Of a stretch of 43,630 nt of DNA, positions 1 through 43,630 are shown in pieces (the stretch's first letter is position 1; every line of letters starts with the position of its first letter). The notes under the pieces were generated by a model. That model searched no databases and had not been told where the DNA came from. It saw nothing but the letters and a program-made list of their open reading frames with translations. The position numbers were made by a program, and so were the translations under genes. This stretch comes from Sandaracinaceae bacterium. GTDB taxonomy: Bacteria > Myxococcota_A > Polyangia > Polyangiales > JADJQN01. The stretch is taken from positions 1 through 43,630 of the forward strand of contig CANKOL010000003.1 in assembly GCA_947483975.1 (NCBI GenBank), given 5' to 3'.

Positions 1-723
1 CGTGCCCGCCGCGCACACCGCAAAACGCCCCGCGCGCTCCTCGCGGAGTTGCACCTCCTCGCCGAGCCACAGCACAGGCGACGCGCCGACGCTCGTCGCG
101 CGCTCGCGGATCGCCGCGCACGCCTCGGGGTCCCGCGCGCCGACGACGAGCGGCACGCCGCGCTTGGCGATGCCCGCTTTTTCCCCCGCGATCTGCGCGA
201 TCGTGTGCCCGAGATACGCCTCGTGATCGCGCGCGATCCGCGTGATCGCGCACGCGAGCGGCGCGTCGATCACGTTGGTCGCGTCGAGCCTCCCGCCGAG
301 CCCGACCTCGAGCACGGCCACGTCCACGCGCGCGTCGCGAAAGCTCTCGAGCGCGAGCAGCGTCGCGACCTCGAAGAACGTCAGCTGCGGCGCCTCGGGC
401 GCCTCGAGCAGCGCCCGCAGCTCGGTCGCGCGGCGGGCGAGGGCGCGCTCGCCGAGCGGCGCCCCATCGACGCGCACCCGCTCGACGAAGCGATGGAGGT
501 GCGGCGAGGTGTAGAGCCCGACGCGCAGCCCCGCGGCGCGCAGCGAGCCCGCGATCATCGCCGACACGCTGCCTTTGCCGTTGGTCCCGGCGACGTGCAC
601 GACGCGCAGCCCGCGCTCGGGGTGGCCGCGCAGGGCGAGCGCCGCGCGGAGCCGGTCGAGCTCGAGGCGAATGCCGCGCGGCTCGAGCCCATAGAGCCAG
701 CGGACTGCGCTGAGATAGTCCAT
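1..723 (-). CDS. folC: Folylpolyglutamate synthase/dihydrofolate synthase (5' part; runs off the window's left edge)
   Basis: Not in the ORF track because it has no stop in the window. Manual translation from ATG at 723 gives MDYLSAVRWLYGLEPRGIRLELDR...VHVAGTNGKGSVSAMI...GLYTSPHLHRFVERVR, which contains the FolC P-loop GTNGKGS and the YTSPHL motif. Confidence 0.95.
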   Translation of the reverse strand, partial: MDYLSAVRWLYGLEPRGIRLELDRLRAALALRGHPERGLRVVHVAGTNGKGSVSAMIAGSLRAAGLRVGLYTSPHLHRFVERVRVDGAPLGERALARRATELRALLEAPEAPQLTFFEVATLLALESFRDARVDVAVLEVGLGGRLDATNVIDAPLACAITRIARDHEAYLGHTIAQIAGEKAGIAKRGVPLVVGARDPEACAAIRERATSVGASPVLWLGEEVQLREERAGRFAVCAAGT

Positions 724-843
724 CGAGGCGCGTGATGTGGAGACGTTGGGCCAGCGCCGCAAGGTGACGAGCGTGGTCACGCGGCGCCGCGGGGCGTCTG
801 CGTCCCGCGTGAACGCCCGGCGCGGATTGGCTACGCTGTCGAC

Positions 844-1725
844 GTGCTCCCCGAGATCTCGCGCCTCGACACGCCGCGCGGCCACTTCGTCGCGCACGGC
901 TTCGGTGACCCATCGGCGCCGCTCGTGCTCGCGCTGCACGGCTTTCCCGACACGCCCGCGAGCTGGGCGCCCCTCGCGGCGCTCCTCGTGGACGCGGGCT
1001 ACCGCGTCGTCGCGCCGTTTTTGCGCGGCTACTCGCCCTCGACGCTCGCCGGGCCCTTCGACGTCGAGTCGCTCGCCGAAGACGCGCGCGCGCTCGCCGA
1101 CGCGCTCTCTCCCGACGCGCCCATCGTGCTGCTCGGGCATGACTGGGGCGCCGCGGTCGCGTACGTCGCGGCGGCGCGCTTCCCCGAGCGAATCCGCTGC
1201 GCGATCACGCTCGCCGTGCCGCACCCGCTGAGTTTCTTGCGGGCGCTCGCGCGCTCTCCCGCGCAGCTCCGCCGCAGCTGGTACATGGCGCTCTTTCAGG
1301 TCCCGTTCCTCGCTGAGCGCCTGCTCGCGCGCGACGACTTCGTGCTCATCGAGCGGCTTTGGCGCGACTGGTCGCCCGGCCATCACGCGAGCCCGGCGGA
1401 GCTACGCGAGCTCAAGCGCTGCCTGCGCGCGAGCTTGCCTGGGCCGCTCGAGTACTACCGCTCCATGGCGTGGCCGCCCCGCGCGGCGCTCGCGCGCATC
1501 CGCCTCGGCGCGACTCCCGAGCGGCGCGTGAAGATTCCGCTGCTCTATCTCGCTGGCGCGGACGACGGCTGCATCGGTCCCGACGTCGGGCGCGGGCAAG
1601 AGGCGCACTTCGACGGGCCGTTTCGCAGCGAGGTCCTCCCCGGCGTCGGGCATTTTCTGCAGCTCGAGCGCCCTGATCTCGTCGCGCGCGCCATCCTGCC
1701 GTGGCTCGCCTCGATCGCGAGCTGA
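844..1725 (+). CDS. Alpha/beta fold hydrolase, epoxide hydrolase-like
   Basis: HGFPD oxyanion motif, GHDWGA nucleophile elbow (Asp), SWYMALFQ cap, C-terminal GHFLQLE catalytic His. Confidence 0.9.
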   Translation: MLPEISRLDTPRGHFVAHGFGDPSAPLVLALHGFPDTPASWAPLAALLVDAGYRVVAPFLRGYSPSTLAGPFDVESLAEDARALADALSPDAPIVLLGHDWGAAVAYVAAARFPERIRCAITLAVPHPLSFLRALARSPAQLRRSWYMALFQVPFLAERLLARDDFVLIERLWRDWSPGHHASPAELRELKRCLRASLPGPLEYYRSMAWPPRAALARIRLGATPERRVKIPLLYLAGADDGCIGPDVGRGQEAHFDGPFRSEVLPGVGHFLQLERPDLVARAILPWLASIAS

Positions 1726-1738
1726 GCCCTCCTTTGAC

Positions 1739-2392
1739 TTGCCTCAGCGCTTGCCGCAGCGTCGGCGGGTGCTGCGAGAGTCGCCCGGAGAGCCCGCGGA
1801 GATCATCGTCGTCTCGGGGCTGCCGCGCTCGGGCACCTCGCTGATGATGCGGCTGCTGCAGGCGGGCGGAGTCGACCTCGTCACCGACGGCGTCCGCGCG
1901 CCCGACGTCGACAACCCCGGCGGCTATTTCGAGCTCGAGCGGGTGAGGTCCCTCGCGCGCGACAGCGCTTGGCTCGGCGCCGCGCAGGGCAAGGCGATCA
2001 AGGTGATCTCCGCGCTCTTACGGCACCTCCCTGCCGACCACCGCTACCGCGTGCTCCTACTTCGCAGGGACCTCGACGAGGTGCTCGCCTCACAAGCGCA
2101 GATGCTCGAGCGCCGCGGCGTACCGCGCGACCCTGCCGAGGACGTCACGCTCCGCGCCGACTTCGCCGCGCACCTCGCCGCGACGCAGCGCTGGCTGCAC
2201 GGCTCGGAGGCGTTCGAGGTGCACGAGGTGAGCTACGCGGGGCTGATCGACTCGCCGGCGGCGGAGCTCGAGCGGGTCGCGTCCTTCCTTCGTCGTGACC
2301 TCGACCTCAGCGCGATGCGCGCCTGCGTCGACCCGGCGCTCTACCGCGCGAGGGCCGCGGGGCGCTCCGTTTCTCCCGATCCTTCATGCTAA
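1739..2392 (+). CDS. Sulfotransferase family (P-loop) protein
   Basis: VVSGLPRSGTSLMM PAPS-binding-like motif, DNPGGYFE, RRDLDEVLASQ. Start codon uncertain. Confidence 0.8.
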   Translation: MPQRLPQRRRVLRESPGEPAEIIVVSGLPRSGTSLMMRLLQAGGVDLVTDGVRAPDVDNPGGYFELERVRSLARDSAWLGAAQGKAIKVISALLRHLPADHRYRVLLLRRDLDEVLASQAQMLERRGVPRDPAEDVTLRADFAAHLAATQRWLHGSEAFEVHEVSYAGLIDSPAAELERVASFLRRDLDLSAMRACVDPALYRARAAGRSVSPDPSC

Positions 2393-2402
2393 TCTGCGTC
2401 TC

Positions 2403-3560
2403 GTGATCGCCCTGCGCTGCGCGAACTGTGGAGCCCCGCTCGAGGTCGCGGACCACGAATCGCTCGTGCAGTGCAGATATTGTCAGGCGACCACGCGCGT
2501 CCGTGACCGGACGCTCCACCTCGCCGTGCCCGTCGCGCCTCCAACGGCCGTGCCGCAGTGGGTGCCGCCGCCCGCGCCTGCGCCCTGGCCATCCGCCGTG
2601 CAGCGCCGACCCGTGGCGCGGCGAGCCCCGCGCGTCGGGCCGATGGTCGCCGCCGTGATCGGCTTCGGAGGCGTCGCCGCCGCGGCGATCAGCGTCCTGC
2701 AACACAGCCCGGGCGGCGTCTTCAGCGCGCTCGCGGCGATGGCACCCGCGCCCGTGATGAGCGCGTGCCTCGTCGACGCGAACGGCGACGCGGCCCTCGA
2801 CGTCGCCACGCTGCGCTCGAGCGGCGACACCTACTTCCCGGAGCTCTTCGACGGCAGCACCGGCGTGTCTCGCTGGCGCGGAGAGGCCGTGCCGAGCGGC
2901 ACCAAGTTCTACTGCGTGGGCCATCACCTCGTGCTCGGCCTCCCCGACTTCACCACGCACATTCACGACGCGCGCTCGCCGGTCACGCCGCTCGTCGTGC
3001 GCGGCGGAGATGTCACACAGGCGGTGCGGCAGGGCACCGGCTGCCTCGACCTAGAAGCCGCAGATCACTCGCACCTCGCCGTCGCGGTCGACGGCTCCAA
3101 CGCGACGCAGTGCCAGCCGGACGCCAACACCGTCAGCGCGGACGGCGAGGCCACCGGCATCATGGGCCTCACGAGCGACGAAGTGGCGCTACCGGATGGC
3201 GACCAGGTGCTCGAGCTTCGCGCGCGGCAGCAGGGCACCGAGATGCTCAGCCTTCGCGTCGGCGCGCACGCTCAGGAGCACCCGACCTCGCTGCAGAAGT
3301 GCACCTTCAGCGCCGCCCTCGCCGTCAGCCCGACCACCATCTTCGTACAGGGCTGCCCCGTCGGCTCCGAGAAGGCGAGCCTGGTCCTCGCGCTCGGCCG
3401 AGAGGGGCTCGGGGAGCTGTGGCGTGCGCCCATCGCGAGCGGCACGGAGTGGGACGTCGACATGTTCCGCTGGAACGGGCGCGCGCTCCTCGTGCGCGCG
3501 TCAGCGACCGTCTACGCGCTCGACGCGGGCACCGGCGCGACGCTCTGGCGGATCAACTAG
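2403..3560 (+). CDS. Hypothetical membrane-anchored protein: N-terminal zinc ribbon, Pro-rich linker, TM helix, PQQ-like beta-propeller-type C-terminus
   Basis: CANCGAPL...CRYC Zn ribbon, hydrophobic stretch MVAAVIGFGGVAAAAISVL, DANGDAALDV loop, C-terminal VYALDAGTGATLWR PQQ-like repeat. Start set at GTG 2403. Confidence 0.65.
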   Translation: MIALRCANCGAPLEVADHESLVQCRYCQATTRVRDRTLHLAVPVAPPTAVPQWVPPPAPAPWPSAVQRRPVARRAPRVGPMVAAVIGFGGVAAAAISVLQHSPGGVFSALAAMAPAPVMSACLVDANGDAALDVATLRSSGDTYFPELFDGSTGVSRWRGEAVPSGTKFYCVGHHLVLGLPDFTTHIHDARSPVTPLVVRGGDVTQAVRQGTGCLDLEAADHSHLAVAVDGSNATQCQPDANTVSADGEATGIMGLTSDEVALPDGDQVLELRARQQGTEMLSLRVGAHAQEHPTSLQKCTFSAALAVSPTTIFVQGCPVGSEKASLVLALGREGLGELWRAPIASGTEWDVDMFRWNGRALLVRASATVYALDAGTGATLWRIN

Positions 3561-3566
3561 CGGCGC

Positions 3567-4406
3567 TCAGTCCGTCAGGTGCGCGAGCACGCGCGCGATC
3601 GTGGCGCGCATGCTCTGTCGGTCGGCGATGATGTCGATCATCCCGTGCTCGAGCAGGAATTCTGCGCGCTGAAAGCCCTCCGGCAGCTTCTCGCGGATCG
3701 TCTGCTCGATGACGCGCGCGCCCGCGAAGCCGATCAGCGCGCGAGGCTCCGCGATGTTCACGTCGCCGAGCAGCGCGAAGCTCGCCGCGACGCCGCCGGT
3801 CGTCGGATCGAGCAGCACGCTGATGAACGGCGCGCCCGCGTCGCGCAGTCGCCCGAGCGCGGCGACCGTCTTCGCCATCTGCATCAGCGAGAGCACGCCC
3901 TCTTGCATACGCGCGCCGCCCGACGACGAGAGCAGCACCACCGGCTGCCGCTGCGCCGCGCCGCGCTCGAGCATGCGGGTGATCTTCTCGCCGACGACCG
4001 AGCCCATGCTGCCGCCCATGAAGCGGAAGAGGAACGTGCCGATCTGCAGCGGCTTGCCCTGCATCGTCGCGGAGCCCGTCAGGAAGGCGTCGGTGACGCC
4101 CGCCTTCTTCTGCGAGGCCTTGATGCGGTCGCGGTAGCGCTTGCCGTCCTTGAAGTCGAGCGGGTCCCCGGACGTGAGGTTCGCGTCGTGCTCCGTGAAG
4201 CTGCCCGGGTCGGTCAGCAGGTCGATCCACCCCTCACCGCTCAGGTGATAGTGGTGCCCGCACTTCGGACAGACCTCGAGGTTGCTCGTGAACTCCTCGG
4301 CGAGGAGCGTCACCCCGCACGCATCGCAGCGCCGGAACACGCCCGCGCCGATCGTGCGCTTCTGCGAGGCGTCGATCGCCGCCCGCGTCTTTTCGAACCA
4401 GCCCAT
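3567..4406 (-). CDS. accD: Acetyl-CoA carboxylase carboxyltransferase beta subunit
   Basis: MGWFEK start, CDAC...CPKC zinc finger, FMGGSMGSVVGEKI, SGGARMQEG, PTTGGVAASFA, FQRAEFLLEHG. Confidence 0.97.
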   Translation of the reverse strand: MGWFEKTRAAIDASQKRTIGAGVFRRCDACGVTLLAEEFTSNLEVCPKCGHHYHLSGEGWIDLLTDPGSFTEHDANLTSGDPLDFKDGKRYRDRIKASQKKAGVTDAFLTGSATMQGKPLQIGTFLFRFMGGSMGSVVGEKITRMLERGAAQRQPVVLLSSSGGARMQEGVLSLMQMAKTVAALGRLRDAGAPFISVLLDPTTGGVAASFALLGDVNIAEPRALIGFAGARVIEQTIREKLPEGFQRAEFLLEHGMIDIIADRQSMRATIARVLAHLTD

Positions 4407-4486
4407 GGCGCATCCGGGTAGCACGTCCTGAGGCCGGCAGGAAGGGTCTCTCCCGGTCGCGCGCCCAGGCTGCTACTGTCGCGGGG

Positions 4487-5782
4487 ATGTCTTCTCGTGT
4501 CGCGCTCGGCGCTCTCGCGTACTTTGCCCTCGCCCTGCTGACCGGCGGCTGCGCGAAGACCGAGTGCAACTTCAACTCGCAGTGCGGGCGCCGGCACTAC
4601 TGTTTTGCGTCGTCCTGCCGGCAGGACTGCGCCGAGGACCTCGACTGCACGGGCGGCCGCGTCTGCTCGGCGATCGGCCGCTGCGAAGAGCCGATCGACG
4701 GCGCCGTGCCGATGGACGATCTCGGCCCGCGCACCGACCTCGGTCGTGTCGACCTCGGCTCGACGGACCTCGGCCCGACGCCCGCGGACCTCGGCCCGAA
4801 CGACCTCGGCCCGCTGCCCGTCGACCTCGGCCCGACGCCCACGGACCTCGGCGGCCCGCTCCGCGCTTACCTCGCTGACTGCACCGCCGACGCGCAGTGC
4901 GAGTCGGCCCGCTGCGTCGCGGATGTCAGCGCCGGCGCGCGCGTCTGCAGCAAGGCGTGCACCGACGACACGCAGTGCGCGGACTGGCACTTCTGCGTGC
5001 AGTCGACGCCGGGCGCGGCGGGCTTCTGCTCGTGGGACGACACCGGCCGCACCTGCACCAACGCGACCTCCGGCAACTGCGCGTTCGCGTGCCTGAGCCC
5101 CGACGCGACGAGCCCCGGGCACTGCACGCACCTGTGTCGCACCGCCACCGACTGCGCGGGCGGCTACGGTTGCGTGTACTCGGCCGCAGGCGACGTGACC
5201 TCCCCGAAGGTCTGCGCCTGGACCAACCGCAACTGCCCCACCGCCGCGACGGAGTGCCCGACCTCGCTCGGCGTCTGTGGCGGCGCGGGGACGTGGTGCA
5301 CCGGGCAGTGCGCCTCGGCGGCCGACTGCCCGCGCGTGCTCGGCGCGGCCCAGACGTGCGCGGACCCCGATGGGCTCGGCTTCACGTACTGCGTGCCCTC
5401 GACGACGAACGGCGAGTATCCGCTCGGCACACCGTGCACCGGCGACAGCAACTGCCGCTCTGGAATCTGCGCGGTGCCCGAGGCGGGCTTCCCCGCGGTC
5501 TGCCTCGAGCGCTGCACGCCGACCTCGGGCTGCCCCGCGGGCTTCGGCTGCAACGCCGCGATCCTCACGGGCACGGGCATGGCCGGGAACATCTGCGTGC
5601 CCGCGGGCCTCGGCCGCAGCGGCACCGCCTGCACGCTCGGCCGACAGTGTCGCTCGGGCGCTTGCTCGACGCGCACCGGCGTGTGCATCGACTCCTGCCA
5701 GAACGGCTTCTGCCCGCCCGGCACGGTGTGCACGCCCGAGGGGCTGACGGTCGAAGGCTTCTCGCTCTCGAGCTGCCGTTGA
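4487..5782 (+). CDS. Cysteine-rich repeat lipoprotein (myxobacterial type)
   Basis: Signal peptide with LTGGC lipobox. 49 Cys counted: the lipobox Cys, an 8-Cys block, a DLGP-repeat linker, then five 8-Cys modules. Confidence 0.8.
   Translation: MSSRVALGALAYFALALLTGGCAKTECNFNSQCGRRHYCFASSCRQDCAEDLDCTGGRVCSAIGRCEEPIDGAVPMDDLGPRTDLGRVDLGSTDLGPTPADLGPNDLGPLPVDLGPTPTDLGGPLRAYLADCTADAQCESARCVADVSAGARVCSKACTDDTQCADWHFCVQSTPGAAGFCSWDDTGRTCTNATSGNCAFACLSPDATSPGHCTHLCRTATDCAGGYGCVYSAAGDVTSPKVCAWTNRNCPTAATECPTSLGVCGGAGTWCTGQCASAADCPRVLGAAQTCADPDGLGFTYCVPSTTNGEYPLGTPCTGDSNCRSGICAVPEAGFPAVCLERCTPTSGCPAGFGCNAAILTGTGMAGNICVPAGLGRSGTACTLGRQCRSGACSTRTGVCIDSCQNGFCPPGTVCTPEGLTVEGFSLSSCR
4718..4857 (+). repeat. 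Intragenic imperfect tandem repeat encoding 8 DLG(P) units
   Basis: Recurring GACCTCGGC(CCG); peptide DLGPRTDLGRVDLGSTDLGPTPADLGPNDLGPLPVDLGPTPTDLGGP. Confidence 0.85.
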
Positions 5783-5817
5783 CGTGCGCCGCCGAGAAAC
5801 GCGCGTACCTCCACGAC

Positions 5818-6081
5818 ATGAAGCGCGCCCCCTTCTTCTCCGCGTTGGTGCTCGCGCTCGCCGTCGTCGCGGCGCCGTCCCTGTCGGCGTGCGGCGCCGC
5901 GAACGTCACCAGCGACCCCGACCGTAACCTCTCGCCCTCGGACCGTTCGCACCCGCCGGAGCGCAGCTCTGCCGACGAGACCGACGGCCCGACCGCGCCG
6001 CGCGGCAGCGCTCAGCGCCCGATCGGCGAGGGCGCCGGCTACGACGAGCACGACGAGCACGACGACGGCAGCGACAAATAG
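5818..6081 (+). CDS. Small secreted lipoprotein, acidic/disordered
   Basis: MKRAPFFSALVLALAVVAAPSLSAC lipobox, followed by a low-complexity acidic tail (DEHDEHDD). Confidence 0.6.
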   Translation: MKRAPFFSALVLALAVVAAPSLSACGAANVTSDPDRNLSPSDRSHPPERSSADETDGPTAPRGSAQRPIGEGAGYDEHDEHDDGSDK

Positions 6082-6090
6082 CCCGTCGAC

Positions 6091-6858
6091 TCAGCGCGCG
6101 GCGATGACCGCGAGGTGCCTTCCCGAGCGCGCGCCATCGCGGCGATACGAGTAGAAGCGCTCGCCGTCGCAGCGCGTGCAGCCGCCGACGCCGTCGCGCT
6201 GCGCAGCCTTGACCCCGCGCGCCTCGAGCTGCGCGCTCACGATCGCCGCGAGGTCGACGTGCGGCTTCATCGCGCCGCCGCCGGGCACGGTAGGCTCGGT
6301 CCCACGCCCGACCGCACGGAGCGCCGTCGCGACCTCGTCGCCGACCTCGAAGCAGCACGCGCGAATGTGTGGCCCGATCGCCGCGCGCACGTCCGCTGCG
6401 CGCGTTCCCGCAGCGAACATCGCGTCGAGCGCCCGGTCCACGATCTCCGCCGCGACGCTGCGCCAGCCGCAGTGCACGGCCGCGACGGTGCCCGCGCGCA
6501 CGTCCGCGAGCAGCAGCGGCAAGCAGTCCGCGACGCGCACGCCGATGACGGCGCCTCGCACGCTCGCGACGAGCGCGTCCGCTTCTTCCACGCGCACTCG
6601 CTCGGGTTCGTCGCTCGCCGCGACGACCCGCACGCGCGCGCCATGCACCTGCGACACCTCGAACAGCGCGCCCTCCGCGTAGCCGACGTCCCGCGCGAGC
6701 CGCGCGTGATTCTCTGCAACGTTCACCCAATCGTCACCGACGCCGCGCGCGAGGTTCAGCGAGTCGAACGGCGCAGCGCTCCGCCCCCCCGTGCGCAGCG
6801 AGAATCCGTGAACGAAACCAGCGTTTTCCAGCAGCCCTGACCGAAGCGAGAGGTCCAC
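6091..6858 (-). CDS. pgeF: Peptidoglycan editing factor PgeF / YfiH family (purine nucleoside phosphorylase/laccase-domain)
   Basis: HGFSLRTGG, SLNL, QVHG, EADAL, VADCLPLL, HCGWR, IGPHI..CCFEVG, CTRC...FYSYRR. Start set at GTG 6858; the longer ORF extension is antisense to the pit gene. Confidence 0.92.
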   Translation of the reverse strand: MDLSLRSGLLENAGFVHGFSLRTGGRSAAPFDSLNLARGVGDDWVNVAENHARLARDVGYAEGALFEVSQVHGARVRVVAASDEPERVRVEEADALVASVRGAVIGVRVADCLPLLLADVRAGTVAAVHCGWRSVAAEIVDRALDAMFAAGTRAADVRAAIGPHIRACCFEVGDEVATALRAVGRGTEPTVPGGGAMKPHVDLAAIVSAQLEARGVKAAQRDGVGGCTRCDGERFYSYRRDGARSGRHLAVIAAR

Positions 6859-6999
6859 GCGCCGAGCCTGCCACGCCGCGCCCCCGCCGCGAAACCCCTT
6901 CCCACTTCGCCCTAGCGGTGGCCGCGCTGCGTGTCTATCCTCGCGCCGCGTGTCACTCCGCCGACACGTGTCGTTCACCGGGCGGCACAAGCGCACACG

Positions 7000-8469
7000 A
7001 TGTTCGAAGCCCTCTTCGTCGACTCGCTCACGCCGCTGACCACCGCCTTGCTCGCGGTCGCGCTGCTCATCGCGTGCGGCTTCGAGTTCGTCAACGGCTT
7101 CCACGACACCGCGAACGCCGTGGCGACGGTCATCTACACGAACGCCCTCAAGCCCTGGCGCGCGGTGGTGCTCTCCGGCGTCTTCAACTTCATCGGCGTG
7201 CTCGCCGGCGGCATCAGCGTGGCGATGGGCATCATCAAGCTCCTGCCGACGGAGCTGATGGTCTCGCAGGGCTCCGGCGGCGCTCTCGCGATGGTGCTCG
7301 CGCTCCTCGCAGGCGCGATCCTCTGGAACCTCGGCACCTGGTACCTCGGCTTGCCGGCGTCGTCCTCGCACACGCTGATCGGCGCGATCATCGGCGTCGG
7401 CCTCGCCAACTCGCTCACCGCCGGTCACGCCTTCGGCGAGGGCGTCAATTGGTCGAAGGCGGCCGACATCGGCACGGCGCTCCTCCTCTCGCCGCTCTTC
7501 GGGTTCACCGTCGCGGCGCTGCTCTTCTTGCTGCTCAAACAATTCGTGCGCGATCAGCGCCTCTTCGAGCCGCCGCCCGGCCTGACCGCGCCGCCGCTCT
7601 GGATTCGCTCGCTGCTGATCGCGACGTGCAGCGGCGTCTCGTTCGCGCACGGTCAGAACGACGGCCAGAAGGGCGTCGGCCTGATCATGCTGATCTTGAT
7701 CGGCCTCGCGCCCGGCGGCTTCGCGCTCGATCTCCAAGCCGACGCCTCGAGGCTGCACTCGGCGCGCATCGCGGCCGTGGAGATCGAGGAGCTGCTCGTG
7801 CACGCCGAGGTGCTGCCTGCGGGCGCCGACGCCGCGCGCCTCGAGGCAGCGGTCGATCCAACCTCGCAGCGTGCCGAGGAGCCCCGCACCGCCGCGCTCG
7901 TCGCGCTGCACCGCATCGAGCGCCTGCTCGAGGGGCGCGACCGGGTGCGCGAGATCCGCCGCGCCGACCGCTTCCACGTGCGGCAGTCGATCCTGCTCCT
8001 CGACGACGCCATCAAGGAGCTCGGCAAAGCCGACGCGCTCTCGCACCTGACGAAGTCCCAGAAGAAGGCCCTCGACGCGCACCGCGACGAGATCAAGGGC
8101 CTGACCGACTACGCCCCGACGTGGGTCCTCTTCGCGGTCGCGCTCTCCCTCGGCGTCGGCACGATGGTCGGCTGGAAGCGCATCGTGCTCACGATCGGCG
8201 AGAAGATCGGCAAGTCGCACATGACCTACGCGCAGGGCGCCGCCGCCGAGCTCGTCGCCGCGAGCACGATCATCGTCTCGGGACAGCTCGGCCTCCCGGT
8301 GAGCACCACGCACGTCCTCTCCTCGGGCATCGCCGGCACGATGGTCGCGCAGCGTTCGGGCCTGCAGAAGTCCACGATCCGCAACATCCTGCTCGCCTGG
8401 GTCTTGACCCTCCCGGCGTCGATGCTCCTGTCGGGCGGCCTATTCCTGCTTTTCCGCCTGTTCGTCTAG
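7000..8469 (+). CDS. Inorganic phosphate transporter, PiT family
   Basis: NGFHDTANAVAT, GLPASSSHTLIG, HGQNDGQKG, GLPVSTTH PiT signatures. Confidence 0.95.
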   Translation: MFEALFVDSLTPLTTALLAVALLIACGFEFVNGFHDTANAVATVIYTNALKPWRAVVLSGVFNFIGVLAGGISVAMGIIKLLPTELMVSQGSGGALAMVLALLAGAILWNLGTWYLGLPASSSHTLIGAIIGVGLANSLTAGHAFGEGVNWSKAADIGTALLLSPLFGFTVAALLFLLLKQFVRDQRLFEPPPGLTAPPLWIRSLLIATCSGVSFAHGQNDGQKGVGLIMLILIGLAPGGFALDLQADASRLHSARIAAVEIEELLVHAEVLPAGADAARLEAAVDPTSQRAEEPRTAALVALHRIERLLEGRDRVREIRRADRFHVRQSILLLDDAIKELGKADALSHLTKSQKKALDAHRDEIKGLTDYAPTWVLFAVALSLGVGTMVGWKRIVLTIGEKIGKSHMTYAQGAAAELVAASTIIVSGQLGLPVSTTHVLSSGIAGTMVAQRSGLQKSTIRNILLAWVLTLPASMLLSGGLFLLFRLFV

Positions 8470-8540
8470 GTGCCCGTGGCTCGCCGCAACGCCGCGCCCG
8501 CGTTGCCCGCGGCCCGCGCGCGTCGTACAAGGCGCCCTCG

Positions 8541-8966
8541 ATGGCACACAACTTCCCCTCTGCGGACTGGACTGCGGCGTACAAGGACGCCGTCAACGGC
8601 AACGCCGCCTACCGCGAGGCAGGCAAGACCTGGCTCCACGGCGCGGTCGCCTTCGTCGTCGAGGCCGACCCCTCGCTCGGGCTCGAGAAGGACTCCGCGC
8701 TGATCCTCGACGTGCACGGCGGCGAGTGCCGCGCGACGCACTGGGTCGAGCGCGCCGTCGCCGAGGCCGACGCGCCCTTCGTCATCGTCGGCAAGTACGC
8801 GCGATGGAAGGACGTCATCACCGGCAAGGAAGACCCGATCAAGTCGATGATGCAGAACAAGCTGCGCCTCGTGAAGGGTCATCTCCCGACGATCATCCGC
8901 TACGTCGAGTCGTCCCGGCAGCTCGTGAAGAGCGCGGCGGACGTCGACAGCCACTGGCTCGCCTGA
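8541..8966 (+). CDS. SCP2 sterol/lipid-binding domain protein
   Basis: FPSADW...VN...YREAGKTW, LDVHGGEC, DPIKSMMQNKLRL-KG pattern of bacterial SCP2 proteins. Confidence 0.8.
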   Translation: MAHNFPSADWTAAYKDAVNGNAAYREAGKTWLHGAVAFVVEADPSLGLEKDSALILDVHGGECRATHWVERAVAEADAPFVIVGKYARWKDVITGKEDPIKSMMQNKLRLVKGHLPTIIRYVESSRQLVKSAADVDSHWLA

Positions 8967-9394
8967 TGCCCGTCGTCATCGAGCTCGCGCCCGGCGCCAG
9001 CGAGAACGGGCTCGTCACGATGCTCGCGGACCTGCTCCGGCAGAACCTCGATGATCACCCGCACAAGCGCGCCGACTTCGAGAAGCTCGACGGGCGCGTC
9101 GCGATCGTCGCCGAGGACGCCGGCGTCGCGCTCACGCTCGAGTTCCAGCGCGGCAAGCTCGTGCTGCACTCGGGCATCGTCGGCATCCCCGACGTCACCG
9201 TGCGCGCGCCGAGCGACGACGTGATGGCGATGTCCCTCGTCGAGCTGACGCCCAAGCGCGCGCTCCCCGATCCGCGCGGCGAGACGATGAAGAAAGTCTG
9301 GGCGGGCATGCGCTCCGGGCGCATCCAGGTGTACGGCGCGCTGTTCCACGCGCCGCTGATGTTTCGGCTCACGCGCGTGATGAGCGTGAACTGA
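8966..9394 (+). CDS. SCP2-like domain protein
   Basis: TGATG overlap with the upstream gene; LTLEFQRGKL...PDVTVRA...GRIQVYG resembles the SCP2 fold pattern. Confidence 0.65.
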   Translation: MPVVIELAPGASENGLVTMLADLLRQNLDDHPHKRADFEKLDGRVAIVAEDAGVALTLEFQRGKLVLHSGIVGIPDVTVRAPSDDVMAMSLVELTPKRALPDPRGETMKKVWAGMRSGRIQVYGALFHAPLMFRLTRVMSVN

Positions 9395-9406
9395 GCGCGA
9401 ACATCC

Positions 9407-9434
9407 TTGACGTGGCGGGCGCGTTTGCTACAAA
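9407..9434 (+). promoter_or_regulatory. Putative sigma70 promoter for the tRNA gene
   Basis: TTGACG-N16-TACAAA, with TG two bases upstream of the -10 (extended -10-like), about 18 nt before the tRNA. Confidence 0.5.
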
Positions 9435-9452
9435 CGGCCGCCTGTTGGCTCT

Positions 9453-9536
9453 GCGGACGTGGCGGAATTGGCATACGCGCCAGACTAAGGATCTGGTGGG
9501 GTAACTCCCGTGAAGGTTCAAGTCCTTTCGTCCGCA
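9453..9536 (+). tRNA. tRNA-Leu, anticodon AAG (9487-9489)
   Basis: Acceptor GCGGACG/CGTCCGC plus discriminator A; D arm GCGGAATTGGCATACGC; anticodon stem CCAGA/TCTGG with 7-nt loop CTAAGGA; long variable arm; T arm GAAGG-TTCAAGT-CCTTT; CCA not encoded. Confidence 0.95.
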
Positions 9537-9555
9537 CTCTTGTTGCTCGGAAATC

Positions 9556-9585
9556 GCGCGTACCTCACGGTGCGCGCTTTTTTTT
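9556..9585 (+). terminator. Intrinsic (rho-independent) terminator after the tRNA
   Basis: Hairpin GCGCGTACC-TCAC-GGTGCGCGC followed by T8. Confidence 0.9.
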
Positions 9586-9706
9586 CGCCTCGCGGCGGGC
9601 TCCGGCGCGCCGCTGCTCGCCTCGCCGGCGAACGCAGTTCTTGACCGCGGCGGCGCGACGTGCGGGAATCGTCGGGCTTCGCGCCATTTCGGCCCGGGAG
9701 GCATGC

Positions 9707-10066
9707 ATGTTCCGAGAAGCGCTACGGCAGGTCGTGGACGGCACCGAGGGCGGCATCGCCGCCGTGCTCATGGGCTACGACGGGATCCCGCTCGAGCAGT
9801 ACATCGCGGCCGACGCGGAGCTGAACGTCGAGACGGTCGGCATGGAGTTCAGCGTCGTGCTCTCGCAGATCCGCAAGGCGGCGGAGATGCTCGAGGCGGG
9901 CACCGCGCGCGAGGTCACGATCCAAGCCGAGCTGATGACCACCGTGATCCGGCTGCTCAACGACGAGTACTTCGTCGCCGTCGCGCTCAAGCCCTCAGGC
10001 AACTCCGGCAAGGCGCGCTTTCTGCTGCGCACGGGCGCCGGCGCGCTCATCGAAGCGCTGAGCTGA
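9707..10066 (+). CDS. mglC: Roadblock/LC7 domain protein, probable MglC (MglB paralog)
   Basis: 119 aa with LMGYDGI and [11 protein letters not shown] motifs. Its position upstream of accB-accC-TPR matches the Myxococcus mglC locus as I recall it. Confidence 0.75.
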
Positions 10067-10089
10067 CGCGCGGCCCCGCGCAGTCACCC

Positions 10090-10599
10090 ATGCGCGTCCT
10101 CGTCCTGCACGGGCCCAACCTCAACCTGCTCGGCACCCGCGAGCCGGGCGTCTACGGCACGGCCACGCTCGGCGCGATCGACCGCATGCTCGCGGCCCTC
10201 GCGCGCGAGCTCGGCGTCACGCTCGAGGCGCGGCAGTCGAACCTCGAGGGCGAGCTCGTCACGCTGATCCAGCAGGCGCGCGGGCACGCCGACGGCCTCG
10301 TGCTCAACCCCGCGGCGTACACGCACACCTCCGTCGCGATCCGTGACGCGCTCTCTGCCGTCGCGTTGCCGACGGTGGAGGTGCACCTCTCGAACCTGCA
10401 CGCGCGCGAGGACTTCCGGCAGCGCTCGCTGACGGCGGGCGTTTGCCTCGGCGTCATCGCCGGCTTCGGGGCCGAGAGCTACGCCCTCGGGCTCCGGGCG
10501 CTCGTCGCGCACCTGCGCGGCGCAGGGCCGAAATCTGCGCCGCCGCGCACGAAGGCGACGGGGAGCCCCCGCGCGCGTCGCCCGCGTCGTCCGTCCTGA
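10090..10599 (+). CDS. aroQ: Type II 3-dehydroquinate dehydratase
   Basis: [47 protein letters not shown]. Confidence 0.97.
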
Positions 10600-10753
10600 G
10601 TCGCTCGTAACGCGTTGCGGCGAGACATCTTCGCAGAGAGCCGCTATAAAGCGCCCCCGGGCCGCCTAGGCCACCCCGGACCGTAGGCTGTCAGCCCCGC
10701 TGCCCGTCAGCTCGACTGGCCGTCAGCCCCCAAGCAAGGAGCCCGCTTCTTCG

Positions 10754-11218
<465 letters not shown>

Positions 11219-11231
11219 GCCGGACGCCCAC

Positions 11232-12578
11232 GTGTTCAAGAAGATCCTGATCGCGAACCGCGGCGAGATCGCGCTGCGCATCATCCGCGCCTGTCGCGAG
11301 CTCGGCGTCGCCACCGTCGCCGTGCACAGCGACGTCGACGCGCAGGCGCTCCACGTCCGCTTCGCCGACGAGGCCGTGTGCATCGGCCCGGCGCCCGCGC
11401 GGCAGAGCTACCTGCACGTCCCCGCCATCATCGCCGCGGCCGAGATCACCGGCGCAGACGCCGTGCATCCCGGCTATGGCTTTCTCTCCGAGAATGCCGA
11501 ATTCGCCTCGATCTGCGGGATGTGCGGGCTCGACTTCATCGGGCCGACCCCCGCGGATATGCGGCGCTGGGGCGACAAGGTCTCCGCGCGCGAAGCCGCG
11601 AGGGAGTACGGCCTGCCGCTCTTGCCAGGCACCGACGTCCTCCGCGACGCCGACCACGCGGCGTCTGAGGCGGCGCGCATCGGCTTCCCCGTGATGCTCA
11701 AGGCCGCGGGCGGCGGCGGCGGGCGCGGGATGAAGATCATCCGTACTGCCGACGAGATGCGCCGCCTGTTCCCGCAGGCGCAGCAAGAGGCGATCGTCGG
11801 CTTCAAGAACGGGAACCTCTACTGCGAGCGCTTCGTCGAAGAGCCGCGGCACATCGAGTTCCAGGTGCTCTGCGACGGCAAGGGCGAGGCGTACGTGCTC
11901 GGCGAGCGCGAGTGCTCGATCCAGCGTCGCCACCAGAAGCTCCTCGAGGAGGCGCCGAGCGTCGCCGTCTCCCCGGAGCTGCGCGTGCACATGGCGCAGG
12001 TCATCAGCAACGCGATGAAGAAGAGCGGCTATCGCTCGCTCGGTACGCTCGAGTTCCTCATGGCTGAGGACGGCTCGCTCTCCTTCATGGAGATGAACAC
12101 GCGCGTGCAGGTCGAGCACCCGGTGACCGAGATGGTGACGGGTATCGACCTCGTCACCGAGCAGATCCGGATCGCCGCCGGCGAGGCGCCGAGCTTCGGA
12201 GACATGCTCGCGTCGGACAGCACCATCATGCCCCGCGGGCACTCGATCGAGTGCCGTATCAACGCCGAAGACCCGGTCACCTTCGCGCCATGGCCTGGGC
12301 TGATCACCGAGTATCACCCGCCCGGCGGCGCGGGCGTGCGGGTCGACAGCGGCGTCTACGGCGGCTTCCGCGTGCCGAGCCACTACGACTCGCTGATCGC
12401 CAAGGTCATCACGCAGGGGCGCACGCGTGCGGAGGCGATTGCTCGCATGCGCCGGGCCCTCTCCGAGATGATCGTCACCGGCATCCGGACCAACATCACG
12501 CTCCACCAGCGGATCCTCGCGCATCCGGACTTCGTGTCGGGCAAGCTGTCGACGCGGTTCCTCGAGCGGATGGGGTGA
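11232..12578 (+). CDS. accC: Acetyl-CoA carboxylase biotin carboxylase subunit
   Basis: [67 protein letters not shown]. Start at GTG 11232. Confidence 0.97.
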
Positions 12579-12669
12579 GCGCTGTTGACCCAGATGGTGT
12601 CGTCAACCTATGCTGGTTCGTCCGGCGTTGGACGCCCATCTGTCTCCCCTTCGCCCGCCGGATGCCCGC

Positions 12670-15636
<2,967 letters not shown>

Positions 15637-15655
15637 ACCCCGCGTCGCCCCGGCG

Positions 15656-15674
15656 GGCGCTCTCGACGAGCGCC
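15656..15674. terminator. Hairpin between convergent genes (possible terminator)
   Basis: GGCGCTC-TCGAC-GAGCGCC inverted repeat; no clear U-tract. Confidence 0.3.
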
Positions 15675-15697
15675 AGCGCGGAGCCCGATGCAGGGAT

Positions 15698-17776
15698 TTA
15701 CGGGGCGGGGAGGAAGCGCCCGTGGCAGAACGCGCAGGTCTGGGTGACCGTCGCGGGCTGCGTGGCAGCCGCCGCGCGGCGAGACGGCTTGTAGCGATGC
15801 GTGGCGAGGTCGCCCATCCAGTACTGCGTGGGCACAGGGCTGCTGTCGAACAGCCCCGCTTGCGCCGCTCCGCCGAACGCGGTCGGCGGCATATGGCAGG
15901 TCGTGCACACGAGCTCGGCGTCCTCGACCGCGTTGTGCGCAGTCGGGGTCGCCGGCGTCAGCGACACGACGTGCGTGCGAACGGTGCGGAATTCGTCACC
16001 GCCGTGGCAGCCCGTGCAGAGCACGTTCGGCGTGTCCGTCGGCGCGCGCAGGTCATGCGGCACCGTGGGCACACCGTGGACATCGTGGCAGTTGGTGCAC
16101 GCCGTCAGGAGGCGGCCATTGCGCGCCATCGCGCTGCTCGCGTGCATCGGGTACTCGAGCTGCGCGTGCCGCGGGTCGCCCGAGGGATACGTGTCGGAGG
16201 CCGTGAGCATCGGGCTCGTGGTGAAGTCGGCGAGAAGCTCCGCGCGCCGAATACCGGGGCGCGGTCGCTGCCCTGCAGCGTCGAGCGCCGGACCCGCCGC
16301 CGCGCGCGTGTGGCAGGTTCCACAGATGACGTCTTCGCGCTCGGCCGTCAGGAGCTGCGGAGAGATGATGGCGATACCGCGGCCTCGCGCGTCGACGTGG
16401 TTCGAGCCCGGGCCATGACAGCCTTCGCAGCCCACGTTGATGTCTTCCAGGCGGCCGTCGGAGTCGTAGTCGGCTGCGCCGTTGAGCGTCGGCAGAGCCG
16501 AAGCGCGGAAGCCGTTCGTCGAATCCCCCGCAAGCCGGAAGCCCGTGAAGTGGCAGCCCGCACACGCGCGGTCGAAGGATGCCAACGACCCCGGGACGCG
16601 CAGGGCGCCTGCGGTGAAGTCGTACCAGCCGGCCGAGCCGACGTCCGCCCACGGCAAGCCGCGCGTGTCGCTGGCAGTCGCGACTCCGTTGTGCTGGAAC
16701 TGGAACGGCAGCACGTGGTGTTCCATCCCGCCCGGGCGAGCGACCGACACGATGAAGTCCTGGCGGGCGAGCACGCCGCCGTAGGTCAGATCGATCGGGT
16801 ACGTCGCGACGCCAGCGCCTCGGACGTTGCGCAGGGTGACGACATACGCGCCCCGTTCACCGACCGGCACGAGCGCGTTGCGCGAGAGTTCCGCATCGAA
16901 GCTGATCCGCGAAGCGGGTGCCGGCGCGGTCTCCGAGACGCTGCACGGGACCTCGGCGGCGGCGTTGCAGTCGTAGAAGTGGAGGGTGACCCCGGCCTCG
17001 AAACGGGCCAGCGCGGCGTCGAAGTCGGGCCAACGGGAGGTGTCCTCGAGGTAGCCTCGGCGGCCCGGGACGTTGAGCCCCACGAAGTGCGCGGTCCCGA
17101 AGGCGCGGTGCCGACCGTGGCAGTTCGTGCACGCCCCTGAACCGACGTAGGTCGCGTCCGCGCCGGGCGCGGTGCTGACGGTGTAGTCGATGCGCTGCCC
17201 GAGGAGGGACGCCGGCGCCTGCGCGAACCGCGACTGTTCGCCGCCTGGAAGATGGCCCAAGTCCCCCGCAGCGGGCATGACGACCACGAAGACGCTCGCG
17301 TCGGGCAGGGTGACGAAGCGGTAGACACCCTCCTCGTCGATGGTCGCGGAGGCCAGCGTGGCCCCCGCCGCGTCGATGATGTCCTCGAGAGGCTCGTCGT
17401 TCGTCGCAGCAGCCGCCAGCGCGGGCGTGAGCGTTTGGTCGAGCACCGTGGCGCTCAGCGCCGCGACCTCGCTCGCCGGAACCAGCACGACGCGCCCGCC
17501 AGCGAGCACGTCGCCTGCCGTATCGATGACGCGCCCGACGAGGCCCGCAGGCTCCAGCGGGATCGTGCCCGGCGGAAGGCCGCCATCGGGCGGCGGGCCC
17601 AAGTCCGGCGGCCCGGCGTCGGGCGGCGGTGGCCCCTCATCGGGCAGCATCCCGAGATCGGGAGTCTCCCCTGCGGGGCCGGGCTTGCCCTCGGGGCCGA
17701 CCGGCCCTTCGCAGCCGATGAGCGTCATGAGAACAGCGACCGAGAGCACCGTCCATCGCACGCGCGAGTGTTTCAT
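15698..17776 (-). CDS. Octaheme c-type cytochrome lipoprotein with a non-heme N-terminal domain
   Basis: MKHSRVRW...LIGC lipobox; GPVGPEGKPGPAG and DLGP/PPP linker; 8 CxxCH motifs (CTNCH, CAGCH, CEGCH, CGTCH, CTNCH, CTGCH, CTTCH, CAFCH). Confidence 0.88.
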   Translation of the reverse strand: MKHSRVRWTVLSVAVLMTLIGCEGPVGPEGKPGPAGETPDLGMLPDEGPPPPDAGPPDLGPPPDGGLPPGTIPLEPAGLVGRVIDTAGDVLAGGRVVLVPASEVAALSATVLDQTLTPALAAAATNDEPLEDIIDAAGATLASATIDEEGVYRFVTLPDASVFVVVMPAAGDLGHLPGGEQSRFAQAPASLLGQRIDYTVSTAPGADATYVGSGACTNCHGRHRAFGTAHFVGLNVPGRRGYLEDTSRWPDFDAALARFEAGVTLHFYDCNAAAEVPCSVSETAPAPASRISFDAELSRNALVPVGERGAYVVTLRNVRGAGVATYPIDLTYGGVLARQDFIVSVARPGGMEHHVLPFQFQHNGVATASDTRGLPWADVGSAGWYDFTAGALRVPGSLASFDRACAGCHFTGFRLAGDSTNGFRASALPTLNGAADYDSDGRLEDINVGCEGCHGPGSNHVDARGRGIAIISPQLLTAEREDVICGTCHTRAAAGPALDAAGQRPRPGIRRAELLADFTTSPMLTASDTYPSGDPRHAQLEYPMHASSAMARNGRLLTACTNCHDVHGVPTVPHDLRAPTDTPNVLCTGCHGGDEFRTVRTHVVSLTPATPTAHNAVEDAELVCTTCHMPPTAFGGAAQAGLFDSSPVPTQYWMGDLATHRYKPSRRAAAATQPATVTQTCAFCHGRFLPAP

Positions 17777-17848
17777 CAGCAGAGCCCATCTTCCGCCGCG
17801 AGCGCCTGCATACACCACCCTTGCGTTGTCATAAGGCGCTCCTCCGGG

Positions 17849-17863
17849 GCAATTCTGGAACCA
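17849..17863 (-). promoter_or_regulatory. Putative sigma54 (-24/-12) promoter upstream of the octaheme cytochrome
   Basis: Minus strand reads TGGTTCCAGAATTGC: GG-N10-GC with TTGC, in a relatively AT-rich intergenic gap. Confidence 0.4.
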
Positions 17864-17958
17864 CATACACATCCGACATCATGGTGCAAGGCCTTCGGCA
17901 GCGTGCGCGGGTCGATGGGACCGCTCCATGGGCGTCGACTCGGAGCACCCGGACAGTC

Positions 17959-19020
17959 TCAGTTCACGTGACATGCGCGACAGACGCCGTGCCGCAGTGC
18001 GTCGTCCATCGTGAGGCCAGAACCCGGAGGATGCGGGTCGCCCGCCACTCCGCCCACCCGGTGGCACGGCACACACTTCGTCTCCGCGTCCGACTCGTGG
18101 CAGGCGACGCACGAGACCAGATTGCGCCTCGCCTCGCGGGCGTGCCCCATGGGCGAGAGCGGATCGAGCCACCCCACGGGATGAGGACTCTGCGGTCCGA
18201 CGCCGCCGCCGACCCCGCTCGTTTGGTGGCAGCCGTCGCAGAAGGGGGTTCCGTGACAGCGAAGACAGGTGCCGCGCTCGAGATTGACCTCGGTGCCGTG
18301 GCGCGAGAAGAAGTCGCCACGGTGCACGAAGTCCCGGTAGGGCTGGGTAGGATTCAGCACTTCGAGCGGCATCCCCTGCGCGGACAGATGGCAATCCTCG
18401 CAGAACGTCGGGTCGTGGCACTGCGAGCAGAGCGTCTGGTCCGCTGAGGCCGCCGTGCCGTGCCGCCGAAGGAAGCCCGGCCCGTGGTTGAGCACGGTGA
18501 CCTCCTCGATGCGGTAGTCGTGCAGGTCGGTGTGGCACTTCGCGCAGTTCAGCGCGTGCATGGCGTCGTTGTGGCAACTGCCCGTGCACGTAGCCATGCT
18601 CGGCAGGCCGGGCTTGAAGCCGGCGATGCTCTCCGCGTTGGAGCCGTGGCAGCTCACGCAGCGCCCCTTGGTCAGGCTCTCATGCCCGCCATGGTTGAAC
18701 CGCACCGTGTGGTCGCGGGGCTTGTACGGTCCCGCATGGTCGGGGTCCGTGTGGCAGCGCTGGCAGCGGTCGCGGACCGGGTCGTTGTGGCAGCCGCGGC
18801 AGTCGGCTTCTGCGGGTAGGAGCGGCCGTGTCGGCGAGCCGGGATGGGCGGCGGGGCCGCCATCGCTCCGCGCCGTCGCGCCGTGGCAGCGAGGGCAGTT
18901 CATGCCGTTCGCGAGGTGCGGCCCGTGGGAGAAGCGGATCTCGTCGTGCGAGCCGCTACGGCCACCGCATCCGAGGAGAACGGTCAAGAGCACGAGCGGC
19001 AGCAGGCGTAGGCAGGTCAT
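17959..19020 (-). CDS. Heme-dense multiheme cytochrome c lipoprotein (13 predicted hemes)
   Basis: LLGC lipobox; 12 CxxCH plus 1 CxxxCH (CTGSCH) in 353 aa; many spare His residues as distal ligands. Confidence 0.9.
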   Translation of the reverse strand: MTCLRLLPLVLLTVLLGCGGRSGSHDEIRFSHGPHLANGMNCPRCHGATARSDGGPAAHPGSPTRPLLPAEADCRGCHNDPVRDRCQRCHTDPDHAGPYKPRDHTVRFNHGGHESLTKGRCVSCHGSNAESIAGFKPGLPSMATCTGSCHNDAMHALNCAKCHTDLHDYRIEEVTVLNHGPGFLRRHGTAASADQTLCSQCHDPTFCEDCHLSAQGMPLEVLNPTQPYRDFVHRGDFFSRHGTEVNLERGTCLRCHGTPFCDGCHQTSGVGGGVGPQSPHPVGWLDPLSPMGHAREARRNLVSCVACHESDAETKCVPCHRVGGVAGDPHPPGSGLTMDDALRHGVCRACHVN

Positions 19021-20498
19021 TCGGACACCTCCGCCACCCAGCGCGCCCGCAGCATCGCCCGGAGCTCCGACTCGGCGAACGGCGAGGTGCCGAGCGACAG
19101 CGTCGCACCGACGCGGAAGTCCTTGGCGACCTCGAGGTCGCAGCTTCCGCGCCCAATCGCTGAGAGTCGCCCGCCGTCATCATCCGCGGCGAACGCGCCG
19201 TCGAGTGAGACGATCGTACCCCGCCAGACATCGAGCGCTGCACCCGCGGTGAGGACCGTATAGCCGAGTACGCCGTCGTCCCGGCGGCTGGCCTGGACCC
19301 GGAAGGTCGGGCCGTTGTCGGCGCCCGGAGTCAATCGCGCGCTCAGGTCCGCGCGGTACCCGAGCGTCTGGTCACCGGTCGACTGCAGCGTATAGAAGCG
19401 CGCAGCGCCCTCGCCCCGCACAGCCAGTGTGCGGGTCGGCCGCACGGTCACGCCGGCCATCGCCTCGTCGAAAGTGCTGGTCTCGAAGGCGCTCAAGATG
19501 CTCCATGCGGCGATCCATCGAGCGGGCTCGATGTGCAGGTAATTCACGTCGACCTGAAGGTCGTGCGTGATGGAGAGCATCGCGACCGCGCGGGCCTGCA
19601 TGATGCCCGGGTCGAGCGCGTCCACCTTCACGCTCCCCTCGAGCTGAAGGATGCCGGGGTTCCAGCTCGCCGAGAAGTCCACGGTGCGTTTGCCGACGAT
19701 CCCGTGGCCCCAGAGTTCCGCGAAGCTCGCGCCTACCGCGAGCGAACCCGCGTCCTCGTAGCCGACGCGGGCGCCATACGCGACGGTCGAATCCGTGAAG
19801 CTCGGCTGTGGGCCCATCAAGCCGGTGCGAATCGGCGTCACAGGGCGTCCGACGAAGGCCTCGAAGAACAGCCCGAATCCACTGCGCACGCCCGCGCCGA
19901 CGCCGTCGACGTGCAGGCCACCCGGTGGACCATAGCCGAGGAAACGTCGTCCCACCCAGGTAGCGAGGGGCGAGTGGGAGAACTCCACGTAGCCGATCGC
20001 TATGTCGCCTGCGCCGCGGCCGCCGTCGGCGACTTGGATGAGGTCGACGCTGCCCCATCCGGACAGATGCAGCCCGAGCGCGGTCTTCTCGTCGACCGCG
20101 AGCGAGGCGTCCAGAGAGACCCGGTGGTAGAGCGGAAGCGGGTCCACGGACTGCCAGAGCTGCTGCTCGAGTCCGACCGGGTTCGTGGAGGTGTCGAGGC
20201 GGTAGCGCGGCGCCCAGCTGATGATCGTGTCGTGCCGGGTGCGCACGCGCCACTTGCTCGGTGCTCGAGCCGCCGCCTGAACGGCCGCCGCGCGGGCTGC
20301 GGTGGCGCGGGCGTCTCTCTCGGCGTCCGGGTCGGCGCGGCCAGTCGCCGTGCCCGCTCCGGTCGGAGCGGCGTCGGTCGCCGTTGGCGTGGACCCGTCG
20401 TCGACCGCACGGGCCGTCGCATCCTGAGCAGTGGCCGCCGCCGCGTTCGCGGCTAGTAGCATCGACGCCAGGGTGAGCGTGAGCGCGTGCCGCTTCAC
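19017..20498 (-). CDS. Putative outer-membrane beta-barrel (porin of a porin-cytochrome complex)
   Basis: Sec signal (KRHALTLTLASMLLAANAAAA), low-complexity linker, then many amphipathic beta-strand-like segments (YGARVGY, VDFSASW, FRVGATLSLG). Overlaps both flanking cytochrome genes by 4 nt; GTG start at 20498. Confidence 0.72.
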   Translation of the reverse strand: MKRHALTLTLASMLLAANAAAATAQDATARAVDDGSTPTATDAAPTGAGTATGRADPDAERDARATAARAAAVQAAARAPSKWRVRTRHDTIISWAPRYRLDTSTNPVGLEQQLWQSVDPLPLYHRVSLDASLAVDEKTALGLHLSGWGSVDLIQVADGGRGAGDIAIGYVEFSHSPLATWVGRRFLGYGPPGGLHVDGVGAGVRSGFGLFFEAFVGRPVTPIRTGLMGPQPSFTDSTVAYGARVGYEDAGSLAVGASFAELWGHGIVGKRTVDFSASWNPGILQLEGSVKVDALDPGIMQARAVAMLSITHDLQVDVNYLHIEPARWIAAWSILSAFETSTFDEAMAGVTVRPTRTLAVRGEGAARFYTLQSTGDQTLGYRADLSARLTPGADNGPTFRVQASRRDDGVLGYTVLTAGAALDVWRGTIVSLDGAFAADDDGGRLSAIGRGSCDLEVAKDFRVGATLSLGTSPFAESELRAMLRARWVAEVSE

Positions 20499-22069
20499 GG
20501 GGCCGTCCATAGGTTGACGGTGCCATTGATGTGAGCCGCGACGCCCACCGTCGTCAAGCTCGGGCCGGGTCCGACATACCCACCGTGGCAGCTGATCGCG
20601 CTGCAGTTGGTCGCCGTCGTGTGGGGCGGCGGGGGGGGGACCGAGTGGCACGCACCACAGCGTGCGAACGTCCCGCTCGGGTCGCCCCACATCGGCGTCT
20701 GGGCGACGCCGCCGCCGAGCCCGGCTCCGTGGCACGCGACGCCCGCGCAACTACCATCCGGGTTGCGCACGGGGGTCGCGCCGCGCGCGGAGGCAAGGCC
20801 TCCCAGGACGACCTCTGCCTGGGCCCTGGTGCGGCTGGGGTGGGTCATATCCCGCGGCATCGGGGGCATGACGTGACAGTTCGTGCACGCCACCGGCGCC
20901 GACAGGCTCGACCGCACGTGCGACACATGGGAGCCCGTCGAGGGCATCGGGTCCTCACCAGCGCCGTGGCATTCGCCGCAAGGAACACTGCCGTCCGGCA
21001 GCAGGACGCCGTCCCCCACATCGAAGCGACCGTTCATGTGCAGCGGTCCGGGGATGCGGGACATTCCATCGGCCGCCGCCTCGCGGTGACAGGTGTTGCA
21101 GGTGCCCGAGTAGTGGTTCGGGGGCGGGCTCCCGTGGCACGAGCCGCAGGTGAGCACGACGTCGGGCAGCCAGTGAGGTGGGTCCGCCAGCAGCGTTCCG
21201 CCCGCGTCCGGCACCGTGTGGCATTTGCTCGCGGTGCACGTGCCCGCTTCGCCGCCCACTCCCGGCGTGTAGGTGGCGCCTTCGCCCGCCCGGGCCGGGT
21301 CGAGGTGCACGTCGACGGTCCCATTGCCGTGCTCCGACGTTCCGAGCATGGCGACCGTGCGCCGCTCGCCGTGGCAGACCTCGCAGGTGATGCCCGCCGC
21401 GGTGTGCTTCTCGTGCGCGCCCGCCTTGTTCGCCTCATCCGGGTGGACGCAGAGGTCGCGCGGCGGGTAGGCGTGACCGGCCGAGCCGTGGCACGTCGAG
21501 CAGGCGGTGGGGCCGCCTTCTTCGCGATGGCAACTCGTGCAGTCGCTCGCCCCCGGCGCAGAGGGCGCCTCCGGATCGACGGTGCCTGTGGTGCCGCGAT
21601 GACAGCGCGCGCACGCGCCGGTCGCGTCCGGATCGAGCATCTGGCGGAAGCCATCGGCCGCGAGCGCCGTGCCGTGGAAGTCGGGGCTGCGCGGATTCAC
21701 CCAGCCTGGCGGGTGCATCTCGCCGAGCCGGGCCTGGGCACCGGTGGTGACCCACTCCGTGATGAGCGCCTTCTCCTGTGCAGTCAGCAGCGCCGAGTGG
21801 TCGGGGTGGTCGAGCACGGTGAGGATGGGCGCCGTCGTGTCGGCTGGCAGCACTGCCGAAGTGCTCCCCGTCGGGCAGGCGACTGTCGCGAGGTAGCTGT
21901 CAATTCGATAGCCCCCCTCGGCGCGTGCCTCCCCGTGGCAGTCGAGGCACGCGGCCCTGAGCACAGGCTCCACCTCGTCGTACGTCGCGACTGGCGCGGG
22001 GAGGTCCCGCACTGTGCAACCGCCGAGCAGGCCTACGAGAACGAGCGCCGCGACACGAACGCCGCTCAC
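20495..22069 (-). CDS. Multiheme cytochrome c lipoprotein with CxxxxCH/CxxCH repeat domains (13 predicted hemes)
   Basis: GTG start after a GAGGGAG RBS; LLGGC lipobox; 10 CxxCH plus 3 CxxxxCH (CTASKCH, CAGVACH, CSAISCH); H-x-N-G-x-V-D/N motifs typical of Geobacter-type C4xC/C2xCH repeats. Confidence 0.88.
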   Translation of the reverse strand: MSGVRVAALVLVGLLGGCTVRDLPAPVATYDEVEPVLRAACLDCHGEARAEGGYRIDSYLATVACPTGSTSAVLPADTTAPILTVLDHPDHSALLTAQEKALITEWVTTGAQARLGEMHPPGWVNPRSPDFHGTALAADGFRQMLDPDATGACARCHRGTTGTVDPEAPSAPGASDCTSCHREEGGPTACSTCHGSAGHAYPPRDLCVHPDEANKAGAHEKHTAAGITCEVCHGERRTVAMLGTSEHGNGTVDVHLDPARAGEGATYTPGVGGEAGTCTASKCHTVPDAGGTLLADPPHWLPDVVLTCGSCHGSPPPNHYSGTCNTCHREAAADGMSRIPGPLHMNGRFDVGDGVLLPDGSVPCGECHGAGEDPMPSTGSHVSHVRSSLSAPVACTNCHVMPPMPRDMTHPSRTRAQAEVVLGGLASARGATPVRNPDGSCAGVACHGAGLGGGVAQTPMWGDPSGTFARCGACHSVPPPPPHTTATNCSAISCHGGYVGPGPSLTTVGVAAHINGTVNLWTAP

Positions 22070-22368
22070 GCCGCTCCCTCCGCGAATCGCGAGACAGCAC
22101 CGCAGGCGTGAAGCGGTCGCTGCGCGAGGGGATACGCTCCGCGAGTGCGGTCGCGCGTCATGCGGGCTGCGAAGGGTGCTTTCATCGTCGCGGGAACGGG
22201 TCGGGTCGACGAGCCGCACCACCATGGGGTGCCAACTGTGCACCGCGCGGCTGCCCGCAAGGGGGGACCCGAACAATGTGCCGACTTCGTGGCCCGCGAC
22301 TCTCTGGCTGCGTGTTCTTGGCTGCATTTTTTGCGGGCTCATCGTTCGTGCGCGCGCTATCCCCGGTC

Positions 22369-23460
22369 GTGACCCATCCCGCATACTTCCCCGCGTTCAC
22401 TTACGGCAATGCGCCGGTCAATGTCTACTGGGAGATGACGGTCGCGTGCGACCTCTCGTGCCGACACTGCCGCGCAGACGCCATCGGTGACCGCGACAAG
22501 CTCGAACTCTCGACGGAAGAGGGCATGGCGCTGATGCGCGACGTGAAGGCGATGGGGAGCCACCTCATCCTCACGGGCGGCGATCCCTTGAAGCGCCCCG
22601 ATCTCTTCGAGCTGATCGCCTACGGGCGCTCGATTCACCTCCCGATCGCGATCACGCCGGCGGTGACGCCGCTCCTCACGGAGGAGATCGTCAAGAAGCT
22701 CAAGGAGGCGGGCGTCGCGACGATGGGCATGAGCCTCGACGGGGCGACTGCCGAGCGGCACGACGGCTTCCGGCAAGTGCCGGGGACGTTCGAGATGTCG
22801 CTCCGAGCGCTCGGCTGGGCGCGCGATGCGGGTATGCCCGTGCAGATCAACAGCACGGTCACGAGCGACACGATCAAGCAGCTCCCGCAGATGCTCGAGC
22901 TACTGCTGACGCAGGCGCCGCCTGTTCGTCGCTGGAGCCTCTTCGTGCTCATCCCCGTCGGCCGTGGGCTGATGCTCGGGAGCCCGACTGCGCAAGAGAT
23001 CGAGGGCCTCTTCGGCTGGGTCTACGAGAACTCGCAGAAGGTGCCCTTCCACATGAGCACCGTCGAGGCGCCCCACTACCGGCGCTTCTGGATGCAGAAG
23101 AAGCTGTCGGAGGGCGTCAAGCTCGAGGAGATCGAGCAGCGTGGTCGGATGATGGGCTTCGGCATCCGCGACGGCTCCGGGATCGTCTTCGTCAGCCATC
23201 GCGGCGAGGTCTACCCGGCTGGCTTTCTGCCGTATCCGTTGCTCGGCAACGTGCGCGAGAAGCCCCTGCCGGAGATCTACCGGCACTCCGAGGGCGCGGT
23301 CGCGCTTCGCAACATGGACGAGCTGCACGGTCGGTGCGGCGAGTGTGAGTTCCGCTGGATCTGCGGTGGCTCACGCGCGCGCGCCTATGCCGCGACGGGC
23401 AACGCGATGGCGAGCGATCCGCTCTGCATCTATCAGCCGAGTCCCGCAGCCGCGGAATGA
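22369..23460 (+). CDS. Radical SAM/SPASM protein, NirJ/AhbD-like (TIGR04053-type)
   Basis: VYWEMTVACDLSCRHCRA (CxxxCxxC), LTGGDPL, SLDG...HDGFR, TVEAPHYRR, VYPAGFLP, CGECEFRWICGGSRARAYA...DPLC. Confidence 0.85.
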   Translation: MTHPAYFPAFTYGNAPVNVYWEMTVACDLSCRHCRADAIGDRDKLELSTEEGMALMRDVKAMGSHLILTGGDPLKRPDLFELIAYGRSIHLPIAITPAVTPLLTEEIVKKLKEAGVATMGMSLDGATAERHDGFRQVPGTFEMSLRALGWARDAGMPVQINSTVTSDTIKQLPQMLELLLTQAPPVRRWSLFVLIPVGRGLMLGSPTAQEIEGLFGWVYENSQKVPFHMSTVEAPHYRRFWMQKKLSEGVKLEEIEQRGRMMGFGIRDGSGIVFVSHRGEVYPAGFLPYPLLGNVREKPLPEIYRHSEGAVALRNMDELHGRCGECEFRWICGGSRARAYAATGNAMASDPLCIYQPSPAAAE

Positions 23461-23628
23461 ACGCGCGGGTCGGCTGAACCCGCACCGCGTTGTCAGCGTA
23501 CTTCGCGTAGGCCTCGTCGCGGCGTGGGCGAGCCGAGCGGAGCGCTGCGTGGAGTCGCGACCGCGGTCCGTCCGCGCAGGTTCTGCGCGTGCGGTGTGCT
23601 CATGCGCAAGCCGTGCGCGCCCCGCGCG

Positions 23629-23655
23629 GCCGACCCCCTCATCGGTCGGCTTTCT
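23629..23655 (+). terminator. Possible intrinsic terminator downstream of the radical SAM gene
   Basis: GCCGACC-N8-GGTCGGC followed by TTTCT. Confidence 0.35.
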
Positions 23656-23734
23656 CGAACGGGGCGACTCGGCAAATGCTTGAAATGAGAAGGTATTTTC
23701 GCGCGCCCGGGAATGTGCTTTCGTTGTCGCCTCC

Positions 23735-23750
23735 GGGAACAAAACGTGCT
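23735..23750 (+). promoter_or_regulatory. Putative sigma54 promoter of the nuo-kor operon
   Basis: GGGAACAAAACGTGCT: GG-N10-GC spacing (GG 23736-23737, GC 23748-23749) in an AT-richer stretch about 100 nt upstream of nuoA. Confidence 0.35.
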
Positions 23751-23853
23751 AGTTGGCGGGACCTCGAATGACCGCGCGCTCCAAGCTCCTCGACGGCAAC
23801 CCGGTGGTTCCGTCGTGCGTAGCCAGCCGCGTGGCGCAGAGCGGGTGTGCAGG

Positions 23854-24213
23854 ATGAATCAGGGCATCGCGGCGCTCAGCTTCCTCGGCGTCACGTTCGG
23901 GATCGTGATGAGCCTCCTCATCGCCGGGCGCATCCTGCGGGTGCGCGCACGAGTCGAGTCGCCGCTCAAGCATCGCCCCTACGAGTGCGGTGAGGAGCCG
24001 GAGGGCATGGCGTGGATGCAGTTCCACGCGCGCTACTACCTCGTGGCGCTCTTCTTCGTGCTGTTCGACGTGGAGGCAGTCTTCCTGTTTCCGTGGAGCA
24101 CGGTCATCCGCTCGCTCGGCACCTCGACGCTCATCGAGGTCGTCGCCTTCGTGCTGGTGCTCATGATCGGCTGGCTCTACGGGATGCGAAAGGGCGCGCT
24201 GAAGTGGCAATAG
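23854..24213 (+). CDS. nuoA: Complex I-like subunit A
   Basis: [36 protein letters not shown]. Confidence 0.95.
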
Positions 24214-25445
24214 ACGGCAAGATCTCCCTGCCGGTCGTCGGCCCGGGCGACGAGCGCGAGCGCACGTACGAGCACCCCCTCTACAAGCAGCTGCTCAGCG
24301 TGCCCGGGCTCTCGCTCGGGGTCACCTCGCTCGACGCGCTGCTCACCTGGGGGCTGCGGAATTCGCTGTGGGTCTTCCCGATGGCGACGAGCTGCTGCGG
24401 CATCGAGCTGATGGCCGCGGCGGCGAGCCGTGTGGACCTCGATCGCATGGGCACGATCGTCCGGGCGACGCCGCGTCAGGCTGACGTCATGGTCGTCGCG
24501 GGCACGATCACCGTGAAGATGGCGCCCCGCGTGAAGAAGCTCTGGGATCAGATGCCCGAGCCGAAGTGGGCGATCGCGATGGGCTCTTGCGCGATCTCGG
24601 GCGACTTCTATCGGGACCTGTACCCAGTGGTGCCGGGTATCGACACGTTCCTGCCGGTCGATGTCTACATCCCGGGCTGCCCGCCGAACCCCGAAGCGTT
24701 GATGCACGGCCTGCTCCGCCTGCAGGAGAAGGTGCGCCTCCAGCGCCTCGGTCAGTTCGCGACTCCCGAGCCGCGACCGGCGCTGCTCGCGAGCACCAAG
24801 CCGTCGATTCCGCGCTTGAACGACCCAGAGCGTGAAGCGGAGACGAACGAGCAGCAGACGGCTGACGCGATGAAGACCGCGGACAGCGCGGTGGAGCGTC
24901 CGGAGGCGACGGGGAGCTCAGCCGCGAGCGAGGCGCTCAGCCCGGCTCCGGCATTGGAGGGCACGACGCCGCCCGCGAGCTGGCTCGAGTCCCTCTTTGC
25001 CGCGCACGGCGCGCTGGCCTTTCCGAAGGACGCGCCTCCGCTGATCTCCGCAGACCGGCACGTGGCGCTCGCCCGCGCGCTTCAAGAGCGCGGCTACAAG
25101 CAGCTCGTCTACATCGCCGCGAGCCACTGGCTCGCCGGGCGCGGTCGTGCGGGTGCCGATGCGAGCGAGACGGAGCACTTCGAGGTGGCGTTCGCGCTGC
25201 GCACCGTGGGGCGAGCCTCGCAGCTCGCGTCGTGGAGTGTGCGGCTCGAGCCCGGTCAGAGCCTGCCGACGCTGACCGAGGTGTTCGCGGGAGCCGACTG
25301 GCAGGAGCGCGAGCAGTGGGATCTCCTGGGCGTGAAGTTCTCGGGTCACCCCGACTTGCGCAGGATCATGATGCCCGACGACTGGGAAGGTCATCCGTTG
25401 CGCAAAGATTACGCCGCGGATACCCACCGGGCCCCTTGGCGATGA
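24204..25445 (+). CDS. nuoBC: Fused complex I subunits B and C
   Basis: NuoB part: TSCCGIE, PRQADV, GSCAISG, PGCPP (N2 cluster ligands). After a linker, NuoC part: [39 protein letters not shown]. Single open frame from GTG 24204. Confidence 0.92.
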
Positions 25446-26644
25446 CCTCGATGCAGACTCCCACTCACACGCTCAAGTGGCCCAACCCGCACCTCGACAT
25501 GACCGCGTTCGAGGCGGAGGGCGAGCTGATGCTGCTGCACCTCGGGCCGCAGCATCCCTCGACCCACGGCGTCTTCCGCATCGACCTCTACCTCGACGGT
25601 GAGGTCATCGTGAAGGCGGTGCCCTTCGCGGGCTATCTGCACCGCGGCGTCGAGAAGCTGATGGAGCGGCTCACGTACGTGCAGCAGACGCCCATCGTCG
25701 ACAAGCACGACTACGTCGCTCCGATGACGAGCGAGCAGGCGCTCAACGTCGCCTTCGAGAAGCTCCTCGGGGTCGAGGTCCCGCGGCGGGCGCGCTGGCT
25801 GCGTTCGCTCTTCGCGGAGTTGCAGCGCATCGCGTCGCACCTGCTCGCGCTCGGCACGCTCTCGATCGATCTCGGCGGTGCCCTCGGCGGCGGCTCGACG
25901 CTCTTCATCCACTGCTTCCGCGAGCGCGAGCTCATCATGGACCTCTTCGAAGAGGTCACCGGCGCGCGCTTCCACTACAACACGCACACGATCGGCGGCA
26001 ATCGCCACGACGTGACGCCTGAGTGGGCGGCGCATGTGCGGTCCGCGATGAAGACGATCCTCGCGCGGCTCCCCGAGTATGACTCGATGAGCATCGACAA
26101 CAGCATCTTCATCGAGCGCACGCGCGGCGTCGGGGTGCTCGATGGTCGGCTCGCGCTCGAGCTCGGGGTCACGGGTCCGAACCTGCGCGCTTGCGGTGTC
26201 GACCACGATCTGCGCCGCGACGCGCCGTTCCACGCGTACGACGAAGTGCCGGTGAACGTCATCGTCGAGCAGGGGGGCGACAGCCTCGCGCGGGTGCTCG
26301 TCCGCGTGCGAGAGGTGCGCGAGAGCATCCGCCTCGTGGAGGTGCTGCTCGAGGGGCTGCCTGAAGGCCCCATTTGCAGCTACCGGCCCATCAAGCTCGT
26401 CGGGCAGGTGAAGATCGCCTCGGGCCAGGCGTACGCGGCGATCGAGACGCCGCGCGGTGAGCTCGGGACGTTCGTCATCGCGGGCGGGGGCGAGGGAAAT
26501 GCGAGCCCCTACCGCCTGAAGTTCCGGCCTCCGAGCCTGCACTCGCTGTCGGCGCTGCCGTATCTGCTCCCAGGCGCGACGCTGAGCGATGCGGTGACGA
26601 TCCTCGGCTCGCTGGACCCGATCATGGGGGAGGTCGACCGATGA
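25442..26644 (+). CDS. nuoD: Complex I-like subunit D
   Basis: [50 protein letters not shown]; no NiFe-binding CxxC pairs. Confidence 0.95.
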
Positions 26645-27618
26645 GCGGGCTCGTACACGGAGCGGTCTACGGCGTGCTCATCCTCGCCGTCGTGCTCACC
26701 ACCTCGGGGCTGTGGATCTGGGGTGAACGCAAGTTCGCCGCGCGTCTGCAGACTCGCCTTGGGCCGACGATCGTTGGGCCTTTCGGGCTGCTGCAAGCGG
26801 TCGCGGATGTGCTCAAGCTCCTGCAGAAGGAAGACATCATCCCGGCGCAGGCGGACCGGGCGCTGTTCAACATCGCGCCGGTGCTGGCCGCGTTCTGCGC
26901 GCTCGGAGTCGCCGCGGTCATCCCGTTCAGCCCGGACGTGATCGCGTCGGACCTCGACGTCGGCGTGCTCTACATCCTCGGCCTCGGCGCGCTCACCACG
27001 ATCGCGATCTTCCTCGGCGGTTGGGCGAGCAACAACAAGTTCGCGCTGCTCGGCGGGATGCGCTCCGTCGCGCAGGCGATCTCCTACGAGATCCCGCTCG
27101 TGCTCGCCGCGATGGTCCCGGTGATCCTCGCTGGCTCGCTCAGCGTGAGCGACATCGTGCGGTGGCAGGTCGGGCATCATATGTTCGCCCTCTGGCCGAT
27201 CGTGCCGGGGCTCCCCGCGTTCGGCATCTTCTTCATGGCGATGCTGGCCGAGTCGAACCGCATTCCGTTCGACATCCCCGAGGCCGAGAGCGAGCTCGTC
27301 GGCGGGATCACGACCGAATACACCGGCATCAAGTTCACGCTGTTCTACATGGCGGAGTACGTGCACACGCTGGTCGGCTCAGCGGTCGCGGCGGCCCTGT
27401 TCCTCGGCGGCTGGGACGGCCCGTTCGCCCCCGGCTTGCACTGGATGGTCGCGAAGACGCTGGTGCTCTTCGTGTCGGTGTATTGGATCCGCTGGTCGCT
27501 CGTGCGGTTCCGCTCTGACCAACTCTTGACGATGTGCTGGCGCTACCTCGTCCCGGCGTCCGTGCTGCTGGTGCTCGCCGCGGCGCTTTGGGTTCAGCTC
27601 TTCCCGGAGTTCCTCTGA
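26641..27618 (+). CDS. nuoH: Complex I-like subunit H
   Basis: ERKFAARLQTRLGP, GLLQAVADVLKLLQKE, AQAISYEIP, NRIPFDIPEAESELVGG.TEY. Confidence 0.96.
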   Translation: MSGLVHGAVYGVLILAVVLTTSGLWIWGERKFAARLQTRLGPTIVGPFGLLQAVADVLKLLQKEDIIPAQADRALFNIAPVLAAFCALGVAAVIPFSPDVIASDLDVGVLYILGLGALTTIAIFLGGWASNNKFALLGGMRSVAQAISYEIPLVLAAMVPVILAGSLSVSDIVRWQVGHHMFALWPIVPGLPAFGIFFMAMLAESNRIPFDIPEAESELVGGITTEYTGIKFTLFYMAEYVHTLVGSAVAAALFLGGWDGPFAPGLHWMVAKTLVLFVSVYWIRWSLVRFRSDQLLTMCWRYLVPASVLLVLAAALWVQLFPEFL

Positions 27619-28352
27619 TGCGGCACCTGATCGACGCGTCACGCGCGCTCTTCACCACGATGCGGCAAGTGCTGCGCACGCCCGTGACGGTGCAGTTCCC
27701 GACCGAGATCCGTAAGCGCCCGGAGCGCTACCGCACGAGCTTCGCGCTGCTCCACGACGAGCACGGCGAGGAGCTCTGCATCGGTTGTCTGCAGTGCGAG
27801 CGCATCTGCCCTTCGACCGTCATCACCGTCACTCAGGGGCCGAAGGCGGAGTCGAAGGTCACCGGCAAGAAGCGCGGCTGGGCCTCGGACTTCGTGCTCG
27901 ACACGACCGCGTGCATCTCCTGCGAGCTTTGCGTGCAGGTGTGTCCCACGGACGCGCTGATCATGACGCAGGTGGCGGATATCCCCGCGTACTCGCGCGA
28001 AGAGCTCGTCCTCACGATGGACAAGCTCTACGCGCACGAGAAGGACAAGCCCGCCTCCTGGGGTACCGGCACGCGCCTCATGGGGATGCAAGAGGCTCCC
28101 AAGGAAGAGAAGAAGCCGAAGCCCGCGAAGCCTGTCGCGGCCGCGGCGCCCGCAGCGGCCGAGGCTGCGCCTGCTGCCGCGCTAGCCGCAGCCGAGCCCA
28201 CGAGCGCGCCCGTCGTCGTGGCTCCGGTGGCTGCGGCCGAGCCCGCGAGCGCGCCCGTCGTCGCGGCTGCGCTGGCTGCGCCGCCCGTCGCAGAGACCTC
28301 CGCCGTCGCGCCCGCGGCTCCGGCGCCGGCCACGAAAGAGGAGTCCAAGTGA
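27618..28352 (+). CDS. nuoI: Complex I-like subunit I (2x[4Fe-4S]) with a Lys- then Ala/Pro-rich C-terminal tail
   Basis: CIGCLQCERICP and CISCELCVQVCP; tail EAPKEEKKPKPAKPVAAAAP... Confidence 0.94.
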   Translation: MRHLIDASRALFTTMRQVLRTPVTVQFPTEIRKRPERYRTSFALLHDEHGEELCIGCLQCERICPSTVITVTQGPKAESKVTGKKRGWASDFVLDTTACISCELCVQVCPTDALIMTQVADIPAYSREELVLTMDKLYAHEKDKPASWGTGTRLMGMQEAPKEEKKPKPAKPVAAAAPAAAEAAPAAALAAAEPTSAPVVVAPVAAAEPASAPVVAAALAAPPVAETSAVAPAAPAPATKEESK

Positions 28353-28921
28353 CCGTCGCCATCGGGTTCGGCGTGGTAGCCGCCATTGCGCTGCTCTCCG
28401 CGATCCTGGTCGTCCGCTCTCCGAACCTCGTGCACGCCGTCCTCTGGCTCGGCGTCACGCTCATCGACACTGCGGTGCTCTACGGCATGCTCGGCGCGTC
28501 GTTTCTCGCCGGCGTGCAGGTGCTGTTGTACGTCGGCGGCGTCGTCACGCTGATGGTCTTCGGCGTGATGTTGACGCGGCGGCACGACGGCCTCTCGGTG
28601 CCGGCAGCCAGCGGGTCCCCGTGGCGCGGCGCGCTGACCGCAGCCGTGCTGTTCGGCGTCATCGCGGCAGCCGTCATGCGCAGCGACCTGGAGCACGCGC
28701 CGGTGGCTCCGACGGCAGGTCCTCCCGCGGTCGAGGCGCTCGCCGCCAGCAGCCAAGCGACCACGCAGGCGATCGGCTTCGAGCTTCTCTCCACCCACGT
28801 GCTCGCGTTTGAAGTGCTCTCCCTGCTGCTGCTCGCAGCGATCATCGGCGCCGTCGTCATCGCGCGGCGCCGCGACCATGGCGCGCTCGACCAGAACGCC
28901 AGAACGGAGGCGTCCTCGTGA
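28349..28921 (+). CDS. nuoJ: Complex I-like subunit J
   Basis: NLVHAVLWL, QVLLYVGGVVTLMVFGVML, FEVLSLLLLAAIIGAVVIAR. Confidence 0.93.
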   Translation: MTVAIGFGVVAAIALLSAILVVRSPNLVHAVLWLGVTLIDTAVLYGMLGASFLAGVQVLLYVGGVVTLMVFGVMLTRRHDGLSVPAASGSPWRGALTAAVLFGVIAAAVMRSDLEHAPVAPTAGPPAVEALAASSQATTQAIGFELLSTHVLAFEVLSLLLLAAIIGAVVIARRRDHGALDQNARTEASS

Positions 28922-29217
28922 CGCTGTCGACCTCCATCCTGCTCGCTGCGGCGATGTTCTCCGTGGGCGTCTATGGCCTGCTGACGCGCCGCCATGCGGT
29001 CGCGATCCTGCTGTCCGTGGAGCTGATGGCCAACGCCGCCAACCTCAGCTTCGTCGCCTTCTCGCACTTCCGCGGAGGCGCGACCGGGCAACTGTTCGCG
29101 CTCTTCGCCCTCGCGATCACGGTGGCTGAGGTCGCCGTCGGCTTGGCGCTGGTGCTGCTTCTCTATCGAACCTACGGCGACACTCGTACGGATGCTGCGA
29201 AGGAGCTTCGAGGATGA
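28918..29217 (+). CDS. nuoK: Complex I-like subunit K
   Basis: SVELMANAANL, GQLFALF, AEVAVGLAL. Confidence 0.95.
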   Translation: MTLSTSILLAAAMFSVGVYGLLTRRHAVAILLSVELMANAANLSFVAFSHFRGGATGQLFALFALAITVAEVAVGLALVLLLYRTYGDTRTDAAKELRG

Positions 29218-31049
29218 GTCTCCCCGTCGGTGCGCTTCCGCTCGAAGCCGCGCCCATTCCGGCGTTCGTCGCGCTCTTCGCTCCCGCCGTCGCTGCGCTC
29301 GTGCTCGCCGCAGCGCCGGCGCTCCGCAGGCGTGGCGCGCCCGCGTCGTGGGTGACGCTCACGGCGTCACTCCTCGCGACGGCCGCGGCGGTCACCCTGC
29401 TCGTCACCCAACTCCGTGAGGGCGGCAGCCATGTTTGGATGGCCTCGTGGCTGCAGATCAACGGCGCCGGCGTCGGCGACTTCGGGGTGCGTCTCGACGG
29501 CGTCTCGGCGACCATGCTGTTGGTCGTCTGCGTGGTCGCGACCTGCGTGCAGGTCTTCTCCCTCGGCTACATGCACGACGAGAAGCCGCCCGCGTTCGGG
29601 CGCTACTTTGCGTATCACGCGCTCTTCCTGTTCAGCATGAACTTGCTCGTGCTCGCTCCGGACTTGCTCCAGCTGTTCGCGGGCTGGGAGCTGGTCGGCG
29701 CGACGAGCTATCTGCTGATCGGCTTCTACTATCAGAAGCCCAGCGCCGGGCAGGCCGCGCTGAAGGCGTTCTGGATCACGAAGCTCGCGGACATGGGCTT
29801 CCTCATGGCGCTGATGGTCCTCTACAAGACGACCGGCACGTTCCGCTGGGACGCCGCCGTGACTGCGGCGACCGCGACGACGGTCAGCGGGCTCCTCTTC
29901 TTCGCCGTCGTCGGAAAGTCCGCGCAGTTCCCGCTCCACATCTGGCTGCCGGACGCGATGGAGGGGCCGACGCCCGTCTCGGCGCTGCTCCATGCCGCGA
30001 CGATGGTGGCGGCGGGCGTGTTCCTCATCGTTCGCGCCAACCCGCTGTTCGCGCACGCCCCCGCGACGCGCGACGTGATGCTGCTGGTGGGCTCCGGGAC
30101 GGCGCTCTTCGCCGCGTGCCTCGCGCTCGTGCAGACCGACATCAAGAAGGTGCTCGCGTACTCGACCTGCTCGCAGCTCGGCTACATGGTCGCGGCGCTC
30201 GGCGCGGGCTCGGTGTTCGGCGGGTTCTTCCACCTCGCGACGCACGCGTTCTTCAAGGCGCTGCTCTTCCTCGCGGCTGGCAGCGTCATCCACGCGGTGC
30301 ACTCGAACGAGCTCGCCGACATGGGCGGCTTGCGCCGACGCATGCCGGTGACCGCGACCACCTTCATCATCGGCGCGATGTCGCTCGCAGGTATCCCTGG
30401 CCTCGCGGGCTTCTTCAGCAAGGACCTGGTGCTCGCATCGGTCGAAGGCCGGTACGGCTGGGTGCCATTCGGCGCGCTGATGGCGACGGCGTTCCTCACC
30501 GCCTTCTACATGGGCCGCGTGGTGTTCCTCGCGTTCTTCGGCGAGGCGCGCGGTCACGCGGGGCATGCGCACGAGTCGGGCGGCTCGCTGCTCGTGCCGC
30601 TGCTCGTGCTCACCGTGCCGTCGGTCGCGCTCGGTTGGGTCGCCGCGCCGCTCGCGCACCTCTCGGGCGCGACCTATGAGCTGCATCTCGTCGGCGTCGT
30701 GCCGATCCTCGCCGCGTCGCTCGGGTTGGGGGGCTTCGCGCTCGCGTGGGTGGTGTACGGCCGCGGGACGCTGGTCGTCAGCGCGCTCGCGCCGCTCGAG
30801 CGCCTCGTCGCGACGCGCGCAGTCAATCGCGTGTACGAGGTCGGCTATCGCCGCGTGCTCCTGGTCGTCGCCGATGTGCTCGGCTGGATCGACCGCTACC
30901 TGATCGATGGGCTCATGAACTTCCTCGGCTGGTCCGCCGTCGCGGGTGGGCGCGCGCTCCGCAGGGTGCAGACCGGCAACGCCCAGGACTACGTCTTCGC
31001 CGTCGTGCTGGGCGCAATCGCCCTGGCGGCTTGGGGGTTGCTACCGTGA
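29214..31049 (+). CDS. nuoL: Complex I-like antiporter subunit L
   Basis: GWELVG, KSAQFPLHIWLPDAMEGPTPVSALLHAATMVAAG, DIKKVLAYSTCSQLG, THAFFKALLFL, C-terminal QTGNAQDY. Confidence 0.96.
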   Translation: MSLPVGALPLEAAPIPAFVALFAPAVAALVLAAAPALRRRGAPASWVTLTASLLATAAAVTLLVTQLREGGSHVWMASWLQINGAGVGDFGVRLDGVSATMLLVVCVVATCVQVFSLGYMHDEKPPAFGRYFAYHALFLFSMNLLVLAPDLLQLFAGWELVGATSYLLIGFYYQKPSAGQAALKAFWITKLADMGFLMALMVLYKTTGTFRWDAAVTAATATTVSGLLFFAVVGKSAQFPLHIWLPDAMEGPTPVSALLHAATMVAAGVFLIVRANPLFAHAPATRDVMLLVGSGTALFAACLALVQTDIKKVLAYSTCSQLGYMVAALGAGSVFGGFFHLATHAFFKALLFLAAGSVIHAVHSNELADMGGLRRRMPVTATTFIIGAMSLAGIPGLAGFFSKDLVLASVEGRYGWVPFGALMATAFLTAFYMGRVVFLAFFGEARGHAGHAHESGGSLLVPLLVLTVPSVALGWVAAPLAHLSGATYELHLVGVVPILAASLGLGGFALAWVVYGRGTLVVSALAPLERLVATRAVNRVYEVGYRRVLLVVADVLGWIDRYLIDGLMNFLGWSAVAGGRALRRVQTGNAQDYVFAVVLGAIALAAWGLLP

Positions 31050-32590
31050 TCGCTGCGCTTCTCCCGGTCATCGTCGCCGCGCCCGCAGTGGCGGCGCTCA
31101 TCCTCCTCGCGATCCCTTCGCGGTATGCGATCGCGACGCGCGTCGTCTCCATGGCGGGCGCGACGGTGTCCTTCGCAGGTTCGGTGCTCGCCGCCGTGCA
31201 TTACGATCGGCACGTGGGCGGGCTGCAGATGCCCTTCGACTTGCCGCTGATCCCCTCGCTCGGAGTCCATCTGAGCCTGGCGATCGATGGCTGGGGTGTC
31301 TCGCTCGTCCTGCTGACCGGCGTGATCATCTTCGCCGCGGTGCTCGCGAGCTTCACCGTTCAGCGTCGCGACAAAGAGTTCTTCATCTACCTGCTGGTCC
31401 TGGTGTCGGGCGTCTTCGGCGTCTTCGTCTGCCAGGATCTGCTGATCTTCTTCTTGTTCTACGAGATCGCCGTTCTGCCGATGTACCTGCTCATCGGCAT
31501 CTGGGGCTCGAGCAACGTCGTCCCGGAGGCGGGGCCTTTCCGCTTCGTGTGGAAGATCTTCGACGTCGGTGGGCGCGAGTACGCCGCGATGAAGCTGACG
31601 GTGATGCTGCTGCTCGGCTCAGCCGCGATCCTCGTCAGCATCTTCGTGCTCTATCAGGGGGCCGGCGCGACGACGTTCAACCTCGGCGTGCTCGGCGCCG
31701 TGCCCTACGCGCGCACGACGCAGATCATCGTCTTCCCGCTGCTGTGGATGGGCTTTGGCTCGCTCGGCGGCGTGTTCCCCTTCCACACTTGGTCGCCCGA
31801 CGGGCACGCCGCTGCGCCGACGGCGGTGTCGATGCTGCACGCCGGCGTGCTGATGAAGCTGGGCGCGTTCGGCGTGATCCGCATCGGCATGATGCTGCTG
31901 CCGGTGGGCGCCGCGTACTGGGCGCCGACCGTCGGCGCGGTCGCGGTCGTCAACATCCTCTACGGCGCGATGTGCGCGATGAGCCAGAAGGACCTCAAGT
32001 ACATCGTCGCGTACTCGTCGGTCAGTCATATGGGCGTCGTCATGCTCGGCGCCGCGACGCTCAACGCGACCGGCTGGAACGGCGCGATCTTCCAGATGTT
32101 CGCGCACGGCGTGATGACGGCGCTCTTGTTCTCGCTCGTCGGGCTCGTCTACGAGCGCGCGCACACCCGCATCATCGCGAAGATGGGCGGCTTCGGCACG
32201 ATCATGCCGGGCGTCGCGACGTTCTTCACGCTCGCGATGCTGTCGTCGCTCGGCCTGCCGGGCACGGCGGGCTTCGCCGCTGAGCTGATGGTCTTCCTCG
32301 GCGCGTGGCACGGCTCGCACGCCTGGTGGACCATCCCCGCGATCCTCGGCGCCTTCGTCACCGCGATCTACGTGCTGCGCGCGAGCCGCGCGATCTTCTG
32401 GGGCCCCGGCCCGAGCGAGCACTTCCACGACCTCTACGATGCGCGCGGCGTCGAGTGGGCCGCGCCCATCGTGTTGGCGGTCGCCATCGTGGTGTTCGGC
32501 GTCTGGCCTAGATTGCTGCTCGATCTGATCGACCCAGCGACCATCGAGTACCTGCGCGACTTCGCGAGCGCGATCGTGAGGCAGCCGTGA
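31046..32590 (+). CDS. nuoM: Complex I-like antiporter subunit M
   Basis: FYEIAVLPMYLLIGIWG, FPFHTWSPDGHAAAPTAVSMLHAGVLMKLG, AYSSVSHMG, SLGLPGTAGF. Confidence 0.96.
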   Translation: MIAALLPVIVAAPAVAALILLAIPSRYAIATRVVSMAGATVSFAGSVLAAVHYDRHVGGLQMPFDLPLIPSLGVHLSLAIDGWGVSLVLLTGVIIFAAVLASFTVQRRDKEFFIYLLVLVSGVFGVFVCQDLLIFFLFYEIAVLPMYLLIGIWGSSNVVPEAGPFRFVWKIFDVGGREYAAMKLTVMLLLGSAAILVSIFVLYQGAGATTFNLGVLGAVPYARTTQIIVFPLLWMGFGSLGGVFPFHTWSPDGHAAAPTAVSMLHAGVLMKLGAFGVIRIGMMLLPVGAAYWAPTVGAVAVVNILYGAMCAMSQKDLKYIVAYSSVSHMGVVMLGAATLNATGWNGAIFQMFAHGVMTALLFSLVGLVYERAHTRIIAKMGGFGTIMPGVATFFTLAMLSSLGLPGTAGFAAELMVFLGAWHGSHAWWTIPAILGAFVTAIYVLRASRAIFWGPGPSEHFHDLYDARGVEWAAPIVLAVAIVVFGVWPRLLLDLIDPATIEYLRDFASAIVRQP

Positions 32591-34143
32591 CCTTCGATAC
32601 GCTGCGTCCTCTGGTGCTTCCGCTCGCCGTCACCGCGGCGGCGCTCGTCGTGCTCCTAGCGGACCTCGCGCTGCCGCCCAACAGCGCGCGGCGCGGCAAG
32701 GTCCTCGGCGGCCTGACCGTGGCGCTCCTCAGCGGCGTGCTCGTCGCCTCGTTCGTCGTCGACACCTCCGGCCTTGCGGCGCACGGCGCCTACGTCGGCA
32801 ACGCGTGGACGACCTTCTTCGCGCGCTTGTTCCTCGTCGCCGGAGCGCTGGGCGTCCTCGGCGCGATGGAACACCTCGAGGCGCACGCGCCTAGACGGCA
32901 GGGCGAGTACTACACGCTGTTGCTCTTCAGCATCGTCGGCATGATGATCGTGCCGGGCGCGCGCGACTTGCTGCTGCTCGTCGTCGCCTTCGAGCTGATG
33001 GGCATCCCGCTCTACATCCTCGCGGCGTACGCGAAGACCGACGCGGCGAAGACGCGCAAGGTGTCCGACCCTGCGCGCGCGTTCGACGCGGCGGAGGCTG
33101 CGAAGGCACCCCACGCGCCCGCGGCAGAGGCCGCGATCAAGCTCTATCTCGTCGGCGCGACCAGCACGGCGATCACGCTGTTCGGTCTGTCGCTCGTCGT
33201 CGGCATGGCTGGGACCACGCGCCTCGCCGGGCTCTTCGGCGCCGAGACGCCCGCGCCGATCACGGTCGTCGGGATGATGCTCGTGCTCGCGGGGCTCTCG
33301 TTCAAGATCGGCGTCGTCCCCTTCCATATGTGGGTCCCCGACACGTACGAGGGCGCGCCGACTCCGTTCGTCGCGTTCCTCTCCGTGGCGCCGAAGGCCG
33401 GCGGCATCGCGGCGCTCGTCGTCGTGTTCCTGCTCGGCACGGGCGGACATCCAGGGCACTGGACGCTCGCCATCGCCGTGCTCGCCGCGGCGTCGATGAC
33501 CATCGGCAACCTGCTCGCGCTGCCGCAGACGGATGTGCGTCGTCTGCTCGGCTTCTCGGGCGTCGCGCAGATGGGCTATGTGCTGCTCGCGATCGCGACC
33601 GGCAACGCAGAGGGGCTGTCGACGGCTGCGTTCTACCTCGCCGCGTACGTCGTCTCGAACATGGGCGCGTTCCTCGTGCTGCACGCGGTCGCGGCGGATG
33701 GCGGCACGCACGACCTCGCGGGGCTCGCGGGGCTCTCGCGGCGCTCGCCGTTCCTCGGGCTCTCGCTGCTGGCGTTCTTGCTCTCGCTCGCCGGCATCCC
33801 GTTCATGATCGGCTTCTGGGCGAAGCTCTTCATCTTCCTCGCGGCCTATCGCGCGGGCCTCGTCGGGCTCGTCGTGCTCGGCTCCGTGCTCGCGGTCGTC
33901 GGCTTGTTCTACTATCTGCAGGTGGCGCGGGCGGCCTACATGGTCGAGCCGACTCAGGCTGCTGCGCCGCGCGTCGGCGGAGCGCTGCGGGCGGCCATCT
34001 TGTTCTGTCTGCTTGCCGCGGCGGGGCTCGGTCTCTGGCCGGCGCCGCTCCACGAGAGCGCCAGCGAAGCAGGCGCCTCACTTTCGAACTCGCTCTCGAC
34101 GGGCACTCCAGCGCCGGTTTCACCAGGAGACGATTCTCAATGA
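32587..34143 (+). CDS. nuoN: Complex I-like antiporter subunit N
   Basis: FELMGIPLY, FKIGVVPFHMWVPDTYEGAPTP, SLAGIP..IGFWAK. Confidence 0.96.
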   Translation: MTFDTLRPLVLPLAVTAAALVVLLADLALPPNSARRGKVLGGLTVALLSGVLVASFVVDTSGLAAHGAYVGNAWTTFFARLFLVAGALGVLGAMEHLEAHAPRRQGEYYTLLLFSIVGMMIVPGARDLLLLVVAFELMGIPLYILAAYAKTDAAKTRKVSDPARAFDAAEAAKAPHAPAAEAAIKLYLVGATSTAITLFGLSLVVGMAGTTRLAGLFGAETPAPITVVGMMLVLAGLSFKIGVVPFHMWVPDTYEGAPTPFVAFLSVAPKAGGIAALVVVFLLGTGGHPGHWTLAIAVLAAASMTIGNLLALPQTDVRRLLGFSGVAQMGYVLLAIATGNAEGLSTAAFYLAAYVVSNMGAFLVLHAVAADGGTHDLAGLAGLSRRSPFLGLSLLAFLLSLAGIPFMIGFWAKLFIFLAAYRAGLVGLVVLGSVLAVVGLFYYLQVARAAYMVEPTQAAAPRVGGALRAAILFCLLAAAGLGLWPAPLHESASEAGASLSNSLSTGTPAPVSPGDDSQ

Positions 34144-35966
34144 GCATTCCTTCGGTCTCAGGCAGCGGTCACTCGAGCGACCTGACCATCGGCATGGCCG
34201 GGTCGGGCGGCGATGGCATCGTCAGCGCGGGTGAGTCCCTCATCGCGGCGGCGGCGAGCCAGGGCTATCACGCGATCATGACCAAGAGCTTCGGCTCTCA
34301 GATCCGCGGCGGCGAGTCCTCCTGTCGCGTGCGCATCGCGGTCGACCGTATCTACAATCCAGGCGGCGTACTCGACGTCGCGGTCGCGCTCAACTGGGAG
34401 GACTTCCTGCGCTTCGGTGCGGAGCTGCCCGTCGGCCCGTCGACCGTGGTGATCTACGAGGAGAAGACCGGCGTTGCGCCGGACAAGCTCCCGATCGTAG
34501 GCGTCGTGCCGACCGACGTCTTCGCGGTGCCGATCGCCGAGCTCGCCCGGAAGGCTGCCGGCACGGACATGGCCAAGAACACCATCGTCCTCGGGCTCCT
34601 CGCGGGCTGGTTCGACATCGCGCCGGAAGGCATCGTGCGGGGCATCCGCAAGCGCTTCGCCAAGAAGAGCGCGGAGCTCGTCGCGGCCAACGAAGAGGCG
34701 TTCCGCGTCGGCACCGAGTACGCGAAGTCGCACCCGCTGCGCGTGCCGCGCGTGCTCAAGCGCCCGCTCGAGAACACCGGCGGCAAGATGCTGCTCGATG
34801 GCAACGATATGTGCGCGGCGGCGGCGATCTTCGCGGGTTGCGAGGCGTTTGGCGGCTATCCGATCACGCCGTCGACCGAGATCATGCAGTTCCTCACGCG
34901 CGAGATCTGGAAGTACGGCGGCACCGTGATGCAGGCCGAGGACGAGATCGCGAGCATCGGTGTCGCGATTGGCTCGTCGTACGCGGGCAAGAAGTCGATG
35001 ACCGCGACCTCCGGGCCCGGCATGGCGCTCAAGACCGAGATGCTCGGCCTCGCGACCATCGCGGAACTCCCGCTGGTGCTCGTCAACGTGCAGCGCGGTG
35101 GCCCCTCGACAGGGCTGCCGACCAAGCCCGAGCAGAGCGACCTCTTTCAGGCGGCCTACTCTGGGCACGGCGATGTGCTTCGGCCGATCCTCGCGCCGAC
35201 GACCGTCGCGGACACCTTCCGGATCACGGTCGAGGCGTTCAACATCGCCGAGGAATACCAGACGCCGGTGATCATCCTGTCGGACCAGGAGATCGGCCAG
35301 CGCAAGGAGACCGCGGACCCGATCGACACCAGCCAGTTCAAGATCATCGACCGGCTGAAGCCGACCGCCGTCGAGCTCGAGAGCTACAACCGCTTCCGCC
35401 TCACGGAGTCGGGCATCAGCCCGATCAGCCACCCCGGCATGGCTGGCGGCAATTACCTCGCCTCCGGCATCGAGCACAACGAGCACGGTGACCCGACGGG
35501 CAGCGGCGCGCTCCACAAGCTCATGAACGAGAAGCGCTTCCGCAAGCTCGACCCGCTCAAGCAGCGGCGCGATCTCTTCGCCGTCGAGGGCGATGTGGAC
35601 GCGGACGTCGCGATGATCGCCTGGGGCTCGGTCGCCGGCGTGTGTCACGAGGCGCTCGCCATCGCGCGCGCCGCGGGTGTGCGGGCCAAGCTGCTCGTGC
35701 CGTATCTGATCTACCCGATCGCCGAGGAGGTCTACGACGACTTCTTCGCGGGTGTGCGCGTGGGGCTCGTCGTCGAGCTCTCGCATCAAGGGCAGCTCTA
35801 TCGGATCCTGCGCAGCTTCGTCGATGTGCCGCGCGGCGTGCGGCAGATGACGCGCAACGGCGCCAACCCGTTCCAGCCTCGTGAGGTGGCGGACGAGCTG
35901 ATGAAGCTCGCGAGCGCTCCGGCCCAAGTTCGCGGTGCAGCAGCCAGCGCAGGAGTGACGCAATGA
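34140..35966 (+). CDS. korA: 2-oxoacid:ferredoxin oxidoreductase alpha subunit (gamma-alpha fusion, KorA type)
   Basis: GSGGDGIVSAG, QIRGGES, GYPITPSTE, QAEDEIAS, TSGPG, VQRGGPSTGLPTK; ATGA overlap with the nuoN stop. Substrate specificity cannot be determined from this. Confidence 0.92.
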   Translation: MSIPSVSGSGHSSDLTIGMAGSGGDGIVSAGESLIAAAASQGYHAIMTKSFGSQIRGGESSCRVRIAVDRIYNPGGVLDVAVALNWEDFLRFGAELPVGPSTVVIYEEKTGVAPDKLPIVGVVPTDVFAVPIAELARKAAGTDMAKNTIVLGLLAGWFDIAPEGIVRGIRKRFAKKSAELVAANEEAFRVGTEYAKSHPLRVPRVLKRPLENTGGKMLLDGNDMCAAAAIFAGCEAFGGYPITPSTEIMQFLTREIWKYGGTVMQAEDEIASIGVAIGSSYAGKKSMTATSGPGMALKTEMLGLATIAELPLVLVNVQRGGPSTGLPTKPEQSDLFQAAYSGHGDVLRPILAPTTVADTFRITVEAFNIAEEYQTPVIILSDQEIGQRKETADPIDTSQFKIIDRLKPTAVELESYNRFRLTESGISPISHPGMAGGNYLASGIEHNEHGDPTGSGALHKLMNEKRFRKLDPLKQRRDLFAVEGDVDADVAMIAWGSVAGVCHEALAIARAAGVRAKLLVPYLIYPIAEEVYDDFFAGVRVGLVVELSHQGQLYRILRSFVDVPRGVRQMTRNGANPFQPREVADELMKLASAPAQVRGAAASAGVTQ

Positions 35967-36835
35967 CCACGAATCCGCTTCTGGTGGCCAAGGATTTCAA
36001 GTCCGACCTCAAGCCCATTTGGTGTCCCGGCTGCGGTGACTTCGGCGTCGTGCAGGCCATCTACCGGGCGCTCGCGGGCGTCGGGCGTCCGCCCCACGAG
36101 ATCGCGTTCGTCTCGGGAATCGGCTGCTCGAGTCGCATCCCCGGATACACGACGGCGTACGGCTTCAACAGCGTGCACGGGCGCTCACTGCCCATCGCGC
36201 AGGGCATCAAGATGGCCAATCCCGACCTGCTCGTGCTCTGCGCGGGCGGCGACGGTGACGGCTTCTCGATCGGCGGAGGGCACGTCGCGCACGCGGTCCG
36301 GCGCAATCCCGACATCACCTACATCGTGATGGACAATCAGATCTACGGGCTCACCAAGGGGCAGCTCTCGCCGACCTCGCCGTGTGGCCTCAAGACCGTG
36401 ACCTCGACGTACGGCAGCTTCGAGCAGCCGGTCAATCCGCTGCTCTATCTGCTCTCGTACGGGGCAGGCTTCGTCGCGCAGGCGACGCCCGCCGACATGG
36501 CGGGGATGGCGTCGGTGATCGAGGAGGCCATTCGTTATCCGGGCTTCTCCTTCGTCAACATTCAGTCGCCGTGCGTCACCTACGGGCAGGAGACGCAGCA
36601 GGTGAAGGCACATCGCTCGCAGATGAAGTCGCTCGCGAGCGTCGGGCACGACCCGGCGAACCGCATGGGCGCGTTCGAGCTCGCGTCGCACTACGGCGAG
36701 GAGCTCTACACGGGCGTGTTCTACCGGAACCCGACGCCGCCCCCGACGTACGACGCGCTGTTCCGCGGGCGTCAGGCGGAGCTGGCGACGAAGGTCCCGC
36801 GCGACCGCATCCTCGACATGTTCGTCCAGCGCTGA
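35963..36835 (+). CDS. korB: 2-oxoacid:ferredoxin oxidoreductase beta subunit (TPP-binding)
   Basis: WCPGCGD, SGIGCSS, HGR, GDGD...N TPP motif, YGLTKGQ.SPT, SPCVT. Confidence 0.93.
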   Translation: MTTNPLLVAKDFKSDLKPIWCPGCGDFGVVQAIYRALAGVGRPPHEIAFVSGIGCSSRIPGYTTAYGFNSVHGRSLPIAQGIKMANPDLLVLCAGGDGDGFSIGGGHVAHAVRRNPDITYIVMDNQIYGLTKGQLSPTSPCGLKTVTSTYGSFEQPVNPLLYLLSYGAGFVAQATPADMAGMASVIEEAIRYPGFSFVNIQSPCVTYGQETQQVKAHRSQMKSLASVGHDPANRMGAFELASHYGEELYTGVFYRNPTPPPTYDALFRGRQAELATKVPRDRILDMFVQR

Positions 36836-36850
36836 GCGAGGAGACACGCC

Positions 36851-37381
36851 ATGACCACCAACGTGCAGGGCATCGACTTCAGCAAGCTCTCGCTGCGTGA
36901 CGCGCTCGACCTCGCCATCCTCGTCGAGGAGGAGGCGAAGGAGCGCTACGAGGAGCTCGCCGAGCAGCTCGAGCAACACCGCACCCCGGAGGCGGCCAAG
37001 TTCTTCCGCTTCATGGTCGAGAACGAGGCGAAGCACCGGGCGGACCTCGCCGAGCGTCGCCGCGTGCTCTACGGGCGCGAGCCTTCGACCGTCACGCGCG
37101 ACATGATCTTCGACATCGAGGCGCCCGAGTACGACGAGGCGCGCGCGTTCATGTCGCTGCGGCAGGCGCTCGAGGTCGCGCTGCGCGCCGAGCAGAAGGC
37201 GCACGCGTTCTTCGTCGGGGCGATGCCGAGCGCGACGGACCCCGCGGTTCGCGCGCTCTTCGACTCCCTGCGCCTCGACGAGATCGAGCACCAGAATCTC
37301 GTGCAAGCCCAGCTCGACAAGCTGCCGCCGGACCCCGTGGCGAAGCCCGAGGACTACGGCGACGAGCCTGTCAGTCAGTAG
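36851..37381 (+). CDS. Ferritin-like/rubrerythrin-family diiron protein (no rubredoxin domain)
   Basis: Duplicated E...ExxH helices: LAILVEEEA...ENEAKH and ALRAEQKA...DEIEH; GAGGAG RBS; no CxxC pairs. Confidence 0.88.
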   Translation: MTTNVQGIDFSKLSLRDALDLAILVEEEAKERYEELAEQLEQHRTPEAAKFFRFMVENEAKHRADLAERRRVLYGREPSTVTRDMIFDIEAPEYDEARAFMSLRQALEVALRAEQKAHAFFVGAMPSATDPAVRALFDSLRLDEIEHQNLVQAQLDKLPPDPVAKPEDYGDEPVSQ

Positions 37382-37483
37382 GCGGCGGGGACGACGCAGC
37401 GGCTCCTGAGGGGGCGTGGGGCGAGGTGACTCCCGAAAGGCCGTGCGGAAGCGCGCGGCCTCGGCGTGTTACCGTCGCTGCCC

Positions 37484-40180
37484 ATGTCGCCGGGGAGCCA
37501 GCTGGATCGTGAGTCTCGACGGCTCGCGGAAGACGGTCGTCGAGAGAGCAACTGGAAGCGCTGGGGCCCTTACCTCTCGGAGAGGCAGTGGGGCACCGTG
37601 CGCGAGGACTACTCTGCGGACGGGGACGCTTGGCGGTACTTCCCGCACGAGCACGCGCGGAGTCGCACCTATCGCTGGGGCGAGGACGGGCTGCTCGGCC
37701 TCTGCGACCGGCAGGGACGGCTGTGTTTTGGCCTCGCGCTGTGGAACGAGCGCGACCCGTTCTTGAAGGAGCGCCTGTTTGGGCTCTCGGGGCCGGAGGG
37801 CAATCACGGCGAGGACGTGAAGGAGGCGTACTTCTATCTCGACTCGACGCCGACGCACTCGTATCAGCGCGCGCTCTACAAGTATCCGCAGCGGGCGTTC
37901 CCCTACGAGGAGCTGCTGCGGGTCAACCGCGAGCGTGGGCGCGGAGACCTCGAGTACGACCTCGAGGACACTGGCATCTTCGACGATGGGCGGTATTTCG
38001 ACGTCACGGCGGAGTATGCGAAGGGCGCGCCGAACGACCTCTTGATTCGGCTCACGGTAGAGAACCGCGGGCCCGACGCGGCGAAGCTGCATCTGCTGCC
38101 GACGCTCTGGTTTCGCAACACCTGGAGCTGGGGGCGCTCGAGCGAGGGTTATACCAAGCGACCTTCGCTGCGGCGGACGTCGCTGGGAGTCGTGTCCGCG
38201 GAGCACGAGAGCCTCGGGACGTATCGATTCTTCGTCTCGCCGCAGGCTGACGGCGCCGAGGTGCCGCTGCTCTTCACGGAGAACGAGTCGAACACTCAAG
38301 TGCTCTACGGAGTGCCCAACAAGGGGCCCGTGAAGGACGCGTTTCACGCGCACATCGTCTCGCGCACGCCGGGCGTGCTCGCCGCCGAAGCCGAGGGCAC
38401 GAAGTGCGCGGCGCACCATGTGCTCGAGGTGCCTGCGCGCGGGCGTGCGGTGGTGGACTTGCGGCTGACCGAGGCGAGCCTCTGCGAGGGCGCCGACTTC
38501 GCGCCGTTCGGCGAGGGTTTTGCCGCGATCTTCGCGGAGCGCCGCGCGGACGCGGACGCGTTCTATGCGGCGCGACTGCCGCCGAAGTTGACCGAGGACG
38601 AGCGCAACGTCGCGCGGCAGGCGTATGCGGGGCTGCTCTTCACGAAGCAGTTCTTTCACTACAACGTCGGGGAGTGGCTCGCTGGCGACCCCGCGCATCC
38701 GGCGCCGCCGCCTGCGCGGCTGAAGGGGCGCAATCGAGAGTGGAAGCACGTCGCGACTCGCGATGTGATCTCCATGCCGGACAAGTGGGAGTATCCCTGG
38801 TTCGCAGCGTGGGATTTGGCGTTCCACATGATCCCCTTCGCCAACATCGATCCTGGCTTTGCGAAGGACCAGCTGATCCTGTTCTTGCGCGAGTGGTACA
38901 TGCACCCGAATGGGCAGCTCCCAGCCTACGAATGGAACCTCGGGGACGTGAACCCGCCCGTGCACGCGTGGGCCGCGTGGCGCGTCTACAAGCTGACTGG
39001 GCCCAAGGGGGCGCGGGATCGGCAGTTCCTCGCGCGGGTGTTTCACAAGCTCTTGCTCAACTTCACCTGGTGGGTGAATCGGAAGGATGCTGAGGGGAAC
39101 AACCTCTTCGGCGGAGGGTTCCTCGGGCTCGACAACATCGGGATCTTCGATCGAAGCAAGCCTCTGCCGACGGGCGGACGGCTCGAGCAGGCGGACGGCA
39201 CGGCGTGGATGGCGTTCTATTGCACGACGATGCTGTCGATCGCGCTGGAGCTCGCGCGGGAGGACCCGACGTACGAGGACGTCGCGTCGAAGTTCTTCGA
39301 GCACTTCGTGCACATCGCGGACGCGATGAACACGCACGGAGGAAGTGGACTCTGGGACGAGCGCGACGGGTTTTATTACGATCAATTGCTGATCGGGGAA
39401 CAGGCGGGCGAGCAGCACATCGAGCCGATGCGAATTCGGTCGATGGTGGGGATCATTCCGCTGTTCGGCGTCGCCGTGCTCGACGACGAACTGCTCGCGT
39501 CGTTGCCCGGTTTTCGCAAGAGAATGCAGTGGTTTCTCGACAATCGCCCGGATCTCTCGCGGCAGGTCTCGTACATGGCGGGAGGCAAGCGGCATGGCGC
39601 GCTGCGCCTGCTCGCGGTGCCGTCGCGCGAGCGGTTGACGCGGGTGCTGCGCACCGTGCTCGACGAGGGCGAGATGCTGTCGCCGTATGGCGTGCGGTCG
39701 ATGTCGCTCGCGCACCGGGACAAGCCGTTCGTGCTCCAAGCGGGCGGGCAGACGTTCGATGTTCGCTATGTGCCGGGCGAGAGCGATTCGGGGATGTTTG
39801 GGGGGAATTCGAACTGGCGCGGACCGATCTGGATGCCGGTGAATTACCTGCTGATCGAGGCGCTCGATCGCTATCATCAGTATTACGGCGACGCGTTTCG
39901 CGTGGAGTGTCCGACGGACTCGGGGCAGTTGTTGACGCTCGCGCAGATCGCGCGGGAGCTGCAACGCCGGCTGACGCTGCCGTTCGTGCGCGACGAGCAC
40001 GGGCGGCGCCCGTGCCATGGGGACGACGCGCGCTTCGTGGAGGACCCGCACTGGAAGGAGCTATTGCTCTTTCACGAGTACTTCCACGGGGACACCGGGC
40101 GCGGGCTCGGCGCGTCCCATCAGACGGGCTGGACCGCGCTCGTGGCGAGCTGTCTCGACGAGGTCGGGCGGAGGCGCTGA
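37484..40180 (+). CDS. MGH1-like / GH63-family glycoside hydrolase (glucosidase)
   Basis: WGPYLSERQWGTVREDYS, GNHGEDVKE, SMPDKWEYPWFAAWDLAFH, FGGNSNWRGPIW, GLGASHQTGWT. Confidence 0.92.
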   Translation: MSPGSQLDRESRRLAEDGRRESNWKRWGPYLSERQWGTVREDYSADGDAWRYFPHEHARSRTYRWGEDGLLGLCDRQGRLCFGLALWNERDPFLKERLFGLSGPEGNHGEDVKEAYFYLDSTPTHSYQRALYKYPQRAFPYEELLRVNRERGRGDLEYDLEDTGIFDDGRYFDVTAEYAKGAPNDLLIRLTVENRGPDAAKLHLLPTLWFRNTWSWGRSSEGYTKRPSLRRTSLGVVSAEHESLGTYRFFVSPQADGAEVPLLFTENESNTQVLYGVPNKGPVKDAFHAHIVSRTPGVLAAEAEGTKCAAHHVLEVPARGRAVVDLRLTEASLCEGADFAPFGEGFAAIFAERRADADAFYAARLPPKLTEDERNVARQAYAGLLFTKQFFHYNVGEWLAGDPAHPAPPPARLKGRNREWKHVATRDVISMPDKWEYPWFAAWDLAFHMIPFANIDPGFAKDQLILFLREWYMHPNGQLPAYEWNLGDVNPPVHAWAAWRVYKLTGPKGARDRQFLARVFHKLLLNFTWWVNRKDAEGNNLFGGGFLGLDNIGIFDRSKPLPTGGRLEQADGTAWMAFYCTTMLSIALELAREDPTYEDVASKFFEHFVHIADAMNTHGGSGLWDERDGFYYDQLLIGEQAGEQHIEPMRIRSMVGIIPLFGVAVLDDELLASLPGFRKRMQWFLDNRPDLSRQVSYMAGGKRHGALRLLAVPSRERLTRVLRTVLDEGEMLSPYGVRSMSLAHRDKPFVLQAGGQTFDVRYVPGESDSGMFGGNSNWRGPIWMPVNYLLIEALDRYHQYYGDAFRVECPTDSGQLLTLAQIARELQRRLTLPFVRDEHGRRPCHGDDARFVEDPHWKELLLFHEYFHGDTGRGLGASHQTGWTALVASCLDEVGRRR

Positions 40181-40224
40181 GGGCGTATTGGACCGTCGAG
40201 AACGACGCGCGAGGGAGCGCGCGC

Positions 40225-41184
40225 TCAGAATCGATAGCCGACCGCGAGGGACACCGTGGGGGTCATCGCGTAGCTGGTCAGCGCCGAGGTGATCAGCTGG
40301 CTGGTCGCGTCGAGGGCGGCGGCGACCTGCGGAATCGCGACCGTTGGAGTCGTGCTGACGGTGGCGCTCGCGGCGAGGGTCTGAGTCCAGCCGAGCGCCG
40401 GGCGAATCAGGAAGTGGTCGGCGATGACGATCGTCCAGCCGAGCTCGACGTGGAGCGCCTGCAGGGTGGCGTCGAGCTGCAGCGTGGAGAGGCCAGCGGG
40501 CAGCGTGAGCTGCGTGCCGAGCGCGGCGCTGACCGTCGCGGCGTCGAGGCTGGGCGTCGCGTGCAGCAGCGTGTAGCCGCCGACGAGCTCGAGGCCGTAG
40601 CCCGCGAAGGGGCGAAAGCCAGCGGAGACGGTCGCGACGAGGACGCCGTCCGCGATGGGCGCGGCGAGCTGCGCGGCGCGGCTGTCGAAGGGCTGGACCG
40701 CGGCCGAGAAGAGGCTGCCGTAGACGCCGAAGCCGAGCGAGCCGCCGATGAACAGGCGGTCGAAGAGCACGAGGCGCGCAGACAGGTCGACGTCGATGGG
40801 CACAGTCGCCCCGACGAGGACCTCGAGGCGCACGGGGGAGGGCGCGTCCGAGGGGGCGTCGGGCGCGTCCGGGACGGGCGCGGGGCGCGCGGAGGGGCGC
40901 GGAGCGAGGGATGCGGGCGCGTGTGCCGGGAGCGACGTCGCGGCCGCGGGCGGGGCGCTGACGGGCGTGGGCGCTGCGGATGGCGACGGCGCGGTGAGGG
41001 CCTCTGCGCCTTGCGCGTCTTGGGCGCGCGCAGAGGCGGGGCAGAGGGGACCGAGCAGAGCGGGAACGACGAGCGCGAGCGCGAGGACGGCGAGGCGGGT
41101 GAGGCGGGGCGCGGCGGTGCTCGGCAGCGCGTGGGGTTGGAGGGATGAGCGTTCGCCTGAGAAAACGACGATGTCGGTCATCAC
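40225..41184 (-). CDS. Hypothetical exported protein, probable small outer-membrane beta-barrel
   Basis: Hydrophobic signal-like segment ending ASARA-Q, Pro/Ala linker, amphipathic strands, C-terminal VSLAVGYRF. True start uncertain. Confidence 0.6.
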   Translation of the reverse strand: MMTDIVVFSGERSSLQPHALPSTAAPRLTRLAVLALALVVPALLGPLCPASARAQDAQGAEALTAPSPSAAPTPVSAPPAAATSLPAHAPASLAPRPSARPAPVPDAPDAPSDAPSPVRLEVLVGATVPIDVDLSARLVLFDRLFIGGSLGFGVYGSLFSAAVQPFDSRAAQLAAPIADGVLVATVSAGFRPFAGYGLELVGGYTLLHATPSLDAATVSAALGTQLTLPAGLSTLQLDATLQALHVELGWTIVIADHFLIRPALGWTQTLAASATVSTTPTVAIPQVAAALDATSQLITSALTSYAMTPTVSLAVGYRF

Positions 41185-41236
41185 ACGGTGTGATGCGCGG
41201 CGGAGGCGTGGCGTTCGAAACGGGCCGGGAGCCGCG

Positions 41237-42304
41237 CTAGGCGGGCGTCTTCTCGACGGCGGCGGGGCGCTTGAAGAAGGACGCGCCGACCATGCCGAGG
41301 ACCCACCCGCCGAGCCCGCCGGTCATCAGCGCGAAGATCGCGCCGCCCATGACCGTGCCGAGCGGATCGCTCGGGTTGAAGCGATGCGCGATGTCGTAGG
41401 CGAACACGCCGAGCACCGCGACGGCAGCGGCGAGGTTGGTGCGATTCTGCAGGCGCGCCGCGGCGAGCTCGAGCCCGAGCGCGAGCACGGCGAGACAGCC
41501 GAGCGCGTAGAGGAGCAGCTTGTCGGCGCTCGAGGCCTTGCGGAGCTGCACGCGGACGCCGCTCTCGACCGCGCCCTCGGCGCTGACGAGGTGTGCCGTG
41601 ACGGGCCCTACGCCGCCGAGCTGCACGTCGCGGATGTCGGCGTCGTGCAGCAGCAGGCTCCGGGTCGGTGCGCCGCGCCGCATCATGGGGCGCGAGGTCC
41701 GCAGCTCGCGCGAGAGCTCGCCGCTCACCGCCTGGCGCTCGCCGCCGCGGCGAAGCTCGATCTCGTAGCGCCCGCGCGCCTCGCTGTGCAGCGTGTGGAG
41801 CGCCGTGCCGTCGACCTCGACGCGGAAGTCGCGCACGTCGGCCGGCACGCTGATCTGGTGGTCGGTCGAGCGCGGCGAGAGGTCCGCCATGCCGAACGCG
41901 TCGCCTGGGAAGAACGACTCTGCGACCTCGGCTTCACCGATGACGACCGCGGCGAGCCCGACGACCGCGAACGCGACGAGCAAGCCGGTGTGTCGCGCTT
42001 CTCGGAGCGCGTTGAGCGCCAGCGCGATGACGACGACCGGCAGCCCGAGCGCGAGGACGACGGCTTCCGTCGGACGCACGGCGTCGATGCGCGAGCCGAC
42101 GACGATGGGCACTCCGACGCAGCCGATCAGGAGCAGGTTCTTCCATGGCGCGAGCCGCTCGAGGAGCAGGCTCAGGCTCGCCTTCGGCGTGGGGCGCACG
42201 GCGGTTTGCGTCGCCGCGCGCCTCGCGGACGGCCGCGTGCGGTTCGCGACCGAGCGCGCGGGGGCTGCTGCGGTCGGCGTCGTGTCGTCGTTCTCGTTCG
42301 CCAT
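41237..42304 (-). CDS. Hypothetical integral membrane protein
   Basis: About 3 N-terminal and 3 C-terminal hydrophobic helices flanking a soluble beta-rich domain. Confidence 0.65.
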   Translation of the reverse strand: MANENDDTTPTAAAPARSVANRTRPSARRAATQTAVRPTPKASLSLLLERLAPWKNLLLIGCVGVPIVVGSRIDAVRPTEAVVLALGLPVVVIALALNALREARHTGLLVAFAVVGLAAVVIGEAEVAESFFPGDAFGMADLSPRSTDHQISVPADVRDFRVEVDGTALHTLHSEARGRYEIELRRGGERQAVSGELSRELRTSRPMMRRGAPTRSLLLHDADIRDVQLGGVGPVTAHLVSAEGAVESGVRVQLRKASSADKLLLYALGCLAVLALGLELAAARLQNRTNLAAAVAVLGVFAYDIAHRFNPSDPLGTVMGGAIFALMTGGLGGWVLGMVGASFFKRPAAVEKTPA

Positions 42305-42433
42305 GGAGCCTCGAGCGCGGAAGGTGGGTTACGCGCGATCCGCGAGCAAGGTTCGGTGCACCCCGAGGCAATGCTGTTTGCGCCAGGTCTCGTTGCCCGC
42401 CGGGGGCGCGCGGTGCCTCGGACTGAGCAGGCG

Positions 42434-43630
42434 TCAGGCGCCCGGAACCCAGCCCATCGACGCGCACGCCGCGAGGGCGCGCGGGAGGCGCGCGGCCCAG
42501 GCAGCCTCGTCGTGCGTCGCGCCGGGCTCGTGCCAATGGCTGAGGTCGACGCCGAAGTCGTAGCCGCTCGCGTCGAGCAGGTCGCGCAGTTGCGCCGTCT
42601 CGCAGTAGTTGTCGGCGGAGTCGAGCGTGTCGTCTTGGATGCCGTCGCCGTCGGAGTCGACGCAGCCGCTCCCCGCGCTGCCGCCCGAGTCGAGGTAGAC
42701 GCTGGTCGCGCCGTGCCCGCGCGCGGGCCAGAGGTCGATCAGCGTGCGACCGTCGACCGCTGCGGCGTCGATCGAGCCCCAGCCGACGGTGGGCGATAGC
42801 GCCATCACGCAGCCTTGGCGGGTGTCGCTCGTCATCGCGGCGTAGAGCGACACGAGGCCGCCGAGGGACGAGCCTGCGAGCGCGAGGTCGTCGCCGAGGG
42901 CGCGCACCCCGTAGCGCGCGCGGAAGAAGGGCAGCGCCTCGTCGTCGAGCATGGCGAGGTAGTCCTCGGCGTGCCCGCCGACGGCGCCGCCCGTGCCGAT
43001 GTTGTCGGGGACGTGCGTGTACGCGTCGAAGCGGTCCGAGGCGTTGTCGACGGCGAGCGCGACGACGTCGGCGTAGGCCGGGTCAGCGAGCGCGTCGCCC
43101 GCGCGCCAGCCGCCGAACGCGGCGTCGGGCGCGAAGACGTTCTGGCCGTCGTGGAAGAGCACCGTGCGCGCCGCGGCGGCCGTCGCGCTGCCGGGGACGA
43201 AGCCCGCGGGGAGGCGCGCGCGGAGGGTGCGCGACTCGGTGAGGTGCGCCGAGGCGAACGCCGGGAAGCGCTCGTACCAGGCGACGTCGGTCGGCGGCGC
43301 GACGTAGCCGTGCTCGCCGTTCGTGTCGTAGCCGTAGGCGGTGGCCTCTGGCGGCGCGCGGTAGACGGCGGGCGCGGTGAACCACTTGTACTTCGCGCCC
43401 GCGATGGGCACGGTGAGCGCCGCGCGCTCGATGACGACGAGGTAGTGCACGCCGCTCGCGAGGCGGGCCGCGGGGCGGGCGGTCTCGCTCCACGCGTCGA
43501 GGTCGGAGACGAGCGAGACGTCGCCCGTCACGCCGTCCCAGCGCGTGAGAAAGACGAGGCGCGTCGCGTCGCCGAGGGGCCAGCCGTCCGCGCGCGCGAC
43601 CTCCGCGAGCGCGGCGTCGAGGTCGACGTC
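42434..43630 (-). CDS. Esterase of the alpha/beta hydrolase family (Fes/BesA-like putative esterase), 5' end outside the window
   Basis: VLFHDGQNVF, AGSSLGG nucleophile, YLDSGG, HDEAAWAARLP; the frame stays open to the window end. Confidence 0.85.
   Translation of the reverse strand, partial: DVDLDAALAEVARADGWPLGDATRLVFLTRWDGVTGDVSLVSDLDAWSETARPAARLASGVHYLVVIERAALTVPIAGAKYKWFTAPAVYRAPPEATAYGYDTNGEHGYVAPPTDVAWYERFPAFASAHLTESRTLRARLPAGFVPGSATAAAARTVLFHDGQNVFAPDAAFGGWRAGDALADPAYADVVALAVDNASDRFDAYTHVPDNIGTGGAVGGHAEDYLAMLDDEALPFFRARYGVRALGDDLALAGSSLGGLVSLYAAMTSDTRQGCVMALSPTVGWGSIDAAAVDGRTLIDLWPARGHGATSVYLDSGGSAGSGCVDSDGDGIQDDTLDSADNYCETAQLRDLLDASGYDFGVDLSHWHEPGATHDEAAWAARLPRALAACASMGWVPGA

Follow-up and report, generated by a model that had tools for sequence, protein, structure and literature searches.

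The roughly 22-kb block at positions 15698 to 37381 of the window (the whole 43,630-nt stretch of DNA that we analyzed) is probably composed of three independent units that are neighbors in this lineage only: a cluster of three multiheme cytochrome genes and a beta-barrel gene (unit A), a radical SAM gene (unit B), and a nuo-korAB-erythrin operon (unit C). A preliminary description of this DNA had read the two larger units as halves of one module wiring 2-oxoacid metabolism to the cell exterior. What we observed of gene content, conserved gene order, and independent occurrence across genomes points instead to a cytochrome cluster and a nuo-kor operon that are separate modules, each of an already known kind, which would share only the quinone pool.

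Our open reading frame, Pfam, and NCBIfam checks agreed with the preliminary description on gene content and coordinates (Table 1), as well as on the divergent layout, with the cytochrome and barrel genes on the minus strand and the radical SAM and nuo-kor genes on the plus strand, and on the genes flanking the block on either side. Its 34 predicted hemes correspond to the 30 CXXCH and 4 CX3-4CH motifs that we counted across the three cytochromes. As a correction to it, nuoB and nuoC form a single open reading frame.

Table 1. Coordinates of the block, its intergenic regions, and its flanking genes within the window.
Feature	Coordinates	Strand	Description
SgmX-like TPR gene	12610-15636		Left flank
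cyt8	15698-17776 (alternative start 17872)	-	Octaheme lipoprotein cytochrome c; 8 CXXCH; lipobox LIGC
cyt12	17959-19020	-	353-aa compact lipoprotein; 12 CXXCH + 1 CX3CH; lipobox LLGC
Barrel ("porin")	19017-20510	-	Heme-free beta-barrel; signal peptide
cyt10	20495-22069	-	Lipoprotein; 10 CXXCH + 3 CX4CH; lipobox LGGC
Divergent intergenic region, cyt10/radical SAM	22070-22347		206 bp if the radical SAM start is 22276
Radical SAM/SPASM gene	22348 (or 22276)-23460	+	Family TIGR04053; AhbD/NirJ-like
Gap upstream of nuoA	23461-23853		393 bp; contains an AT-richer stretch
nuoA-nuoN	23854-34143	+	Complex I without NuoEFG; Pfam and NCBIfam matches for every subunit; gene starts: nuoA 23854, nuoBC (fused) 24204, nuoD 25442, nuoH 26641, nuoI 27618, nuoJ 28349, nuoK 28918, nuoL 29214, nuoM 31046, nuoN 32587
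korA + korB	34140-36835	+	Two-subunit 2-oxoacid:acceptor (ferredoxin) oxidoreductase; gene starts: korA 34140, korB 35963
Erythrin gene	36851-37381	+	Rubrerythrin-like; cysteine-free ferritin-like diiron protein
GH63-like glycosidase gene	37466-40180		Right flank

To survey occurrence, we scored 400 genomes from the order of the source genome for barrel and KorA orthologues. Of these, 25 had the barrel and 31 had KorA, with 14 genomes carrying the barrel only, 20 carrying KorA only, and 11 carrying both. None of these 11 had the two on one contig, although adjacency may have been missed in the roughly half of them whose contigs are short; in G128, one sits at 335 kb on a 712-kb contig and the other at 136 kb on a 182-kb contig. 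Cytochrome-cluster genes were found within 10 kb of KorA in 0 of 80 loci from named genomes, nuo or kor genes were found at 0 of 12 cytochrome-cluster loci, and the two clusters adjoin in 1 of the 12 genomes having both. Synteny across related genomes had been set beforehand as the comparison that could refute the one-module reading; because the halves occur independently in those genomes, that reading is not supported. Co-occurrence at the genome level was nevertheless above chance (11 observed versus 1.9 expected; naive Fisher p = 2e-7). All 11 genomes belong to just 3 genera, so this excess may stem from a common habitat or common ancestry. Neither module occurs in any of the three same-family genomes (G001 to G003), which makes joint gain or joint retention in the source lineage possible.

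The junctions between the units are not an assembly artifact. Short contigs from other lake-water runs span both the cyt10-radical SAM junction (X10, 21578-22393; X8, 21578-22273) and the radical SAM-nuoA junction (X7, 23232-24783; X8, 22985-24321), contigs from four other runs provide coverage in all 30 bins, and the same-genus genome G001 matches both flanks at 63 to 92% amino acid identity. Against this evidence, a mis-assembly or binning chimera is extremely improbable, even with a source genome that is a fragmented metagenome-assembled genome (MAG; 524 contigs, 81% complete) and a G+C content that falls from about 0.72 to 0.74 in the left flank to 0.67 to 0.70 in the block. The neighbors might alternatively form a lineage-restricted, co-regulated low-oxygen island, in which electrons would run from a 2-oxoacid through KorAB, Nuo11, quinone, and an NrfCD-type module on contig C6 to the conduit and on to humics or Fe(III), or in reverse. 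The adjacency and divergence of the two clusters across confirmed junctions, their absence from G001 to G003, their co-occurrence in genomes of 3 other genera, the presence of the quinol link on C6, and the lake-water or freshwater metagenome records of the runs containing the stretch all speak for such an island, which we still consider unlikely, given adjacency in a single genome of the 12, the radical SAM gene and 393-bp gap that separate the divergent promoter region from nuoA, and a search that found no shared motif. Moreover, "wired" is trivially true of any quinone reductase together with any quinol oxidase. In the divergent intergenic region, we found neither a sigma-70-like site nor an FNR/CRP-like TTGAT-N4-ATCAA box. 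The gap before nuoA, in which we found a single weak terminator-like site (23701-23718) and no ferredoxin-gene remnant, probably contains a promoter of the nuo-kor operon's own.

Unit B, which lies between the two clusters, is a stand-alone gene and part of neither half. It had been described as followed by the nuo operon, from which it is set apart by about 390 bp, and its genomic context is variable. Its product matches TIGR04053, a family without assigned function, at 423.7 bits (cut-off, 395). The best-characterized relatives are AhbD (heme b synthase) and NirJ, with which it has the radical SAM plus SPASM architecture in common, but it scores under the cut-offs of both (for AhbD, 313 versus a cut-off of 500). 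The gene is present in 125 of the 400 order genomes, mostly ones without the barrel or KorA, and its neighbors are not conserved.

Unit A, comprising cyt10, the barrel, cyt12, and cyt8, is most likely the outer half of an extracellular electron conduit. The porin-cytochrome character first ascribed to it held up: the AlphaFold2 model of the barrel (mean pLDDT, 76) has about 22 long strands, Foldseek searches with this model gave outer-membrane barrels only among the matches listed (TM, 0.3 to 0.4), and MtrC/MtrF-like cytochromes are present in the clusters of two sampled relatives (L029 and L030). Pfam and NCBIfam searches with the barrel sequence gave no match, and we detected no sequence relation to MtrB; the barrel family comprises 280 cluster representatives at E<=1e-10. 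In the arrangement we propose, the barrel would hold a heme wire that crosses the outer membrane to the lipoprotein cytochromes. This wire, inside or under the barrel, is probably cyt12, our candidate, which has no close relative among solved structures and whose gene overlaps the barrel gene by 4 nt and follows it in 12 of 12 relatives' loci. The first gene of the minus-strand cluster, cyt10, starts at a GTG at 22069, with GGAGGGAG just before it, and encodes a TIGR01904 CxxxxCH/CxxCH domain (71.7 bits; cut-off, 27). In cyt8, a heme-free N-terminal region of roughly 230 aa accompanies Pfam matches to Paired_CXXCH_1 and Cytochrome_C7; matches to the GSU2203 and DmsE decaheme families were weak and under cut-off, and at 9 loci an orthologue with 43 to 58% identity is located close to the cluster. 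The cluster here is smaller than those of its relatives, being without the MtrC-like and further cytochromes of L029 and L030.

As in Shewanella MtrCAB, Geobacter Pcc (OmaB/OmbB/OmcB), and Ext, the barrel gene is flanked by multiheme cytochrome genes, at least one of which encodes a lipoprotein; the likeness to the Geobacter conduits is one of gene architecture, not of sequence comparison. With its 12 to 13 hemes, cyt12 is MtrA-sized, compact, and heme dense, and the relatives' clusters share MtrC/MtrF-domain cytochromes with Mtr-type conduits. Unlike MtrCAB, neither the barrel here nor any of 12 distant family members tested matched MtrB_PioB or another Pfam family, and the cytochromes here have no solved relative. 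Lipoboxes are found on all three of them, whereas MtrA and OmaB are soluble periplasmic proteins, and MtrB has 26 strands compared to about 22 in our model.

The quinol-to-periplasm link of this conduit is absent from the window, as had been noted, and the suggested search of the rest of the genome for quinol:cytochrome oxidoreductases located orthologues of an NrfCD-type module on contig C6 (39 to 63% identity). Relatives have this NrfCD-type quinol dehydrogenase encoded directly alongside the cytochrome cluster, instead of CymA, ImcH, or CbcL; cyt10 is preceded by FeS genes at 7 of 10 of their loci and by NrfD genes at 6 of 10. The inner-membrane partner would then consist of a small multiheme cytochrome, an NrfC-like FeS protein of the four-cluster type (Fer4_11), more multiheme cytochromes, and the NrfD membrane subunit, with quinol as the electron source. 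This combination of multiheme cytochrome, Fer4_11 protein, and NrfD is that of NrfCD/CISM-type quinol:cytochrome c modules, which we take to be comparable to Geobacter Cbc complexes, Desulfovibrio Qrc, and alternative complex III. The module differs from them in its two convergent NrfD genes, in the two large multiheme cytochromes interposed between the FeS and NrfD genes, and in that no molybdopterin-like subunit was seen in it.

Unit C, judged from its sequence, most likely encodes a ferredoxin:quinone oxidoreductase that receives its electrons from KorAB. The genes from nuoA to korB are joined by overlaps of 1 to 10 nt (4 nt between nuoN and korA), and the whole run through the erythrin gene would form one translationally coupled operon. 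We found no NuoE, NuoF, or NuoG domain in the block. NuoD keeps His38 and Tyr87 of Thermus thermophilus Nqo4, and FeS ligands are present in NuoB (CC..C..CP) and NuoI (two CxxCxxCxxxCP motifs). KorAB scored above the cut-offs of TIGR03710 (562 versus 482.75 bits) and TIGR02177 (267.7 versus 261.9). The diiron protein matches PF02915 (55.5 bits), with an MbfA match limited to the N-terminal erythrin part; as it has 0 Cys and thus no rubredoxin domain, we rejected a full rubrerythrin identity. KorA orthologues (60 to 77% identity) adjoin nuo in 23 of 80 loci, and an erythrin gene follows korB in 37 of the 80. The block is conserved in three gene orders, namely nuo>kor>rbr (G000, G013, G158, and G253), kor>rbr>nuo (G027 and 10 named loci), and divergent nuo and korAB-erythrin (G128 and L109), which bears out the earlier proposal of a functional unit. 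Many MAGs of Myxococcota, Acidobacteriota, and Verrucomicrobiota with large genomes have the same nuo-kor module. Six relatives carry a 2[4Fe-4S] ferredoxin gene beside nuoA or rbr; there is none in the window's operon, and the source genome has an orthologue (63 to 73% identical) on contig C284. From these features, we infer that KorAB would oxidize a 2-oxoacid and reduce a 2[4Fe-4S] ferredoxin, from which electrons would pass via NuoI and cluster N2 of NuoB to quinone at NuoD while NuoH and NuoJ to NuoN pump protons; the diiron protein probably shields the oxygen-sensitive KorAB.

Other roles can be envisaged for both clusters. The direction of electron flow through unit A is not readable from sequence, and electron uptake through oxidation of Fe(II) or humics, or a redox role in the periplasm or at the cell surface, in place of respiratory export would suit a reduced cluster without an MtrC-like cytochrome in a genome equipped for aerobic respiration. 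The genome's three COX1 genes, its 2-oxoglutarate dehydrogenase E1, and its NuoF with a second nuo gene set, all on other contigs, do fit the initial remark that the group consists mostly of aerobes. We regard uptake or such a redox role as rather unlikely, in that the NrfCD module, the barrel, the lipoprotein multiheme cytochromes, and the relatives' MtrC/MtrF-like domains would, by analogy, resemble outward conduits. Reversal of nuo-kor, with quinol and proton-motive force driving ferredoxin reduction by Nuo11 and KorAB using it to carboxylate an acyl-CoA as a 2-oxoacid synthase, or with the reduced ferredoxin serving other low-potential needs, appears quite improbable. Complex I-type enzymes and 2-oxoacid:ferredoxin oxidoreductases (OFORs) are reversible, and the oxidative direction is already served by 2-oxoglutarate dehydrogenase and the NuoF-bearing nuo genes; no carbon-fixation context was seen within the window, however, and we take the MAG groups that carry the module to be heterotrophs. 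Very unlikely, in our judgment, is an OFOR-headed complex I in which KorAB would dock on NuoI in place of NuoEFG, yielding a 2-oxoacid:quinone oxidoreductase without soluble ferredoxin. Two-subunit OFORs have no ferredoxin-like delta domain, NuoI is such a domain, korA and nuoN overlap, and the ten kor>rbr>nuo loci, like the window's operon, have no ferredoxin gene. Against docking stand the six relatives with a ferredoxin gene inside the module and the 57 of 80 KorA loci with no or fewer than 5 nuo matches within 10 kb (23 loci are less than 15 kb long).

As a KorAB-fed ferredoxin:quinone oxidoreductase, unit C resembles the Campylobacter/Helicobacter Nuo with OOR/POR-flavodoxin, the Desulfitobacterium hafniense Nuo11 (PMC11238625), cyanobacterial NDH-1, and Chlorobium NUO11 (PMC4758237). 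Like them, it comprises nuoABCDHIJKLMN but not EFG, its quinone site and FeS ligands are intact, and the proposed electron donor is a 2-oxoacid oxidoreductase. Unit C differs in having the OFOR inside the operon, a NuoB-NuoC fusion, and a cysteine-free erythrin after korB, and its host differs in carrying genes for aerobic respiration and, on other contigs, nuo genes that include NuoF; the operon has no NdhS/V/O-type or NuoX/Y-type extra subunits. For Desulfitobacterium, a path from PFOR through ferredoxin to an 11-subunit Nuo has been put forward (PMC11238625), and rubrerythrin is likewise among the proteins co-expressed with Nuo in D. hafniense.

The 22-kb block at positions 15698 to 37381 contains the genes that the preliminary description had assigned to it, and the flanks that it had named, an sgmX-like gene and a glycosidase, were likewise recovered (see the table). 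On the minus strand, a heme-free ORF that encodes the predicted barrel lies among three multiheme lipoprotein cytochromes (cyt10, cyt12, and cyt8); reading from cyt10 to cyt8, these genes are spaced by a 16-nt overlap, a 4-nt overlap, and then a 179-nt gap. Together the cytochromes carry 30 CXXCH and 4 other heme motifs, which reproduces the earlier count of 34. On the plus strand, the radical SAM gene is followed by an operon of 13 genes (nuoA, a fused nuoBC, nuoD, H, I, J, K, L, M, and N, korA, korB, and a ferritin-like diiron gene, rbr), separated by overlaps of 1 to 10 nt or by one 15-nt gap. The genome itself is a fragmented metagenome-assembled genome of 5.29 Mb in 524 contigs, with a completeness of 81%, and the window is one entire contig of it, C3. 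We consider it unlikely that a chimeric assembly produced the adjacency of these genes. Four other runs, from lake water or freshwater, yielded contigs that span every bin of 15000 to 34999 and that bridge both the cyt10/radical SAM junction (21578 to 22393 and 21578 to 22273) and the radical SAM/nuoA junction (23232 to 24783 and 22985 to 24321).

Features of the block, its flanks, and related loci elsewhere
Feature	Location	Strand	Remarks
SgmX-like TPR gene	left flank of block
cyt8	15698-17776	minus	8 CXXCH; lipobox after signal sequence
cyt12	17959-19020	minus	12 CXXCH + 1 CX3CH; lipobox after signal sequence
Barrel (heme-free ORF)	19017-20510	minus	signal peptide
cyt10	20495-22069	minus	10 CXXCH + 3 CX4CH; lipobox after signal sequence
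Radical SAM/SPASM gene	22348 (or 22276)-23460	plus
Gap between radical SAM gene and nuoA			393 bp
GH63-like glycosidase	right flank of block
Own NrfCD module	contig C6 = L117:6593-15888		small cytochrome, NrfC-like FeS protein, two large multiheme cytochromes, NrfD, convergent second NrfD
Own ferredoxin orthologue	contig C284 (L119:4389-4700)
Relatives' module ferredoxin genes	L012:8729-9043, L033:9913-10362, L036:8265-8777, L105:5702-6121, L098:13201-13566, L109:1178-1486

The preliminary description had treated the cytochrome cluster and the nuo-kor operon as one module, a reading that, as far as the comparison can show, is not supported: it had named independent occurrence in related genomes as refuting evidence, and that is what we found. 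Among 40 sampled relatives, the barrel was present in 6, and in none of the three genomes of the same family (90 to 94% complete); KorA orthologues (66 to 71% identity) were present in 3, the remaining KorA matches being of a paralogue type (30 to 36% identity) of which this genome also has a copy, on contig C67. When we extended the comparison to 400 genomes of the order, we found the barrel in at least 25, a floor that reflects a stricter first look, and a KorA orthologue in 31 (cutoff E <= 1e-120). Both genes occurred in 11 genomes, the barrel only in 14, KorA only in 20, and neither in 355. None of the 11 genomes carrying both had them on one contig. In roughly half of the 11 this result is weak, as the contigs there are short; where contigs are long it is firm. 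For example, in one relative (G128) the barrel sits 335 kb into a contig of 712 kb and korA 136 kb into another of 182 kb, and in three others (G164, G148, and G094) the flank exceeds 50 kb on one side or both. The neighborhoods of the two modules gave the same picture: no nuo, kor, or rbr matches in 12 cytochrome-cluster loci from 12 genomes (two loci shorter than 5 kb), no cytochrome matches in the six nuo-kor loci of order genomes, and neither cyt8, cyt12, the barrel, cyt10, nor the radical SAM gene within up to 10 kb on each side of KorA in 80 loci from named genomes. Membership of a single, co-inherited 22-kb redox island is thus not supported by these gene distributions. Because the idea of one hard-wired route leading from 2-oxoacids to the surface of the cell fails when relatives are compared, we do not report the block as a new system.

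The two modules do occur together more often than expected (11 genomes observed versus 1.9 expected; naive Fisher P = 2e-7), but these 11 genomes belong to three genera, which leaves three or four independent events, and a common habitat or ancestry can account for the excess. Another reading is that in this lake lineage both modules have been joined and are now coregulated from the cyt10/radical SAM and radical SAM/nuoA intergenic regions. They would then provide a low-oxygen route in which electrons from 2-oxoacids enter via a KorAB-fed headless complex I, with energy conserved, and leave via the NrfCD module, a quinol-oxidizing inner-membrane partner on contig C6 of this genome, and then the outer-membrane conduit, with humic matter or Fe(III) as the acceptor. 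If true, a myxobacterium of the aerobic type would be respiring an acceptor outside the cell; we regard this as a rather improbable account. A search for TTGAT-N4-ATCAA sites with up to two mismatches found none in 22070 to 22347 or 23461 to 23853, a sigma-70 scan returned no sites, and the repeats found in the search for a shared regulator motif were short and unconvincing. Over the whole window, nine TTGAT-N4-ATCAA-like palindromes (up to two mismatches) were found versus 2.3 expected, a number reached in 0 of 100 shuffles; at least seven of the nine lie within coding ORFs and none in the intergenic regions of the block.

How the two modules came to lie side by side was approached through the flanks. 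The left flank, from a Mur-ligase-like gene through accD, PHO4, aroQ, accB, and accC to sgmX, is collinear with the genome of the same genus, G001, at 62 to 92% identity. Synteny stops exactly after the sgmX-like gene (15636 to 15698 in the window; after 617575 on contig C2 of G001). The next 22 kb of G001 has no match to the right part of the window, and its GH63 gene, 79% identical to the one here, is on another contig. Since synteny ends after sgmX and GH63 lies elsewhere in G001, the block sits at a rearrangement point. The comparison gives no support to a single insertion between conserved flanks: the left flank of G001 is syntenic as far as sgmX, but its GH63 gene is on another contig and the block is absent. 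We found neither parts of the block nor the C6 cytochrome in any of the three genomes of the family (G001 to G003). Horizontal transfer of the block was not supported either, as the same family, f22, ranked nearest for both halves and for the core protein AccC: AccC was 72% identical to f22 versus 66% to f11 and f16, KorA 77% versus 70 to 72%, and the barrel 65% versus 36 to 42%. By these comparisons, vertical descent with loss would fit as well as transfer. The two halves may have arrived together or separately.

The radical SAM gene between the two modules had been called heme-pathway-like. Its match to TIGR04053 held (423.7 against a cutoff of 395), whereas assignment to the AhbD heme b synthase equivalog (TIGR04545) did not, at 313 against 500. 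Orthologues were found in 125 of 400 order genomes (E <= 1e-90), among them one genome flagged unpublished (G122) and 43 of the 55 genomes of a small-genome genus, g11, for which no barrel or KorA match was listed. The neighbors of the gene are not conserved, and its nearest orthologue (80%, in G128) is on a third contig without cytochromes. We also considered the gene as a member of the cytochrome cluster and rejected this, as it adjoins the cluster only in genus g27 (G027 and G094). The gene is an independent unit.

The preliminary description of the plus-strand operon as headless complex I, a 2-oxoacid oxidoreductase, and a diiron protein was borne out in gene content, and a KorAB-fed headless complex I is a reasonable reading. 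All 11 subunits (NuoA, B, C, D, H, I, J, K, L, M, and N) are encoded together, as judged by Pfam and NCBIfam matches, with nuoK (28918 to 29217) assigned by its position and by 60 to 74% tblastn matches in the operons of relatives; nuoH starts at 26641 and nuoD ends at 26644. Genes for NuoE, F, and G were absent from the operon, and no Complex1_51K or related match was found among the ORFs of the block. In an alignment to 2fug_4, NuoD keeps His38 and Tyr87 of Thermus Nqo4 (PSTHGV and DY conserved), which are the quinone ligands (PMC4758237). The cluster ligands are also intact (CC..C..CP in NuoB and two CxxCxxCxxxCP in NuoI). NuoI ends in an Ala/Pro/Lys-rich low-complexity tail of about 85 aa past the ferredoxin fold (28100 to 28349), with similar tails in two relatives (L033 and L105) and none in the rest. 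The nuoBC fusion (24204 to 25445) has a Pro/Ala/Ser/Thr-rich linker and is matched end to end in G013, G158, G253, and G128, and in two pieces in G027.

KorAB is of the two-subunit type, with an alpha subunit (gamma and alpha domains) and a TPP-binding beta subunit, both above curated cutoffs (KorA, 562 against 482.75 for TIGR03710; KorB, 267.7 against 261.9 for TIGR02177); every substrate-specific equivalog model (2-oxoglutarate, pyruvate, or other) scored below its cutoff. The diiron protein has an erythrin domain (PF02915, 55.5 against 22.8). At 176 aa and without a single cysteine it has no rubredoxin-like Cys4 domain, which makes it an erythrin-only protein, for which we infer a protective role. 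The same genes recur in three arrangements: nuoA-N, korAB, rbr (here and in G013, G158, and G253); korAB, rbr, nuoA-N (G027 and ten named loci labeled Myxococcaceae, Archangiaceae, Polyangiales, or delta proteobacterium); and a divergent form with rbr, korB, and korA facing away from nuoA (G128 and L109). Of the 80 KorA loci, 37 had rbr, and 23 had at least five nuo subunits nearby. The erythrin gene was also present in 15 of these 23; the other eight (L039, L041, L043, L044, L045, L074, L097, and L101) are labeled Opitutaceae, Opitutales, or Verrucomicrobia and have nuo genes on at least one side of korAB and no erythrin gene. In most of them, nuoK/L/M/N-like genes are followed by korAB and then by a nuoA/B/D-like set. 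KorAB and complex I genes are therefore linked outside Myxococcota as well.

Six relatives have a gene for a 2[4Fe-4S] ferredoxin of about 100 aa directly before nuoA or after rbr. In our genome the orthologue (63 to 73% identity) stands beside a MiaB-like gene on another contig; there was no ferredoxin gene in the window, and no remnant below E = 0.05 in three intergenic regions. Given korAB in the operon and the ferredoxin gene in the modules of six relatives, our best reading is that reduced ferredoxin would be the donor to the headless Nuo. Electrons would pass from a 2-oxoacid through KorAB, ferredoxin, NuoI, and N2 to quinone, and protons would be pumped. Such a scheme has already been put forward for Desulfitobacterium, in which proteomes show pyruvate:ferredoxin oxidoreductase, ferredoxins, and a rubrerythrin following the 11-subunit Nuo (PMC11238625), and has been inferred for other headless clusters too (PMC9386147; PMC4453560). 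The retention of korAB beside headless complex I in three gene orders within Myxococcota, often with a ferredoxin gene, and its position beside nuo genes in metagenome-assembled genomes labeled Opitutaceae offer independent genomic support for the long-discussed feeding of these enzymes, through ferredoxin, by 2-oxoacid oxidoreductases. The Myxococcota genomes of few contigs that have the module (such as G354, G374, and G129) may be cultured strains, in which the idea is testable. Because this genome also encodes NuoF (contigs C21 and C66), a second nuo set (C266 and C21), 2-oxoglutarate dehydrogenase E1, and three heme-copper oxidases, the operon is likely an accessory, parallel entry to the quinone pool. 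Contig C13 (approximately 18458 to 25427) has further NuoB-, NuoD-, and NuoL/M-like genes at 28 to 38% identity, which suggests a third cluster related to complex I, either of Mrp/Mbh type or like the group 4 hydrogenases.

The reading of the minus-strand genes as a porin-multiheme cytochrome cluster is also reasonable, and by functional class the cluster is a porin-cytochrome complex, with a barrel beside three neighboring multiheme lipoproteins; like the KorAB-fed headless complex I, such a conduit is a known kind of module. The barrel model, built from an alignment of 12 orthologues, has about 22 long strands (mean pLDDT of 76), and all Foldseek matches listed were outer-membrane barrels (ushers, Occ, and general porins), at low TM scores of 0.3 to 0.4. 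Neither the barrel nor 12 distant family members matched any Pfam family, MtrB/PioB (PF11854) included. This unannotated family had 448 cluster representatives at E <= 1e-3, 280 at 1e-10, and 25 at 1e-30, its named members being only hypothetical proteins of metagenome-assembled genomes labeled Sandaracinaceae, Polyangiales, or Deltaproteobacteria. A language-model look-up, which we take only as a lead, returned similarly sized, unnamed clusters from Acidobacteriota and Gemmatimonadota. We found no solved structures close to cyt8, cyt12, or cyt10; cyt10 had a TIGR01904 domain match, and cyt8 matched GSU2203 below cutoff, these being the only pointers toward the Geobacter Pcc and Ext families (OmbB/OmaB/OmcB and ExtA-D). 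All three cytochromes have lipoprotein signals, even the compact cyt12, the one expected to serve as a soluble wire within the barrel.

The order cyt10-barrel-cyt12 is constant in relatives. MtrC/MtrF-domain cytochromes are added in two sampled clusters (L029 and L030), and three loci share a further gene after cyt12, of which the single representative scanned (L035) was a cytochrome b. In the cluster of G027, a single stop-to-stop frame of about 805 aa with 32 CXXCH (L019:13248-15662) sits downstream of cyt12, overlapping the cytochrome ORF before it. The conduit is a putative electron route, in which flow could run in either direction.

That the quinol-to-periplasm link lies outside the window proved correct: the rest of the genome holds a quinol-oxidizing partner, the NrfCD-type module on contig C6, as well as cytochrome c maturation genes. 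Directly upstream of cyt10, members of the FeS gene family occur in 7 of 10 relatives' loci and of the NrfD gene family in 6 of 10, with a small multiheme cytochrome gene alongside in 3 of the 10; representatives matched Fer4_11 (FeS), PF03916 (NrfD), and a cytochrome c7-type family. This contiguity with cyt10 indicates that elsewhere the quinol link belongs to the cytochrome cluster. The C6 genes are 39 to 63% identical to those of relatives, and one of the large C6 cytochromes has a weak MtrC/MtrF-domain match. The C6 module is predicted to supply the inner-membrane and periplasmic portion of the conduit. A search of this 81% complete genome for NapC/NirT family genes found none. In Polyangiales-type genomes the barrel family is joined to an NrfCD quinol module, which makes it a candidate for a class of extracellular electron conduits of freshwater bacteria. 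Myxococcota already stand out in a boreal-lake preprint as the taxa that are richest in novel clusters of cytochromes putatively for extracellular electron transfer (10.1101/2022.03.26.485925). Upstream of the C6 module are genes for a PAS histidine kinase/response-regulator hybrid and a protein rich in Dictyostelium-type repeats.

Follow-up and report, generated by a model that had tools for sequence, protein, structure and literature searches.

The use of ferredoxin by complexes I that lack NuoE, NuoF, and NuoG (headless complexes) is already a routine idea. The NDH-1 complexes of cyanobacteria and chloroplasts are ferredoxin dependent and have the same 11 core subunits as the locus described here, with no NuoEFG, and they bind ferredoxin via the extra subunits NdhS, NdhV, and NdhO. 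In Campylobacter jejuni, nuoG is retained, nuoE and nuoF are substituted by two other genes, and flavodoxin serves as the carrier. This flavodoxin is reportedly reduced by 2-oxoglutarate/pyruvate:acceptor oxidoreductases and feeds complex I (cited in PMC4453560). For the NuoEFG-less nuoABCDHIJKLMN sets of Melioribacter roseus and MBNT15, a non-NADH donor, such as reduced ferredoxin, was suggested (PMC3534657 and PMC9386147), and these reports do not name a donor enzyme. The 2M-type complex I of Nitrospira is hypothesized to reduce ferredoxin for the 2-oxoacid:ferredoxin oxidoreductases OGOR and POR, i.e., by reverse flow in autotrophs, with no OGOR gene linkage described in the accessible part of that paper (PMC6606698). 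In our literature searches, no paper on nuo-kor gene linkage was found.

The window (the whole stretch of 43,630 nucleotides that was analyzed) comes from a freshwater Myxococcota MAG that is 81% complete. On its plus strand, positions 23854 to 37381 contain nuoA-BC-D-H-I-J-K-L-M-N, korA, korB, and a rubrerythrin-like gene; the Pfam domains bear out the gene content and order of the first-pass annotation. As in C. jejuni, a 2-oxoacid oxidoreductase would feed a non-NADH complex I via a small soluble low-potential carrier. However, nuoD here overlaps nuoH, a YfhL ferredoxin is the candidate carrier, and the oxidoreductase is encoded in the same operon. In contrast to NDH-1, which is not known to be encoded together with a ferredoxin-reducing enzyme, the operon has such an enzyme but no NdhS-, NdhV-, or NdhO-type genes, all 13 ORFs being accounted for. 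The complex I gene set is identical to that of M. roseus and MBNT15, and the same type of donor is suggested, but here the ferredoxin-reducing enzyme is co-operonic, in relatives the ferredoxin is as well, and the pairing recurs across lineages. As in the Nitrospira hypothesis (PMC6606698), NuoEF-less complex I, 2-oxoacid:ferredoxin oxidoreductase, and ferredoxin would form a functional triangle, whereas a single NuoM and a normal NuoL are encoded for the window complex; in the Opitutaceae loci, korAB does accompany a two-NuoM operon.

Gene content of the nuo-kor operon

The operon begins with nuoA (23854 to 24213; 119 amino acids [aa]; PF00507, Oxidored_q4, 111 bits) and a fused nuoB-nuoC gene (nuoBC, 24204 to 25445; 413 aa), the product of which contains PF01058 (Oxidored_q6) and PF00329 (Complex1_30kDa) domains, matches the NCBIfam NuoB and NuoC families, and has its halves joined by a low-complexity linker of ~100 aa. 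The quinone-site subunit NuoD (25442 to 26644; 400 aa; PF00346, 258 bits; NF004739 score of 393.7 with a cut-off of 360) has T. thermophilus Nqo4 as its best solved match and NdhH (6hum_H; E value, 7e-85; full length) as the second best. These are followed by nuoH (26641 to 27618; 325 aa; PF00146, 367 bits), nuoI (27618 to 28352; 244 aa; Fer4 families; TIGR01971 at 96 bits, below the cut-off of 113), nuoJ (28349 to 28921; 190 aa; PF00499), and nuoK (28918 to 29217; 99 aa; PF00420). The antiporter-like subunit L is single and of normal length (nuoL, 29214 to 31049; 611 aa; PF00361 and PF00662; NF005141 score of 569 with a cut-off of 556), nuoM is also present in a single copy (31046 to 32590; 514 aa; PF00361), and nuoN (32587 to 34143; 518 aa; PF00361) reaches 315 bits with TIGR01770, below the cut-off of 333. 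Judging from its sequence motifs, the complex I core looks functional: the CC...C...C cluster cysteines are kept in the NuoB half of NuoBC, the two CxxCxxCxxxC motifs of NuoI are both invariant in an alignment of 11 orthologs, and the NuoD residues that align with T. thermophilus Nqo4 H38 and Y87 are likewise His and Tyr.

All junctions from nuoA to korB overlap, by 1 to 10 nt, as had been claimed. Overlaps of 4 nt (ATGA or GTGA) were seen at BC/D, D/H (ATGA), I/J, J/K, K/L, L/M, M/N, N/korA (ATGA, 34140 to 34143), and korA/korB. The nuoH/nuoI overlap is 1 nt (TGATG), and that of nuoA and nuoBC is 10 nt if nuoBC starts with the GTG at 24204, from which the NuoBC N terminus aligns with its orthologs from residue 1 or 2. 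AGGAG is located 10 nt upstream of the korA ATG, and 15 nt separate korB from the rubrerythrin-like gene. The overlap of nuoD and nuoH leaves no room for nuoE, nuoF, or nuoG between them, and tblastn identified no NuoE, NuoF, or NuoG homologs in the window or in 80 related loci, in agreement with the first-pass annotation. An assembly artefact at the nuoN/korA junction was rejected, as contigs from three other studies span it (X5, 31814 to 35398; X14, 31838 to 35943; and X10, 33721 to 34555). In one RNA-library run, short contigs match nuoBC, nuoI, nuoL, nuoM, korA, and korB, and a contig of 506 nt (36647 to 37151) bridges korB and the rubrerythrin-like gene; these contigs hint weakly at expression, DNA carry-over being possible. 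Multihaem cytochrome genes are located just upstream of the operon.

KorA, a fused gamma-alpha subunit (34140 to 35966; 608 aa; PF01558 [POR], PF01855 [POR_N], and PF17147 [PFOR_II]), scores 562 with TIGR03710 (cut-off, 483), and KorB, the TPP-binding and [4Fe-4S] beta subunit (35963 to 36835; 290 aa; PF02775 [TPP_enzyme_C] and PF12367 [PFO_beta_C]), scores 268 with TIGR02177 (cut-off, 262). Both subunits thus exceed the NCBIfam thresholds for 2-oxoacid:acceptor oxidoreductase alpha and beta. The best solved matches are 6n2n_A (E value, 1e-116), in which residues 4 to 566 of the 573-residue chain align to KorA residues 13 to 585, and 6n2n_B (E value, 1e-71), in which residues 14 to 265 of 292 align to KorB residues 9 to 264. 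KorAB is thus predicted to be a two-subunit 2-oxoacid:ferredoxin oxidoreductase with 6n2n/6n2o as the nearest solved structure. The two share the two-chain architecture and the CPGC...C...C cysteines, and Cys21, Cys24, Cys55, and Cys204 of KorB are invariant in the ortholog alignment. The OFOR delta subunit is indeed absent, as pointed out earlier, but this is normal for the two-subunit class. The 6n2n/6n2o enzyme, which we take to be the Magnetococcus marinus 2-oxoglutarate synthase of the reverse TCA cycle, uses a free ferredoxin and is not known to be encoded alongside complex I, whereas KorAB is co-encoded with them and its 2-oxoacid substrate is putative. This substrate is probably 2-oxoglutarate; KorAB scores below the cut-offs of the NCBIfam equivalog models for 2-oxoglutarate synthase, which counts against our main reading.

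The last gene (36851 to 37381; 176 aa) encodes a rubrerythrin/ferritin-like di-iron protein (PF02915, 55.5 bits; 2oh3_A, E value of 8e-9) without a rubredoxin domain, which most likely would shield KorAB and ferredoxin, both of them oxygen sensitive, against peroxide or O2.

Recurrence of the nuo-kor linkage

For comparison, the 80 closest KorA loci were taken from public genomes, all of them MAGs or metagenome assemblies. NuoEFG-less nuo genes were located beside korAB in 25 of the loci, flanks of at least 8 kb on each side contained no such genes in 22, and the flanks were too short to judge in 33. The adjacency seen in the window also occurs in relatives and extends to a second phylum (25 of the 47 judgeable loci), but it is far from universal, as the other 22 have no nuo genes nearby, and this counts against our main reading. 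The linked rows (26 with the window) all fall into two KorA clades of the FastTree tree, one dominated by Myxococcota (15 of 22 rows linked) and one of Opitutaceae (11 of 13). Five arrangements were observed: nuoN followed by korA, korAB and the rubrerythrin-like gene followed by nuoA, convergent, divergent, and korAB between two nuo operons, the Opitutaceae korAB being located between a complex with two NuoM and a complex with two NuoL-like subunits. Identities to the window Nuo proteins are 50% to 77% for most Myxococcota loci and 30% to 57% for L021, L017, and Opitutaceae, and by sequence the partners belong to at least three distinct nuo lineages. In addition, a paralogous korAB is located directly upstream of nuoA in locus L103.

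Among the 24 KorA places of paralog level (≤50% identity) in 40 same-order genomes, which served as a control, none was near a NuoD place, and two of the three ortholog KorA places (G013 and G027) share a contig with an orthologous nuoD. Neither the nuo set nor the kor set was found in a genome of the same genus (G001) or in two genomes of the same family, which also counts against our main reading. Among 400 sampled Myxococcota genomes, the NuoEFG-less nuo clade of the window is present in 56 and the KorA clade in 7 (~eight times fewer), suggesting that most headless complexes of the clade work without this KorAB; only G402 and G129 have both clades, and ten sampled headless operons (L097 to L106) lack this KorAB. 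The description of KorAB as a "dedicated input module" is consequently too strong for the nuo side.

The rubrerythrin-like gene follows korB in most related Myxococcota clusters; a few Acidobacteriota loci have it upstream, on the opposite strand. When the ORFs of the window and 90 loci were clustered, its family was present in 29 of the 91 sources (duplicates included), and no family other than nuo and this one was repeatedly linked to korAB.

Direction of electron flow and its carrier

In the reading that we place just on the probable side of even, the 13 genes would form a single operon for a ferredoxin-linked respiratory module. KorAB, which would depend on TPP and [4Fe-4S], would convert a 2-oxoacid and CoA to acyl-CoA and CO2 and pass the electrons to a small, soluble YfhL-family ferredoxin (2x[4Fe-4S]). 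The reduced ferredoxin would deliver them to the exposed NuoI end of the Fe-S chain in the 11-subunit NuoEFG-less complex I, from where the NuoB cluster would relay them to the NuoD/NuoH site for quinone reduction, with protons pumped via NuoL, NuoM, and NuoN. The net reaction would be 2-oxoacid:quinone oxidoreduction, conserving more energy than the NADH route, and the module would function beside the 2-oxoglutarate dehydrogenase (the genome also encodes its E1 component, sucA) and the canonical NADH-dependent complex I of the cell. The interpretation of the first-pass annotation thus stands in part: recurrence and a separate complex I speak for it, while "dedicated" does not hold on the nuo side.

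Flow in the opposite direction, in which proton-motive force would drive electrons from quinol to ferredoxin and KorAB would carboxylate succinyl-CoA to 2-oxoglutarate for CO2 assimilation or anaplerosis, is unlikely, albeit the most probable of the alternatives. It would fit the presumed reverse-TCA role of the nearest solved homolog. A quinol-to-ferredoxin route via a NuoEFG-less or 2M complex I that feeds OGOR/POR is also hypothesized for Nitrospira in two papers (PMC6606698 and PMC9040806), and the two complexes flanking the Opitutaceae korAB are of the extra-pump types of that hypothesis. The window complex, however, has an ordinary single L, M, and N, and the genome has the 2-oxoglutarate dehydrogenase E1. 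Furthermore, Myxococcota are known as heterotrophs. A search for ATP-citrate lyase gave no match in this genome, but the control genomes gave none either.

Neither a Fer4 domain nor a ferredoxin ORF was identified in or beside korAB in the window, and a single YfhL gene is present in the genome, on contig C284. In contrast, three Myxococcota clusters (L006, L016, and L022) contain an extra paralog of the YfhL-family 2x[4Fe-4S] ferredoxin, with another YfhL copy located elsewhere in each of their genomes. The earlier statement that no free ferredoxin is encoded is thus correct only for the window. That only three linked loci, and not the window cluster, have a ferredoxin gene counts against our main reading, but the three paralogs and the YfhL gene on C284 favor the ferredoxin route over direct docking. 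In such docking, KorAB would bind to the NuoI/NuoBC/NuoD face bared by the missing NuoG, and its beta-subunit [4Fe-4S] cluster would reduce NuoI without ferredoxin. The translational coupling of nuoN and korA in the window and the lack of a ferredoxin gene in most linked clusters are consistent with this. Nevertheless, we consider it improbable: compared with the free-standing solved enzyme, KorA and KorB have no added domain (6n2n alignments); the NuoI tail from about residue 160 is Ala/Pro-rich, of low complexity, and not conserved among orthologs; the linkage is kept even where the genes diverge or converge, an arrangement that does not allow co-translational assembly; three clusters have recruited a ferredoxin paralog; and most complexes of the nuo clade exist without this KorAB.

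The second complex I and the donor of the headless complex

A complete NADH-type complex I is encoded elsewhere in the genome, with nuoA-B-C-D-G-H-I on contig C266 and nuoE-F-J-K-L-M-N on contig C21, so the headless nuo set is an addition, not a fragment. Such a separate 14-subunit set had been considered in the first-pass annotation, as had orphan nuoEFG genes. The latter were not found in the 81%-complete MAG: nuoE, nuoF, and nuoG sit within the canonical loci, and the only other NuoF is part of a formate dehydrogenase. NuoF matches also accompany the headless nuoD copies in five other cluster-bearing genomes; in G427 and G428, a NuoF shares its contig with a full-length NuoD match no more than 1 to 2 kb away.

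It is as improbable as docking that the headless core borrows NuoE, NuoF, and NuoG and acts as a second NADH:quinone oxidoreductase, korAB being a mere neighbor owing to a shared role in respiration and the TCA cycle. As the canonical set is divided between a locus with E-F and J-N and a locus with G and A-D/H-I, assembly in trans already occurs, but the paralogous subunits that would bind NuoEFG are only 32% to 46% identical between the headless and canonical sets, and the NuoF count per examined genome is explained by canonical complex I and formate-dehydrogenase-type loci, as in G000. Borrowing would also fail to account for the association of korAB with NuoEFG-less operons from different lineages, two phyla, and five gene orders and for the extra ferredoxin paralogs of three clusters. 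Slightly less probable still is co-regulation only, under a shared condition such as low oxygen, with the KorAB ferredoxin used mainly elsewhere and the headless complex served by another donor, which would agree with the rarity of this KorAB in the nuo clade, the other ferredoxin-linked enzymes of the genome (four POR_N loci), and the upstream multihaem cytochrome genes, but not with a pairing that arose in two separate KorA clades and at least three nuo lineages, the paralogous korAB upstream of nuoA in L103, or the restriction of repeated korAB linkage to nuo and the rubrerythrin-like gene.

We therefore prefer the reading in which KorAB supplies the headless complex through ferredoxin, and the recurrent pairing points to ferredoxin reduced by KorAB as the long-sought donor of headless complexes.

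Organization of the nuo-kor cluster

The cluster (window positions 23854 to 37381, forward strand) comprises 13 genes, i.e., nuoA, a fused nuoBC, nuoD, nuoH, nuoI, nuoJ, nuoK, nuoL, nuoM, nuoN, korA, korB, and a rubrerythrin-like gene (rbr), all of which were identified by Pfam matches above the curated cutoffs. All 11 complex I core subunits (A, B, C, D, H, I, J, K, L, M, and N) are co-encoded, with B and C fused, in a window with a G+C content of about 70%. Overlaps of 4 nt (ATGA or GTGA) are present at the BC/D, D/H, I/J, J/K, K/L, L/M, M/N, N/korA (34140 to 34143), and korA/korB junctions; nuoA and nuoBC overlap by 10 nt, nuoH and nuoI overlap by 1 nt, and rbr starts 15 nt past korB. Since nuoD overlaps nuoH, no NADH module can be located between them. 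The gene order, the overlapping junctions, and the lack of nuoE, nuoF, and nuoG proposed in the first-pass annotation were therefore borne out by the Pfam matches, the reading of the junctions, and the nuoD/nuoH overlap. In the Campylobacter-type complex I, two other genes take the place of nuoE and nuoF and separate nuoD from nuoG/H, whereas in the window nuoD and nuoH overlap by 4 nt.

The nuoN/korA junction is also crossed, independently, by contigs of three other studies, so an assembly chimera can be dismissed. A scan of the region from 22000 to 38500 revealed no legible operon boundary: it gave 5 terminator-like sites, compared to 6.1 in the shuffled sequences, and no promoter-like site. 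In one run of a metatranscriptome library, contigs of 151 nt matched nuoBC, nuoI, nuoL, nuoM, korA, korB, and the nuoBC/D junction, and a 506-nt contig of the same library crosses the korB/rbr junction. These matches hint at expression of the cluster, being assembled contigs from one run with possible DNA carry-over. No contig of the RNA library bridges nuoN and korA, but with 14 of the 30 bins having no RNA-library cover, this weighs neither for nor against a joint transcript. Metagenomes of lake and freshwater origin, from several studies, also contain the window DNA; runs X16 to X19, with only small shares, were left out of the contig comparison.

The cysteine motifs SCCG, GSCA, and GCPP of NuoB (one Fe-S cluster) are retained, and NuoI residues C54, C57, C60, C64, C99, C102, C105, and C109 (two clusters) are invariant in 11 orthologs; we take these cysteines to be the Fe-S ligands. 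The best solved match of NuoD is Thermus thermophilus Nqo4, in which H38 and Y87 (2fug_4), residues with a role in quinone binding, align with a His and a Tyr of NuoD. This 49-kDa subunit has the quinone-site His and Tyr rather than the Ni-Fe cysteines of hydrogenases. NuoI is long (244 aa), and its additional part was considered as a docking domain and rejected, being an Ala/Pro-rich tail with no counterpart in the orthologs. The antiporter-like set consists of one NuoL (611 aa), one NuoM, and one NuoN. The 2M and green types of complex I (for which the 2018 work of Chadwick et al. is reportedly the key paper) have an additional antiporter-like subunit, either another NuoM or a pair of MrpD-like subunits replacing NuoL; this feature is absent from the window but present in the Opitutaceae loci described below. 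The ferredoxin-binding subunits of cyanobacterial NDH-1 (NdhS, NdhV, and NdhO) have no counterparts within the operon.

KorA contains the gamma and alpha domains and domain II (TIGR03710 score of 561.9; NCBIfam cutoff, 482.75), and KorB contains the thiamine pyrophosphate (TPP)-binding domain (TIGR02177 score of 267.7; NCBIfam cutoff, 261.9); the Pfam matches agree. The nearest solved enzyme is the two-subunit 6n2n/6n2o (E values of 1e-116 for KorA and 1e-71 for KorB), and the single [4Fe-4S] site of KorB (C21, C24, C55, and C204) is invariant and aligned to 6n2n_B. As the first-pass annotation stated, there is no delta subunit, and no delta-type 2x[4Fe-4S] domain was found either, neither KorA nor KorB having a Fer4 match in Pfam, but this is unremarkable, being normal for the two-subunit class. 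The NCBIfam 2-oxoglutarate equivalogs scored below the cutoffs (NF007206, 264.6 versus 579; NF007207, 178.8 versus 364). The 6n2n/6n2o structures are deposited as pyruvate ferredoxin/flavodoxin oxidoreductase, and this enzyme reportedly acts on 2-oxoglutarate. For KorAB, 2-oxoglutarate is a candidate substrate.

Rubrerythrins have a four-helix di-iron domain (E...ExxH...E...ExxH), to which the classical members add a rubredoxin domain. The rubrerythrin-like protein matches PF02915 (score, 55.5; cutoff, 22.8), with visible EAKH and EIEH motifs, and its nearest structure is that of an uncharacterised protein (2oh3). No rubredoxin domain was matched in Pfam, making it a putative erythrin-like, rubredoxin-less member.

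Just upstream of nuoA (15698 to 22384, reverse strand, and 22108 to 23460, forward strand) are a radical SAM/SPASM gene and three or four genes for multihaem c-type cytochromes (c7/c3-like, with motifs of the Geobacter type). These genes hint at a low-oxygen or extracellular electron-transfer lifestyle.

Recurrence of the nuo-kor linkage

Orthologs of KorA (66% to 71% identity) were identified in 3 of 40 same-order genomes (G013, G027, and G032) and orthologous NuoD in 4 of 40, and both were absent from the same-genus and same-family genomes examined. The gene order of G013 is exactly that of the window; in G027, nuoA is directly preceded by korA-korB-rbr. Of the 400 Myxococcota genomes sampled, 7 carry the KorA clade and 56 carry the NuoD clade. 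The seven KorA loci include convergent (G402), divergent (G353), kor-upstream (G129), and nuoN-upstream (G415) arrangements, and three have no nuo genes within the sequence available.

A scan with one genome per species gave 461 KorA relatives, the best 80 of which (61% to 77% identity, all from MAGs or metagenome assemblies) were kept. Among these best 80, nuo genes were beside korAB (linked) in 25, 22 lacked nuo genes over at least 8 kb of each flank, and 33 had flanks too short to judge; no NuoE, NuoF, or NuoG homologs were found in any of the 80 loci. The nuo-kor adjacency noted earlier for the window recurs in relatives (G013, G027, and 25 of the best 80 loci) and in two phyla. In the KorA tree (FastTree), the window and all 25 linked loci are confined to two clades. 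Of the 22 rows in the clade dominated by Myxococcota, 15 are linked, 2 are unlinked, and 5 have flanks too short to judge; of the 13 rows in the Opitutaceae clade, 11 are linked and 2 have flanks too short to judge. The paralog-level KorA places in the same-order genomes (24 in all) served as a control, and no NuoD place lay near any of them. Clustering of the ORFs from the window and 90 loci showed that only kor, rubrerythrin-like, and nuo genes and antisense shadow ORFs recur. The inserts in the headless (NuoEFG-less) operons of loci L099 and L100 are unrelated genes (FG-GAP, glycosyltransferase, and CAP-domain protein).

In an Opitutaceae complete-chromosome MAG (G426:C1, 4048000 to 4087800; L107 and L108), korAB is flanked by two NuoEFG-less operons, and the same was seen in L069, L075, L077 to L079, L081 to L083, L085, L087, and L088. 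The upstream operon is nuoA-B-C-D-I-H-J-K-L(691 aa)-M-M-N, and the downstream one is nuoA-B-C-D-H-I-J-K-L(519 aa)-L(593 aa)-M-N. The two operons resemble the 2M and green types of complex I described in the literature (PMC6606698 and PMC9040806). The same Opitutaceae genomes also carry a canonical (NADH-type) NuoD-NuoF locus. In G426, a NuoD match near a NuoF-like gene (C1, 3829312 to 3830102) consists of several short pieces in different frames and may be a degraded canonical nuoD.

Synteny with a same-genus genome (G001, locus L109; C3, 16857 onward) starts at window position 37448, just past the rubrerythrin-like gene, the first syntenic gene being GH63-like (79% identity). No synteny was found left of 37448, so the nuo-kor cluster borders on a variable region, and the limits of a clean insertion could not be drawn. 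In a further locus (L103; G108:C210, 507 to 2991), paralogous korAB (30% identity to the window's KorA and 46% to its KorB) directly precedes the nuoA of a headless operon that belongs to the window's nuo clade, and this may be another independent pairing of a 2-oxoacid:ferredoxin oxidoreductase (OFOR) with nuo genes.

Proposed electron transfer between KorAB and complex I

No ferredoxin gene was found within the window cluster, and in this respect the absence of a free ferredoxin claimed in the first-pass annotation holds. It does not extend to related clusters, three of which, all in Myxococcota MAGs, include a ferredoxin gene of the YfhL family (2x[4Fe-4S], above the NCBIfam cutoff): L006 (fdx-nuoA...N-korAB-rbr; 2742 to 3047), L016 (...korAB-rbr-fdx; 13267 to 13569), and L022 (korAB-rbr-fdx-nuoA...; 5819 to 6124). 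Each of these genomes holds a second copy elsewhere, so the YfhL gene of the cluster is an extra paralog. The genome of the window has one YfhL copy, unlinked and beside a MiaB-like gene on contig C284 (4386 to 4691; L096). A looser cysteine-motif scan of all loci added nothing to these three YfhL genes except NuoI and a few small ORFs of doubtful standing. The YfhL paralogs in the clusters are the strongest pointer to a ferredoxin-mediated link over direct docking.

The best-supported model, which we consider just about probable on the sequence evidence, is that KorAB would reduce ferredoxin, which would hand the electrons to the putative proton-pumping 11-subunit complex I; the complex would reduce quinone and pump protons, and the rubrerythrin-like protein would serve as a protector. 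The opposite direction, with complex I and KorAB running backwards to produce low-potential ferredoxin from the quinone pool, is unlikely. Myxococcota are generally regarded as heterotrophs, and this heterotrophy, together with the ordinary three antiporter-like subunits and a heterotroph's tricarboxylic acid (TCA) cycle enzymes, favors the oxidative direction. The genome encodes 2-oxoglutarate dehydrogenase E1 and three further OFOR family loci. ATP-citrate lyase (PF16114) had 0 matches in the genome but also 0 in 14 control genomes and is uninformative. On C13 (about 11500 to 25400, with L005 covering 15000 to 30000), a long PFOR-like gene (POR_N match at 11497 to 12186; open frame of 1258 aa) lies ~6 kb from a complex I-related cluster whose genes resemble those for NuoB, NuoD, NuoH, and antiporters. 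This cluster may be of the Mbx or group 4 hydrogenase kind, and its proximity to the PFOR-like gene is a second pairing of an OFOR with a complex I relative in this genome.

KorAB could also dock on the NuoI face and pass electrons directly to the Fe-S chain. In its fullest form, KorAB would be a detachable, lineage-hopping docked head of a new 2-oxoacid:quinone proton pump, with YfhL at most optional and the Opitutaceae KorAB serving two extra-pump complexes, a proposal that we regard as very doubtful. Docking is disfavored because KorA and KorB show no domain beyond those of the solved enzyme, which is free-standing, the linkage is kept in divergent and convergent orientations, some clusters have recruited a ferredoxin, and most complexes of the window's nuo clade are without this KorAB.

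An equally slight chance is given to the headless complex borrowing NuoEFG from a canonical set, which the genome (a MAG of 524 contigs, 81% complete, with the window as contig C3) does encode in two pieces: nuoA-B-C-D-G-H-I on C266 (L001; to the contig edge) and nuoE-F-J-K-L-M-N on C21 (L002). The NuoE, NuoF, and NuoG matches in the genome (tblastn and Pfam) are confined to C21, C266, and C66. The sole other NuoF, on C66 (L003; 3 to 4863), accompanies a NuoG-like molybdopterin formate dehydrogenase and FdhD; this is an NAD-linked formate dehydrogenase locus and accounts for the second NuoF match. An orphan nuoEFG set, which was named earlier as speaking against a dedicated KorAB input if it co-purified with the complex and gave NADH:quinone activity, was not found in this MAG, of which 19% is missing. 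The splitting of the canonical complex I is unusual, and its longest nuoL ORF is 1003 aa.

Implications for NuoEFG-less complex I

Bacterial genomes commonly carry complex I operons of the NuoEFG-less kind, and in Campylobacter a 2-oxoacid oxidoreductase feeds complex I via a small carrier. To our knowledge, the donor of a NuoEFG-less complex I has not been identified outside cyanobacteria, Campylobacter, and methanogens. The possible use of ferredoxin by such complexes is a routine inference in the literature (PMC4453560, PMC6606698, PMC3534657, and PMC9386147). In a full-text search of the main texts of a limited collection, we found no paper describing a co-operonic or recurrent nuo-korAB linkage.

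Here, a ferredoxin-reducing enzyme is repeatedly clustered with headless complexes in two phyla and of three kinds (ordinary, two-NuoM, and two-NuoL-like). The linkage and the extra ferredoxin paralogs give a concrete, testable donor-carrier-acceptor triplet, so that the donor question for headless complex I in bacteria can be put to a defined experiment. They also provide a minimal set of 13 to 14 genes with which a ferredoxin:quinone proton pump could be reconstituted in a heterologous host. If run in reverse, the system would account for the production of low-potential ferredoxin from the quinone pool. If the oxidative model is true, the TCA cycle would yield some aerobic or microaerobic heterotrophs more proton motive force at its 2-oxoglutarate step than they could gain by the NADH route.
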